Below, one piece after another: positions 1 to 64,000 of a stretch of DNA of 64,000 nt (the stretch's first letter is position 1; every line of letters starts with the position of its first letter). Below the pieces are notes generated by a model. It had not been told where the DNA came from. It worked only from the letters and a program-made list of their open reading frames with translations, and did no database searches. Source of the DNA: a virus (taxonomy: Duplodnaviria > Caudoviricetes). The position numbers and the translations under genes were made by a program. The stretch is taken from positions 22,352-86,351 of IMG/VR virus record IMGVR_UViG_2823732373_000001; one strand, 5' to 3'.

Positions 1-3000
1 GAACTCGCCGCCGTGCACAACGCCCTTCGGCGCGTACTTCCCGCCCACACCGGTGAAACCTCCCCCATCGAAGGGCGGTAGGAGGCTCGCGATGTTTGCA
101 ACACCTGCGCCGTAGCCGCCGATCGCCGAAGCGGCGGCCGCGCCAGTGCCAATACCAATCGTCGAGGTGATGCTGGAACCGCCCCCAAAGAACCCGGCCA
201 CAAGGCTGCCAATGGTTCCAAGGCTGCCAAGGAGCCCGCCCCCGCCCGAATTGGAGCCACCACCGCCGGCGGCGCTCCTCAGGGAGTTCATCAGATCTCG
301 CGCAAGTCCCTTGACCGCATCTCCCACGAAGGCGTCATAGAAGGCATCAACCAGTGCACCCATCACCGTCTTCTGCAAGGTCTTGCCGAAGTTGGTCAGA
401 GCGGTCGCGTCCCCGGTCAGACCTGCCGTCAAGGCGTCCTTGATCGACCCCTCCATCGTGCTGGCAAGCCGCTTGGCGGTGTCCTGCCATTTCTTACCGT
501 CGAACTCGTCCCCAAGCGCGCCGCGCAACTGGCCACTTGAGGCGTCGAAGAACAAGCGGCCTCCGGCGATCTGGTCTTCCAGCTTGGCACGCAGCGGTGC
601 CGTTCCCGGGCTGTCGAACGCCCCGGCGGCGATCTGCTCACGCAGCAGTCGCTCCTTGTCAGCCAGCTTTCGCTCCTGTTCGCCAAGGATCCGCAGCGTC
701 TCGGTCTGGATGAATAGCTCGCGCTCGCTGAGCTCGATGCCCGAGCCCTTCACCCGTGCCTTTTCGATCTCCTGACGAATGCGCTCCTGCGCGATCGCGC
801 CCTCCTTCTCCTCGTTCTTCAGCGTCTCGCTGGTCGGCTTAACGAGATCGGTCAGCGCCTTGGCACGAGCAATGGCCTGGTCAGCAAGGAGTTTGGAGAC
901 CTGCAGGTCCGCCTTCTGCAGGTCCTGCTCCGAGGATGTGATGTCGTTCTTCAGCGCGTCGCCGGTGTCGGGGAGCCCGGCCTTCGATCGCGCCGCAGCC
1001 TTCGCGCGGAGGTCCGACAGGCCCTGTGCAACGACGTCCCGCTCAGCCTGAGCAACCTTCAGGCGGGCTGCGGACTGCTCGCCCTGAATCGCAGTCATCT
1101 GGGCCTGGTAGCTCTTGAAGTCGGTGAGCCCGCGGTCATAGCTGGTCTCCAGCGCGGAGAGCCGCACGCGAGTGGACTCGTCCACAGCGTCTGCCTCTAG
1201 CCGCTGGCCGGCCAACTTCAAATCGAGCGCCTTCTTCTCGTTCTTGTAGTCCTCGTTGGCAGCTCGGCGCGCAGCCGCATCGGCGCCACGGTCCGCGCCG
1301 GATTTGTAGTCGCGCGTACCAGTAGCAAGGCTGGCCTGGATTGCCCGCGCGTGCTGGGACGCCTGATCGACCTGAAGCTGCCGCTGGCGCTTCTGCTCCT
1401 GCTCGGTCGCGTACTCGAGGCCAATGGACTTGGTCGCCTTCTGGCGCACCATCTCAAGGTTCTGGGTGGCCTCGTCGTAACGCTTGACTTGACCGTCCAG
1501 GTTGTTGAAGCCCTTTTGCACGAAGCCGGGTTGTCCGCGCGCGGCGGAGAGGCGCGAGCGCGCATCGACGATGTCGAAGGCTCCCCAGTCCTTGTCGTAC
1601 TTGGCGCGGGCGTCGGAGTAGTTGCTCTTGGCCGAGTTGTCGCCAGCTTTGTCCACACTCTGCAGGCCGAGCTGCTTCGCAAGCTCGTTGTTGCTCTTCA
1701 CCAGAGTGACGTAGTAGGACTCTTGCTTCTTGATGATCGTGTCGATGTTCGCCGCTGCCGTGTCGTAGGTCCCTTTGTTCGTCAGGGCGCCGTACAGCAC
1801 ATACAGCGCAGTGCCCGCGGCTGCCACCGTCAGGCCCACCGCGCCGAAGCGAGCGAGAGTGCCAAGCAGGGTCGCCGCCCCCCCTGCGGCGCCGCCGGCG
1901 GCCATTCCGATAGTTCCCAGCGCGGTAGCTGCTTGGGTCGCGATCGGGAAGATCTTGCCGACCACACTCAGCACCGGGCCGGCGGTGGCGCCCAGCGACA
2001 GGATGCCTGCCGCGTAGCCCGCTGGGCCAGTCAGAAGGTCGATGGCCTTGACGGCGATGGTGACCAGCGATGTGAACCCCTGCACCAAAGTCGAGACAGC
2101 GCCGATGAACTCCGGCGATGCAACGACATCCTTGAGTTCCTGCAGCGCCCCGCGCAGTTGGGCGGACCCCGCAGCACCCGCCTCGGCGAGCGACGAGTCA
2201 AGGGTCGCGCGCAGCCGCTTGAGGTCGCCCTCGACGCTGTCCATGAGCTCCTCGTTGGCCTTCGTGACGAACCCCTTGGAATCGCCGAGCTTCTGCTTGA
2301 TCTCAGCCAGGTCCTGGTCGGTCGTGCCAAGCAGGGCCGCCAGCAGTTTCTCGCCGCGGTTGTTGGTCAGGTCAGCGATCAGTTGCTTTTGCGCCTTGGG
2401 CGCGAAGTCGGCCAGCTTCGCACGCAGCTCGGGGAGGATCTGCGCGAAGAGGTCCTTGGTTTGCCCGGTGTTCGTGTCGAAGGCATCGAACTTGATGGAG
2501 TCCGCTGCCTTTTTTGCACGGCCGTGCGGGTTCGCAAGGTCGCGCATCATGTTCGTCAGCGACGTACCAGCCGCCGAGCCGACGATGTTGCGCTTCGCAA
2601 GCACGACCATGGCCGTGGAGGCGTCCTCGATGCTGAGGTGGAACTGCTCGGCCACCGTCGATGCCTGCTTCATCGACTCGGCCATGCGGTCGACACTGGT
2701 GTTGGAGATCGCGCCTGCCTTGGCCAGCACGTCACCTACACGTTCCATGTCCGAAAGCTCAAGGCCGAAGGCGTGTACAGCGCCAGTCAGCGTCTCGGTC
2801 GCGTTGGCCACGCCGAGTTCGCCCACTGTTGCAACCTTCAGCACGGTGGGCAGGGCCGTGAGCGCCTCGCGCGCATCAAGACCGCTCTGCGCCAGCAACC
2901 GCATGCCCTTGGCGGCCTCGAGCGGGTCGTAGCCGGCATTCGCCGCGGTTGCGCCCAGTTGGCCCCGCACCGACGCCTCGGACATTCCCATGCCCCCCTC

Positions 3001-4311
3001 TTCGAGAGCCTTCACGAACTTGATCTGGTACTCCAGATCCTTGTAGTCCTTGATGGCCTCCTTCACAGACGACGCTGCCAGGAAGGCCGTGGTGAGAGGA
3101 ATCAGGGATCCGTAGGTGAGGAACAGTGCGTTCGCCGCGCCGGCGACACCACGCATTGCGGAGTGCACTTCGCGCTGGTTGGCCGCGAGCAGCTTGGACT
3201 CGGCCGCCAGCTGCGCAGCCGAGCCACGCGCTGCCAGCTGCTTGGCATTGAGCTGGTCGTGGGCGTCGCGAAGGCGGCCGAGGTCCGCGCTCGCGGCCAC
3301 GGCCGCAGCGCCGTAGCGCCGCACTGCCTCCTCTGAGCCCATCCCGCCGTCCAGCGCATTCGAGACGATCGTTGCGCGCCGCAGTTGGGTGACCCGACTG
3401 GCAGCCTGAAACCGCGCGTCTTGGTCGGTGCCGCGATTGCGCGCTGACTCGACGGCAGCGCGCTGGGCTTGCTCCGACTTCATCATGCGTGTTCGGAACG
3501 CGTAGGTACGATTGGCGTCGACCTGCTCCTGCGCGGCGGAGCGGCGCTGCTCGGCCTGGCTGCTGCGGTAGTAGTTCTGTCCCAGCTGGTATGTGCGATT
3601 GGCGTCGGCCTGCTCCGCGCGCGCGGCAGTGCGCTGTTCGGTCGCGAGGGAGCGGGCGTAGCTGACGCGGCTGCGGTAGGTCTCGTTGGATTGCTTTTGC
3701 GCTTGGGCAAGGTCTGCCGCCTGCGCCTTCGCTCCGTCGCTGGACGCCTTGTCAATCGACTTCTGCCAGGCCAGGCGACTACGGTAGGTGTCGTTCGCGA
3801 CCTTTTGCGCCTCGCGCATTGCAGCCTGCTCGACTTGGATCTGGGAGGTCATGCGCGCGCCGGTCGCGCTCATCACGCGCGACGTCTCGGCCAGCACATC
3901 TTGGATCGAATCCAGACCCTTGCCGCTCACAGCACCGCTGAGTCCATTCGCAAAGGACAGGCGCGGTGCGGAGATTCGGATCTTCGCCTTCGACACCTCC
4001 TCTTCCACGCTCACGGCAAACTGCTTGCCGATCGCATTGCCGGCGACCTTGGCTTTACCGGTGGCCTCCTTGCCCGCGCGATCCACAGCACTCGTGACGC
4101 CCGTCACGAACTTCTGCATGTCGCTCGAGGTCGACGACGCAAGGGTCTTCAGCGTGGTGATGAGGCCGCGCGTCTCCTTGTTCAGGCGGTCAAGGTTCGC
4201 TTCGTCCAGCCGATCGACCGCGGCCCGCAGCTGCTTCAGCGCGTCGAGGGCGGGCTTCGCTGCTTCCTGCAGCGGCCCGCCATCCAGTCCAATCTTGATG
4301 TCGTCGCTCAT
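1..4311 (-). CDS. Tail tape measure protein (TP901-like core), truncated by the window edge
   Basis: Missing from the ORF track. Hand translation gives start MSDDIKIGLDGG at 4311, core LAQSGLDAREAL...MERVGDVLAKAGAISNTSV...GSAAGTSL, and in-frame FDGGGFTGVGGKYAPKGVVHGGEF at positions 1-72. Lies downstream of the tail chaperones. Confidence 0.93.
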   Translation of the reverse strand, partial: MSDDIKIGLDGGPLQEAAKPALDALKQLRAAVDRLDEANLDRLNKETRGLITTLKTLASSTSSDMQKFVTGVTSAVDRAGKEATGKAKVAGNAIGKQFAVSVEEEVSKAKIRISAPRLSFANGLSGAVSGKGLDSIQDVLAETSRVMSATGARMTSQIQVEQAAMREAQKVANDTYRSRLAWQKSIDKASSDGAKAQAADLAQAQKQSNETYRSRVSYARSLATEQRTAARAEQADANRTYQLGQNYYRSSQAEQRRSAAQEQVDANRTYAFRTRMMKSEQAQRAAVESARNRGTDQDARFQAASRVTQLRRATIVSNALDGGMGSEEAVRRYGAAAVAASADLGRLRDAHDQLNAKQLAARGSAAQLAAESKLLAANQREVHSAMRGVAGAANALFLTYGSLIPLTTAFLAASSVKEAIKDYKDLEYQIKFVKALEEGGMGMSEASVRGQLGATAANAGYDPLEAAKGMRLLAQSGLDAREALTALPTVLKVATVGELGVANATETLTGAVHAFGLELSDMERVGDVLAKAGAISNTSVDRMAESMKQASTVAEQFHLSIEDASTAMVVLAKRNIVGSAAGTSLTNMMRDLANPHGRAKKAADSIKFDAFDTNTGQTKDLFAQILPELRAKLADFAPKAQKQLIADLTNNRGEKLLAALLGTTDQDLAEIKQKLGDSKGFVTKANEELMDSVEGDLKRLRATLDSSLAEAGAAGSAQLRGALQELKDVVASPEFIGAVSTLVQGFTSLVTIAVKAIDLLTGPAGYAAGILSLGATAGPVLSVVGKIFPIATQAATALGTIGMAAGGAAGGAATLLGTLARFGAVGLTVAAAGTALYVLYGALTNKGTYDTAAANIDTIIKKQESYYVTLVKSNNELAKQLGLQSVDKAGDNSAKSNYSDARAKYDKDWGAFDIVDARSRLSAARGQPGFVQKGFNNLDGQVKRYDEATQNLEMVRQKATKSIGLEYATEQEQKRQRQLQVDQASQHARAIQASLATGTRDYKSGADRGADAAARRAANEDYKNEKKALDLKLAGQRLEADAVDESTRVRLSALETSYDRGLTDFKSYQAQMTAIQGEQSAARLKVAQAERDVVAQGLSDLRAKAAARSKAGLPDTGDALKNDITSSEQDLQKADLQVSKLLADQAIARAKALTDLVKPTSETLKNEEKEGAIAQERIRQEIEKARVKGSGIELSERELFIQTETLRILGEQERKLADKERLLREQIAAGAFDSPGTAPLRAKLEDQIAGGRLFFDASSGQLRGALGDEFDGKKWQDTAKRLASTMEGSIKDALTAGLTGDATALTNFGKTLQKTVMGALVDAFYDAFVGDAVKGLARDLMNSLRSAAGGGGSNSGGGGLLGSLGTIGSLVAGFFGGGSSITSTIGIGTGAAAASAIGGYGAGVANIASLLPPFDGGGFTGVGGKYAPKGVVHGGEF

Positions 4312-4319
4312 CGCGTCGG

Positions 4320-4703
4320 TCAGCTCTTGTTGTTGTTCTTGCTGCCCTTGCCGGGCGAGCTGCTCGAGGGGTTCTTGTCAGCCCAATGGCCGAGGTACAC
4401 CTGGTCAAGCAGTTGAATCAGGCGCAGATACTTGGACCTGTCGGCTTGCGACGCAATCCCCTGGAACGAAACGAAAGCCCAGATCTCCGCAATGGAGATC
4501 GGGTTGGGAGCTGCAGTACCGAAAGTGCGTGCTGCGTGGAGCGAATAGAAGGCGTCCGCGAATGGGACGTCTGTGACCCTGAGCTTGGGCCGGCTGAGGA
4601 GCGCCGGAGGCTTAAAACCTGTCCTCCGCGCGCGCTCCTCAAGAACCTTGACGTGGCCGCCCCACTTGAGTTGCCACGTCAGGTGCGCGCTTAGGCGTTT
4701 CCC
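4320..4703 (-). CDS. Tail assembly chaperone gpT-like extension, reachable by -1 frameshift
   Basis: Open -1 frame GKRLSAHLTWQLKWG...DAFYSLHAARTFG...PISIAEIW...LDQVYL ending TGA at 4320-4322; no ATG of its own. Confidence 0.85.
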   Translation of the reverse strand, partial: GKRLSAHLTWQLKWGGHVKVLEERARRTGFKPPALLSRPKLRVTDVPFADAFYSLHAARTFGTAAPNPISIAEIWAFVSFQGIASQADRSKYLRLIQLLDQVYLGHWADKNPSSSSPGKGSKNNNKS

Positions 4704-5086
4704 AGGTCTTTCTCGGCCTTGGCCTTGAAGGCTTCGAAGTTGTCGGCGAAGCCCGACACCTTCTTGCGGAAGTCTTTGACGGCAAGCAGCTTGCGCGCGT
4801 TCTCGATCGAGTACGGCAGCGGCTCGCCCTTGAAAGTCAGTCCTTCCCAGCCCAGCAGGATGGTGTTGGCCATCACATCGACGAACACAATCTCGGCGGC
4901 CTGCTCGTCTTCCTTGGTCGTACCGCCCAGGTCGATGCCCGAGGCCTCGAGCTTCTTGCGGAGCACATGCACGTAGTTCTCGTTGCCCGCGCGCGCGATA
5001 AGGACCCTGGCGGACTTACTCAAAGGGAACCAGGCGCCCTCGAGTTCCTTTTTCTCGTCGGTGGCAAAGTTGTCGAAGATATCCAT
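4691..5086 (-). CDS. Tail assembly chaperone (gpG-like)
   Basis: Between tube and tape measure genes; ILLGWEGL...PYSIENA motif; slippery site at its end. Confidence 0.85.
   Translation of the reverse strand: MDIFDNFATDEKKELEGAWFPLSKSARVLIARAGNENYVHVLRKKLEASGIDLGGTTKEDEQAAEIVFVDVMANTILLGWEGLTFKGEPLPYSIENARKLLAVKDFRKKVSGFADNFEAFKAKAEKDLGNA
4697..4703 (-). other. Programmed -1 ribosomal frameshift slippery site G GGA AAC
   Basis: X XXY YYZ heptamer just before the gpG-like stop; analogous to lambda G/GT GGGAAAG. Confidence 0.85.
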
Positions 5087-5110
5087 TTTGTTTTCTTTTT
5101 GCGAGAGATG

Positions 5111-5129
5111 AAAAAGCCCAACAGGGCTT
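5111..5129 (-). terminator. Possible intrinsic terminator after the tail tube gene
   Basis: Minus strand reads AAGCCC-TGTT-GGGCTT-TTT. Confidence 0.5.
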
Positions 5130-5170
5130 GAGGTCCTTGGGGCAGCTCAAAGGCTGCCCCAGCGGATTGA

Positions 5171-6403
5171 TTACGGCGCTGCGAGCGCTCGGGTGATGCG
5201 GATGCCCCGCTGAGTCGCCGCGTCGTAGAAGGCGTCGAACGGTAGGTCGAGCATCACGTCTTCACTGTTGCTTCCAGGGTTCAGGCCGCCGTCTCGGAAC
5301 ATGACCTTGTCCAGTTCAATCAGGTAGCCGTTGCCGGCCGCGTCGCAGAAACCCACGGTGAGGCTCGTGCGAACGCCGTCGAGCCACTTCTTGTAGTAGC
5401 TGGTGTCCTGGAAGTAAACCTGCATCGAACCCGTGATCTCGAGCTCGCCCAGGCCGACGCCAGCGTTGCCGTATACGCCAACAGCTTTCTGGCCGCGCGC
5501 GTTGTTGTTCACGCTCAACGACAGGCTCTTGATGAACGATCCATTGGCAAGCAGGTTCGTGCCGTTCTCGTAGACAGTGCCTACGTCCGTCACGGCATTC
5601 ATCACCTCGTTCGCCTTGGAGGGCACCGGCACGCCAGGCAGGTAGGTCGCACCGTCACGAGCATCGTGGCTCGAACCGATGAACCCGAAGGAGCCCGTGA
5701 TGATGGAACCCACCTCGACGCTGAGCTCAAGGGTGTTCGGCTCCATTCCGGTGTACAGCAGGCGGGAGTTCACGTCGGTCAAGGAATGCTCGAATGAGAA
5801 CGTCTTGCGCGCGGCTCCATTGACGACGATCGACTGGGCGATGGACGAACCAGCTAGGTCAGCGGCGAGCAGGCCGGGTGCGACGATCGGTGTCGCCGGG
5901 TCCACCGCAAGGCTCGTCGCAGTCGACCCCGCACCCACCTTGAACCAGGCGTCGGCGAAGTACGCCTTGACGGTGGCACTCGCGGTCGGGCCGGGCAGCA
6001 CCTTGAACCAGCTGCCCACGGTCAGCGCGCTGAAGGCCGAGCTGGCTGTCGGCGCAACAGCTGCTTTCACCGAGTTCGCCGTGGTCTGCATCGCGAAGGC
6101 GGAGCCGAGGCCTGATGCGCCGTAGTGGGCGAAGGTGCCGCCGACGATGGACTCCAGGAACGGGTCGTACTCGGCTGCCGACAGCTCGAAGTTGAATCCG
6201 CCGTCGACGTTCTGGTCGACTCGAGTACTGCCCGTCGACATGCGATTAACGTTTACCTCGCTCGACTTGACGGTTTCCACCGTCGCCTTCATGGTGGGCT
6301 CCATCATGCGCAGGTTGACGGCGTTGCCGGCAGTCGGGACTTTGCCGCGTACGGTCTCTGGGATATAGCGCAGCTGGCCAAACGATCCAGAAGCAAAAGT
6401 CAT
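5171..6403 (-). CDS. Major tail tube protein
   Basis: 410 aa; LRYIPET N-terminus, ITGSFGFIG, LSLSVNNN, EITGSMQVYF; synteny. Confidence 0.85.
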   Translation of the reverse strand: MTFASGSFGQLRYIPETVRGKVPTAGNAVNLRMMEPTMKATVETVKSSEVNVNRMSTGSTRVDQNVDGGFNFELSAAEYDPFLESIVGGTFAHYGASGLGSAFAMQTTANSVKAAVAPTASSAFSALTVGSWFKVLPGPTASATVKAYFADAWFKVGAGSTATSLAVDPATPIVAPGLLAADLAGSSIAQSIVVNGAARKTFSFEHSLTDVNSRLLYTGMEPNTLELSVEVGSIITGSFGFIGSSHDARDGATYLPGVPVPSKANEVMNAVTDVGTVYENGTNLLANGSFIKSLSLSVNNNARGQKAVGVYGNAGVGLGELEITGSMQVYFQDTSYYKKWLDGVRTSLTVGFCDAAGNGYLIELDKVMFRDGGLNPGSNSEDVMLDLPFDAFYDAATQRGIRITRALAAP

Positions 6404-6480
6404 TGAGTGCTCCGCGAAATTCTTGTTCTTGTGCGGAGCAGACTAGGGAGGGGATTTCCAAAACGGAATCCCCCTGTGCA

Positions 6481-6888
6481 TTAAGCGTCGTCGAGCGTGA
6501 ACGGCGTGATCAGGCCGGCCTTGTACCAGCCATCAACATCGGTCGGAATGGTGCGCTGGGGCATATAGAGAACAGCGGCGCCAAGCCTGCGCGAGCGCAT
6601 GAGTTCCTTGATCGAATCAAGCACCTCGTCGGGCTGCGCTGTCCCCTCCCCCTGCCGGTAGAAGACGTTGGTGGCAACGACGCCCGTGTGCCTGCCGCGC
6701 GGGCGCTCGCCCACCGTGACGAACTTCGATCCGTACCAGCGGATGGAGCAGTCGATCCAGATCGGGCCCACCGTCTGCTCGTCGGGCACGGGCCCGTTCT
6801 CGTAGAACGCATTGATGCGCGGGAAATTGTTGACGCGCCAGGCCTCGAGTGCTTCCTGCGCATCCTTCCGAAACTGCTCGGTGGCCAT
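6481..6888 (-). CDS. Tail terminator-like protein
   Basis: 135 aa immediately upstream of the tube gene; YEN...P...W pattern. Confidence 0.6.
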   Translation of the reverse strand: MATEQFRKDAQEALEAWRVNNFPRINAFYENGPVPDEQTVGPIWIDCSIRWYGSKFVTVGERPRGRHTGVVATNVFYRQGEGTAQPDEVLDSIKELMRSRRLGAAVLYMPQRTIPTDVDGWYKAGLITPFTLDDA

Positions 6889-6896
6889 GTGTTTTC

Positions 6897-7448
6897 CTAG
6901 AAATTCGAGTTGATCTCGCCGATCGGCATGGACCCGGCTTCAAGCAGGCCCTCGGCGATCAGCACAGCACTCTCCATCGCCGTCTCATAGGGCCTGTTCT
7001 GCCAGCGCAGCTTGGACGCCCAGTAGCCCGGTTCCTGGAGATCTGCGAGGTAGGCCGGGCTCGATTTACCGCCGTCTTTGTCGCCGCGGGTGGAATTGGT
7101 TATGAAGACTTTGTCTCCCCGCCGGATCTTGCGCAGCACATAGCGGGCGCGCATGAGCGCTTCGGAAGCCCACTTCATGTCGCCCTTCTCGCGTGCGAGC
7201 TTGTTGTTGACGTAGCCCGCGCCGGTGAGCTCGAGTTCGTCACCCATGCCGGCGTCGAATGAGAGGTCGGGCGCGTTGATGCCGAGATTCCAGTTCGCCA
7301 CGGCGCGGCCAGAGTACTGGGGCGTCTGCATGACGATGCGCTCGAAGATCTGCCAAACGACTTGGCGGAAGAGGGCCACTGGCGCGTCTTCCACGCGCTG
7401 GATGGCAGCCTGAAGGCTTCGCTGCACGCCCACGCGGTTCTTCACCAT
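6897..7448 (-). CDS. Neck/tail completion protein (HK97 gp10-like)
   Basis: TPQYSGRAVANW resembles TPVDTG-xxx-W; VFITN; start moved to ATG 7448. Confidence 0.65.
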   Translation of the reverse strand: MVKNRVGVQRSLQAAIQRVEDAPVALFRQVVWQIFERIVMQTPQYSGRAVANWNLGINAPDLSFDAGMGDELELTGAGYVNNKLAREKGDMKWASEALMRARYVLRKIRRGDKVFITNSTRGDKDGGKSSPAYLADLQEPGYWASKLRWQNRPYETAMESAVLIAEGLLEAGSMPIGEINSNF

Positions 7449-7455
7449 CCCCACG

Positions 7456-8292
7456 TCAGCTCCTGCGCACGTGGGCGGTGACGGCGCCCTCGATCTCATT
7501 CACCGCAAGCACGCTGAGGCTGGCCCCTTCGAACTTAATGCGCGAAGAGGTATCGACCTCCACTCCCTCCGGCAGCGCCAGCGTGAAGTCCCCCTCCTTG
7601 TGCCGCGCATCAAGTTGCGCGTCGTAGCGGAATAGGTTCTGCCAACGGACGCGCAACGCCCTCGCGTTGGTCGCGGGTCCGAGCGAATACGCGCCAACAG
7701 CCGGACTGTAGGTTCGGCTCTGCAACGTGACCTCGAGCGGCTCGACCTGGTCAAGCCTCGTGGCGGTGACGCCCACGAAGTCAGACGGGAGCCGGCGCGC
7801 TGAGGTCGTGATGTACGCGACTCCCTGGCGCCAGAGCACTCGGTGGGGCGCGATTGCGGTGCCGAGCGGCAGGATTACCTCGAAGACGTTGGCCACGTCC
7901 GATGATTCGCCCTCCTCTTTTGCATCCTTGGCCCAGGAAGCGAAGCCGTAGACCGTCTCCTGTGGGCTGCCGTCCAGGAACTGGGAGATCGTGCCAACGT
8001 TGAACTGGCCGTCCGCGCTCTGCAGCACGTACTTGACGCGATGAGCCTCGTTCAGACCGTCGATCGAAGGCTCCCCGGCCACGACGTAAGTTGCACCGAA
8101 AACGCGGATGCATCGGTGGGCCGGAATGGCCGTGCCGGGGGCAACGGAAAGCACCCGGCGGTAGGCGACCATCGCGTCGCGCTTGCTGTCGTCATAGGGG
8201 TCGACCTGGGCAAGGAAGAGGAACGCGCCCGTGTAGGCGTCGAGCACCTCGGTCCGATCGAAGTAAGAGGAGGCGGCGGCAAGGCTCATCAT
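7456..8292 (-). CDS. Putative head-tail joining protein
   Basis: Synteny in the neck module only. Confidence 0.5.
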   Translation of the reverse strand: MMSLAAASSYFDRTEVLDAYTGAFLFLAQVDPYDDSKRDAMVAYRRVLSVAPGTAIPAHRCIRVFGATYVVAGEPSIDGLNEAHRVKYVLQSADGQFNVGTISQFLDGSPQETVYGFASWAKDAKEEGESSDVANVFEVILPLGTAIAPHRVLWRQGVAYITTSARRLPSDFVGVTATRLDQVEPLEVTLQSRTYSPAVGAYSLGPATNARALRVRWQNLFRYDAQLDARHKEGDFTLALPEGVEVDTSSRIKFEGASLSVLAVNEIEGAVTAHVRRS

Positions 8293-8297
8293 GGCGG

Positions 8298-8792
8298 TCA
8301 GCCCGTGACCGGGTCGTAGGACCGCGTGGCTGCAATAAAGGCAAGCGGCGCGCGCGGGGCCGCCGCGGGCGTCTGCGTCAGCGCGGCGAGAGAGGCAAGC
8401 AGGCTCGAGCGCGAGGCGAGGTACATGGCCTCCACGCGCGCGAGCGTCTCTTTGTAGGGTGCGTCTGCGAAACGGGACACGGATGCTTTCCCGTCGCCCA
8501 CGTCTTTGGGCATCATGCTGGCGAGCGAAACGCCGACCTGGCGCGCGCTGGCGTAGGCGCTGAAGAGCTTTGTGGCGTCGAGCACGCCTTTCTCGAATTC
8601 GGTGCGCTGATCCGCAGGTTTGCTCGCGATGAGAGAAAAAGAGGCAGGCAAAGACGTCGCGACCTTCGTCAATTCGCGTACCAGTCCGAACTCGTAGATC
8701 GGCAGGTTCAGGACCGCGTCAGGCAGTTCTATCGCGTTGACCCCAAGGGTCGCGCGAACCTCTGCGTTTTCACAGTAAGGCGTCAGTGCCAT
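8298..8792 (-). CDS. Putative head-tail connector (adaptor)
   Basis: YCENAEVRATLG N-terminus typical of gp6/gp15-like adaptors; synteny. Confidence 0.55.
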   Translation of the reverse strand: MALTPYCENAEVRATLGVNAIELPDAVLNLPIYEFGLVRELTKVATSLPASFSLIASKPADQRTEFEKGVLDATKLFSAYASARQVGVSLASMMPKDVGDGKASVSRFADAPYKETLARVEAMYLASRSSLLASLAALTQTPAAAPRAPLAFIAATRSYDPVTG

Positions 8793-8813
8793 GCCAAAAG
8801 CTCCCGCAAAGGA

Positions 8814-9212
8814 TCAGGTTTCGCTTGGCACGATGGCCAGCTTGCCAGCCAACAGCTGGAGGGAAATGAACGCATCGATTTCGGCCGTGACAGGCGCTGC
8901 GCCGAACACATCGCTGTTGTGCAGGTGATGGAGCGGGCCGTGTACGGACACGAGTGCGACGACGTCGCCGATTCCCCAGCCGATCAGCTGGCCAATGCTT
9001 TCGGCTGCAGGGACTGCGGGCTTGTCGCCCTGATTTGCCTCTGCTGAAGCAGCGGCTTGTTCGTCGGCGCCAGGTGCGGCGCGCAGTTCGGTGGACGCGA
9101 TCGGCAAGGTCGTGCTGATGCCGTCGCTTTGGGCGGAAAGGGCCGAAGCTTCGACAGTTGCTGTCGCTGGGGTCGCGGCGAGCGCTGGGGCGGAGGTGTT
9201 CTTTCGGGACAT
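8814..9212 (-). CDS. Hypothetical virion-region protein
   Basis: ORF with GGAG RBS directly after the capsid gene. Confidence 0.6.
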   Translation of the reverse strand: MSRKNTSAPALAATPATATVEASALSAQSDGISTTLPIASTELRAAPGADEQAAASAEANQGDKPAVPAAESIGQLIGWGIGDVVALVSVHGPLHHLHNSDVFGAAPVTAEIDAFISLQLLAGKLAIVPSET

Positions 9213-9236
9213 CGGAGTACTCCTGTTACGGATGGA

Positions 9237-9268
9237 GAAAGGCGCCGGCCAGCGAACCGACCGGCGCC
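9237..9268 (-). terminator. Possible terminator after the major capsid gene
   Basis: GGCGCCGG...CCGGCGCC stem followed by TTTC on the minus strand. Confidence 0.5.
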
Positions 9269-9289
9269 CTACTGTTGAGCCTGAACTGT

Positions 9290-10471
9290 TTAGGTGAGCG
9301 TCAGGACTTCGAACGCCTCATCGAACAGGCGGTACAGGAGCTCGCCCTTGTCGACGCGCATCGCGGTCGAGCGCTTGAGCACGAACTGCTCGATGGCGCT
9401 GTACTCAGCGGTCAGCGACTTGACGCGGTGCACGGCGTAGCGCGTGTCCAGGCCCATGATCGTGCCGGCCGGCCAGTTGGGGTCATTCGTCAGGAAGATC
9501 TTGACGGTCGAGGTCCAGCTCGGGTTGATCACCTGCATCAGGGTGTCGATGCGAGGGCTGTTCGGGTTGTCGTTCTGATTGGTCGGCTTGCCTTCGCGCT
9601 TCTCGATCGCCATAGCGCCGTCCAGGTCGGTCACGACCAGGTTGATCGTGCGCTTGTGGGCATTGCGAGCCAGCCACTTGATCCATGCGGTCTGGGTCAG
9701 CTTGCCGGCCGTCGCGGCAGCATCCAGCGAGCTGGCGGCAACGACCTTGCCGGCGATCGACGACAAGGCGGCGATGGCGTAGTCGGAGTCGCCGTTCAGG
9801 AACGACAGGATGTAGCCGTAGGCCTTCTCGTTCGACTCGACGGCGGCTTGGCGACCAACCGCCAGGCCCACCAGGTCAAGCGTGGTGCTTCGCTGCGCTT
9901 GCTCCGAGATCTCCATGCCAATAGCCCAACTGGGGATCTTGCGCGAAACGTCGGACGCGGTGATCGTCAGCATGGACTGCGGCAGGGCCAGCTGACCAAC
10001 CGGCGCGCTACGTGCGGCTTCGGGGTTGCTGAAGTTCAGCACCGGGCGCTCGAACTTATCGCTCGAGATGCTGTCGTCCACTGCGATCATCAGATCCAAG
10101 CCGGTGACGCTGGTCTTCAGGTCGGTGGCCAGCTTGTCCTCGATCACGCCCAGGATCACGGCCGGGAACAGGATGCGAGAGGCCGGCACACCTTCCTTGG
10201 TGATTGCGGCAGCGTCCTGCTTGGGGTTCAGCACTTCGCCAACTGTAGAAGGGCGGATGCCGAATTCCTTGTTGCCCTTCACAAAGATCCCGGTCTGCTC
10301 GCACAACTGCTCGAAGGGGCTGCCGTGCTTGGCGGCGTCGGTCGGGAACTGCGTGGCGAGGTATTGCGGCACGGTCTGACCTGCATCGGCCGCGGCCTTG
10401 TAAGTGTGAAGGCCGATGTCGATCGCCTGGTTCTTTCCAGCTGCGTCGATGAAAACGAGTTCTTTGCCCAC
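9290..10471 (-). CDS. Major capsid protein (HK97 fold likely)
   Basis: 393 aa after the protease and decoration genes; SRKIPSWAIGMEISEQA resembles the HK97 spine region. Confidence 0.8.
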   Translation of the reverse strand: MGKELVFIDAAGKNQAIDIGLHTYKAAADAGQTVPQYLATQFPTDAAKHGSPFEQLCEQTGIFVKGNKEFGIRPSTVGEVLNPKQDAAAITKEGVPASRILFPAVILGVIEDKLATDLKTSVTGLDLMIAVDDSISSDKFERPVLNFSNPEAARSAPVGQLALPQSMLTITASDVSRKIPSWAIGMEISEQAQRSTTLDLVGLAVGRQAAVESNEKAYGYILSFLNGDSDYAIAALSSIAGKVVAASSLDAAATAGKLTQTAWIKWLARNAHKRTINLVVTDLDGAMAIEKREGKPTNQNDNPNSPRIDTLMQVINPSWTSTVKIFLTNDPNWPAGTIMGLDTRYAVHRVKSLTAEYSAIEQFVLKRSTAMRVDKGELLYRLFDEAFEVLTLT

Positions 10472-10500
10472 TTTTTTCTCCTTGTTCTGTGGGTTGTTGA

Positions 10501-10983
10501 TCAGACGCGTTCGATGACCGCGACCTGGCCAGGTGCGCCGGAGCCCTTCAGCGCGACGACGCGCCAGAGGAACGACAGGGTTTCCTTCCCGCCGGTTGCC
10601 TTGCAGACACGAGGGTGGCCCGTCAGCTTGGTGCCGCGTGCGGTGACGGTACCGGCGACCACGAAGTCGTTGATCGCGATGGCGCCGGTGCCCGGGGTGG
10701 CTTGCAAGCCGTCCAGCGTCACGGTCTTGCGGCCTTCGTCCTGGATGGTGCCCAGCTTGAAGCCGTCGTACAGCGCGCCACCGGCTTCATCGGCCGAAAC
10801 CAGAAAGCCTTCGATCTCGTCGCCTGCGGCGCAGAGGCCGTACTGGCTGTCGCCCTTCAGTTTGACGAACTTGTTGACGTCGGCGTCGGACAGCTGATTG
10901 GCCGTACCGGTGCCGTCGGCGGTACGAACGGTCTTGTTCGTGTCGTACGGACGGATCAGCTCGTTGAGTTGGAACTTCGCCAT
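10501..10983 (-). CDS. Capsid decoration/cement-like protein
   Basis: Start MAKFQ with AAGGAG RBS; between protease and capsid; KFVKLKGDS...GDEIEGF. Confidence 0.6.
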   Translation of the reverse strand: MAKFQLNELIRPYDTNKTVRTADGTGTANQLSDADVNKFVKLKGDSQYGLCAAGDEIEGFLVSADEAGGALYDGFKLGTIQDEGRKTVTLDGLQATPGTGAIAINDFVVAGTVTARGTKLTGHPRVCKATGGKETLSFLWRVVALKGSGAPGQVAVIERV

Positions 10984-10993
10984 GTTTTTCTCC

Positions 10994-12523
10994 TTATTTG
11001 AGGCGAGTGGCTTCGATGCGGGCCATGCGCGCCGGATCGGCCGGAGCGCTATTGCCCTCTTTGTCGGATGGAGGGACTGCGGAGACCGCAGCCACACCAC
11101 CCGCCTTGAACTTCTGTTCGAACTGCGCACGCAACGTGTCGTGTGCGGTGAGCAGTTCGGTGTCGCTCATCGCCTCAGCGCTGCCGGCGGCGTGGCCCAG
11201 GGCGACGCGCATGCGCCCCACCGAAGCGACGGTGATGGCGCGCATGGCGGTGGTCGAGGCCGAAAGCGAGTCACTCGCAGCCTTGGCGTCGCGCGCTTGG
11301 ATCGTGAGGTCGGTGATTTGGGTCTGGGCCGTCGCCAGTTGACCCTGCAGATAGGCCACCACCGCGTCTTGCGAAGGAACAGCGGCGACAGCAGCGATCA
11401 CTGCGGTTGCGTCGGCCGGAACTCCACCACCTTCAGCACCAGTTCCTGGTGCGCCGCCCCCGGCAGCAGGGGCGCCGGCGGGTGCGCCGGTAGCGTCGAC
11501 GCTCGCGGCTGCGGCGCCTTCAGCTGCAACGGCGCCTTCGGCGATTGCAGCGATCTGAGCTTCGGTGAGTGCGTTTTTCAAGGTGGTTCCTTCTGAATGC
11601 GCGCCATACTGGGAAGGCTTCAAATCGGTGGCAATCCCTCCCCCAATGTTTTCCTTCGCATTGGCTTTTTCGGCCTTGCCGATCACAGAGTCGAAGGTGC
11701 CAATAGCGTCGACAAGACCCACCTCCTTCGCGCGCTCGCCGGGGAACACACGGCCCTGAGCCATCTTGGTGTCGGCAAGCTGGTAGGCCACGCCGCGGTG
11801 GTCCGCGACGTGCTGGACGAAGAGCGAGTAGCTGTGGTCGACGCTCGCCTGCAGCTCGTCCTTCGCAAGCTCGCTGAGCGCCTCGTAGGGGTTGCCGAGG
11901 GCCTTGTATTTGCCCGCGCGGATGACGGTCGGCTTGATGCCGGCGATTTCCATCATCTTGCTCATCTCCTGGTGCACGACGAGCACGCCGACCGAACCGG
12001 CCTCGGCGGACTTGGAGATGGTGATGTGGCGCGCGCTCGCGCCGAGCGCATAGGCCGCCGACATCATTGCGCTGTCGCTGAATGCGGTCACGGGCTTGAG
12101 CTTCTTGTCGATGCTGGCGATCAGGTCGGCCGTGTCGAACATGCCCGAAACCGCGCCACCACCAGAAGCGATGTCCAGCACGATGCTTTTGATCGATTGG
12201 TCGTTCGCCGCGTGGACAAGTGCCTGGCGAATCTCCGGGTAGCCGCAGAAGCCGAGATACGCGTTGATCCAGCTCGCGCTGTTGTTCAGCGGTCCGGCGA
12301 TGCGGATGGTCGCCACGCCATCGGACACGCGCAGCAGACGCGGCAACTCCTCGGCGGATTGGCTGTGCGGAGCGTAAGCGCCCTTCTCCGGACGCTGGCC
12401 GGCATTGGCCATGATCTCGCTGAGGGACGCGTCCATCGCAATCTTGCGCAACTGCAACAGGTAAGTCGCGAGCGAGTCCTCGGTGCCGGCCCAGAGCTTC
12501 AGGTCAAAAATATCCATGGTCAC
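10994..12523 (-). CDS. Prohead protease, S49 family, with C-terminal scaffold region
   Basis: LDIASGGG, MSAAYALG, GSVGV, RAGKYKA; Ala-rich/coiled-coil C-terminus. Confidence 0.9.
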   Translation of the reverse strand: MTMDIFDLKLWAGTEDSLATYLLQLRKIAMDASLSEIMANAGQRPEKGAYAPHSQSAEELPRLLRVSDGVATIRIAGPLNNSASWINAYLGFCGYPEIRQALVHAANDQSIKSIVLDIASGGGAVSGMFDTADLIASIDKKLKPVTAFSDSAMMSAAYALGASARHITISKSAEAGSVGVLVVHQEMSKMMEIAGIKPTVIRAGKYKALGNPYEALSELAKDELQASVDHSYSLFVQHVADHRGVAYQLADTKMAQGRVFPGERAKEVGLVDAIGTFDSVIGKAEKANAKENIGGGIATDLKPSQYGAHSEGTTLKNALTEAQIAAIAEGAVAAEGAAAASVDATGAPAGAPAAGGGAPGTGAEGGGVPADATAVIAAVAAVPSQDAVVAYLQGQLATAQTQITDLTIQARDAKAASDSLSASTTAMRAITVASVGRMRVALGHAAGSAEAMSDTELLTAHDTLRAQFEQKFKAGGVAAVSAVPPSDKEGNSAPADPARMARIEATRLK

Positions 12524-14097
12524 TTCACCCTCTTGGCGGCGGGCGCCTTGTTGTTGGAGTTGTCGGACTGCTTGCCCTTGTTGTTCTTCGGGGTGTCGGG
12601 CTCAAGGTCTTGGCCAAGCGCGCCCGTGTTGCTGGTCGGCGCAGCAATCGGGTCGGTGGAGCCAGCCTTGAAGAAGGTGCCACTGAGCTTTGGCGCGCCC
12701 GCGGGCGGCAGCTGTCCGGTGAGACGGATCGAGGCTTCCTCATCGGAAATCATTCCGATGGACAGCTGCTCGAGCACGCGCGATTGCTTCATAGCGCGGA
12801 AGGCCTCGAGCTCGCTGTCGGGCCGCAGATCCACGCGGTCGAAGCCGAAGACGACGTAGACGTCGTGGCCGAGTAGGCGCACGCCCAGCGTGAGGGCGCG
12901 AGAAATGATCGAGTTCACCTTGTTCTGCACGCCCTCGCAGTAGCGAGCGAAGAGCGCACTCTCGGTCGAGGCGACGTTTTGCGAGCCGGAGCCGTGGCCT
13001 AACACGGCCGGCGGCGCCTTGGCGCCCGTGGCCATCTTGGCGTTGTTGATCGCCTGAATGACCTCGTACTCCTTGTTCAACGTGACGTTTCCGTTGTTCA
13101 GGTAGTCGAATTCGACCGAGTCGAAGTGCACCAGCGCGTCATCCGGCTCGAGGCCGTTGACTGTGTCCGAGACCGCCTGGATGAAGGCGTCTGTCCACTC
13201 CTGCATCTTGTCGGCATCGCCAGTTATCTCCGGCGGCATCGAGTCCCTGAACTTCTCGAAATCGATCTTGGCGTCGAGGCGTGGGTGCAACGACCTCTTG
13301 ATCACGCGGCGAACGTCATTCTGGAACTCGGTGTCGGCAAGTACCGCCTGCAGCGCCGCCTCCATCGGAGAGTCCGAATACGCCTGCAGCAGGTCCTGGT
13401 CGAGTGCTTCGTAGAAGAACGTGGCGATGTCCAGAGAGATGTCACCCACCGTCGCCTTCTGCACCGGGTAGGTGTATCCGGTGTTGTCCTCCATGAACTC
13501 GATCTGCGTCGTTGACACTGGCACGAGGCGGTTCGGCAGGCGCGCCTTGTCGAGCACCAGCTCGAGGGAGCACGAGCCGTACAGGCGCAGCTCCTTGGTC
13601 AGGGACTCCGCAATCGAATGGATCGAAGACACGCCGCTGAATCCGTCGACGTAGTCGGTCAGGTAGTTGAAGCGGGCGAGGAGCTGCTGAACGGCGGACG
13701 TCGCCTCAGGGTTCGGCGTGCCGTCCTGATTGCGCGCCACCGCCGTGAACTCGCGTGTAACGACCATGCGCTGATAGGCCCAGACGCTCGCCGACAGGTC
13801 GGGCGAGACCTGAGCTAGGTCGTGGATGGTCGACTTGGTGCTGGTACCGTTGCGCAGCGTCAGCAGGTCGAGGTTGGCAGTGCGTCGGTCGGTTGCGGTT
13901 AGCCGCTGATCACCATTGGACGTGCGCGAGCGTTTCGAGAAGCTCTGCTGCGCCTGCGGCTTTGTCGGGACCTTCGGCTCAACGATCGGTGGCAGCTGGC
14001 CGGCGCCCATCTGCTCGAGAGTGGGCTCGGCGCGCAGGGTGGCCGGCTGTACGCGGCCGAACATGCCAGAGACGATTTTTTTGAGGCCGAAAAGCAT
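12520..14097 (-). CDS. Portal protein
   Basis: 525 aa between terminase and protease; stop overlaps the protease start (GTGA). Confidence 0.8.
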   Translation of the reverse strand: MLFGLKKIVSGMFGRVQPATLRAEPTLEQMGAGQLPPIVEPKVPTKPQAQQSFSKRSRTSNGDQRLTATDRRTANLDLLTLRNGTSTKSTIHDLAQVSPDLSASVWAYQRMVVTREFTAVARNQDGTPNPEATSAVQQLLARFNYLTDYVDGFSGVSSIHSIAESLTKELRLYGSCSLELVLDKARLPNRLVPVSTTQIEFMEDNTGYTYPVQKATVGDISLDIATFFYEALDQDLLQAYSDSPMEAALQAVLADTEFQNDVRRVIKRSLHPRLDAKIDFEKFRDSMPPEITGDADKMQEWTDAFIQAVSDTVNGLEPDDALVHFDSVEFDYLNNGNVTLNKEYEVIQAINNAKMATGAKAPPAVLGHGSGSQNVASTESALFARYCEGVQNKVNSIISRALTLGVRLLGHDVYVVFGFDRVDLRPDSELEAFRAMKQSRVLEQLSIGMISDEEASIRLTGQLPPAGAPKLSGTFFKAGSTDPIAAPTSNTGALGQDLEPDTPKNNKGKQSDNSNNKAPAAKRVK

Positions 14098-14164
14098 GGC
14101 CGGCAGACTGGAGGCCTACCGCTTCGAAATCTATCCCCGGGTGGATCGCCCGTATCATCTTCGG

Positions 14165-14635
14165 ATGACTGACATCGACCAGAGTCTCTCGACCAATACT
14201 TATGCGGCACTGCAGCGCCTCACCGTAGTCTCAGCCTCGCTCTGCGACGCTGTGAAAGGGGCGCCTTCCGCTGAGCACGATTTAGACGCTCAACCCTTTA
14301 TCGTTGAGAACGGTGAAATCCGCATCCCTATTGCCCGCGCGATGCTGCTCACTCGGCAAAGGCCAATCTCTTGGCGCGCGGGCAATCCGATTCCGTCAGC
14401 GCTTGAGTGGAACTTCTATCTGCCAGACGATGAAGATCCTTCGCACTTGAAGCGCATCGGTCATCTTTATGTAGTTCCCAGCGGACCAACCTCTTTCGAT
14501 ATCCGAAAGGGCACGGCCCCTGCCGACGCCCACCAATTGACGACGCCACTTCATCCAGATTTTCTGATGGATCTAAGGGCGTGGATTGCCTGCCGCCTGC
14601 ACGAGATCGGTCACTTCTTGCCCAGCTCAACCTAG
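14165..14635 (+). CDS. Hypothetical moron inserted against the late operon
   Basis: ATG 14165 (MTDIDQ) fills the gap between terL and portal on the opposite strand. Confidence 0.65.
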   Translation: MTDIDQSLSTNTYAALQRLTVVSASLCDAVKGAPSAEHDLDAQPFIVENGEIRIPIARAMLLTRQRPISWRAGNPIPSALEWNFYLPDDEDPSHLKRIGHLYVVPSGPTSFDIRKGTAPADAHQLTTPLHPDFLMDLRAWIACRLHEIGHFLPSST

Positions 14636-16342
14636 ACCTGTCCCCTGCTTCGCACCAGCCGGCGCCTTCAGCTTGAAGGTGCCCACCATCGGCGCCATGC
14701 CGAAACCGCGCGACGCCGCCACACGGATCTGCGCGGCTAGCCAGGTGTAGAGCAGCGCGTAGTGGAAGTGATCGTCGCCGTTGCTCGGCTTGTTCCACAC
14801 CGACAGCTGCCCGTCTTCCGTCACCTTCTTTGAGCGCTTCGAGGCCGTCAACTGCGCCTTGATGTCCGGCAGGTCCGCCGTCTTGCGGATCAGGATCTTG
14901 CCGGCGCGCAGTTCATCCAGGAGCAGGTCAAGGGCTGCGTGCTTGTTGACCGAGATCTGGCGTAGCGCCGTCTTGCCCTCCTTCTCGTTCTGCTCGCGCG
15001 ACACCGTGTCGTAGATCGCGATGCCCTTCTTCGTGACGAAATAGGCCGCGAACAGGTTGCGATCGGTCTGCTGCAGGTTCAGCAGCGTCTCGACGTACGG
15101 CTGGGCATCGAGCACCTTCGAGGTGACCCGGTACTGCCGCGACAGCTCCGCATAGCGGCGGCGGAAGTCTCCGATGGGGATCTGCTCCGTGTGCACGATC
15201 ACCAGCTCTTCCTTCGAGGTGATCCCCGCAACGAAGATCCGACAGATCAACCCCATGTCGCCGCCGATGACGTGCGTCGAGAACGGCGACGTGTCCATCT
15301 CGATCAGTGCGTTGTCAACGTCCTGAGGCGTGATGCCCGAGTCGGCGTCCTCGGCTGTCAGGCCCAGGTTGAAATTTACGAAGTCGGCCCAGCGCGCGTA
15401 GCTTGTGCTCGCCTGCACCAGGTAGGAGATCGGGATCACGTTCGGCGCATCGAAGGGCTGCACCTGGTAGCCGGCCGCAAGGTGTCGCTCCAGCGAGTTT
15501 TCCACTACCCACTCACGGTTCTCCGGCTGCAGGCTCGGCGCTTTGCCGCAGTGCGGGCACAGCAGCACAGCCTCTTCCCAACGGATGCGAGCTAACGTGG
15601 CCTTCGTGATCTTGCGCAGCTCGTCGTCGTAGCCGGGGATCTTGACGTGGTCGAGGTAGCTCGGGCAGAACTGGTGACCGCAGTGATGGCACTTCACGAA
15701 GTTCCAGTGCCGGCGGCTATCCTGGAACGCCGCGTCGATCGGGTCGCCTGGGTATGTCGGCGTCGACAGGTAGATGCGAATTTTGTGCGGCGAGTGCGTC
15801 AAGCGCGACTGAAACTGGCCCGCGATTTCCTGGTTGGCAAAGCTGTACTCGTCGAAGATCACCGCGTCGGCAGCCACCGAGATCGCAGCGGTGTCAGAGC
15901 TGGCGCCGCGGAAGTACAGGAAACCGCCGGCGCCGAGTTGCTTCACCTCGGCCGAGTCCGCCCCATCGCTGTTGCGCACGGCGGACCGAAGGAACGGCGA
16001 CCCGTTGATGATCGGGTTCAGCCGCGTCTTCACGTACATCTGGCTGAACGACGCCGTGGGGAAGACATAGATCAGGCTGAAGTTCTGCATGATCGACACC
16101 AACCCGAGCGCCAGGCGCAGCGAGGTCTCAGACATGCCCACCTGCGAGCACTTGCGGATCACGATGATCTGCGACTCGTCGCTGAGGATTCGCTCCTGGA
16201 ACTCGTGATCTTTGAAGCTGTACGGCTTGCCGTTGATGAAGGTCTCCGTCTCGACCCACTTGGCGAGATCCTTGCGCGTTAGCTTCCCGGACGTCGCCAT
16301 CCGGATGCGTTGAACATGGCGTTTCCAGAGCTCGTCACTCAC
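14627..16342 (-). CDS. Terminase large subunit (lambda GpA-like)
   Basis: KCSQVGMSE Walker A, VIFDE Walker B, LSTPT, CHHC/CPHC zinc ligands, C-terminal DDHF. Confidence 0.93.
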   Translation of the reverse strand: MSDELWKRHVQRIRMATSGKLTRKDLAKWVETETFINGKPYSFKDHEFQERILSDESQIIVIRKCSQVGMSETSLRLALGLVSIMQNFSLIYVFPTASFSQMYVKTRLNPIINGSPFLRSAVRNSDGADSAEVKQLGAGGFLYFRGASSDTAAISVAADAVIFDEYSFANQEIAGQFQSRLTHSPHKIRIYLSTPTYPGDPIDAAFQDSRRHWNFVKCHHCGHQFCPSYLDHVKIPGYDDELRKITKATLARIRWEEAVLLCPHCGKAPSLQPENREWVVENSLERHLAAGYQVQPFDAPNVIPISYLVQASTSYARWADFVNFNLGLTAEDADSGITPQDVDNALIEMDTSPFSTHVIGGDMGLICRIFVAGITSKEELVIVHTEQIPIGDFRRRYAELSRQYRVTSKVLDAQPYVETLLNLQQTDRNLFAAYFVTKKGIAIYDTVSREQNEKEGKTALRQISVNKHAALDLLLDELRAGKILIRKTADLPDIKAQLTASKRSKKVTEDGQLSVWNKPSNGDDHFHYALLYTWLAAQIRVAASRGFGMAPMVGTFKLKAPAGAKQGTGLG

Positions 16343-16785
16343 CGCGGCGCCCGGCCCTCGCCGGCCTCGTACAGCTCCAGGAACTTCGCTTGGGCAACGG
16401 TCGGTAGCTGCTGCAGCGACTCGATGAGGTAGCCCTCGATCCGCTTGAGGCGCTCGCTGGTGTAGACCTCAGTCTGCAGCTTCGCCAGTTGCGAAATGAT
16501 TGCAGCAACCGCGTTTGCTACCTGCGCCCGTTGATTCGGTGGGACGTCATCGTCCTTCAGCACGTCAGACTGCAGGCGCTGCGTCTGCAGCATCTGCAGC
16601 ACGAGCTCGCGGTTCAGGTCGACGTCGGCGAGATCCTTGACGGGGAGCTTCTCGTCGATCTGGGCCCGCAGCTCGAGCAACTCAGCCACCGGCATGCCCG
16701 TCAGTTTGACCTGGAGGCTATGCGTGGCGGCGCGCGGCTGGTTTTGTCCACCGCCTGATTGCGGTGGGAGGCTAGGGAGGCCCAT
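16339..16785 (-). CDS. Putative terminase small subunit
   Basis: Helical 148 aa ORF whose stop overlaps the terL start. Confidence 0.6.
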   Translation of the reverse strand: MGLPSLPPQSGGGQNQPRAATHSLQVKLTGMPVAELLELRAQIDEKLPVKDLADVDLNRELVLQMLQTQRLQSDVLKDDDVPPNQRAQVANAVAAIISQLAKLQTEVYTSERLKRIEGYLIESLQQLPTVAQAKFLELYEAGEGRAPR

Positions 16786-16904
16786 CTCGTTCGCGTTGAT
16801 CGCGGCTTCTTGTTGTTCTGTACCTCGAAACTAGCTGCTCGAAGCTGCGGAACGCAATTCCCCCCTACATTGGAGGCAGGACTCACCAGGGAACCAGATT
16901 CGCA

Positions 16905-17516
16905 ATGAAATCCACACCGCAAACCGATACCAGCGTTGAGCAGCCCTCCACCGAAATGCCCCTCCGGGCCAAGATTCGACGCTTCTTTCTGAGCGATTTC
17001 GACGCGGACAAAGTGCTCGGCGTCTATGTTCGTCTGTCGTTGCTTCTCATCCCGCTCGCCATCTTGGGGTATTTCATTTTCTCGAACTACCTCTACCGTC
17101 GCTTCCAGTCAGCGGTCCGAAGGGGTGATGTGGATATGGCGGCCTGGGGCCAGCTTGGGGACTTTCTTGGCGGCCTCCTCAACCCTTCGCTCGCGTTCAT
17201 AACCATCATTGGCCTATTTGTGACCATCAGCGTTCAGATGTGGACCTTGAGACTGAGCATTCAGGCAAACAGAAAGGCGGACGAGCTGTCGAGGCTCCAG
17301 ACCGAGCACTCGTACTACGCAGCGCGCCTGAATGCGCTTACGACCATGATCCAGGCGGCGAAACATGAGATTGAGACCATGAAACAACTCGGGTGGAGCG
17401 CCAACACGACCAAGATTAATGAGGTCGAGGGGAAGATCTCGAAATGGAATCGTCAGCTTGAGGAAACTTCCGCCAAACTCGAGGAAGCCGCCCCCTCAAA
17501 TGCGCCGTTGAAATGA
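16905..17516 (+). CDS. 2-TM membrane protein, paralogue A (WGQxGDFxGGxxNP motif)
   Basis: Two hydrophobic segments around WGQLGDFLGGLLNP, then coiled coil. Confidence 0.8.
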   Translation: MKSTPQTDTSVEQPSTEMPLRAKIRRFFLSDFDADKVLGVYVRLSLLLIPLAILGYFIFSNYLYRRFQSAVRRGDVDMAAWGQLGDFLGGLLNPSLAFITIIGLFVTISVQMWTLRLSIQANRKADELSRLQTEHSYYAARLNALTTMIQAAKHEIETMKQLGWSANTTKINEVEGKISKWNRQLEETSAKLEEAAPSNAPLK

Positions 17517-17684
17517 AGAACCCCCTGCACATCTCAAGTAACTCTTGCGGAGGAGCCTCGCCGGCGGCAGCGTGCAGGGTTCGGGCATTGTGGCTACTCG
17601 AAGCATGAGATCCCCTAGCCCTCGGCGACAACGATGACCCCGCCTATATTCTCTCTGCCGCGAAGTGCGGCGAGGAGAAGGAAG

Positions 17685-18317
17685 ATGGCGAAAAAGGAAC
17701 AACCTCAGATCATCTATCGGGTGACGATCGGCAAGCCCACTGGCTATGAACCAGTGGCGCTCATTGGGCTGGCACTAGGTGTGCTCGTCATGGGAGCCCA
17801 CTATTTGGTGGGTAGATTTCGGACCGCGCTGCGTGACGGCAACGTAGACATGTCCGTTTGGGGCCAATTTGGAGATTTCATCGGCGGGCTAATGAATCCA
17901 GCCATAGGATTCTTAACCATTGCAGGTCTTTTGGTGACGATTCACATCCAGCTTCGAACGCTTCAAGCGAGCAGAATTGAGGCCGCAGAAGCCGCAAAAT
18001 CGGCTGCGGACCAAGCGCTTATGAACTTCTTGACGACGAAGTTGGCAGCCCTTGGAACGATGATCTCGACGATCGACTCTCAATTGCCGCCTGCGGCAAC
18101 ATTAAGCCAAATGAGGCTCCAGATGGGGGTGAGCGAAGAATTGGAGCGACTCGTCGATCGCCGCGAGGAGCTTCAGAGTGAGCTCGAGGGCATCTACGCG
18201 AAAATTCGGGCATTCGAATCGTCAGATCCGCGGTTCCCTGCGGCCCCGCCCTTATCTGAGACGATCAATGAGCTGTATCGCGCACAGGAGGCTGCCCAAA
18301 GGTCGGCCAAAGACTAG
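17685..18317 (+). CDS. 2-TM membrane protein, paralogue B
   Basis: WGQFGDFIGGLMNP; start moved to MAKKEQ after a purine-rich RBS. Confidence 0.8.
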   Translation: MAKKEQPQIIYRVTIGKPTGYEPVALIGLALGVLVMGAHYLVGRFRTALRDGNVDMSVWGQFGDFIGGLMNPAIGFLTIAGLLVTIHIQLRTLQASRIEAAEAAKSAADQALMNFLTTKLAALGTMISTIDSQLPPAATLSQMRLQMGVSEELERLVDRREELQSELEGIYAKIRAFESSDPRFPAAPPLSETINELYRAQEAAQRSAKD

Positions 18318-18375
18318 ACCGCCGTTTTCGAGGATTGGAAGCTCCTCCACTGACTGGAGGCTAGCTTGCAGGCGG

Positions 18376-19329
18376 CTACAGGATGTGGGTCCCAGCCGCC
18401 TTGAGCACTTCGTACTCGATCTGTGCTTGCACGAGGCAATGTCGAAATCTCGCTAGGTTGTCTGGCACTTCGTTCACGGCAAAGTACAGATCAAACATCT
18501 CTCTGACCACCTGAGCGTGGAGGGTCCTAAAGATACTGAGCAACTCCGTTCGCTGAGGTGGCACCACCCCGTCATTGCGAAGCCGAATCACAGTCTCGTT
18601 AACTCGCGCATCAACCGCCTCGGGGGTACATTGGTTCTGGAAATAGCCTTGCACTGCTCGGCTAAACCACCATTCGGCCGGCATGCAAAACCATCGGCCT
18701 TCCAGCAACTTCCTCTGGTTGAGGGCGCGAATGGCGGGCCCCAGATCGGCTTCTTGAAGAAACTCCCTGTAAAAATCTTTAAGTCCTTCTCGAAGCTCAT
18801 AGGGCACTGCTTGGGAGGTTGGGGACACCAGCAGGTAGCACGGTGAGGGTCCTGCTGGGTAGAGCTGACGCACAAACTCTGCGCCGTAGCAGGCAGAAAA
18901 GACGGCCATCAAATTGAACTCTGAAGCGATGTTCAATCGCCTCAGTCCTTCCCCGAGGTCGTCCCAACTCAACTCGCTGCCGTTCGCAAACTCCAGGCCA
19001 TATGCGGGGTCTCCGTGGCACTCGACCTGGAGAATCGGCCTTGCTCCAGTTCTTATTTCATGTTCGATAGCGGTGAGGAGCTTTAGAAATTCCGGCTTAC
19101 TTTCGCATTCGATATAACGAATAGGCGCGGATCGGCCCGTACGCTTGGTTTCTTCCCGCAGAAAGGCGGCGATATCAGCCCCCGTCTGGCTTTCGTGAGA
19201 CTCAAGAGATTGGACAATGACAATCTGGTTGAATCTGAAACCGGCCAGTTCCGTCGCCCCCTCCAAACTCTGGGCATCCACAGCCATAGGCGTGGACACT
19301 CGATCAGGTTGCTTCACTGTGCCCCTCAC
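18376..19329 (-). CDS. Stand-alone caspase/CHAT-like cysteine protease
   Basis: PILQVECHG (His-Gly) and LMAVFSACYG (Ala-Cys) dyad motifs; GTG 19329 overlaps the upstream stop, alternative ATG at 19287. Confidence 0.72.
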   Translation of the reverse strand: MRGTVKQPDRVSTPMAVDAQSLEGATELAGFRFNQIVIVQSLESHESQTGADIAAFLREETKRTGRSAPIRYIECESKPEFLKLLTAIEHEIRTGARPILQVECHGDPAYGLEFANGSELSWDDLGEGLRRLNIASEFNLMAVFSACYGAEFVRQLYPAGPSPCYLLVSPTSQAVPYELREGLKDFYREFLQEADLGPAIRALNQRKLLEGRWFCMPAEWWFSRAVQGYFQNQCTPEAVDARVNETVIRLRNDGVVPPQRTELLSIFRTLHAQVVREMFDLYFAVNEVPDNLARFRHCLVQAQIEYEVLKAAGTHIL

Positions 19330-19781
19330 ACCCTTCCCAACTGAAGCAGTGAAGGAATCGCGTCCTTCAGGCCAGCAACCATGACTATCAGAAAGATCAC
19401 GACATATCCAGCGACTGTGATAACACGCCCCCCTCGCCCCTTGAGCAGAAGTAGCCCAAGAAGAGTCCAAAGTGAGAGAGCAAACGTATACCCAGAGTAG
19501 ACAAACACTGCGTACACGCTCTTCTGGTTGTCCATCGGCAATTTCAGCGAAGACACGAAGAAATTGTCGATGGCGCACTGCATTTGAAATGTTTGGCAGC
19601 TGTAGTGTGCATTGGCAGCCACGAACGTCAGAGCGAAGATTGGCATCACAAGAAGCATCGAGATGCCCGCCCCATGCATCACCTCATTCCTGTTGGTTTC
19701 GGTGATACCCAATAGGATTGCTACGACCGCACCAAGAAGAATGATGATGAAGTTGACCTGATCAAACGACGCGTCGTACAT
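19326..19781 (-). CDS. 4-TM membrane protein
   Basis: Four hydrophobic segments; starts 3 nt after the repressor stop. Confidence 0.8.
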   Translation of the reverse strand: MYDASFDQVNFIIILLGAVVAILLGITETNRNEVMHGAGISMLLVMPIFALTFVAANAHYSCQTFQMQCAIDNFFVSSLKLPMDNQKSVYAVFVYSGYTFALSLWTLLGLLLLKGRGGRVITVAGYVVIFLIVMVAGLKDAIPSLLQLGRV

Positions 19782-19784
19782 GGG

Positions 19785-20633
19785 TCAGTCCACCCACATG
19801 CCAATGACGGTCCCAAGCACCTTAAACTCCTCGCGGATGGGTTCGTGCTGTGGGTTCAGAGGCATCAGCCACTGCCGGCCATCCTCGTTCTTATAGATCT
19901 TGAACGTGACCTCGTCGCTGCCCTCCAGCTTCGCGATGATGCGATCGCCATTGACCGGTCCACGCTTCTCTGGATCCACGTATATGAGACTCCCTTCCGG
20001 ATAGCTTCGCTTGGCGCCGCCCGGTGCGGTCATGCTGTCACCGCGCACGCGAAGCACATAGGAGCTTGCGCTCATCGGTTTCGGGCTTGCGTACCAGCCC
20101 TCTGCATCCCCAGGCTCCAGATAGTCGTGGGCCGCATCCCACTTACCAGCTCTCACCCAAGAAATTAGTGGGAGAAGGCCCTTTGTTTCTGGGCCGGCTG
20201 AGACGTTCGAATGCGCCCCTTCCGCAAGCGGTGGAGTTCCCGGAAGCACCGCCGTGGGGCCGGTACGCCTACGGACCATCGAGGGGTAGGCCTTTCTCAC
20301 GTGATAGCTGACCGTGGCTTCAGCCATCCCAAATTGCATCGCGACGTCCGTGAGACTTAGCCCGTCACGAATTACCGCCATCACGTGAGGCGCTGTACGC
20401 AACTGTTCAGGGTCCAGTCTCGGTCGCTGCTCAATTTTTCCAGCCGCAACAGCGTCCCGATAACGTGGATCCTTGTGAATGAGCCGTCGCAGTTGCGTCG
20501 GATCCACCTTCGGCGCGCCTATTCGCTCAGCCTCCTCCGAAGCTGCCCGTGCTTGGCTACTCACGGTCTCACCATTCAAGATGACCGCGTTAATATAAGG
20601 AGTCATGTCCAATGTGCGCATGCGCGCCATCAT
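19785..20633 (-). CDS. Prophage repressor (HTH plus S24 autopeptidase, CI/LexA-like)
   Basis: HTH LSLTDVAMQFGMAEATVSYH, VRAG cleavage site, GDSM Ser, VTFK Lys; start uncertain (20606-20633). Confidence 0.9.
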   Translation of the reverse strand: MMARMRTLDMTPYINAVILNGETVSSQARAASEEAERIGAPKVDPTQLRRLIHKDPRYRDAVAAGKIEQRPRLDPEQLRTAPHVMAVIRDGLSLTDVAMQFGMAEATVSYHVRKAYPSMVRRRTGPTAVLPGTPPLAEGAHSNVSAGPETKGLLPLISWVRAGKWDAAHDYLEPGDAEGWYASPKPMSASSYVLRVRGDSMTAPGGAKRSYPEGSLIYVDPEKRGPVNGDRIIAKLEGSDEVTFKIYKNEDGRQWLMPLNPQHEPIREEFKVLGTVIGMWVD

Positions 20634-20803
20634 ACACGAATTAGACACAACAAAGACAAAGTTTGTGGATTTTTTCGCGGTTTGGACAGCCTCTGGAGCC
20701 TGACATCGCATGCAGTAGCACAAAAATCGGTACCCGTCAACAATAAGGACGAGATCCACCAAATAAAACAGTCGGCGGAGAGCGTCTTTTTTATTTGTCT
20801 TAC

Positions 20804-20832
20804 TTGCTAAGCATGTCTTTTCCGTGCATAAT
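20804..20832 (+). promoter_or_regulatory. sigma70-like early promoter divergent from the repressor
   Basis: TTGCTA-17 bp-CATAAT in an AT-rich intergenic region. Confidence 0.65.
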
Positions 20833-21036
20833 CTAGGCATGGGTTCAGTGATCGCACCGCCCTAGCCCTAGTGGCTCTGCTCTTCCTTCAGGCTATGCGG
20901 ACAACACCGTCCGCATGCGCTCTCCCCTTGTCCAAGCCATTGTCATGGCCCAAGGGCGGAGCTTTGCCTAGAGCGTTTTGCTCACGTACCGCAGGTACTT
21001 ATCTCCAAGATAAGTAAGCAGCAAAGGAAAAGAGAA

Positions 21037-21912
21037 ATGACCAAAGCAATTGTCGCAGCGCCGGCGCAAAAGGCGATCAGCGCGACCCGCGCAGAACTCG
21101 AAAGCGCCACCCTTGCCACCATCGCAGCCGCCTGCGGCGCAGCTGGTGCCAATCTCTCCGCCTTGAGCGGTGCAGCCAAGGCCTTGTCGGGGAGCGTCAC
21201 CAAAGCAGTCCTGCGCGTCATCGCAAAGGAACGCATCGGCGACGTCATCGCCCCCCTTCGCGAAGCCATCGGCAACGCTGGCAAGGGTGTTAGCAACCTC
21301 TCCACCATCCGCACGGCCGTGCTCAAGATGCACGTTGCCTATGGTGACGGCATGGCCCCTGCCGCAGGCGGCGACAGTGCGACGGGCGACGTGAGCGACA
21401 AGGCACCCGAAGGCGCGCCGGTCGGCGCCAGCGAAAAGACCGGCCCCGCCCTCCCCGTGTGGGAGACCGTGAGCGAAGCCAAGGAAAGCGGCGATGCTGC
21501 AGTGACTGCGGCCGTGAGCGCCTGCATTTCTTACGCCGGCAAAACGGATGCGGGCATCCCGATTGACCCGCGCATCGACACGACGGCGCGCGATGCACTC
21601 ATGGCGCGCATCAATGCGGCGTGCGCTGCATTTGGCCTGTCTGAAGACAGCGCGGGCAAGGTTCGCGGCCTGTACTTCAGCGCACTGCAAACCATCGTCG
21701 CCGATGCAGAACTGGCGAGCGAGACGGCCGCCGCCAACGCTGAACAGGCACAGCAGCAGGCCGACGATGCCGCGATCGTGGCCGACGCTCACGCTCAATT
21801 GCTGGCCGAAGTCGAAACCCTGCGCCAGATCGCGGCCGAAGCGAAGCGCATTTTCGGAATCAAAACCGACGTCGATCTGCTGACGGAAATGAAGATCACG
21901 GACGCGGCTTGA
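21037..21912 (+). CDS. First early gene, Ala-rich hypothetical protein
   Basis: AAAGGAAAAGAGAA RBS, 291 aa, phage-like codon usage. Confidence 0.8.
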   Translation: MTKAIVAAPAQKAISATRAELESATLATIAAACGAAGANLSALSGAAKALSGSVTKAVLRVIAKERIGDVIAPLREAIGNAGKGVSNLSTIRTAVLKMHVAYGDGMAPAAGGDSATGDVSDKAPEGAPVGASEKTGPALPVWETVSEAKESGDAAVTAAVSACISYAGKTDAGIPIDPRIDTTARDALMARINAACAAFGLSEDSAGKVRGLYFSALQTIVADAELASETAAANAEQAQQQADDAAIVADAHAQLLAEVETLRQIAAEAKRIFGIKTDVDLLTEMKITDAA

Positions 21913-22023
21913 ACGCCCGCGACGACGACACCGACAAGGCCGAAACCCTTGTCGGGGTTGCCGCCTGCGCTCGCTGAGCGCAGACGACAGCCCTTCCCTT
22001 TTGGACGCGCACGGAGACCTGCG

Positions 22024-22566
22024 ATGAAGCAACCACGCTTATTGACCGCCAACGGTAAGGCCAAGGCCGTCAGCCCCAACGGGGGACCGCGCAGCGGCTT
22101 TGAGGTGGTGGACCGGAACGGTTTCGTGCGCCTGGTCGGCAGCATGGCCACCGCTCCGCAGAACGATGCCGGCGTCTCGGACTTATCTCCGAGGTATGAG
22201 GAACTGGTCGACGGGGTGTGGCAGTCGGCTTCGTGGGCGACGCTGAGCCAGATCCGCCACCTACGCACGGACCGGGCCCGGCGCGCCTACTTCGCTGTGC
22301 GGGTTGGCCTGCTGCGTGAGCTGCCCGGGGATGCATACGGCGTCGTTGACGGGGAGGCATGGTGCTGTCCCCGCGGGTATGACCGCGACCTCGACCGAGA
22401 GAAGTTTCTCGCCAAGGCGTTGAAGGTGGGATTGCTCTCGCTGCGCGGGCGCACCTACAAGGTCCGGGAAATCCGACCCGACACGATTCAGCTGACCCGC
22501 GCCTCGGGCAGCGTCAACTACACCCGTGAGGCGCTGCTGGAGAGCATCGCCAGCGGCACTGTCTAG
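22024..22566 (+). CDS. Hypothetical protein
   Basis: GGAG RBS before ATG 22024. Confidence 0.7.
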   Translation: MKQPRLLTANGKAKAVSPNGGPRSGFEVVDRNGFVRLVGSMATAPQNDAGVSDLSPRYEELVDGVWQSASWATLSQIRHLRTDRARRAYFAVRVGLLRELPGDAYGVVDGEAWCCPRGYDRDLDREKFLAKALKVGLLSLRGRTYKVREIRPDTIQLTRASGSVNYTREALLESIASGTV

Positions 22567-22587
22567 AACCACAACAAGGACATTGAC

Positions 22588-22872
22588 TTGGACGACAACT
22601 ACGACTCGCGCCCCGTCAACGTCATCAGACTCGCGCTTGCCTGTGCGCAAGAGCGTCTGGGCATGTTTGACCCCGAGACCTGCCGCGATGATCACGACTT
22701 CTTCGTGGCCTACAACCGTGTGCAGACCTTGGAGGACGAGCTATTCACCGCCGAGGACCGCGCCCAGCGCATGGCCGAGCGTGTCGCCCAGAAATGGATG
22801 CATCGCTATGGCCCCCGACAACGTCGAGGCGGATTGGCGCTGATTCAGGAATTGATTCACGACTGGAACTGA
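22588..22872 (+). CDS. Hypothetical protein
   Basis: AAGGA RBS, TTG start. Confidence 0.6.
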   Translation: MDDNYDSRPVNVIRLALACAQERLGMFDPETCRDDHDFFVAYNRVQTLEDELFTAEDRAQRMAERVAQKWMHRYGPRQRRGGLALIQELIHDWN

Positions 22873-23124
22873 GTCGTTGACGGTGATGTGAGCCGGCGGC
22901 ACGCCCGGCGAGAGCGGCGCGCAGCGCCGCGGCCCTTGTCCTTGACGGGGCGATAACGCAGGCGCTGTGCGCCGACGTTGTCATTGGCACTTGCCGCTTG
23001 CCGCTTGCCGCTTGATGCCGACGTTGTCGGGGAACGAGCCCGCGCAGCGGGCGAGGGCCCTGGGCGAAAACCAATCCGAATTGCTTTTTGTTAGTGCCCA
23101 TCAACTGGGCGCGGGGGAGAAGCC

Positions 23125-23379
23125 GTGTCCACAAAAACTGATCTACAGCGGCGCGTGAGCCAGCTCGAGGCAAAGGCGCGCGCCGACGCGCGACTCATCG
23201 AGTCGATGCGCACCGAGAACTACGACCTCCGCTGGCAGCTTGGACTGACCGGCCAAGCGCAGGACGACCCCAACAAACCCTTCGAGCCCAACGGGCTGAT
23301 GGGAGTGCCTGGCTACGTGCAGGACCTGAAGGTCCGCCTGAAGGCCGAACTGAAATCCAAAGGAAGACGATATGCGTGA
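23125..23379 (+). CDS. Hypothetical protein
   Basis: GGGGAG RBS, GTG start. Confidence 0.65.
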   Translation: MSTKTDLQRRVSQLEAKARADARLIESMRTENYDLRWQLGLTGQAQDDPNKPFEPNGLMGVPGYVQDLKVRLKAELKSKGRRYA

Positions 23380-23647
23380 AATGCGTGACCGCGCGGCAGT
23401 CCTGTACGTGACCGTCGGCCCGTCGCCTCTGGGCATCCCCGTCAACGTCGGGGCCGGCGTGCCCCACTACGTCCCGACAACGCCAAAGGCATTGGCCCGG
23501 CGCCCGGCCGGCAAGCCAATCAGCCAGCTGTCGTCCATCGACCGCTTCCGCGAGGTCTTCCGCCCTGCCCCGGCGCGCCAGGCACCGACAACGTCGATGG
23601 GTCGGGCCTTGCGCTCGATCGAGAACTGGGTCGCCGACTGGCTTTGA
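23372..23647 (+). CDS. Hypothetical protein
   Basis: Overlaps the previous stop; AAGGA RBS. Confidence 0.6.
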   Translation: MREMRDRAAVLYVTVGPSPLGIPVNVGAGVPHYVPTTPKALARRPAGKPISQLSSIDRFREVFRPAPARQAPTTSMGRALRSIENWVADWL

Positions 23648-24018
23648 ATTTCGTCCGGGTTTAAAAGCCCCGACAAGGTCGAAAACGCCGGTTCAAGTGG
23701 CACTCAAGGTGTGCTGGTCGGCCAGGGGTGAGCAAGCCCTACCTTGTTGATTTCAAAAGACATTCACTGAGATTAAAGAGAAAAAAAGAAAATCTATAAG
23801 TGCCGCGGGGTCGGGGTGCTCTCAAGAAAAACTTCAACTTCTCAGCCCCTCACACCCTTCATCGGTACCCCTCGCAGAACTGCACCCCAAGTGCCACTTT
23901 TTAGGCTCTTCCAGCCCAATAAATTCTCTGCACGGACAGGGACTTAGATCCGGAATCGAACTCTGCGCAAACAGGTTTCAAGTGCCAATCGCCTCGCGCC
24001 TCTGGACTGACCTCGATC

Positions 24019-24423
24019 ATGAGCACCGCCCCGAACAAGAATCACCAATGGGTCGCAGCCTTCGGGTATCCCCGGCGACTCGTCCTGCTTGCGCCGGGTC
24101 AGACGGGGTTGTTCCACGTGCGCCCAGTGCATGGGGCGTCCCTTGCGCAGGCCCGAAACACCCTTGGCGGCGTCTGCAAGGCTTGGGTGGCCCACAACAC
24201 CGACTGGCACAAAGACTTCGGGCGCGGCGCAGTGCCGGCTGACTGCCTCATCCACCGACCACACCCCGACGGCTTGCTCGTCGGCCGGAGACCGCTCATC
24301 ACGGAACCGCCGCTGGACTTCGACAGGGCTCCCGACTACGTCTGGGACTTCACGCCGCCACCGCGTCGGCTCTCGTTCGCCGAGCGTCTCGAACAGATGC
24401 GCAAAGAGCGCGGCCTGGACTAG
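24019..24423 (+). CDS. Hypothetical protein
   Basis: 134 aa ORF in operon orientation. Confidence 0.6.
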   Translation: MSTAPNKNHQWVAAFGYPRRLVLLAPGQTGLFHVRPVHGASLAQARNTLGGVCKAWVAHNTDWHKDFGRGAVPADCLIHRPHPDGLLVGRRPLITEPPLDFDRAPDYVWDFTPPPRRLSFAERLEQMRKERGLD

Positions 24424-24804
24424 CTCCGGCCCACAAACAGAACTGCTGTCACGCAGCGCGCCGGGCGCCCCGACAACGACGACCGTACGGACCATGACCG
24501 CGAGCACCGGAACCAACCGGGGCCCGGCTTGAGTCGCGACCTTCGCCGTTGAGGGGATCCCGCCCGGCGCACCCGGCTGCGCATGACCTTGACCACCCCG
24601 CCCTTGCTGGCGGCCTCGTCGCCTCTGAGCGCCGACGTCGAACCCGGCGCAGAGCGATCTGCATAACAGGAGGAGCTGCCATGCACACCTTACCCGCATG
24701 ACCTGCCACGACAGTTAGAGATCTATTCGCTTCGGCAGGAGTTCTCCGCCGACTGCGCGGTGGAGCGCCCAAGGGCGCAAGCGCGACGTTCGGCAAAGCC
24801 GATC

Positions 24805-25389
24805 TCAGGCAAAAACTTCGAAGAGATATTTGATAAGTGCGCCAGCGGCTGCACCAGCAACCGCTATTCCGAGCTTGCGCGGCGTCGAATTCGCCTTACT
24901 CAGCTCGTCACGCATCTCGTCGATACGCTCTGCTTGCCTGGCTGAATTAGCCGATAGCTCGGACAAAGATTTTTCAATAGAAGCATTAGAAACGCGGCTT
25001 GATCGTATTTCGTCCGCACTTAGCGGGCGAATAGATGTGCCGTACCTTGCGTAGTACCCGCCAGAGGACGTTACCAACGAGGGTGACTTTTGCACCTCCA
25101 CATAGGTCACGTCAACGTTTCCGTGCTTCACCACTCCTGATTGCACGGAGATTTTCGGATGAAGCTTTTCCAGTGCGGCGGAAATTGCCTGCTCCGCCCT
25201 TTTGGAATTTACTCCAACTACTGTCGACGGCTCCTTAACTCCGATAAGGAGAATGCCGCCTTTGGTATTTGCAAACGCAGCCAAATGGCTCGCGATCACG
25301 TCTGGGTTTGGCACAGACGTCTTTAGCTCAAGAGTCGGGCTCTCGCCCGCGGCCACAAGTCGATCTATATCGATTTTCTCTAACGCCAT
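24805..25389 (-). CDS. Schlafen/AlbA_2-domain protein with C-terminal hydrophobic anchor
   Basis: GESPTLELK, AAFANTKGGILLIGVKE, YYARYGTS; GGAGGGG RBS. Confidence 0.88.
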   Translation of the reverse strand: MALEKIDIDRLVAAGESPTLELKTSVPNPDVIASHLAAFANTKGGILLIGVKEPSTVVGVNSKRAEQAISAALEKLHPKISVQSGVVKHGNVDVTYVEVQKSPSLVTSSGGYYARYGTSIRPLSADEIRSSRVSNASIEKSLSELSANSARQAERIDEMRDELSKANSTPRKLGIAVAGAAAGALIKYLFEVFA

Positions 25390-25477
25390 AACTTCCCCTC
25401 CAATTTTTTTTTAAAGCTTTTGGCTGAAGGAATGTAACGCAGAAATCACACAGCCTTCGCGATCTGAGCACGTATCA

Positions 25478-25837
25478 ATGACACTCCACCCCGACAAGAT
25501 CAATCCCATCATCCTGGCCATGTTCGTCTGGCAAGGCTTCATGGAAGCCGAGCCGTGGGGCGACGAGGCTGCGGACCAGCACGGTGGCCAGATCGGCGCG
25601 GCCTGTAACCTGGCCCCCTACGTCGAGATCCTCGCCGATTCGATCAACGCGTTTCTGGCGACCGACCCCGACACCGACTTCCCGGGCGTGCTGGACTACG
25701 AGGTCACCGAACGCTTCGGCGCCTGGCTGCGCCTCAACCCAACAGCCAGTACCCGCGGCGCGCGCGCCGAGGCAGACAAGCTGGTCGAGTCGTTCTTTGC
25801 GGCTCGCAACAGTTGCGCGATCGGGGTCTCGTCGTAA
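25478..25837 (+). CDS. Hypothetical protein
   Basis: 119 aa ORF, phage-like codon usage. Confidence 0.7.
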   Translation: MTLHPDKINPIILAMFVWQGFMEAEPWGDEAADQHGGQIGAACNLAPYVEILADSINAFLATDPDTDFPGVLDYEVTERFGAWLRLNPTASTRGARAEADKLVESFFAARNSCAIGVSS

Positions 25838-25949
25838 TCGCAATGCACATGCACCAGTTCAAGGTGTGCTTCGTACCGCGCCAACTCGTGATCGGACTCG
25901 GAAGCGTCGAGGTTTGGCGGGTTGCCGGCCTCGAGCGCCACGAGTGGGC

Positions 25950-26231
25950 CTACCCTGCCATGGGTAGTAGCGACTGAAGGCCCCGCTTCTTCCGGCTCTC
26001 GTCAATCTCTTCGATGAGAGTCTGAAGTTCGTCCAGCCGATCGCAGCGACGTTTGATATCACCGTCTTTCGCGTGGATGACCAGAGCACCACCACGACGA
26101 ATGCCCTCTGCGGCGCCTACCAGCACGCTCGCAACAGGGATGACTGATTGGCTGTTGGACATGTCATCCCACGTCTGTTCAACCACCCAGATTTTTCCGT
26201 CATCGAAATGGACCATGCTTCTGATTGACAT
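25950..26231 (-). CDS. Hypothetical reverse-oriented cargo protein
   Basis: Start moved to MSIRSMVHF; occupies the gap between plus-strand genes. Confidence 0.6.
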   Translation of the reverse strand: MSIRSMVHFDDGKIWVVEQTWDDMSNSQSVIPVASVLVGAAEGIRRGGALVIHAKDGDIKRRCDRLDELQTLIEEIDESRKKRGLQSLLPMAG

Positions 26232-26429
26232 TGTTTGCTCGGGCTTGAATTGATACGTTAAAGCCGCAGCCAAGAGTGGCATCGGTCTCACGGAATTGAA
26301 GCATAGCTACAGCTGAAAAGGCCCCGAGCTAACCCCATTCGCCCGTCACCGCCAACCGGCCCCGACAACGTCGACGGTCGCGTTGCGGCGTGGTGGTCCC
26401 CGGCAACTTCAACACACCAAGGAAACAAC

Positions 26430-26888
26430 ATGCACACCTTCAAAGTCACCCCCCTTCAACGCGCCAACGCCCTGCACGCCCTCAACGACTTCTGGCCAAC
26501 CATCAAACCCGAGCAGGTCTCCGGGCGGCTCAACTACTGGCGCACCGAAAGGGATTGCGAAGGCGAGCCCGAATTCGTCGACTTCGATGCGCCGCCCACC
26601 TGCGGCACCGTTGCATGCTTCGGCGGGTGGGTCGAATGGCATGCCCCATTCCGCCGGCAGATGGGTCTGAACCCCGACAAGGGCGAGGCGGACATCGAGG
26701 CCCTGCACGGGTTGTTCGGCACGGACAGTGATTCACACACGCTAAACATCTTCGCCGAGCGCAATTGGGGTTTCGACGGGGACATCGGTTTCGAAGGCTC
26801 CGACCACGAACTCGTCTCACACCGCCTGCGCTGGCTGATCGACCACAGCGAGATGTCTGCTTGCGCTGTTGGCACGAGTGCAGATTGA
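26430..26888 (+). CDS. CGTxACFGGW-motif phage protein, copy 1
   Basis: AAGGA RBS; motif shared with 30397-30810. Confidence 0.75.
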   Translation: MHTFKVTPLQRANALHALNDFWPTIKPEQVSGRLNYWRTERDCEGEPEFVDFDAPPTCGTVACFGGWVEWHAPFRRQMGLNPDKGEADIEALHGLFGTDSDSHTLNIFAERNWGFDGDIGFEGSDHELVSHRLRWLIDHSEMSACAVGTSAD

Positions 26889-27041
26889 ATCGAATTTACC
26901 GCCATCGTTGGAGAGGTCGACTTGCTTGGCCCGATTGGCATCGGGCACGCCGCGCAATGCGGGAAGCCCCATCATCAATGACTACGTTGCCGCTGCCAAG
27001 CGGACACTAGTGCCAATGTGGCCTCGGCAACACTGCTGCCG

Positions 27042-29513
27042 TCACACTCGCGCTATTCCCAGACAACATTTTTTGAACTTCTTGCCTGAGCCGCAGGGAC
27101 ATGGCTCGTTTCGACCAACCTTCGACGTTTTCAGAAGCGCAGTTTCAACCCTGGCCTCTCGAAGCGAGGCTGCCAATGCTTCAAGTTCGGGGCGCTCGCA
27201 AAATGGGATCTCTTCGAGCCGAAGCCACTGCCACCTCGCGTCAATCACGTCTCGATTTTCATCAAACCTCAGTTCGAGGAGCACTCTGTCCGGCTCCTTA
27301 TGCATGACCAACAACGCCTTCGCATGTTTGACCATATCCGCCCACTGGGACTCACCCCAGGTTTGGGCGACCGGGAAGGCTGTCAAGCGCACCTCACCAT
27401 GACTGGAGAAGGGACGTGGCTGCGCATCAGGAGAACGTCCGATCTCTTGCTGCAACGTGTTGAAAAACCTGTCGCGCCACTCGCCACTCATATCGAGTAC
27501 ATAAGCTGCAATCGCAGATCGATGCGCCTCAGCGCCGTTCTGAAGTATCTCGAGGAGCTTTGCCATGCCCGCCGGCATCTTTTGCCGCAGGGGGGTCGGC
27601 ACTTCTTCGCCCAGCAGCCGCGCGCCAAAGAACTTGTCAATCTCCTCTCGATATCCGAGAAATTGCAGATCAGTCCGCCCGCCTCCCGCGAGCTCCTCGG
27701 CATGCTGGGCGTAATGGTTATGTCGCAGATATAACCCTAGATGGTCTAACTCATCATCCAGTTGTAACCGTGTTGATTTGTAGGCCTCTTTCCGCTGCTG
27801 AACGAAGTGCAGAAACTCGAGGGGGTTGGTAAAGATATCTGCGTACACGCGCAAGTCGTCCAAAGAGAGCGACCAGATTGGATTTACCCCCACCTCCACG
27901 CCGATGGTGGACAGACGCTGAGCTTGGGCCGCCAGTTCCGTAAAGGGATCAAGCGTGATGGCGCACACGGTGACCTCGCGGAAGTCCTTGAGGCGGACTC
28001 TAAGCAGCTCACTTCCGTCGGCATGAAAAATTGGGACTTCCTCTGCCGATTGCAAATACCTTAAAAAGCGATGTCCTTGCTGCGCGGGTGCAGCGACCAG
28101 GGCCTTCAACGATTTCACATGGGCGTCCACATCAGTGGCAGGTGACGTGTGGGTGAACGCACCAGCCTTGACCTCGATGATGAGCAGGTGGTCGTCGAAC
28201 ATCAGTATTCCGTCAGTCTCATAGCGACTCGCCGGTTTTCCGTGCTCGCTCATCCAGTAGTACACCGCTTTGAAGCAGATCGCTCCGGGCAGCAGACGAT
28301 CAAGATAAGAAAAAGGAAGTGACTCGGTTACTTCCTTTCGTGCATCTATCCATCGTTGCTTCTGATCTTTCCCTATCGCAAAGATCTTCTTCTCAAGGTG
28401 CCGATAGAAGTGGTCAAACAATGTAGTTTGATCAAAGCAGTAGTAGCGTTTGTCGATCTTGATAAATGGCCGCTTGAAGGTTGGCCATACCCTTAGGGGC
28501 CAACCACTGAAATCACCTTCGCCGAAAAATTCTGTGTCCTGCCCCGGGCCCCAAGAAAAATCCTCCAGAAATGCCGGGGGCAGATTTGTCACTTTCTGCA
28601 GATCGAACAAATCAAACCCCAGAAATAGTCCCGCCGCGCGCTCCTGCTCCTCCCTGAGGCCGTGACGCGCAATCGAATCTTGCAACTTCTGTTTGATATC
28701 GCTTCCTACTGCGAGTCCGGCCTTCAGATCGGCATCAAGGCAAGCCAACGACTTAGTTCTGAACGCGTCCATTGCTTCAACTGCATCCCCTATTCCCGTG
28801 GTGTGCGCATTCCAGACTTTTTGCAGTTCATCACACAGACCTCTGGCACTCAATCCATAGAGTTCGAAGATCAGATCGCTTTTGGGGTCTAGTAGCTCTC
28901 GCAGCGCTTGAATCTGATGGTTCTGGTACTGCTCTCCAGTTACGTTGCACCAGTAAAGCTGAGCGCGGAAGTGAAACTCCTCGAATGCAGCATCAACACT
29001 AGCCGCATTTTTCCGACGCGAAGCAGTCGCGCAGACAAAATACGTTAGGTTGAGCTTCTCAAAGATCTCTTTCACCAGGCCACGGAGCTCATACCACTGG
29101 TCATCTGTGGGCTGTTCGAAAGACGGATTCACTGGCACGACGCTTACGACCAGGCTCTGAACGTAATCAATCATTCTGGTCGCGATCACCTGCTCCGCTT
29201 GGATCTCGATTTCACTCGATATACCCATCAAGGCTGCACTCCTTTCCCACCAAGCTCGATGAAGTAACAAGAGTGGATTCAAGGAGGCCGTTAACGAAGC
29301 GGCCTTCGCGATGCTCGCGTCAATCTCTCTGACGACATCGTGCAGCCCTGCGGCTAGCCGCTCCTGCATCTTCTGGAATTCTTCTGGTTGCCAATGAACT
29401 TGGCTAACCATGTGCCGTCCGTACCTAGCCATCTGCAGTGGGCCTGCACTGAACACCTCATCCGGCTCACGCATCTGCCGGAAGGCGCTAGACCTTTTAC
29501 GCTTTTTTCTCAT
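27042..29513 (-). CDS. Large NERD-like PD-(D/E)xK nuclease with C-terminal SEC-C motif
   Basis: ETDGILMFDDHLLIIEVK; KVGRNEPCPCGSGKKFKKCC; start uncertain. Confidence 0.82.
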   Translation of the reverse strand: MRKKRKRSSAFRQMREPDEVFSAGPLQMARYGRHMVSQVHWQPEEFQKMQERLAAGLHDVVREIDASIAKAASLTASLNPLLLLHRAWWERSAALMGISSEIEIQAEQVIATRMIDYVQSLVVSVVPVNPSFEQPTDDQWYELRGLVKEIFEKLNLTYFVCATASRRKNAASVDAAFEEFHFRAQLYWCNVTGEQYQNHQIQALRELLDPKSDLIFELYGLSARGLCDELQKVWNAHTTGIGDAVEAMDAFRTKSLACLDADLKAGLAVGSDIKQKLQDSIARHGLREEQERAAGLFLGFDLFDLQKVTNLPPAFLEDFSWGPGQDTEFFGEGDFSGWPLRVWPTFKRPFIKIDKRYYCFDQTTLFDHFYRHLEKKIFAIGKDQKQRWIDARKEVTESLPFSYLDRLLPGAICFKAVYYWMSEHGKPASRYETDGILMFDDHLLIIEVKAGAFTHTSPATDVDAHVKSLKALVAAPAQQGHRFLRYLQSAEEVPIFHADGSELLRVRLKDFREVTVCAITLDPFTELAAQAQRLSTIGVEVGVNPIWSLSLDDLRVYADIFTNPLEFLHFVQQRKEAYKSTRLQLDDELDHLGLYLRHNHYAQHAEELAGGGRTDLQFLGYREEIDKFFGARLLGEEVPTPLRQKMPAGMAKLLEILQNGAEAHRSAIAAYVLDMSGEWRDRFFNTLQQEIGRSPDAQPRPFSSHGEVRLTAFPVAQTWGESQWADMVKHAKALLVMHKEPDRVLLELRFDENRDVIDARWQWLRLEEIPFCERPELEALAASLREARVETALLKTSKVGRNEPCPCGSGKKFKKCCLGIARV

Positions 29514-29897
29514 CGCCTGATGGTGCCAGTGATCGGCAAACGATGCATCAGGACCGATACGTGTAAGTCGGGGCATGAACCGCTTGGCGGCCAACAGCGA
29601 GACCGAATTGCACACCTACCGGAACACACCACGTACATCCAACGGAATAAAAACATACGAGGGGTTCATGACTGCGCGAACCAACCCTTGCACGTGAGGA
29701 CTTTCGCGATGGGCGGTGGGCGCCCCTCGACGTGCTGACGACCCGCCCCCGCCCTCCTTTGAACAGTGCCGCTGGCCACCTCAACGTGCAACGCCAGCAC
29801 CCCGCCCCGACAACGTCATAGACCACAAAGGCCGACCTGGCTGCAACCAGGAAAGCTGGCCGGCGGCGTTGGTCGGGGCACCTATTCACCACCCGAG

Positions 29898-29924
29898 GGG
29901 CTGTCTCTAGAGACAGCCCTTTTT
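29898..29924 (+). terminator. Intrinsic terminator inside the early region
   Basis: GGGCTGTCTC-TA-GAGACAGCCC-TTTTT. Confidence 0.75.
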
Positions 29925-29940
29925 CGTTTCGGAGACTCAA

Positions 29941-30021
29941 ATGAAATTCGCATACCTCGCGGCCTGCAAAGGCCACCTCGTGCCCGTGTTCCGCCGCCTC
30001 CACCGTCACCCGGTGCGCTGA
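29941..30021 (+). CDS. Small 26-aa ORF MKFAYLAACKGHLVPVFRRLHRHPVR
   Basis: GGAG RBS; stop 2 nt before the next ATG; below the ORF-track cutoff. Confidence 0.5.
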   Translation: MKFAYLAACKGHLVPVFRRLHRHPVR

Positions 30022-30023
30022 AC

Positions 30024-30395
30024 ATGGACAACCAGCAGTTCTTCGACAAGACCGTCGCCTTCCTCCGTACACAGGGCGAGGCCGCCGTCACTGCCAACGG
30101 CGCATGCCGCTACCGCACTTCACCGTCCGAGGACAGAGTTCTCATGTGCGCTGTCGGCTGCCACATCCCCGACAACGTCTACAGCTCGGGTTTCGAGGGC
30201 GTCTCTGCGAGCGAGCTGCTTCGCGTCAGCAATGACGTGTGCGCGCTGTTCGGCGGCGTCGACAGGGCCCTGATCGAAGCAATGCAGCTCGCACACGACG
30301 ACGGCCTCGCCGTACACGGCTTGCACGCATTCGAGGATCAGGTCGAGAACATCGCCTTCGACTACGGCCTCAAGTACATCACGCCAGAGGCCTGA
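30024..30395 (+). CDS. Hypothetical phage protein (CxYR...CAVGC)
   Basis: Start MDNQQFFD; CRYR, CAVGCHI and Q-x-AHD motifs. Confidence 0.75.
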   Translation: MDNQQFFDKTVAFLRTQGEAAVTANGACRYRTSPSEDRVLMCAVGCHIPDNVYSSGFEGVSASELLRVSNDVCALFGGVDRALIEAMQLAHDDGLAVHGLHAFEDQVENIAFDYGLKYITPEA

Positions 30396-30396
30396 C

Positions 30397-30810
30397 GTGG
30401 CAATCAAACTCGAGGCCCTCACCGAACACGAGCGCGATGCGTTCTGGTCCGCCAACTTGCAGCACGCACTCAAGCTGCTGGCTACCGTGAAGGACAGGCA
30501 GGTGGACCTGAATCTCTGGTGCGCAGACACCGAGTGTGGAACGATCGCATGTTTCGGCGGCTGGTGCGCGATCGATCCGTACTTTCAATCTCTCGGCGTC
30601 AGCCTTCACAAGGCAGGTCGGTATCCGGTGATCGAAGACCTCTACTTGTACGACTTCGAGGTCTCTAACTACCTGTTCGGCGAGGAAGAGCTGTTCCAAC
30701 CGCGTCACGCGTATACCGAATTTACCGATAGCACGCGAGACATGTCCGATCGCGAGATCGCTATTCGCCGTGTTACGCAGCGGCTGCGCGAACTAGGCGC
30801 CGAGGCTTGA
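30397..30810 (+). CDS. CGTxACFGGW-motif phage protein, copy 2
   Basis: ECGTIACFGGW. Confidence 0.75.
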   Translation: MAIKLEALTEHERDAFWSANLQHALKLLATVKDRQVDLNLWCADTECGTIACFGGWCAIDPYFQSLGVSLHKAGRYPVIEDLYLYDFEVSNYLFGEEELFQPRHAYTEFTDSTRDMSDREIAIRRVTQRLRELGAEA

Positions 30811-30849
30811 CGAGCCACAGCCTTACAACAATGGCCGCTTGGAGCCCAA

Positions 30850-31437
30850 TCAAACTTCGATTGCTGACTTGGTAGGGGGCAATAGGGCCAACTTCATCTT
30901 CTCGTAGTTGTCCCGAATATTTTTGATGTGACGATGAATGTTGTCGCACCAGACTTTGTCACGCGCCAGCGAGTCACCCTCCGCGCGGTCTGAGTCCGTT
31001 CTCTTGCCCTTACCCGAATCCCAGTCGTGAACTGCATTGCGCAAGAAGACCAACTGGTCGCGCAGATCAAGCAGAGCTGCAGCCGCCTCCGCAGATCCCA
31101 CTTCATGCGCAGGAATTGCACTCACCGCTGCGACGCGGCTCTCGATCACTGAAGGGTGATATTCATCGAAGAATTTGGCCCTGGAAATCGGCTGTGTAGA
31201 GAAGATCTGCCCTACCGCCTCTGCCCTATCTGCACACATGCGGGCAATCTCCAGGATTGCCGCGCGCCGGCCCCGCTCAGCATCCTCCGCGAGCAACCGG
31301 GAGTTGCTCAAGGCGGCCGAGGACTGTGACCTCCCAATCCAGAAGGCCGCAAATATGGTCGCAATCGCACCGAGCGTCTGCATCCACGACGCCAAACCTG
31401 GATGCCCTTCGATCCAGCACAAAAAGCCATCGCACAT
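30850..31437 (-). CDS. Reverse-oriented single-TM hypothetical protein
   Basis: AAGGAG RBS; ASWMQTLGAIATIFAAFWI TM segment. Confidence 0.75.
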   Translation of the reverse strand: MCDGFLCWIEGHPGLASWMQTLGAIATIFAAFWIGRSQSSAALSNSRLLAEDAERGRRAAILEIARMCADRAEAVGQIFSTQPISRAKFFDEYHPSVIESRVAAVSAIPAHEVGSAEAAAALLDLRDQLVFLRNAVHDWDSGKGKRTDSDRAEGDSLARDKVWCDNIHRHIKNIRDNYEKMKLALLPPTKSAIEV

Positions 31438-31511
31438 GGTCGCTCCTTAAACCCGCCCGCGAGATTGGGCGCTAGGTCGAAGTATGCCGACACCCCGACA
31501 ACGACAACCCC

Positions 31512-31536
31512 AAAGCCCGCCTCGAGCGGGCTTTTT
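31512..31536 (+). terminator. Intrinsic terminator
   Basis: AAAGCCCGC-CTCGA-GCGGGCTTTTT. Confidence 0.75.
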
Positions 31537-31555
31537 CATGCCTGAAAGGATTTCG

Positions 31556-32272
31556 ATGCACCACATCAAACTCGCCCCCCTGCTGATCGCCAGCTGCCTC
31601 GCTGCGTGCGGCGGCGGTGGAGGCGGCTCCCCGAGCATGCCGCTCCTCCCGTTTGCTGCCGCACCGATCGAAGAAGCCCCTGCGCCCACACCTGCTAAAC
31701 CGGACTGCTCGGTTGCCCTGTACGGCGATTCGATCTTGCATGGGGCCTACAACGACGCAGTTGGAGAGCAACGACTGGCCGAGCCGCCGGCGGCCGCCCT
31801 GAAGCGGCTGCGCCCGGCGTACGCCGTCTTCGACTACACACTGTCCGGCCAGTCGGCGCGCGCGCTGTCGGCCACCTTCAACAGCTTGACCCGCACCGCG
31901 AAGGTCGTCGTGATCGAGAGCGGCGTGATCGACGCCTGGCGTAACGACCCGCCGATCGACACCGTCAAGGCGATGGCCGAGTACGCCCGGGCCGAGGGCC
32001 GCATCGTGATCATCACGGGCTTCTCGCATACGCTGGTCTCGACCCGCATGGGCATCACTGCGGAAGGCATCGCGCGTCGCGACGAAACGAATCGAGCCAT
32101 GCGGGCAATGGCGTCGGCCGCGGGCTTCGGATTCGCCGACTTTGGTGCGGCCGCATTCGATGCGGGCTCCGTAGCGGACCTGATCCACCCAGGCCAGGCC
32201 TACTCGCTGCGTCTGGTTGAGCAACTCATCGCTGCGCTGGACAAAGCCGCACCGGAGTGCCGCCAAAGCTGA
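31556..32272 (+). CDS. SGNH/GDSL hydrolase lipoprotein
   Basis: Lipobox LAAC, YGDS block I, SGQ block II, DLIHP block V. Confidence 0.85.
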   Translation: MHHIKLAPLLIASCLAACGGGGGGSPSMPLLPFAAAPIEEAPAPTPAKPDCSVALYGDSILHGAYNDAVGEQRLAEPPAAALKRLRPAYAVFDYTLSGQSARALSATFNSLTRTAKVVVIESGVIDAWRNDPPIDTVKAMAEYARAEGRIVIITGFSHTLVSTRMGITAEGIARRDETNRAMRAMASAAGFGFADFGAAAFDAGSVADLIHPGQAYSLRLVEQLIAALDKAAPECRQS

Positions 32273-32286
32273 TCGGCGCCGATAAA

Positions 32287-33072
32287 TTACGACTCAACAA
32301 CAGGTGTCACATCGGGCCAAGCGAGGTCAACTCTCAGGCATTTGGTATCCCCGCCGCGGAGAAACAGTGATGGAGGATGAAAATTTGCATTGGCCTTCAG
32401 ACAGTCATACGGATCGAGGTAGCTCGTGCCGTCGGGCCGAAGAAAATAGTCATCGATTGGAAACGGTCCGCCCAAAGAAAACAAGAACGGTAGGCCGTGA
32501 AGCGCAATGAAGGCTCCAACGACACGTGGCTGCCCTGCTGGATCAACCACATCGAGTTCGCGAAAAAGGAACTCCTTGGTGATTGTTGAGTGGCGCTCCA
32601 CGCCTGCCATAGAGTACATGCCGATCGGTGCGGACATTGGGATAAGCCCGTACAGAGCAGCCACGATTTCTGGTCTAGCTGGATACCGCTTGCCCAGACG
32701 CGTCATGCCAGCGGCAAGATGACCCACGGTGACTTTGAGAAGCCAGCGCTCAAACACAAGGCCGTCCAAAAGGACGTGAAAGTCGCCTGCCTTCGCAGCG
32801 TGAAATTCATCCAACGCATCGCTCAACCGTTTTGCCTCGCTGTCGAGACCAGACAACGCAGAATTGTGATCGACGCAAAGGACATTCGCGGTGGCGCTGC
32901 GCAAGCCGATGAAGGTGTGATCCGGAATCTTCGGCCATCCCACAACCCCTATTGCGCCCTCCCCCATCACTGACTTGGTAAAGAGGTGCTCTCCAGACAT
33001 TCCGCCCGAACAACCACCCAGCTTGTGGGCATAGCACTTCGGGGCCCCATCGACATACAACTCAAAAAACAT
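32287..33072 (-). CDS. HNH-like zinc-binding protein (cargo)
   Basis: CYAH...C...SGEHLFTKS...VLCVDHNSALSGLD. Confidence 0.6.
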   Translation of the reverse strand: MFFELYVDGAPKCYAHKLGGCSGGMSGEHLFTKSVMGEGAIGVVGWPKIPDHTFIGLRSATANVLCVDHNSALSGLDSEAKRLSDALDEFHAAKAGDFHVLLDGLVFERWLLKVTVGHLAAGMTRLGKRYPARPEIVAALYGLIPMSAPIGMYSMAGVERHSTITKEFLFRELDVVDPAGQPRVVGAFIALHGLPFLFSLGGPFPIDDYFLRPDGTSYLDPYDCLKANANFHPPSLFLRGGDTKCLRVDLAWPDVTPVVES

Positions 33073-33113
33073 CGGTAGATCTTCTTCAGTTTTTCTACCA
33101 TGTGTTTTAACCC

Positions 33114-33137
33114 AAGCCCGCCGCGCGCGGGCTTTTT
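33114..33137 (+). terminator. Intrinsic terminator
   Basis: AAGCCCGC-CGCGC-GCGGGCTTTTT. Confidence 0.75.
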
Positions 33138-33149
33138 CACGTCTGAAAC

Positions 33150-33548
33150 ATGATCAAGACCGTCTATACGTGCAACTACTGCGGAAGCGACGACCTGCTG
33201 CAGGATGCATACGTCCCGCTCAACGCCCCCGACGAGGTCCAGACCTACGACACGATCGCCTGCAGCTGCTGCGGCAGCGACAAGGTGAGGCCCATCGAGA
33301 CGGACATCGAGGCCGAAGAAGAGCTTGGGAGACCGGCCACCAATACCGAGTTCGTCACGAACCTGATGGAGATCTCACGCCACGGCCCGCTGATTCAGGC
33401 ATTCGTGATCCAGGCCCTCGACCAGTTCTCGAAGACAGTGGCCGCATCGACCCCGGACGCTCTCGACACGCCTCTCGTCAGCGGCTACGCCTGGCATGGC
33501 TGCGCGGTGGAGATCCAAGAAAAACTCAAGGCGAGGCCCGGCGCCTGA
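33150..33548 (+). CDS. Zinc-ribbon hypothetical protein
   Basis: CNYCGS and CSCCGS. Confidence 0.7.
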   Translation: MIKTVYTCNYCGSDDLLQDAYVPLNAPDEVQTYDTIACSCCGSDKVRPIETDIEAEEELGRPATNTEFVTNLMEISRHGPLIQAFVIQALDQFSKTVAASTPDALDTPLVSGYAWHGCAVEIQEKLKARPGA

Positions 33549-34099
33549 TGGTCATGGCAAGAACCGCCCCGCCGCTCGCCGTCATCAGCCTACCGCTCGA
33601 AGGCCAGAGCCTGCAGGTGCACAAAGCGCTTGTCGAAATGGGCATCGACTACACCGTCACCTACCAGGGCGAGCACACCGACAACAGTGGCTGGCAGCAC
33701 GACGAGTGGATGTTCAAGCTCACTCGCTACGAAGGGGCCGTTCGCAAGGAAGCCGCTTCGATGCGCCACGCCTACCGCACCGGCACCGGCCACCGCAAGC
33801 CGAAACCCGGCACGCGGCCCTTCGACGGCCGGAAGAACACCCTGTACCACGAGGACTGGGTGAAAGCCCACATGCGCGCGGTGGAGCCGCTCGTCGCCGG
33901 CCTCATCTACAGCCTGCTGTCCGACGCCGAGGGTGCTACGGACACCTTCGGGAACTGGTGCGCAGAGCTTGGCTACGACGACGACTCGATCAAAGCTCTG
34001 AACACCTATCGAGCCTGCCAGGAGATCCGAGACCAGCTACATCGATTTTTCGCGGCGGGCCAGCTCGACACATTGCGCGCGCTGCTGGAGGACTACTGA
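33548..34099 (+). CDS. Hypothetical phage protein
   Basis: TGATG overlap; TFGNWCAELGYDDDS. Confidence 0.7.
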   Translation: MVMARTAPPLAVISLPLEGQSLQVHKALVEMGIDYTVTYQGEHTDNSGWQHDEWMFKLTRYEGAVRKEAASMRHAYRTGTGHRKPKPGTRPFDGRKNTLYHEDWVKAHMRAVEPLVAGLIYSLLSDAEGATDTFGNWCAELGYDDDSIKALNTYRACQEIRDQLHRFFAAGQLDTLRALLEDY

Positions 34100-34144
34100 T
34101 ATTCGCGGCCACCCAGAAGGCGAAAAGCCTCACAGAGGAAATGA

Positions 34145-34891
34145 ATGCATGCAATCAAGGAGCGGGCGCGCAAGACGCCCTTCGACCCGGCGCCTGAGCC
34201 GGCCACCTTCCGCTACCACTTCACCCGCGTCAGCGGAAATCAGAAGACCGGCCCGATGCCTGTCACGACGACAAGCAGCAACTCGTGCCCGCCCACCTGC
34301 AGTTTCAAGAAGAACGGCTGCTACGCCGAGCACGGCCCGCTTGCCATTCACTGGCGACAGATCGATTCAGGCAAGCGCGGCACCACCTTCGAGGAGCTAC
34401 TCGCTGACGTCGAGACCATCCGCCGCAACGCACTCTGGCGTCACAACCAAGCGGGGGACCTGACCCCCTCAACGCCGGGGAACATCGATGGCCAGCTTCT
34501 CACGCGGCTTGCCATCGCGAACAAGGGGCGACGCGGCTTCACATACACGCACTACAAGCCGACGCCGCACAACCGTGCTGCGATTCGGACCGCGAACCTG
34601 ATGGGGTTCACGGTCAACCTCAGTGCCGAGACGTTCGACCAGGCCGACGAGTACGCGGAGATCGGCATCGCGCCCGTCGTCGTCGTGCTGCCGGCCGACG
34701 CTACTAAAGCGGCGAAGACTCCCGCAGGCCGACACGTCATCGTCTGTCCCGCCGCCACCGGCAACACCGACTGCCTGAACTGCGGAATCTGCCAAGACCG
34801 CGACCGCAAGTCGATCGTCGGATTCCCCGCGCACGGCAGCGGCCTGAAGAGGGCCCAGGCCGTGTTCTTCCTCAAGAAAGAGCGAGCATGA
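34145..34891 (+). CDS. Cys-rich Gp88-like (radical-SAM-like) protein
   Basis: GNQKTG, CPPTC...GCYA, RHNQAGD, FTYTH, VNLS, CPA...CLNCGIC. Confidence 0.65.
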   Translation: MHAIKERARKTPFDPAPEPATFRYHFTRVSGNQKTGPMPVTTTSSNSCPPTCSFKKNGCYAEHGPLAIHWRQIDSGKRGTTFEELLADVETIRRNALWRHNQAGDLTPSTPGNIDGQLLTRLAIANKGRRGFTYTHYKPTPHNRAAIRTANLMGFTVNLSAETFDQADEYAEIGIAPVVVVLPADATKAAKTPAGRHVIVCPAATGNTDCLNCGICQDRDRKSIVGFPAHGSGLKRAQAVFFLKKERA

Positions 34892-35403
34892 CCACCATTT
34901 GCACTTCATCCGACTTCATCGACGGCCACGCCGTCGAAGCCCGCATCCGCGAGCTCGAGGATGAACTCTCCGAGTTCGAGAGCACCGCGGTCGAAGCCGG
35001 CTGGACTTTCACGAAGTCCGAGACCGACGAGTGGGTCGCCATCGGCCCTAAGTGGGCTGACGGCAGCGCAGGGACCGTCTACACCGATGAGTCGCGCGAC
35101 GTCGTTGTCCTCTCTGCCGCCGAGGAGGCCGGCGCAACCCTGACCCACCTGGCCGACGTCGAGGAACTCGATGATCTCCGCGAACTCCGCGACGAGGCTC
35201 AGGGCTACGGGGGTTGGCCGCAGTGCACGCTCATCAACGAAGACAAGTGGGTCGACTACGCCCAGCAGACGGCCGACGATCTAGGAGGCGTGACCGACAG
35301 CTGGCCGCACCGCCACATCGACTGGGACGCCGCAGCCGACGAGCTGCGCCTGGACTACACCGAGGTGCGATTCCGCGGCAACTCGTTCCTGGTGAGGACC
35401 TGA
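34888..35403 (+). CDS. Acidic protein with ArdA-like C-terminus (possible antirestriction)
   Basis: Very D/E-rich; HIDWDAAADELRLDY resembles the ArdA YIDYE-x-ARDL motif. Confidence 0.55.
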   Translation: MTTICTSSDFIDGHAVEARIRELEDELSEFESTAVEAGWTFTKSETDEWVAIGPKWADGSAGTVYTDESRDVVVLSAAEEAGATLTHLADVEELDDLRELRDEAQGYGGWPQCTLINEDKWVDYAQQTADDLGGVTDSWPHRHIDWDAAADELRLDYTEVRFRGNSFLVRT

Positions 35404-35582
35404 TGGAAGTTCTCGAAGCCGCACGCGCGACAACTGCCCCTACCAACGAACTCGACGAAGCCTTCCTGGCCAACGCCGACCGCGCCGTGCTCGTGAGCAA
35501 GGTGCTCGACCCTCTGCGCCTTGACCAGGTGCACCGCGCCGCCGAGTACGAGCTGCGCATGAACAGAAACGGAGCCGACTGA
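35403..35582 (+). CDS. Small hypothetical protein
   Basis: TGATG overlap, GAGG RBS. Confidence 0.55.
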   Translation: MEVLEAARATTAPTNELDEAFLANADRAVLVSKVLDPLRLDQVHRAAEYELRMNRNGAD

Positions 35583-35583
35583 A

Positions 35584-35880
35584 TTGGGAAAATTGATCGC
35601 AACGAGGGCCTTCGAGGCTGAGCTGATCCTCGAAGGCAGCTGGGGTACGCGCCAGCTCGGCAAGCACCCCTCCTCCATGGAGCTGTGGGAGCGCGACGAC
35701 CCAGGCTGCTATTTCATCGAGTGGGACATCCCGCACATGGATCGCACCGAGGAGATCGGCATCTGGGTCGACCGCGGCTCTAAGGAACTCATCGACTACG
35801 ACGGCGTGTTCTCCCTGCCGATCCAGGCCATCGCACTGCTCGAAGAGAACGGCATCAAGGTGGGGGCCGACTTCCATTGA
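35584..35880 (+). CDS. Acidic hypothetical protein
   Basis: GGAG RBS, tight operon packing. Confidence 0.65.
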   Translation: MGKLIATRAFEAELILEGSWGTRQLGKHPSSMELWERDDPGCYFIEWDIPHMDRTEEIGIWVDRGSKELIDYDGVFSLPIQAIALLEENGIKVGADFH

Positions 35881-36134
35881 AGTTGGATCTTCGCCCCACG
35901 CCAGCGCGACACCGGGTTCCTCGCGAACCACTCTTTACTTTCTCCGAAATTGCTGATCGGCTGAAGACCTCCACACATCGGATATCCGCGGCATGCCGCC
36001 ACAACCCTGGCCTGCAATGCGAGATGGTTGTCGGCAACTCGACGAGTGCTAGCCCTCGTCGCCGCCTATACCGCATGTCTGTGGTCCGAGCATGGTGGGC
36101 CATGGTGCCTACGCATATGAAGGGAACGCCATGA
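35877..36134 (+). CDS. Small HTH-like DNA-binding protein
   Basis: LFTFSEIADRLKTS...LYRMSVVRAWW resembles a MerR/xis-type HTH. Confidence 0.55.
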   Translation: MKLDLRPTPARHRVPREPLFTFSEIADRLKTSTHRISAACRHNPGLQCEMVVGNSTSASPRRRLYRMSVVRAWWAMVPTHMKGTP

Positions 36135-36361
36135 ATCGAATCATCCGCGCAACGGTGCGCGAGGAAGTGCTCGAGCGCGAGACGCTCGACTTCGAGGTGC
36201 CCGACGACCTCGATATCGAGGACGAAGATGCACTGCAGGCCTATCTCGAAATGGCATTCGTCGAAGGCAGCTACCGCGTCGTGCCAAACACGAAGGAGCT
36301 TGCGATCGAAGAGCGCGCCTTCTTTGACCCCGAACTCCTCACTCAGAAAGAGCCCGCTTGA
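36131..36361 (+). CDS. Small acidic hypothetical protein
   Basis: ATGA overlap; very E/D-rich. Confidence 0.6.
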   Translation: MNRIIRATVREEVLERETLDFEVPDDLDIEDEDALQAYLEMAFVEGSYRVVPNTKELAIEERAFFDPELLTQKEPA

Positions 36362-36615
36362 AATTCTTCGTCAGAACCGACACCGACCCCGTCCGCTACT
36401 TTGGCACGCAAGGCGATGCCCACGACGACGGCCGCAAGGAGGAACCCGTGTGGCGCTCCGCCGTGCGCATCAAGGAGGTGGACTTGAAAGTCCACAAGGA
36501 AGCGATCTTGGAACTGTTGCGTCTCGGCAGTGCCAACATTCAGGATCTCCTTAAAGGCCATGGCCGGACGTGGACCCTGACCGCGCGCGGAGGGATCAAG
36601 GCAATCACCAAGTGA
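36358..36615 (+). CDS. Hypothetical protein
   Basis: TTGA overlap with the previous gene. Confidence 0.6.
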   Translation: MKFFVRTDTDPVRYFGTQGDAHDDGRKEEPVWRSAVRIKEVDLKVHKEAILELLRLGSANIQDLLKGHGRTWTLTARGGIKAITK

Positions 36616-36748
36616 AATGACAGGTCTGCGGCAAGCCGACACGAGTACTTGAGACCCGCGCTGGGGGCGCGGCATCAGCGCAAGACATCGCAAGTGCACT
36701 CACGAACTTCGGGCATGCTCGCGCGCACTTGCTGCCCCCTATAAGCCG

Positions 36749-46245: not shown

Positions 46246-46813
46246 CTACCCCGCATTCGTTCGGAAGCTGTTCAATCGCAGCGGCGACCCCGCCAAGGAT
46301 TTCGCCCACGCCATCCTTGGCATCGCCGCCGAGGCGCACGAATACCTCATCGCCGACGAACGCGTCAACGGCGTCGAAGAAATGGGCGACCTGGAGTTCT
46401 ACTTCGAGTCGACCCGGCAGGTGATCGAGGACCACCTCGGACGCGCGCTGCAGATGAGCGATATCGAGGCCGAAGTCGACAAGGACATGGCCATCTTCCT
46501 GATCTCGGCGCGCAAGCGCGACTTGCTGCAGGACACGCTCGTCGATCTACTCGACCAGGCCAAGCGCTGGGTGGGATACCAGCGCGAACCGGCCAACCTT
46601 GCCGCCACGCTGTCCCTGGCCCTCTACGCCCTTCGCGCGGCCCGCACGCTTGGCGTCCTGTGCGACGAGGAATACGACCGCTCTCACATCCTTTCCGTGA
46701 ACATGGCCAAGCTCCTCAAGCGCTACCCCGGTGGCGACTTCGATCAGTTCCGAGCCTTGCAGCGTGACCTGGGTGCCGAGCGTGCGACTCTGGAATCTGC
46801 CGTCCTGGGCTGA
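46214..46813 (+). CDS. MazG-like nucleotide pyrophosphohydrolase
   Basis: GIAAEAHE, EEMGDLEFY, NMAKLLKRYP. Confidence 0.8.
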   Translation: MSNQLQAQAPSYPAFVRKLFNRSGDPAKDFAHAILGIAAEAHEYLIADERVNGVEEMGDLEFYFESTRQVIEDHLGRALQMSDIEAEVDKDMAIFLISARKRDLLQDTLVDLLDQAKRWVGYQREPANLAATLSLALYALRAARTLGVLCDEEYDRSHILSVNMAKLLKRYPGGDFDQFRALQRDLGAERATLESAVLG

Positions 46814-47768
46814 CCCCAAGAAGGCACTTCAGACGCTGAACCGCGCCGCCTCTGAGGGCGGCGTGGGGTCAGCGGTAAAGGAGCGCGCGCGGGAACTGGA
46901 CGGCCAGCCGCTCAAACGCGTCCAGTTGCCCGGCTTTCACCTGTTCGACGGGGCCTGCCCAATCGCTCCCTACGCCTGGCTGCTGCCGCAACCCAAGGGC
47001 GACATCCAGGACCTGCTCAGCCTTTGGGAGAGCTACGCCAATCAGGACCTCGGGTCACGTGCGCTCAGGCAGTCCCCGCTTACGCCCATCCAATCGGACA
47101 CTTTCGTGCTGAATAGGCCGAGCTTCAAGCGCGTGTTTGGCGAGCAGCGCAGCGCCGCCGATTGGGCGCAGCCGGCGGCGCTGATGATTGCGCTGGCCCA
47201 GCACCTGGAAGGCCAGGAGAACCTCGAGGTTCAGTTCGCCGGCGGCGCCCGGTACGAGAGGCGCAAGCTCCTCAGCCTGCGCATTCACGTATCCGACTAC
47301 CTGATGGAGGTTACTCCGCGCGGCGTCTACTCGAACATGCAGCGGAAGCGCATTACGCCGCGCTACGCCGCGTCCGACGCGAAGATGGACGGTCTCTGCA
47401 TCAGGCCCTACCTCACTGACCACCCGCTGGCGGTGGCGCTGCTGGAGAACGAAGACACGCCGCACGCCTGCTTGCAAGCAGCGAACGTTGTCCTGCGTGC
47501 CATGCAGCTCGGGCTGCTCTCCAAAACGGATATCAAGCTGGCCTCTGATGCCGGTTGGCGCTCGAGCCGTGAAGCGTCGGTTGTGGAGGCGATCAACCTT
47601 CTCGACCGCGAACGGAATCTCCGCCTGGTGTACGACAAACTCGTACCGAAGGTGGTGTCCGCCGCCGATTTCCGCAGGGACTTCGGCAACCCGTTTAGGG
47701 GCACCGCGGCACCGCGACCGGAGACGGTCGATAGGTGGCGCGCTCACCTCTATTCACTCGTCCCATGA
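46731..47768 (+). CDS. Hypothetical protein (start uncertain)
   Basis: Long ORF filling the operon gap; stop overlaps the next ATG. Confidence 0.65.
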   Translation: MATSISSEPCSVTWVPSVRLWNLPSWADPKKALQTLNRAASEGGVGSAVKERARELDGQPLKRVQLPGFHLFDGACPIAPYAWLLPQPKGDIQDLLSLWESYANQDLGSRALRQSPLTPIQSDTFVLNRPSFKRVFGEQRSAADWAQPAALMIALAQHLEGQENLEVQFAGGARYERRKLLSLRIHVSDYLMEVTPRGVYSNMQRKRITPRYAASDAKMDGLCIRPYLTDHPLAVALLENEDTPHACLQAANVVLRAMQLGLLSKTDIKLASDAGWRSSREASVVEAINLLDRERNLRLVYDKLVPKVVSAADFRRDFGNPFRGTAAPRPETVDRWRAHLYSLVP

Positions 47769-48088
47769 AGAACAAGAAGAAGAAAAGTATGGACCAAACA
47801 CACATCGAGCGGGTCGAAGCGGCCAAGCTCAAACAGGCTGAGGTGGCCGACACAATCCGAGCGGTCAAGGGCCAAGATCACCTCGACAAGGCCGTGGCCC
47901 TGGCAAGCGTCGTGCTGCTCGGCCGCGCGCTGTCGTCGATCGGCTACGTCGACGCCGCGACGGCGCTTTCCGAGTCCGCGTTGAAGAACCTCTTCACCGC
48001 CTTCGGCATCTCCGACGAATCCCTCTCGCTTGAGCTTGGCAAGGACGCCGTGGCGCTCGCCGAAGTGAGCCATCTGCAGAGCCCCTGA
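47765..48088 (+). CDS. Hypothetical protein
   Basis: ATGA overlap upstream and TGATG overlap downstream. Confidence 0.6.
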   Translation: MKNKKKKSMDQTHIERVEAAKLKQAEVADTIRAVKGQDHLDKAVALASVVLLGRALSSIGYVDAATALSESALKNLFTAFGISDESLSLELGKDAVALAEVSHLQSP

Positions 48089-48342
48089 TGCAGACCCGGC
48101 GCGGTTCTCTCTTCGAAACTCTGTTTGGCACAGCCAGTGGTTTCGTCATCTCTCTCCTCGTTTGGGAATTTGTGGTCAAGCCGCTTTGGCAGCTGAACAC
48201 CTCCTTCGTCGAAAACCTGGGCATCACGATGCTCTTCACCGTCGTCAGCGTGGCGCGCAGCTACGTCGTTCGGCGCTTCTTCAACTGGCTCAACAACAAG
48301 AACAACAAAAGCCATGTCACAACTTCAAGGAATCACTGGTAG
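48088..48342 (+). CDS. Small 2-TM phage protein
   Basis: MQTRRGSLFE...FTVVSVARSYVVRRFFN. Confidence 0.75.
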   Translation: MQTRRGSLFETLFGTASGFVISLLVWEFVVKPLWQLNTSFVENLGITMLFTVVSVARSYVVRRFFNWLNNKNNKSHVTTSRNHW

Positions 48343-48916
48343 GGCCTACAGCGGCAAGGACACTTTTGGCGAGGCGTTCATCCGCGCGGGCTACCGCCGG
48401 ATCTCGTTCGCCGAGCCGCTGAAGGATGCTGTCGCAGTCATCGCGGGAGAGTCCCCCGCCCTCTACCACACGGCAGAGGGCAAGGAAGGGTACTCACCCG
48501 TGCTCAGGTGCACGCGGCGGCATGCGCTGCAACAGATCGGCAAGGGCGTGCGGGATGTCCTTGACCAGGACATCTGGGTGCGGCGTGCGCTCGACGAGTG
48601 GGATCGCATGGGCAGGCCCAACGCGGTCATCACCGACGTGCGCTATGACAACGAGGCCGACCTAATTCGCCAGTACGGCGGCACGGTCGTGAAGATCGAG
48701 CGCCCCAACCAAGAGAAAGGCCTTGAGGGCGCAGCGGCGCAGCATGAATCCGAGCGCGGCATCAGCGAGCACCTCGTCGACGTAGTCATCCTCAACGACG
48801 GCACGATCGGCGAGCTGCACGCAGAGGCCCGCAAGATCATCGCGGCGGCTCCCGCCACCGGCCGCACCCGCCTCGTGGGCAACCTCGGCGAAAACCCGTT
48901 TGGCGGGGTGCGCTGA
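48314..48916 (+). CDS. Deoxynucleoside monophosphate kinase
   Basis: GRAYSGKDT, SFAEPLK, LQQIG, ITDVRYDNE, HESE. Confidence 0.9.
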   Translation: MSQLQGITGRAYSGKDTFGEAFIRAGYRRISFAEPLKDAVAVIAGESPALYHTAEGKEGYSPVLRCTRRHALQQIGKGVRDVLDQDIWVRRALDEWDRMGRPNAVITDVRYDNEADLIRQYGGTVVKIERPNQEKGLEGAAAQHESERGISEHLVDVVILNDGTIGELHAEARKIIAAAPATGRTRLVGNLGENPFGGVR

Positions 48917-49161
48917 TGGCCAACGAGAACGACAACCTCGACCGGGCCGCCGACCTCACGCGCGCCCGGACCGAGAAGGCCATCGCTGAAGTGCGGCGCC
49001 TCGCAGCGCCCGAGCAAGTTCAGAACGCTGACGGCACCTGGCCGGTCACCGAGTGCATCAAGTGCGATGCGGACCTCGGCAAACGCGCGGATCTCGGAAA
49101 GATTCGGTGCGTGCGCTGCCAAGGTGAGATCGAGCGCAAGGAAGCGCAATGGCCAAGGTAA
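48916..49161 (+). CDS. TraR/DksA C4 zinc-finger protein
   Basis: N-terminal DRA (DxxDxA-like), CIKC and CVRC. Confidence 0.8.
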   Translation: MANENDNLDRAADLTRARTEKAIAEVRRLAAPEQVQNADGTWPVTECIKCDADLGKRADLGKIRCVRCQGEIERKEAQWPR

Positions 49162-49523
49162 ACCCCAACTCCAAGGCCTCGCGCCTGCGGAAGGCCAAGG
49201 CCCTCCTACAGGCGCTCCTGCGCGCGCCAAAGACGCAGGCAGGACTGATCGCAGCCTCGCAGACGAAGGGCGTTACGCGCAACTTCGTCTACGGATGGCT
49301 GGCCAATGCGCTGCGCACTGGCGAGGTCGTGAAGCACAAGAGCTCCGCCCCACCCACCTTCCAGCTCGCAGCCACTGCGGCGACAGAGAAACCCTCCGCC
49401 GGCATCTACCCGACATGGCTTGAGCCGCGGGGGCTGCCGGCGTTCACCGGCCGCACTGCCTTCATTGATGGAGCGCGCCGCGTCATTCCATCGAAAACCG
49501 CAAAGGAGACCGCATGCGTCTAG
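49149..49523 (+). CDS. Basic winged-helix-like hypothetical protein
   Basis: 124 aa basic ORF overlapping both neighbours. Confidence 0.55.
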   Translation: MAKVNPNSKASRLRKAKALLQALLRAPKTQAGLIAASQTKGVTRNFVYGWLANALRTGEVVKHKSSAPPTFQLAATAATEKPSAGIYPTWLEPRGLPAFTGRTAFIDGARRVIPSKTAKETACV

Positions 49524-52500
49524 TCATCGACGGGAATTCCTACCTCAACTCCTCCCTGCTCAAGGGCATCGACCACGAGAACGGCTTCAAGGTCCAGACC
49601 GAAGACGGGAAGCAGGTCCAGGTCAATCGCGCTGACTACGGCGTCGAGGGCTTCTTCGACAAAGTGGTCGCTGATATCGACCACTTCGGCATCGCGCCGC
49701 GCCAGATCATCCTGGTCTGGGACGGCCGCAACTCCAAGATGCGCCGCCGCGCGCTGCTGGCTCGTTACAAGGAAGGCCGAGACAAGATCGAAGAGGTCAA
49801 CATCGAGCTGAACAAGGCTCGCGACATCTGCACCCAGATGATGCTCGACCTCGGCGCCACCGTGATCGAGCAGAAGGGCATGGAGGCCGACGATGTCATC
49901 GGCTACCTCTGCAAGACGCTGCCCGGCCGCAAGGTCGTGGGCACCAACGACGGTGACCTCAGCGTGCTGGTCGACGAGCCGACAGACACCCATGTCTGGC
50001 GCCTGGGCGAGATGAACGGCCAGCCCTACGGCCCATTCCCGCACCGCTTCATCACTCTCTACAAGGCGCTCGTGGGCGATTCGGGCGACAAAATTCCGGG
50101 GGCGGCGAAGTTCGGCGACGGCAAATTCGTGGATCTGGTGCGCATCTTCGGCATGGACGGCCTCGAGCTCATGCAGGACTTGATCCTGACCGGAAAGCTG
50201 GCGCGGCTGCGAGAGGATGTGGCTGACTTCCCTGCCCTGCAACTGATCATCGACAGCGCCGACCAGGTCGCAATCTCATGGCGCTGCGCCGAGCTGCACG
50301 TCGAGGACGTGAACACGCTCAACAACCCATTGGAGATCCAAGCCGGCATGGTGAAGACCTGGGCGTCGCTGCCGGCCGAGCGCCGCGTTGTGATGCTGCG
50401 CCGCTTCTATGCGACCAACACCCTCGTGCACGCAAGCAACTATGAGGAGGTGAAATCCAAACTGGCGGCCCGCTTCGCGCAATCGCCCTTCGTTGCACTG
50501 GACATCGAGACCTCCTCGTCCGAGGAGTCCGATGAATGGACCGAGCGCACGATGAAGGCGCTGGAAGCCGACCGCGAGAGGATAGACACGCTGGGCCATG
50601 AGCTCACGGGCATGTCCCTGACCTTCGGCGACAACACCCAGTACACCATCTACATGACGGTGGACCACCGGGAGACGCTCGACCACAAGAACATCACCGA
50701 GGCCCAGTGCCGCGAGGTGGTCGAGATGATCCCCGAGTCCCTCTTCACCGTCATTCACAACCGCAGCTTCGAGTTCAACGTGCTGTATCGCCAGTGGGGA
50801 GCCGTATGGGCGGACAACGGCTGGGGCGGCTTCGTGCCGAATGCGATCGACACGGTGATCGGCGGCTCGTACGTCGACGAGAACCTTCCGAAGGGCTTGA
50901 AAGAGCGCAGCGCGCGCCACCTCGGCTACAAGCAGACCACTTACGAGGAAGTCACCACCCGCAAGGGCAAGGTGGGCACTCTCTCTGGCGGCGTGGTGAA
51001 GTCGATCTACCAGATCGAGGTCTCACCGGCCGTGACTGGCCCAAACCCGAAGTCGACCGAGGCGAAGCCGCTCAAGGACGTCATCCTGGAAAAGGCCGTC
51101 ACCGAAGACTGGGAGATCCGCCAGTACAAGATGAAGGAGCTGACCGGAGAGCACGTGCTGAGCTACGGCTGCGACGACACGATGTGCACCGCGGCGCTGC
51201 ACACCCACTTCCAGATGGTGATGGAGCTCGAAGGGACCTGGGGCGTCTACCTACAGGTCGAGCAGCGGCCCCAGTACTTGACCAGCTTGGCGAACATCCA
51301 GGGCGTCAAGATTTCGATGGCCAAGCTGAACGAGATGGAGCGCCGCGACGACCAGCGGTACAAGGAGGGCTGGGACACGCTGCTTGAGTTCCTTCTTGCT
51401 CGTGGCTGGGAAGGCACCGTGTGCCCCGAGTTCGAAGGCAGCCTCGAGCCATCCGACGTCAAGCTGGCAGCCGGCATCGTTCTCGGTGGCGACTACACGA
51501 CCAAGAAGCGCAAGCACAACGCAATGGCGCTGGACATGCGCGAACAGTTCCCCGACAACCACCTGGCCAGCGTGCTCGCCAACTTCGTCGAGGCGGATGA
51601 AATCGAGGGCGTGAACAAGCTGGTTCGCGAGCACTTCACCGGCGAGCCACAGATCAACTTCGGTTCGCCGAAGCAGATGCAGAACTTGTTCTACAGCGTG
51701 ATGGGCATGACGCCGCGCGTGTTCAACGCTCTGACCGAGAAGCAGCGAGAAATCCCCGAGATGGCAGCCGCCTTCCGCAAGCTGCGCTCGATCAAGGACG
51801 GCAAGATGAAGATGGCCGACCTCACGAAGGAAGAACGCACGTTGCTGGTGTCGAAGGCCTCGACCGACGACGACTTGGTCGAATTCTCATTGGCCAAGGA
51901 CACGTTGACGGACGAGGTGCGCAAAGCACTCAAGGCCTATCAGTCGGTGCGGTCCGTCATGACTCGTCGAAGCCTCTTCTACAAGACCTACAAGGCGATC
52001 CCGCACTGGCGCACTGGCCGAGTGCACAGCAACATGAACCAGTGCGAGGCGGTGACGCGTCGATATTCGAGCAGCGGACCGAACCTGCAGCAACTGCCCA
52101 AGCTGGGCGACGGCGCCGAGTTCCGCGGAATCATCCAGCCGCACAAGCCGACCGCGGTCATCGTGTCGTGCGACTTCTCCGGCCAGGAACTGCGCCTGAT
52201 GGCTCACCTGTCGAAAGACGTGAATCTGACAGCCTGCTACGTAGGCGACGACCTGAAGGATGTGCACAGCCTGACGGCGGCGGCCGTATCCGAATACCTC
52301 TGGGACAAGCGCCTGCCCTATCCCGAATTCATCAGCCGGATGGAGGGGGATGACAAGGAGGTCGCAGGAAAGGCCAAGGAGCTGCGCAAAGACTCGAAGA
52401 CCGTGAACTTCGGTACGAACTACGACATGCAGGCGCCAGCCCTTGCCATCAAGTTGAAGGTCGAAGACGAGGTGGCTCAGCAGTTCATCGACGCGAAAGA

Positions 52501-53008
52501 CGCGGCGATGCCGGGCATCAGCATCTGGAAGGATGCCGTACGCCAGGAGGTCGAGGCACAGGGATTCGCGACCACGCTGCTCGGCGCGCGGCGCCACATG
52601 CAAGAGGTGCTGCGAAGCGACAACCGCTGGGAGCGTGCCAAGGCTGGCCGACAGGGGCCGAACTTCAAGATCCAAGGATCTGGCGCTGAGCAATCCAAAC
52701 TATCCATGGGAGAGATGTGGGACCGCGATCTGTTCACTGGCAAGTACGACGCCCAGTTCATCGCGCCGATCCACGACGAGTGCGTGGCCAGCGTCGATGC
52801 GGCAGACCCTGACCACGCATTGGCGTTTATCAAGGAATTCCACGAGTGTATGGCGCAGCCCTATGGCGGCATGACCATCCCGGTCGTGTCGTCGATCTCC
52901 GTCGGGCCGGACTTCCACCAACAGATCGAGTGCGGCGACGCCTTCGACGAGGTAGCGATCCGCGCGGCGCTCGCCGAAATCTTCAACAAAGTGGAGGTGA
53001 CAGCTTGA
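49514..53008 (+). CDS. polA: Phage family A DNA polymerase with 5'-3' and 3'-5' exonuclease domains
   Basis: IDGNS/EADD/DGDL/GDSGDKIPG; LDIET/HNRSFE/YGCDD; DFSGQELR, KTVNFGTNY, IHDE. Confidence 0.95.
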   Translation: MRLVIDGNSYLNSSLLKGIDHENGFKVQTEDGKQVQVNRADYGVEGFFDKVVADIDHFGIAPRQIILVWDGRNSKMRRRALLARYKEGRDKIEEVNIELNKARDICTQMMLDLGATVIEQKGMEADDVIGYLCKTLPGRKVVGTNDGDLSVLVDEPTDTHVWRLGEMNGQPYGPFPHRFITLYKALVGDSGDKIPGAAKFGDGKFVDLVRIFGMDGLELMQDLILTGKLARLREDVADFPALQLIIDSADQVAISWRCAELHVEDVNTLNNPLEIQAGMVKTWASLPAERRVVMLRRFYATNTLVHASNYEEVKSKLAARFAQSPFVALDIETSSSEESDEWTERTMKALEADRERIDTLGHELTGMSLTFGDNTQYTIYMTVDHRETLDHKNITEAQCREVVEMIPESLFTVIHNRSFEFNVLYRQWGAVWADNGWGGFVPNAIDTVIGGSYVDENLPKGLKERSARHLGYKQTTYEEVTTRKGKVGTLSGGVVKSIYQIEVSPAVTGPNPKSTEAKPLKDVILEKAVTEDWEIRQYKMKELTGEHVLSYGCDDTMCTAALHTHFQMVMELEGTWGVYLQVEQRPQYLTSLANIQGVKISMAKLNEMERRDDQRYKEGWDTLLEFLLARGWEGTVCPEFEGSLEPSDVKLAAGIVLGGDYTTKKRKHNAMALDMREQFPDNHLASVLANFVEADEIEGVNKLVREHFTGEPQINFGSPKQMQNLFYSVMGMTPRVFNALTEKQREIPEMAAAFRKLRSIKDGKMKMADLTKEERTLLVSKASTDDDLVEFSLAKDTLTDEVRKALKAYQSVRSVMTRRSLFYKTYKAIPHWRTGRVHSNMNQCEAVTRRYSSSGPNLQQLPKLGDGAEFRGIIQPHKPTAVIVSCDFSGQELRLMAHLSKDVNLTACYVGDDLKDVHSLTAAAVSEYLWDKRLPYPEFISRMEGDDKEVAGKAKELRKDSKTVNFGTNYDMQAPALAIKLKVEDEVAQQFIDAKDAAMPGISIWKDAVRQEVEAQGFATTLLGARRHMQEVLRSDNRWERAKAGRQGPNFKIQGSGAEQSKLSMGEMWDRDLFTGKYDAQFIAPIHDECVASVDAADPDHALAFIKEFHECMAQPYGGMTIPVVSSISVGPDFHQQIECGDAFDEVAIRAALAEIFNKVEVTA

Positions 53009-53160
53009 GCATCAGGCGACCATACAGCGACGACGTCTGCCTTTGGCCGGACGGCACGTGGTGCTATTACGCGGAGCTTGAGCGCATGACGCACATGAGC
53101 GACGACTACGAACTCCTCGCGGTCGACACAGACCGCCACGAGGCGATCGTCAATGGCTGA
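53005..53160 (+). CDS. Small hypothetical protein
   Basis: TTGA overlap, GGAGG RBS; DDVCLWPDGTWC...MSDDY. Confidence 0.6.
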   Translation: MSIRRPYSDDVCLWPDGTWCYYAELERMTHMSDDYELLAVDTDRHEAIVNG

Positions 53161-53428
53161 CCGCAATGTGCCGACTGCACCTGTCAGCGTCTGCTTCGAT
53201 CCAGAGCTTCACCCCGCCCCGCGCGGCGTGACTCTCTGGGTTGTCGGACCGGGAGGCTCCGGCTACAAGGGGCACTGGTACGAGGGCGCAATCGCGTGGG
53301 CGTACCTTCCCCAACTTCCAGTGAGCGTGAAGGCGCGACTGGACGAGCTCACACAACAAAAACTACAAAACGAGCGCATACGTGACCAACAAAATCATCC
53401 CGAGCTTCCGGAAGAGCAAATTCGCTGA
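53153..53428 (+). CDS. Hypothetical protein
   Basis: Operon packing; AWAYLP. Confidence 0.6.
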   Translation: MADRNVPTAPVSVCFDPELHPAPRGVTLWVVGPGGSGYKGHWYEGAIAWAYLPQLPVSVKARLDELTQQKLQNERIRDQQNHPELPEEQIR

Positions 53429-53876
53429 TCGGGGCAAAGACGCCGAGAACGCGGCGCACAAGTACCTCTCACAGTGGGCCGGCGGCTCGGCCAACCGCGA
53501 GTTCAACCGCTTGGTCGACTCCAAGGCGGCGGGCCGCATTATCAAGGCCTCGAAGGCCGATTTCGAGTTCTTCTACTTTCCCACCAACAGCGTGGCCCCG
53601 TTCTTCGGACTGCTCGAGGTGAAGGAGACCGAGCACGAGTACCGACTCGCCCGCTCCAAGGTTTCGCAGATGCCGAGCTTGGTGAAGCGCGCGAAGTGCG
53701 GGGGGACCTGCCTGGTCCTCGTGCACCACAGAACCATCGGCAAATGGCGCTGCATCGACGCGCGCTGGATGCGCGACAACGGCGACAAGGGCAGCTGGAA
53801 CATCGAGGCGTTCCCCGCCTTCAACACGCCCGGCGAGGCGCTTTGCCACGCCAGCCCGGCGCTGTGGGCCCTGTGA
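53382..53876 (+). CDS. RecU-like PD-(D/E)xK Holliday junction resolvase
   Basis: RGKDAE, ADF, LLEVKET. Confidence 0.7.
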   Translation: MTNKIIPSFRKSKFADRGKDAENAAHKYLSQWAGGSANREFNRLVDSKAAGRIIKASKADFEFFYFPTNSVAPFFGLLEVKETEHEYRLARSKVSQMPSLVKRAKCGGTCLVLVHHRTIGKWRCIDARWMRDNGDKGSWNIEAFPAFNTPGEALCHASPALWAL

Positions 53877-54172
53877 GCAAGGAGCGCTACTGCCCCTACC
53901 ACCAGGGGTTCGTGGCGGACGTGGGGTTCAAGACGATCGTCGACGCCCGCTCCAACACGAAGCGCGGCATGTGCCCGATCTGTCAGGAAAAGCGCCGCAT
54001 GCCCCGCTCCGCCTTACAGGCGCTCGCCGATCGCGATCGAGCCGAACGCTCCGCCAAGTCTCAACGCATCGCCGCGGAAGCGCGCGAAAGGAAGCTAAAT
54101 GCGAACACTGATCATCTCGGACCTACATCTGGGCGTGAACCGCTCGGGCGGCACCACCCTAGCCTCCCTTAA
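53873..54172 (+). CDS. Small zinc-finger protein
   Basis: GTGA overlap; CPYH and CPIC. Confidence 0.55.
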   Translation: MSKERYCPYHQGFVADVGFKTIVDARSNTKRGMCPICQEKRRMPRSALQALADRDRAERSAKSQRIAAEARERKLNANTDHLGPTSGREPLGRHHPSLP

Positions 54173-55202
54173 CGCCCTGCGCGAATACGGTCACACGAAA
54201 CATTGTGACCTGCTGGGGCTGGCCAATGACGGCGATACCGTCATCGTCAATGGAGACCTCTCGGACGTCTACGACATCCCCCTCGGTCAGGCGATCGAGA
54301 TCTACGTCGTTGTCGGGGACTTCCTGCGCACGAAGAAGTCTTCGCGCGTGGTCTGGGCTGTGGGCAACCACGACTTGAGCAAGGACTCGAGCAAGCTGGG
54401 CACCGTGGCATTCCTCGGCGCGCTGCTTGAGGCCCAGTTCCCGGGCCGATTCCAGCTGCTCGACCGGGCCGGCTTGTTCGAGTCGGACACCTACATCATC
54501 CCGCACGTGGCGAATCAGGAAATGTTCGACATGGAACTGACGCGCATCCCGACCGGCGTCAAGTTCGTGCTGCTGCACTGCAACTACGACAACGAGTTCG
54601 CCGGCGCGATGGACCACTCGCTGAACCTGTCGCGCAAGCAGGCCAAGATGCTCAAGGAGCGCGGCATCACGATGGTTCTGGGCCACGAGCATCAGCAGCG
54701 CGACCTCATGGGTGGCGCGGTCGCCATTGTGGGCAACCAATTCCCCAGCTCGGTGAGCGACTGCTTGAGCAACGAGACGAAGCGCTGCGCGGTGATCGAG
54801 AACGGTGAGCTCTCGTTCATCCAGACCTGGTCGCGAGACGACAAGGTCGGGTACTTTAAGGAAGTCGACTGGCGCGACGTGGCCAGCTTCATCCACGAGC
54901 CGAGCGGCTTCATCCGCGTGGTCGGCAACGCCAAGGGCGAAGAGGCCGCCGAGATGATCAAGGCGATTTCGACGCTTCGCTCCAAGAGTGAAGCGTTTGT
55001 CATCACCAATGCCGTGCAGGTCGAGCAGGCGGAAGGTCTCGCTGAGATTGCCGCAAGCGTCGAGGACGTGCGCAGCGTCAACGTGATCGACCTGCTGCTT
55101 GAAATCCTCGATCCCGAGCAGGGGCGCGTCGTGCGCCAGCTCACCGGCCGCGAGGTCGAAACCCAGCCCATAGAAAGCGAAGAACTGGAAACCGCATGCT
55201 GA
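54099..55202 (+). CDS. Mre11/SbcD-like metallophosphoesterase nuclease
   Basis: SDLHLG, NGD, GNHD, LH, GHEH; adjacent to an SMC ATPase. Confidence 0.88.
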   Translation: MRTLIISDLHLGVNRSGGTTLASLNALREYGHTKHCDLLGLANDGDTVIVNGDLSDVYDIPLGQAIEIYVVVGDFLRTKKSSRVVWAVGNHDLSKDSSKLGTVAFLGALLEAQFPGRFQLLDRAGLFESDTYIIPHVANQEMFDMELTRIPTGVKFVLLHCNYDNEFAGAMDHSLNLSRKQAKMLKERGITMVLGHEHQQRDLMGGAVAIVGNQFPSSVSDCLSNETKRCAVIENGELSFIQTWSRDDKVGYFKEVDWRDVASFIHEPSGFIRVVGNAKGEEAAEMIKAISTLRSKSEAFVITNAVQVEQAEGLAEIAASVEDVRSVNVIDLLLEILDPEQGRVVRQLTGREVETQPIESEELETAC

Positions 55203-57325
55203 ACAAGATCACCCTCACCAACTTCCAGCGCCACCGCAACCTCGAGGTGGTTTTCAACGCGGGAATCTCCGCGCTGCGCGGCTCGAACGAAGCCGGAAAG
55301 TCCACCCTGATCCGTGCGATCTGCTATGCGCTTTTCGGTACGAAAGCGCTGCCCATGTCGCTTTCCGAGACCGTCACCTGGGGCGAGCCCGAGGCCTCGC
55401 TCAAGGTGGTGCTCGAGTTCACTACGGATTCGGTCGTCTACACGGTCAAGCGTGGCAAGTCCGGCGCCGAGATCAACTACGACGGCGGCATCGTGACGGG
55501 CCAGAACGAGTGCACAGCCTTTGTGGCCAAGCTGCTCAAGACCGACGCAGTGAGCGCCTCGCGCCTCATGCTGGCCAACCAGAACGAGATCCGCGGTGCG
55601 CTCGAGAAGGGCGCGGCCGAAACCACGAAGCTGATCGAGCAGCTCGCCGAATTCGACCAGCTCGACAACCTGATCGAGACGATGGAGGGCAGCCTCACCC
55701 TCGGCAGTCCGAAGGTGGCCGAGGCCGCAATTTCCAACGCCGAGATACAGCTTGAGCAGGCGCGCAATGCCGCGGTCCCCGTCAACCTCGCGGAATACGA
55801 CCGCCAGATCACCGAGCGCCAGCGCGAGCTCGAGGTAGCTGAAGCCGCCCTCGCCCGCCTGGACGCCGAGATTACGGACCTGTGCAACAAGGCGAACAAC
55901 CTCACCGTCCAGGCCAAGGACCGGAAAGCCGCCGAGAGCGCCGTGCTGGCGGCCGAGAGCCGCCTCACCACCGCCCGGGCCAAGCTCGAGGCCGCGCGCG
56001 GCGTGGCGAAGCCCGCGGACGTCGACCTGGTCGCACTGCGCGGCCGACTCGTCGACTTGGGCCAGATCGCTGTGGTGCGCCAGGCGCGCACCGAGCTGGC
56101 CAACCTGCTGGGCGAGCCCGCACGCGCCAAGGAGGACCGGTTCGAAGGCACGATGGAGACCCTGGTCGAAGAAATCGCTCAGACCCGGCGTCAGGTGAAC
56201 AGCGCCGCGCGCAGCCGCGACGACCAACGCACCGCCGCGCATCTGTGCGAGGTGAAGATCTCGACCGGCAGTTGCGCGACCTGCGGCCAGGACATTGGGC
56301 ACCTGCCGGAAGTCGCCGCGCGAAACGAACACCTGCGCGAGCAGGTTGCGACGGCCCGCGCTGGAGAGGCGGCATTCGCCAAGCAGCACGACGAGCTGGC
56401 CGACTACCTAAAGGAGCTCGAGGCCATCCAGAAGGAGGCCCGCCCGCGGGTCGACGCCATCAACCGCCTTGGGCAATACGTCAAGCCAGCGGACGCCCTC
56501 CTGCCACCGACCCTCGAGTGGACTGGTGGCGAGATCCCCGACGATGTCGGGGTCGAGGTCTCGCGCATCGAGGCTCAGATCTTCGACTTCGAGAAAGCCC
56601 GCCGCGCGTTCGACATTGCCTCTGGGCAGGCTGAAGCGGCCGAGCACGAGGTGGACGCGGCCGGCGCTGAACTGTGCGCGGCGCAGACCCGGCTCGAGTC
56701 GCTGCCAGTGGTGGATGCCACGGCCGCCCAAAGCTCGGTGGTTTTGGCGCAGAACCGGCGCCCGGAAGTCAATGGCGAGGTGCGCACCGCCCAGCGGAAC
56801 CTGGACAACGAGGTGCACGGCAAGGCTGCTGCAATCGAGGCCTACCAGCGCGCGGTGAGAGCCGCCGAGACGGCAGAGCGAACGCTGGTCGCGCGCCGCA
56901 AGGAGCTCACCGAGCTGGCGTTCAACAACGGACTGCTCAAGGCGGTGCGCGCGGCGCGCCCGGTCATCGCCGATAGATTGTGGAACCTCGTGCTGTCGGC
57001 TGTTGGGAAATACTTCTCAGAGATGCGCGGCTCGAGGTCGCGCGTCACCAAGGACTCCGACGGGTTCAAGGTGGACGGGCACACGGCGTCGACCTTGTCG
57101 GGATCGACCCTGGACATCCTCGGCCTTGCCATTCGCGTGGCCCTGACGCGCACCTTCCTTCCCACGGCACCGTTTCTCGTCCTGGACGAACCAGCGGCCG
57201 CCATGGACGGGAGACGCACCGAGCTGATGCTCGGATTCCTGGTGACCTGCGGCTTCCCGCAGACCCTGCTGGTGACCCACGAAGACATCAGCGAGTCGGT
57301 CGCCGACAACGTGATCACGATCTGA
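55196..57325 (+). CDS. Rad50/SbcC-like ATPase
   Basis: GSNEAGKS, coiled coils, CATC zinc hook, LSGS signature, VLDEP, VTH. Confidence 0.92.
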   Translation: MLNKITLTNFQRHRNLEVVFNAGISALRGSNEAGKSTLIRAICYALFGTKALPMSLSETVTWGEPEASLKVVLEFTTDSVVYTVKRGKSGAEINYDGGIVTGQNECTAFVAKLLKTDAVSASRLMLANQNEIRGALEKGAAETTKLIEQLAEFDQLDNLIETMEGSLTLGSPKVAEAAISNAEIQLEQARNAAVPVNLAEYDRQITERQRELEVAEAALARLDAEITDLCNKANNLTVQAKDRKAAESAVLAAESRLTTARAKLEAARGVAKPADVDLVALRGRLVDLGQIAVVRQARTELANLLGEPARAKEDRFEGTMETLVEEIAQTRRQVNSAARSRDDQRTAAHLCEVKISTGSCATCGQDIGHLPEVAARNEHLREQVATARAGEAAFAKQHDELADYLKELEAIQKEARPRVDAINRLGQYVKPADALLPPTLEWTGGEIPDDVGVEVSRIEAQIFDFEKARRAFDIASGQAEAAEHEVDAAGAELCAAQTRLESLPVVDATAAQSSVVLAQNRRPEVNGEVRTAQRNLDNEVHGKAAAIEAYQRAVRAAETAERTLVARRKELTELAFNNGLLKAVRAARPVIADRLWNLVLSAVGKYFSEMRGSRSRVTKDSDGFKVDGHTASTLSGSTLDILGLAIRVALTRTFLPTAPFLVLDEPAAAMDGRRTELMLGFLVTCGFPQTLLVTHEDISESVADNVITI

Positions 57326-57571
57326 TGCAAAAATGTCGCTCCATGGCATTGATGTCTGAGGCACGCTTCCCTTAGAGAAGGGACGGCGAGGTTGCTGAGG
57401 CCACTAAGAAAAATCGCGGACACCAAGACGCTCCCGCACAGCCGAATGCATGGAATGCAGCCCAGGAGACACGGTTAGATCGTCACTACGCCGTCAATCA
57501 GACAAATCTTGTCAGATGCTGCGACGTGTGCCCAATGAGACGAGCATGCGCTTGTCCTGGAAAGTTAAATT

Positions 57572-58747
57572 ATGAACAAGGAACTGCTGGACGCGCTCCG
57601 GTACAAGAGCGAAGGCACTGACCTCGACTTCAAGAGCGAACAATACCGTTTTGCGGGCGGCAACGATTTCGAGAAGGCCGAGATGCTCAAAGACATCTTG
57701 GCCATAGCAAATGCGTGGCGAGACGGGACTGGATACATCCTGCTCGGGTTCAAGGAAAACCGTCCGAATTTGGCCGAAGTCGTGGGTATCACCGAGAGCA
57801 TTGACGACTCGCGCCTCCAGCAGTTCGTCAATAGCAAGGTGACACCGAAGCTGACGTTCCGCTACGAGGAACATCTTTTCGAAGGAAAGAAGGTCGGAGT
57901 CATCGCAATTCCAAAGCAGAAGCGTCCGTTTTCAATCGTCAATCAATTTGGCAAGTTAAAAGGCAAGATGGTGTATGTTCGCCGCGGCAGCAGCACGGAG
58001 GAAGCAGAGCCTATCGAGATTGGAAAGATGGCTTTGGCAGATGCTGGTCGCGGAGAAGTGCGCTTGGACCTACAGGTGCTCACTCCAGGCAATGAGCCGT
58101 TACCGGACACGTTCACGTTGAACTACTTGCACTACACCGAGAATTTCCCGGACTTTGCAAGTGCTGCTCCAGAGCGCAGCGGCCCGTTCGGCATCTCAAA
58201 CTTTTCCCCCATGCGCGATAACGAGGAGTTCTGGCGCGAGTATGCAGAGTACATCCGAGTTCACAACGGGCTCGTTCAAATGCAGTTCGCTCTACGCAAT
58301 ATGTCAGATACGCAACTCTCTAACGCCAAGCTTGAAGTGACCGTGGAGTCACTCGATGGGCAGGGCTTTCAGATGCTCGACGACGATGACTTGCCCGAAC
58401 GGCCTGTATCCCAATGGAATCCCTTGCAGGGCGCTCGCAACTGGACGGGGATGATTGCACGACAAAACCCAGGGCTCGTCATTGACGACAGTGGTATCAC
58501 CCCTGTGTGCGACATTCGCTTTGGCCTACTTTTGCCAGGTGAGGAGAAGCGGTCGGACAAGCTCACCGTGGTCCCGCTCGGGCCGGGAAAGCTTCGCTTG
58601 CGCCTTCGCATTCTCGCCAGCGAACTACCGGCACCTCATGAAAGTGAGCGTGTGCTGGACATGAATGGAGCAGCCATTCGACTCGACTTTGAGGGTTTCA
58701 GAGGTTTTATGCGCGAGCGGCTTGAGCGAGAGAATCGCAACGTTTGA
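57572..58747 (+). CDS. Schlafen/AlbA_2 protein with beta-rich (Ig-like) C-terminal domain
   Basis: SEGTDLDFK, KDILAIANA, GYILLG, YVRRGSST; C-terminal QFALRN...LLPGE. Confidence 0.85.
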   Translation: MNKELLDALRYKSEGTDLDFKSEQYRFAGGNDFEKAEMLKDILAIANAWRDGTGYILLGFKENRPNLAEVVGITESIDDSRLQQFVNSKVTPKLTFRYEEHLFEGKKVGVIAIPKQKRPFSIVNQFGKLKGKMVYVRRGSSTEEAEPIEIGKMALADAGRGEVRLDLQVLTPGNEPLPDTFTLNYLHYTENFPDFASAAPERSGPFGISNFSPMRDNEEFWREYAEYIRVHNGLVQMQFALRNMSDTQLSNAKLEVTVESLDGQGFQMLDDDDLPERPVSQWNPLQGARNWTGMIARQNPGLVIDDSGITPVCDIRFGLLLPGEEKRSDKLTVVPLGPGKLRLRLRILASELPAPHESERVLDMNGAAIRLDFEGFRGFMRERLERENRNV

Positions 58748-58830
58748 TCGCCGCTTCGGCCCAAAGCTGCCGGTGAGCAACGAGCCAAGCAGACGCTCGA
58801 TGCGCAACGGCCCAACCAACCAGCCAGGTC

Positions 58831-59547
58831 TCAGATGGCGTCGATCATTTCAGCAATTGCATCTTTTCCGGTGTAGCCCGTAACGAAGCTCCAGCCGGCG
58901 AATGCTGACCACATGAACTGGGAGAGTGGCTTCAATTGATCTTCGTCATCAGACCAGTAACGGCTGCGTTGTAGAACCTGGGTGAAATTTCGCATGAAGC
59001 CAAACACCTTCGCATCGGAAACTTCGATCGCAGTAAGTGCGTATTCGAGCTCGGTGCGAAACATGTCGAGTTCGCGCACGAGGGCGGCGACACCCTGTTC
59101 ATTCAGGCCGTTTAGCACGGCATGCCAGCGATCTTGATCGTCTGAAACCTTGACCTTGAAGAACTCCCTGAACTTTTCCAGATCCATGAGTTCGTCAGTG
59201 AGATCCGAGACGGCGGGCTCGTGACACGCCCATAAAAAGTGAGTTATGCACTGGCGTTTGAGGTCCTCATAGCGGCGAAGCAAATGGGCCTTAACGCGCC
59301 GCCTCTTCTGCCACGCTGGGAGCCTGACAACTAAGACGTAAACAAAGAGGCTGACGACAACACCTACAGCGATATCGAAGACGACTTGGTTACCCGTTGA
59401 GAAGGGTTTGAAAACCTGCTCAAGCGACGTTCCCTTGACGAAATCTGGCCGTGGGTCTGTGCTTGACTTAAGCATGAGTATCGAACTGGCCACGCCGAGT
59501 ACCCAGAGCGCCAAGTCGAGTGCGTTTCGATAAAGGAATGATCGCAT
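58831..59547 (-). CDS. 2-TM protein with helical cytoplasmic domain
   Basis: Two hydrophobic segments followed by KRRRVK. Confidence 0.7.
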   Translation of the reverse strand: MRSFLYRNALDLALWVLGVASSILMLKSSTDPRPDFVKGTSLEQVFKPFSTGNQVVFDIAVGVVVSLFVYVLVVRLPAWQKRRRVKAHLLRRYEDLKRQCITHFLWACHEPAVSDLTDELMDLEKFREFFKVKVSDDQDRWHAVLNGLNEQGVAALVRELDMFRTELEYALTAIEVSDAKVFGFMRNFTQVLQRSRYWSDDEDQLKPLSQFMWSAFAGWSFVTGYTGKDAIAEMIDAI

Positions 59548-59849
59548 CGGTTTATTTTGTGTGAGGCCAGACATGGGGTGCCAGCTGACAACCATGCGGC
59601 AAAGCGTGTTGGCTAAGTCTCGAGCGCCTTGAGTTGCGTATGCAGGTTAGCGGTAGATGGGCGCTTGCCAGATGGCCGAATAACAGCCCTAGCCTGCGCG
59701 GTCGAGGCGGCGATGTAGTTCGTAGCCGGCCCTGCTTATCCCGCACTTTAATGCAGCGCCTCAGAATTCCATGCGCTGCCGCAGAAATCAATGGCAAGCA
59801 ACAAATGCCCGACGAGCTGTCTTGGAGCAGTCGATTGCGCGTCAGCAAT

Positions 59850-60146
59850 TTAGTCGCAATGGGCCGTCTCAGGGTCCTTCGATGTTGTTGCCGTTGCCAG
59901 GCCATTTTTTGTACTCTGGCGCAGCGCTTGCAATTTGCATTCGGCCGCACGAATCTGCTCTGACATCGGTTTGAAGGGGTCAGCGCTCGACGTCGCGATC
60001 GATCTGTCACCTGCTGCACACGGTGGCGTCGTCCAGTAGGTGAACTGGTCTCGCCCCTGACATTTATGCAGCTCATAGGGATAGAGCACGTTCGCCGTGC
60101 TCGCTCCTGCACTTAGAAATAGGGCAACAGTGAGGGGAAATTTCAT
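59850..60146 (-). CDS. Small exported protein (DUF4124-like)
   Basis: Signal peptide; HKC...Y...PC pattern. Confidence 0.5.
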   Translation of the reverse strand: MKFPLTVALFLSAGASTANVLYPYELHKCQGRDQFTYWTTPPCAAGDRSIATSSADPFKPMSEQIRAAECKLQALRQSTKNGLATATTSKDPETAHCD

Positions 60147-60240
60147 GATGTGACAAATGTACTAGCTACTTGGTTCAGCACACCAATCAAATACAGCACC
60201 TCCCCCACCCCGACAAAAACAAGAAGAAACGGGTTTCACA

Positions 60241-60444
60241 ATGGAAAACGCGGTCTATTTGACCCCGGCAAGGTTCGTGACGGTCAGGCTGGCATCGACC
60301 TTGACGGGCCTCACAGAGAAGGCCATCGACCGGAAGCGCGAGCGCGGTATTTGGCTCGAGGGCAAGCATTGGCGGAAGGTGGACGGCAACGTCCTGATCG
60401 ACATGAAGGAATACGAGAGATGGGCCGACAGGGGACAGGCGTAG
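60241..60444 (+). CDS. xis: Excisionase
   Basis: TGLTEKAI...GIWLEGKHWRK...LIDMKEYERW; overlaps the integrase start. Confidence 0.85.
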   Translation: MENAVYLTPARFVTVRLASTLTGLTEKAIDRKRERGIWLEGKHWRKVDGNVLIDMKEYERWADRGQA

Positions 60445-61691
60445 AACTGCGCGAAAAATCGATCCGGGTGAGCTTCACGCTCGCCGGCAAAGTCGAACGC
60501 GTCACACTCAAACTCATTCCGACCCCCGCCAACGAGCGGGCCGCAGTGAAGCTCATGGTCAGGGTGCGCACGGCGATCGCCAACGGCACATTCACCTGGG
60601 CGGACTACTTCCCCGAAGCGCCTCAGGCCAAGGACGCGGCGCCGGGATCCACGAAGACCTTCGGCGACTGGTGCGACCTGTGGCTTGAGACGAAGGGCCG
60701 GCTTGCCCTGAACACCTTGAACCAGTACCGGAACGCCTGCACCGTCTGGAAAGGGATCCTCGGCCAGGACACGGCCATGGCCAAGCTCAATCACGCGACG
60801 GTGGCAGCCAAGATCGGCGTCACGCCGTTTGCCTCGCCGAAGCTGCTCAACAACTACCTCATCGTGCTGCGCGGCGTATTCAAGCTGGCGGGCCGCACGA
60901 TGAAGGTCGAGAACCCCATGGAGGGCATCGAGAACAGCAAGTCGCAGGCGATCCCGCCGGACCCTTTGAGCGTCGATGACATGGAGCGCGTGCTGGCCAG
61001 CTTGCGCGAACACTACGACAAGCGCGTCTGGGCCTACTTCGAGTTCGCCTTCATGACCGGCATGCGGCCGGAGGAACTGATCGCGCTGCGCTGGGGCGAC
61101 GTTGACTGGGCCAGCGGCACCATTCGTGTGGAACGCGCGCGCACCGCCGGCGAGGAGAAAGCACTGAAGACCTACATGGTGCGCGATGTCGATCTGGTCG
61201 AGCGCGCGGTGTCCGCGCTGAACTACATGAAGCCCTGGACCTACCTGGCAGGCCAGCGTACTGAAGAGTCGGAGTTGGGCGGCCACATCTTTCAGCACCC
61301 TGAGACCGAGCGCCCTTGGAACGACGAGCGTGCGCAGCGGGACACATTCTGGCGACCGACACTAAGACGTCTTGGTATGCGCTGGCGGCGGCCATATCAG
61401 ACGCGGCACACCTATGCGGCCAACGGCTTGCTTGCAGGCGTGAACCCGAGCTACATCAGCAAGCAGATGGGACATGCGAACGCAAAGATGCTGTTCACCG
61501 TCTATGCAAAGTGGATTGATGGGGCCGATAGAGGCCGGGAGAAAGCAAAGCTGGAAGCGATGCTTAAGGGGAAGAATTCTTCCCTGGAATCTCCCCGAGA
61601 GTCTGAAGACTGGTCTTCTTCAGAAGGAGATTCTGGTAGGCGCGATTGGACTCGAACCAACGACCCCCACCATGTCAAGGTGGTGCTCTAA
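60420..61691 (+). CDS. int: Tyrosine integrase with arm-binding N-terminal domain
   Basis: Start MGRQGTGVELR; TGMRPEE, YQTRHT, MGH, VYAKW. Confidence 0.95.
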   Translation: MGRQGTGVELREKSIRVSFTLAGKVERVTLKLIPTPANERAAVKLMVRVRTAIANGTFTWADYFPEAPQAKDAAPGSTKTFGDWCDLWLETKGRLALNTLNQYRNACTVWKGILGQDTAMAKLNHATVAAKIGVTPFASPKLLNNYLIVLRGVFKLAGRTMKVENPMEGIENSKSQAIPPDPLSVDDMERVLASLREHYDKRVWAYFEFAFMTGMRPEELIALRWGDVDWASGTIRVERARTAGEEKALKTYMVRDVDLVERAVSALNYMKPWTYLAGQRTEESELGGHIFQHPETERPWNDERAQRDTFWRPTLRRLGMRWRRPYQTRHTYAANGLLAGVNPSYISKQMGHANAKMLFTVYAKWIDGADRGREKAKLEAMLKGKNSSLESPRESEDWSSSEGDSGRRDWTRTNDPHHVKVVL

Positions 61692-61710
61692 CCAGCTGAG
61701 CTACGCGCCT
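61634..61710 (-). tRNA. tRNA-Val(GAC), prophage attachment site
   Basis: AGGCGCGTAGCTCAGCTGGTTAGAGCACCACCTTGACATGGTGGGGGTCGTTGGTTCGAGTCCAATCGCGCCTACCA; 77 nt cloverleaf with CCA end. Confidence 0.97.
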
Positions 61711-61759
61711 AAGGATGTGTCCGAGAAGCAGTTATTGTAGCAGGAGAAAACACGCTTTT

Positions 61760-64000
61760 TTAGCGGCGACGTGCAGATCGCACACCAACAACCGCAGTGA
61801 CGATGCCGAGCACCTGCGTCAATCGCGCCGCATCGGCGATTTCCACAGTGAACGTCATCCACGCCGTGCCCTTCACCGACTGCGTCTGCACGCCGATCAC
61901 ATTCATCTTTTCTCGAGCGAACACATCGGAGATATCGCGCAGCAGGCCCTGGCGGTCGGCCGCTTCGACCGCGACATCAACCGCATAGACCGGCGCATCG
62001 CCGCCCTTCTTCGTCGCGCCCCATTCGACATCGATCACGCGCTCGCCATCGCGCGCAGCCATCGTGCGGAAGTTGCTGCAATCGCTGCGGTGCACGCTGA
62101 CGCCGTGGCCGCGCGTCACGAAGCCGCTGATGGCATCAGGCGGTGCGGGCTTGCAGCATTTGGCGAGCTGCGTCATCAGAGAAGACACGCCCACCACGAG
62201 CACACCGCCCTTGCCGGACTTCTCGCTGCCGCGCGCCTTCTTGATCTGTACGCCATCGTCGGGGTTCGATGCCGGCTCCGGCGGACGCAGCAGCGTCTCG
62301 ATGTTGCGCAGCGAAAACTCGTCCTTGCCCACCACTTCGAACAAGTGGTCCGCCGACTTGAAGCCAAGCTGCGAAGCCAGGTCCTCGAGCCGCATGGCCG
62401 TCTTGCCTTCGCGCTGCAGCAGCTTCTCGACCGCCTCGCGTCCGCGCGCGACGGTCTCGTGCGTGATCTGTGCGTTGAACCACGCGCGCACCTTGGCACG
62501 CGCACGGTGACTCGCCAGATAACCCAGTTCGGCATTGAGCCAATCGCGCGACGGGCCGCCTTCCTTGGCGGCGATGATCTCGACCGTCTGCCCATTCGAC
62601 AGCGGCGTGTTGAGCGGAACCATCGCGCCATCGACGCGCGCACCGCGGCAGCGGTGGCCCAGCGTGGTGTGCACCGTATAGGCAAAGTCCACCGGCGTCG
62701 CGCCTTGGGGCAATTCGACGATGGCCGCATCGGGCGTCAGCACATAGATGCGGTCGTCGAACAGCCCCTGCCCCTGCAAGCCGCCCGAGAGATCGCGCTC
62801 CCAGGCCAGCAGCTGACGCAGCACGGCGATCTTCGCGTCGTACTCGCCGCTCGCCCAGACGCCCGCGTACCCCTTGTGCCCTGCTTCCTTGTAGGCCCAG
62901 TGCGCGGCCACGCCGTGTTCGGCATGGTCGTGCATTTCTTCAGTACGGATCTGGATCTCGATCGGCTTGCCCGGCTTGCCATCGACCAGTTCGCGCACCA
63001 CGGTGTGCAGCGACTGGTAGCCATTCGGCTTGGGCCGTGCGATGTAGTCGTCGAACTCCTCGTCGATCGGCTGGAAATGCGTGTGCACCCAGGCGAGTGC
63101 CGCATAGCAATCCTTCACGTCCGCCACCACCACGCGCAGCGCGAGGATGTCGAACACCTGCGCGAAGTCGAGCGACTTGCCTCGCATCTTCTTGACGATG
63201 CTGTAGATGTTCTTGGGCCGCCCCTGCACCGTGGCGTGAACACCCTCGGCCTGCAATTCGCGCTCGAGTTCCGAGCGCAATTGCTCGATGTGGCCTTCGC
63301 GCTCGATGCGCTTCTCGTCGAGCAGGCGCGCAATGAGCTTGTAGGTTTCAGGCTCGATGAAGCGGAATGAAAGATCCTCGATCTCCCACTTCACCTGCCA
63401 GATGCCCAGCCGGTTGGCCAGCGGCGCGAACACCTGCAGCGACTCGCGCGCCACGCTCTCGGGCGCCGGCTGCTTGCTGGCCGCCGCATGGCGCAAGGTC
63501 TGGAGGCGCGAGGCGAGCCGCAGCATCACGACGCGCAGATCGCGCGAGAACGCCAGCAGCATCTTGCGCACGTTCTCGGTCTGCGCACCAGCGCCCTCGA
63601 TGTGATGACCCTGCGACGCCGAGCGGGCCTGCTCCTGCACGCGTACCAGCTTGGTGGTCTCGACCGCGAGCGCCGCGAAGTTGTCGCCGAACACCTTGGC
63701 GATCACCTCCTGCGGCCGGTTCAGGTGTTGGCACGAATAGACAAGATAGCTCGCCGCCTGCATCGCCTCGGAGCCACCCATCTTCGCGACGATGGCGGCC
63801 ACCGCGTCGGCATGCGCCAGCGTGTTCTCGCCGGTGTCGAGCTTTTCATCGGCGATCAGCGGCTCGGCAAATGCGCGGGCGCGCGCGAGCATGTTCTCGA
63901 TCACCGGCGTGCGGTCGGCCGTTGCCGCGGACAACGGATAGTCGACCACGGCGGTATCGGACAGGGGTGCCGTCTGCAGGCTCGAGGACTCGCGCTTCAC
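61760..64000 (-). CDS. relA: (p)ppGpp synthetase RelA (host gene)
   Basis: Degenerate HD domain, APLANRLG, RPKNIYSI, EFDDY...NGYQSLHT, EIQIRT, TGS, AKCC...HRSDC, ACT; start at the window edge. Confidence 0.93.
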   Translation of the reverse strand: MKRESSSLQTAPLSDTAVVDYPLSAATADRTPVIENMLARARAFAEPLIADEKLDTGENTLAHADAVAAIVAKMGGSEAMQAASYLVYSCQHLNRPQEVIAKVFGDNFAALAVETTKLVRVQEQARSASQGHHIEGAGAQTENVRKMLLAFSRDLRVVMLRLASRLQTLRHAAASKQPAPESVARESLQVFAPLANRLGIWQVKWEIEDLSFRFIEPETYKLIARLLDEKRIEREGHIEQLRSELERELQAEGVHATVQGRPKNIYSIVKKMRGKSLDFAQVFDILALRVVVADVKDCYAALAWVHTHFQPIDEEFDDYIARPKPNGYQSLHTVVRELVDGKPGKPIEIQIRTEEMHDHAEHGVAAHWAYKEAGHKGYAGVWASGEYDAKIAVLRQLLAWERDLSGGLQGQGLFDDRIYVLTPDAAIVELPQGATPVDFAYTVHTTLGHRCRGARVDGAMVPLNTPLSNGQTVEIIAAKEGGPSRDWLNAELGYLASHRARAKVRAWFNAQITHETVARGREAVEKLLQREGKTAMRLEDLASQLGFKSADHLFEVVGKDEFSLRNIETLLRPPEPASNPDDGVQIKKARGSEKSGKGGVLVVGVSSLMTQLAKCCKPAPPDAISGFVTRGHGVSVHRSDCSNFRTMAARDGERVIDVEWGATKKGGDAPVYAVDVAVEAADRQGLLRDISDVFAREKMNVIGVQTQSVKGTAWMTFTVEIADAARLTQVLGIVTAVVGVRSARRR

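Follow-up and report, generated by a model that had tools for sequence, protein, structure and literature searches.

A directional 13-nt word repeated through a family of temperate phages of Variovorax-type hosts: a candidate protein-binding site acting on transcription

Introduction

Cluster A mycobacteriophages such as L5, Bxb1 and TipsytheTRex carry stoperators, which are described as asymmetric sites of 13-14 bp, present in 20-30 copies per genome, syn-oriented, and recognized by a monomeric protein that has two DNA-binding domains (PMC9283540, PMC6550527). Here we analyze a word, CCCCGACAACGTC, that is repeated about 20-30 times per phage, mostly in gene direction, in a temperate phage family of Variovorax-like soil bacteria. 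The starting point was a window of 64,000 nt (positions 22,352 to 86,351 of IMG/VR record IMGVR_UViG_2823732373_000001), and all coordinates below refer to this window. Like stoperators, the word is a 13-nt asymmetric sequence with 20-30 or more copies per genome, is mostly oriented with transcription in both arms, is found in additional copies near the early promoter and the repressor locus, and has a monomer with two such domains as a plausible reader. It differs in that its arm copies lie inside genes whereas theirs lie in short intergenic spaces; in that the word stays constant where the repressor-like protein diverges or was not detected; in that a sixth to a quarter of its copies are anti-oriented and its close pairs are convergent; and in that the host is a Gram-negative betaproteobacterium. 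The first-pass annotation of this DNA, made from the sequence alone, had called the motif stoperator-like. Stoperators do offer the closest analogy, but two of their defining features, intergenic arm copies and a word that varies with its repressor, are contradicted here, and membership of the class, which the analogy may suggest, is not proven.

In phage P1, the monomeric repressor C1 has asymmetric operators that are dispersed over a large temperate phage genome, with some inverted pairs, and that overlap promoters; to our knowledge they follow no rule of syn-orientation along operons and are not embedded in coding sequence. The word shares with them its asymmetry, its scatter over a large temperate phage genome and some inverted pairs. 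Chi and KOPS words, which are 8 nt long, lie within coding sequences about every few kb; 75-90% of them share an orientation that switches at two points of the replicon, they leave a mark on codon and peptide usage, they are abundant in the host chromosome, and they are read by the host's RecBCD or FtsK. Our word is also over-represented, embedded in coding sequences, co-oriented and imprinted on codon and peptide usage, and its skew flips at points that coincide with switches in gene direction; unlike Chi and KOPS, it is phage-specific and absent from hosts, it is longer (13 nt against 8), and its copies in the control region form a dense array running in both directions.

Two further systems share parts of this pattern. 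PeSL (promoter-early stem-loop) cassettes of T4-type phages are regulatory elements found at accessory-gene borders and mosaic joints in a hyperplastic early region. The word resembles them as a short repeated element at accessory-gene borders that coincides with mosaic joints; it differs in having no conserved promoter hexamers and in occurring inside conserved core genes and late genes as well. A mobile cassette of the PeSL type was rejected, there being no conserved hexamers at a fixed distance, an inverse partner at only about a sixth of the copies, and copies in core genes. The ops element read by RfaH and the lambda nut sites number one or two per operon and are recognized in the form of single-stranded DNA or RNA. 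They too are short oriented words placed in operon leaders and upstream of terminators, while the word is present in dozens of copies and is also enriched antisense. These systems imply reading of one strand by a dedicated N-like or NusG-like factor; the antisense enrichment here is 10-fold and no such factor was found among the scanned ORFs.

Results

The 9-mer CCCCGACAA occurs exactly 17 times in the window (13 on the + strand and 4 on the - strand), compared to a mean of 0.51 and a maximum of 3 in 100 dinucleotide-preserving shuffles of the window. The first-pass annotation had reported 16 exact copies against roughly 0.8 expected; its coordinates were correct but its number was not, and the over-representation is real and stronger than it had estimated. 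Twelve of the 17 copies lie within 21184-31501. The part of the window to the left of 21184 has none, nor does relA, and the contig (86,351 bp in all) is free of copies over its first 43.5 kb. Its description as a mark of the early region applies to this phage only, as the late arm of relatives also has syn-oriented copies. Allowing up to two mismatches to CCCCGACAACGTC, the contig has 37 sites (26 + and 11 -) compared to 5 for a reversed-word control, and reading frames differ among the copies in the window. A logo built from 73 copies in four phages reads CCCCGACAACGTC(A/G)A and begins abruptly at its 5′ side. In full, the word is CCCCGACAACGTC(A/G); its 13-base core is asymmetric, and position 12 (T) is the least conserved of the 13. 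The quasi-palindrome CGAC-AAC-GTCG that had been proposed as the extended form is not conserved, because position 14 is split between A (31 copies) and G (27 copies).

Stoperator systems have operators within the early promoter. In this phage a dense array adjoins the control region, and the gap between the repressor and the first early gene (20840-21037) has zero sites at up to two mismatches, an absence that the first-pass annotation had flagged as a caveat. The first two exact copies of CCCCGACAA, at 21184..21192 (-), antisense to the predicted + strand ORF 21037-21912, and at 21949..21957 (-), are oriented opposite to the direction predicted for the first early genes, as is a near copy at 22342. 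The 21949 copy is directly past the stop of ORF 21037-21912 and forms a 9-bp hairpin or palindrome with a near copy at 21929; this previously listed near match is present but weaker, and serves as an arm of that hairpin, whereas those at 23472, 23583 and 37203 are real matches with one or two mismatches to the 13-mer. The near copy CCCCGTCAACGTC at 22611..22623 (+) carries the commonest variant, A6 to T. A perfect 13-mer at 22813..22825 (+), located 59 nt 5′ of the stop of ORF 22588-22872, has an imperfect inverse copy 51 nt downstream and is convergent with a perfect 13-mer at 23020..23032 (-). Three near copies (23437, 23472 and 23583, spanning 23437..23595 on the + strand) occupy two frames of the 91-aa ORF 23372-23647, and 21 nt past this ORF is a 13-mer with one mismatch (23668..23680, +), followed by an AT-rich stretch. 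The copy at 24468..24480 (+) forms the 5′ arm of a long imperfect palindrome, element A (24445..24590, +), with a calculated folding energy of -76 kcal/mol (156 nt folded). Element A is conserved in the relatives G001, G002 and G004, alongside an invariant TGCTGTCACGCA just upstream of it.

Further into the early region, CCCCGACAA occurs exactly at 25489..25497 (+), 11 nt past the ATG of ORF 25478-25837, and at 26672..26680 (+), within ORF 26430-26888 in a Pro-Asp-Lys frame. The latter ORF is preceded by a perfect intergenic 13-mer 62 nt upstream (26360..26372, +), and its homologue in G001 also has an upstream copy. Another perfect 13-mer (29805..29817, +) forms the 5′ arm of an imperfect hairpin of about 80 nt, followed by an intrinsic terminator at 29895-29922, and the copy at 31493..31505 (+) is directly 5′ of a terminator hairpin (~31509-31535) and a GDSL-lipase cargo gene. 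Only two clear + strand terminators were seen in the early region, both following cargo genes, and these two copies sit just 5′ of them. Among the replication and recombination genes, copies were found within the primase gene (42279..42291, +), at the identical place in G001, G002 and G004; in the N-terminus of a DnaQ-like exonuclease (45510..45522, +), where it encodes Pro-Asp-Asn-Val 8 nt past an ATG and is common to the same three relatives; within the family-A DNA polymerase gene (51550..51558, +, exact CCCCGACAA); and antisense within an SbcD-like gene (54310..54318, -, exact CCCCGACAA), shared with G002 and G004. The last exact CCCCGACAA, at 60208..60216 (+), is 24 nt 5′ of the ATG of ORF 60241-60444, which is excisionase-like (DUF1233, E 9e-5), and the Variovorax prophage has a copy at the same place. 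The claim that many copies sit at gene boundaries holds in part, the placements at 25489, 29805, 31493, 45510 and 60208 being correct.

The word proves to be a genuine cis-acting signal, shared by a family of temperate phages about 70-85 kb in size whose hosts are of the Variovorax type (Comamonadaceae). Nine family genomes contain 190 exact 9-mers compared to 7.1 expected under a first-order Markov model, with 15-34 in each relative, and family core proteins are just 40-90% identical. When over-represented 10-mers were sought de novo, the word came out on top in all six members tested (G000, G002, G003, G007, G009 and the G035 prophage). The positions of copies are not conserved between distant phages but their density is. 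Three more distant phages have zero copies. The 6.6-Mb genome of Variovorax paradoxus ISL-3 contains 83 copies, 19 of them in its prophage, and host DNA has about one copy per 100 kb. Of 151 related genomes, 149 have 0-2 copies of the 13-mer each, and in the two exceptions (6 and 10 copies) 5 and all 10, respectively, fall within prophage DNA. The host-chromosome and conservation checks proposed in the first-pass annotation thus show a host density that is not similar and a word kept across the phage family, and its suggestion of a cis signal that is phage-wide and follows the direction of transcription is borne out and taken further. With these counts, a Chi- or KOPS-like word of a host machine was dismissed, and a DNA uptake sequence or host REP element was dismissed likewise, the word not being abundant in the host genome.

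Gene calls followed a crude GC3 rule, and with the error that this brings to coding/intergenic and sense/antisense counts, 189 of 210 arm copies lie in called coding sequences (0.34 per kb of coding sequence compared to 0.22 per kb of intergenic sequence), while copies in coding sequences number 80 sense and 27 antisense where synonymous-codon shuffles give 22.7 and 2.7 (3.5-fold and 10-fold, respectively). Arm copies are spaced evenly along genes. One could suppose that the word is a functionless by-product of codon usage, a common peptide or base composition, given that 116 of 141 sense arm copies share one frame (xxC CCC GAC AAC) made of preferred codons, that CCC is generally favored before Asp (308/537), and that the sense strand is C-rich. 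The controls refute this, and we assign it a negligible probability: both shuffle excesses stand against it, as do the intergenic arrays of up to 3.3 copies per kb and the lack of the word in hosts of equal composition and in sister phages, and the tripeptide PDN occurs 70 times compared to 16.6 expected (4.2-fold), while permutations of the same residues are at 0.4-2.1-fold. The codon-shuffled control suggested earlier therefore does not reproduce the count, and of the accompanying caveat that some copies may be Pro-Asp-Asn/Lys codons, it is true that such frames occur but not that they explain the copies. Spelled C-CCC-GAC-AAC-G in 45 of 70 cases, PDN reflects the word at the protein level: the peptide Pro-Asp-Asn-Val is inflated by it in phage proteins.

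Outside the control regions of the nine genomes, syn-oriented copies outnumber anti-oriented ones by 97 to 18 (p = 3e-14). In G009, 17 of 19 early-arm copies point rightward and 10 of 12 late-arm copies leftward, all 7 late-arm copies in G007 are leftward, and the late-arm copies of G007, G009 and G035 point along the late genes. The control regions, about 4 kb each, hold 75 of the 190 copies, at densities of 2.2-3.3 per kb compared to 0.2-0.3 per kb in the arms; in G007, three leftward and three rightward copies flank an AT-rich gap of about 400 nt. Close pairs are convergent in 23 cases and divergent in 4, an excess for which hairpin formation alone is an insufficient explanation. Inverted pairs consist of two independent consensus sites; their folding energy showed no strand bias (23/58), and compensatory pairing beyond the consensus was not found in them.

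These data bear on whether the word might be read in the non-template strand or in RNA, as in ops/RfaH or nut/N, which we consider unlikely. Under one version it would load an antitermination or processing factor and so permit read-through of the terminators that accompany inserted cargo genes; under another, the inverse copy would sequester the word in hairpins marking RNA ends. The strong sense bias, the tandem copies in the leaders of both divergent early transcripts of G003 and G007, and the 29805 and 31493 copies in front of their terminators are in keeping with such a signal, and an inverse copy (at most one mismatch, within 200 nt) is found downstream at 15 of 92 copies and upstream at 3 of 92. 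However, most arm copies are in translated ORFs and evenly spread, hosts do not use the word, Rfam returned one tRNA only, and no NusG/RfaH-like, NusG/KOW or N-like protein was recognized among the scanned ORFs, although small divergent factors could escape such a scan. The antisense enrichment, the absence of folding-energy strand asymmetry and the absence of extra compensatory pairing also weaken the RNA signal raised in the first-pass annotation. Because antisense copies are about 10-fold enriched, paired sites are independent and without folding bias, and convergent pairs are in excess, we infer that the word is read as DNA, by a protein, rather than as RNA.

Discussion

Tentatively, and somewhat short of an even chance, we favor the reading that the word is an asymmetric site in double-stranded DNA, bound by one conserved, sequence-specific protein of the phage whose action on transcription depends on orientation, similar to that of stoperators. 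Transcription as the controlled process is suggested by regulatory placements in the window, namely 24 nt 5′ of the xis ATG, before two terminators, and about 60 nt before a promoter-like stretch. The sites form a dense array around the early control region (three rightward and three leftward copies, the promoter gap, and three rightward copies), and single copies are spread in gene direction through the transcription arms, in this window the early/replication arm only. Protein bound to syn-oriented sites may block, insulate or otherwise modulate RNA polymerase, such that the lytic operons and xis would be kept silent or early transcription would be switched off, and cargo genes inserted among early genes might be fenced off by bound protein. 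Several observations count against this reading: the even spread of arm copies inside genes is closer to Chi-type polar words than to stoperators, the constancy of the word despite repressor divergence differs from immunity operators, the gap between the repressor and the first early gene is free of sites, and the first copies in this window face away from the early genes' direction.

The best candidate binder is a 124-aa winged-helix protein whose gene (49149..49523, +) immediately precedes that of the polymerase. All nine motif-bearing phages have this protein, encoded at the same location next to the polymerase gene, and its profile has no match in three of three motif-less relatives, a link that is not independent evidence because one clade is set against another. 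The predicted fold is a winged helix with pLDDT above 88 for residues 11-70, and its fold matches are weak (E-values 0.08-0.3). The first-pass annotation had named this protein together with a second small HTH protein, at 35877; the former, a conserved winged-helix protein, is a good candidate, whereas no matching evidence was obtained for the latter, which had no hit in Pfam or PHROGs and has tblastn homologues in the close relatives G001, G002 and G004 only. The second candidate is the repressor (19785..20840, -), through its N-terminal double helix-turn-helix region, which is joined to a self-cleaving peptidase of the S24 type. Among phages that share the invariant word, this repressor-like double-HTH protein shows just 21-33% identity, and it was undetected in the complete genome G009, in which the word is unchanged.

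Alternatively, the word may be a polar signal for replication or recombination, which we regard as rather unlikely. The control-region array would then serve as an origin of the iteron type, with an AT-rich unwinding region next to it, and the arm copies, on one strand relative to the forks, would be read by the phage's own machinery (primase-helicase, SNF2 helicase, SbcCD, exonuclease, RecU/Hjc-like resolvase and possibly the polymerase-adjacent winged-helix protein) as a phage-specific Chi-/KOPS-like word, as sites for priming or re-loading, or as places where one particular strand is nicked. This would suit arm copies that are in coding sequences, evenly spread, 74-84% co-oriented and about one per 3 kb, with a density rather than positions kept between distant phages. 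Orientation also flips both ways at the site cluster, which contains AT-rich stretches, and in circular G009 flips a second time near the opposite side; the invariant word goes with a conserved replication module, the winged-helix gene adjoins the polymerase gene in the nine family phages, and SbcCD and a junction resolvase are phage-encoded. However, most members have far more copies per kb in the early arm than in the late arm, which in this phage has none, and the copies found at xis, ahead of terminators and close to a promoter-like stretch occupy regulatory places. Host RecBCD or FtsK cannot be the reader, since the host does not use the word, and the T of a T7-type GTC priming site falls at position 12, where conservation is lowest. 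Gene direction is confounded with presumed fork direction, so the orientation rule cannot by itself separate transcription from replication.

It is very unlikely, in our judgment, that the word is primarily a recombination linker, in which identical words at module borders would promote cassette exchange without a regulatory role of their own, as proposed by analogy with T4-type PeSL cassettes and lambdoid boundary sequences in a hyperplastic early region. Its orientation rule, its even spread inside conserved core genes, its late-gene copies and the triplets flanking the promoter gap would all be left unexplained. Breakpoints in homology lie within 30 nt of a site in 43 of 254 cases compared to 13.9 expected, but this is just 17% of breakpoints, and the test is confounded in that both breakpoints and sites favor gene borders of the control region. 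With a protein-bound site acting on transcription, the preferred reading, identical 13-mers could still serve, as a by-product, as microhomologies for module exchange. Homology to relatives does start or stop at several copies: G002 homology ends about 25 nt (about 20-35 nt) beyond the 23668 copy, that of the Variovorax prophage ends about 20 nt (about 20-35 nt) past a perfect 13-mer at 30167..30179 (+), and G002 homology begins exactly at the 31493 copy. Homology to both G002 and G004 starts exactly at the two-mismatch near copy at 37203..37215 (+), which is an exact copy in G004 and is followed about 60 nt downstream by a conserved promoter-like TTGACT stretch.

Organization of the prophage

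The window phage is a prophage, and the window covers bases 22352-86351 of its 86,351-bp virus record. With genes called by the GC3 rule and not by a trained finder, late genes encoding tail tube, capsid, S49 protease and terminase run on the minus strand up to ~16.8 kb, and a minus-strand gene (19785-20840) encodes a repressor that contains an S24 peptidase domain. Early and replication genes start at 21037 on the plus strand and include those for an SNF2 helicase (39877), a primase (41681), a DnaQ-like exonuclease (45460), a family-A polymerase (49514) and SbcCD (54099-57325), as well as a MazG-like protein, a dNMP kinase and a DksA/TraR-like zinc finger protein, all plus-oriented. At the right end lie an excisionase-like ORF (60241-60444), a tyrosine integrase gene (60150-61691) and, directly after the latter and before host relA, a tRNA-Val gene (61634-61710, minus), the likely prophage attachment site.

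Beside the SbcCD-like nuclease genes (54099-57325), ORF 53382-53876 encodes a RecU/Hjc-like Holliday-junction resolvase; its candidacy as a site-specific nickase was dropped in favor of this assignment. Together, the phage-encoded resolvase and SbcCD suggest recombination-dependent replication. The conserved unknown proteins had no significant Pfam match at E up to 1, the products of 44566, 53382 and 49149 had no sequence match in the PDB, and the resemblance of 44566 was limited to viral Pam3_Gp34/DUF5895 clusters. Amid the early genes we also observed four cargo genes of lower G+C, at 24805-25389 (minus; Schlafen/AlbA_2), 27042-29615 (minus; an 857-aa protein with a C-terminal SEC-C motif), 31556-32272 (plus) and 57572-58747 (plus). 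The set, which comprises two Schlafen/AlbA_2 proteins, the SEC-C protein and a GDSL lipase bearing a lipoprotein-like signal, may serve defense or lysogenic conversion. Throughout the window, the sense strand of both transcription arms is C-rich, with a negative GC skew; the sense or leading strand is usually G-rich, the opposite of the situation in this phage.

Abundance and conservation of the word

The 9-mer CCCCGACAA, part of the 13-mer CCCCGACAACGTCA (hereafter the word; CCCCGTCAACG is a variant), was found 17 times in the window (13 plus, 4 minus), while dinucleotide shuffles predicted 0.51 copies and never exceeded 3. Twelve of these copies fall within 21.2-31.5 kb, and there is none in the contig's initial 43.5 kb or inside any of the four cargo genes. 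The near matches that the first-pass annotation had listed (21929, 23472, 23583 and 37203) are present, and it was right that the gap between the repressor and the early genes has no copy. When 73 copies from four phages were aligned, the consensus was CCCCGACAACGTC(A/G)A, and conservation set in sharply at its 5′ end; no other position was conserved from 20 nt upstream to 35 nt downstream of the 9-mer start, indicating that no promoter hexamers accompany the word. A promoter reading was rejected, as the aligned copies lacked a -10 or -35 element at a fixed distance and a promoter scan placed nothing at the sites. Among the matches listed for published texts containing the word or its complement, none had a phage-motif context, and their titles suggest primers or unrelated subjects.

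Relatives were collected by searching with the exonuclease and polymerase as well as with the word, and copies were counted over whole records. The word is kept across nine family genomes, whose core replication proteins are 40-90% identical to those of the window phage and which together hold 190 exact 9-mers where 7.1 were expected; several of our tests draw on overlapping sets of these related genomes. De novo, the word yielded the top repeated 10-mers in all six members searched (genomes G000, G002, G003, G007, G009 and the G035 prophage). Three more distant relatives (polymerase 37-40% identical), one of them a 68.7-kb record rated as 84% complete, had no copies. A different dispersed word in a word-less relative (G165) was considered and discarded, its top repeat being a local tandem coding repeat. 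Cultured phages and plasmids gave no megablast match to 21000-33000, and the polymerase was <28% identical to its best-listed INPHARED matches, with all 2341 matches <60%. A locus search based on the repressor returned four loci, all from unrelated phages and with no copy of the word, and one with ORF 25478 returned no locus. Whatever its reader, the word offers a simple sequence tag for spotting this phage family in metagenomes.

The over-representation claimed by the first-pass annotation also survives comparison with host DNA, in which counts were far lower. Variovorax paradoxus ISL-3 (6.6 Mb) carries a relative of the window phage, with a polymerase 78% identical; 19 of its 83 copies lie in two contigs of the prophage, corresponding to ~1 per 2.4 kb inside the prophage versus ~1 per 100 kb outside. 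The 13-mer occurred 0-2 times per genome in 149 of 151 same-family genomes, like a reversed-word control, and in the two exceptions, with 6 and 10 copies, 5/6 and 10/10 were in prophage DNA. These counts rule out a host uptake, REP or Chi signal. The host makes no use of the word, so its reader is more probably encoded by the phage than by the host.

Nor do codon-shuffled genes match the density of the word. Shuffling synonymous codons inside each called gene of eight phages gave far fewer copies than the 80 sense (22.7 expected, shuffle maximum 33) and 27 antisense ones (2.7 expected, maximum 8) present in the coding sequences, and we regard chance as a scarcely credible explanation. The tripeptide Pro-Asp-Asn was found 70 times versus 16.6 expected, whereas permutations of the same residues were 0.4-2.1-fold; of these 70, 45 use the spelling C|CCC|GAC|AAC|G, and in 33 the next residue is Val. 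This excess and its spelling show that the DNA word shaped the proteins and not the reverse, so that, whatever its reader, the word constrains protein evolution.

Orientation and genomic arrangement

A shared plan became visible once all genomes were turned the same way. Approximately 40% of copies (75/190) crowd into a control region of ~3-6 kb beside the repressor, where density is 2.2-3.3 per kb, versus 0.2-0.3 per kb elsewhere, within bounds drawn by eye on oriented copy maps. A recurrent order in this region is > > > < < < (gap) > > >, in which the gap measures ~400 nt and is AT-rich in the family member G007, measures about 700 nt in another, G003, and contains palindromic operator-like words in both. 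Since opposed copies flank it, the copies in these two phages point away from a divergent promoter region on either side. Outside the control regions, 97 copies point along the local genes and 18 against them (p = 3e-14). The rule extends to the late arm of relatives (7/7 copies in G007, 10/12 in G009); the late arm of the window phage and its closest relatives has almost no copies.

Arm copies are mostly within genes (189 of 210, for an 11-mer with up to one mismatch and GC3-rule gene calls) and evenly distributed along them, and 116 of 141 sense arm copies share one frame, made of preferred codons. In core genes, copy positions differ between distant phages, so density and direction are kept and place is not. 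Copies in the window are also found 24 nt before xis, close to a conserved promoter-like stretch and ahead of the terminators downstream of cargo genes. Copies before terminators, together with leader triplets, would fit a co-transcriptional signal of the ops or nut type; however, antisense copies are enriched as well, and we consider this explanation distinctly unlikely.

Inverted copies

Neighboring copies no more than 200 nt apart comprised 45 tandem, 23 convergent and 4 divergent pairs. An imperfect inverse copy (up to one mismatch) was present within 200 nt downstream of 15/92 copies versus 3/92 upstream, and several such copies are intergenic. Copy and inverse copy build a 9-bp hairpin at 21929-21957 and, at 29805, a hairpin of ~80 nt followed by a terminator. 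The third structure of this kind in the window is a long imperfect palindrome, element A, which lies at about 24445-24590 and in three loci of relatives (L013:17745-17905, L043:10513-10670 and L009:13180-13285, minus). Preceded by an invariant TGCTGTCACGCA and kept in four phages, it gave a folding energy between -66 and -80 kcal/mol for a 156-nt segment, and might act as an origin hairpin, as a non-coding RNA or as a bidirectional stop.

We nevertheless set aside an RNA-structure reading of the inverted copies. Inverted pairs fold equally on the plus and minus strands (23/58 favor the plus sense), the hairpin arms are two consensus sites with no complementarity beyond them, and RNAalifold found just 2 compensatory pairs in element A from 4 sequences. 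At the gathering threshold, tRNA-Val was the sole Rfam match. Hairpin formation cannot account for the excess of convergent over divergent pairs, because either arrangement can fold. Strand-equal folding, arms that are consensus sites and the convergent excess lead us to read the inverted copies as putative inverted DNA sites.

Possible functions and candidate readers

To our knowledge, phage words that are genome-wide, oriented and read by a protein are rare, the sole well-studied case being the stoperators, which are confined to actinobacteriophages. The word would be a second, independent system, found in temperate, uncultured phages that infect Gram-negative soil bacteria; its statistics are clear, and it comes with a candidate reader open to testing and with an isolate lysogen, V. 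paradoxus ISL-3. We tentatively favor, from its stoperator- or operator-like pattern, a DNA site for a phage protein that would act on RNA polymerase in an orientation-dependent way. The closest parallel is the network of stoperators and operators described in cluster A mycobacteriophages (PMC9283540, PMC6550527), and the likeness lies in the asymmetric 13-mer, the dozens of copies, the orientation along the genes in both arms and the pile-up in the control region. The system differs in that arm copies here lie in genes and the word does not co-vary with the repressor, and the word is not a member of the stoperator class as defined.

Alternatively, the word may be a replication or recombination signal, with the cluster beside AT-rich DNA as the origin. 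The even, in-gene and roughly 80% co-oriented arm copies are just like words of the Chi/KOPS type, and a site cluster adjoining AT-rich DNA resembles an origin, so we retain this as a possible, if rather unlikely, explanation; gene direction and fork direction are inseparable by sequence alone. Chi and KOPS are polar words belonging to cells. A viral analogue would be a phage-private polar "self" signal, radiating both ways from an iteron-like origin, read by the phage replication/recombination machinery or by the winged-helix protein beside the polymerase, and under selection strong enough to rewrite phage proteins (the Pro-Asp-Asn-Val excess). We think this unlikely, but if the replication/recombination machinery were the reader, the word would represent a novel type of self signal in viruses.

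The repressor is one candidate reader of the word. Three family members (G003, G006 and G007) have stand-alone proteins of 150-160 aa that match HTH_psq and align with its N-terminal half, which appears to contain two helix-turn-helix units; with such a layout, a monomer could recognize an asymmetric 13-mer. The window repressor (19785-20840, minus) looks like a fusion of this double-HTH region and a LexA-like S24 self-cleaving domain. Repressor-like proteins are just 21-33% identical and differ in their putative recognition helices, and their profile had no match in G009, a complete genome with 25 copies. A second candidate is a 124-aa protein (49149-49523) whose gene follows that for the DksA/TraR-like zinc finger and immediately precedes the polymerase gene. 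The protein occurs in 9/9 word-bearing phages (33-83% identity) and is a predicted winged helix (pLDDT above 88 for residues 11-70), with fold matches of the Z-alpha, Fur/Zur, PadR and ArsR types at weak E-values and with atlas neighbors named MarR-like, which serve as a lead only. Its profile had no match in the three word-less relatives and recovered the positive controls. This co-occurrence with the word is suggestive only, because it sets one clade against another.

Mosaic joints

Homology to relatives begins exactly at the 31493 copy and the 37203 near copy, and ends about 20-35 nt beyond the copies at 23668 and 30167. Among four phages, 43 of 254 breakpoints were within 30 nt of a site versus 13.9 expected, in pairs that are not independent. 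Whatever its reader, the word marks places of module exchange. However, sites and breakpoints alike favor gene borders; for this reason, and given the non-independent pairs, we take the excess as a by-product of microhomology rather than the main function, and a word serving purely as a recombination linker seems very improbable.

Other repeated sequences

A second repeated word, AAGTGCC(A/G)(C/A), occurs with its complement at least 5 times in and around the AT-rich 23700-24000 (window about 22985-24000), with similar words at the same place in the close relatives G002 and G004, and may serve as an operator or as an iteron. Within the repressor/early-gene gap, 37-39 bp at 20931-20969 are 97% identical in the close relative G001 and the Variovorax prophage, while the flanks are about 70-80% identical or unalignable; this stretch probably represents the actual operator/promoter of the immunity switch. 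In the distant members G003 (about 56300, oriented) and G007 (control gap), the palindromic word TTTCA(C/T)AATGTGAAA recurs within the AT-rich promoter gap and is likely a classical operator, separate from the 13-mer. Finally, many early genes of G003, G007, G009 and the G035 prophage have a nearly identical start region (e.g., loci L017-L020 and L164-L168), which reads TTTGGAGTCCAAC-ATG, or GGAGTTTCAC-ATG in G035, in 8-10 copies and recalls the start-associated sequences known from cluster K mycobacteriophages.
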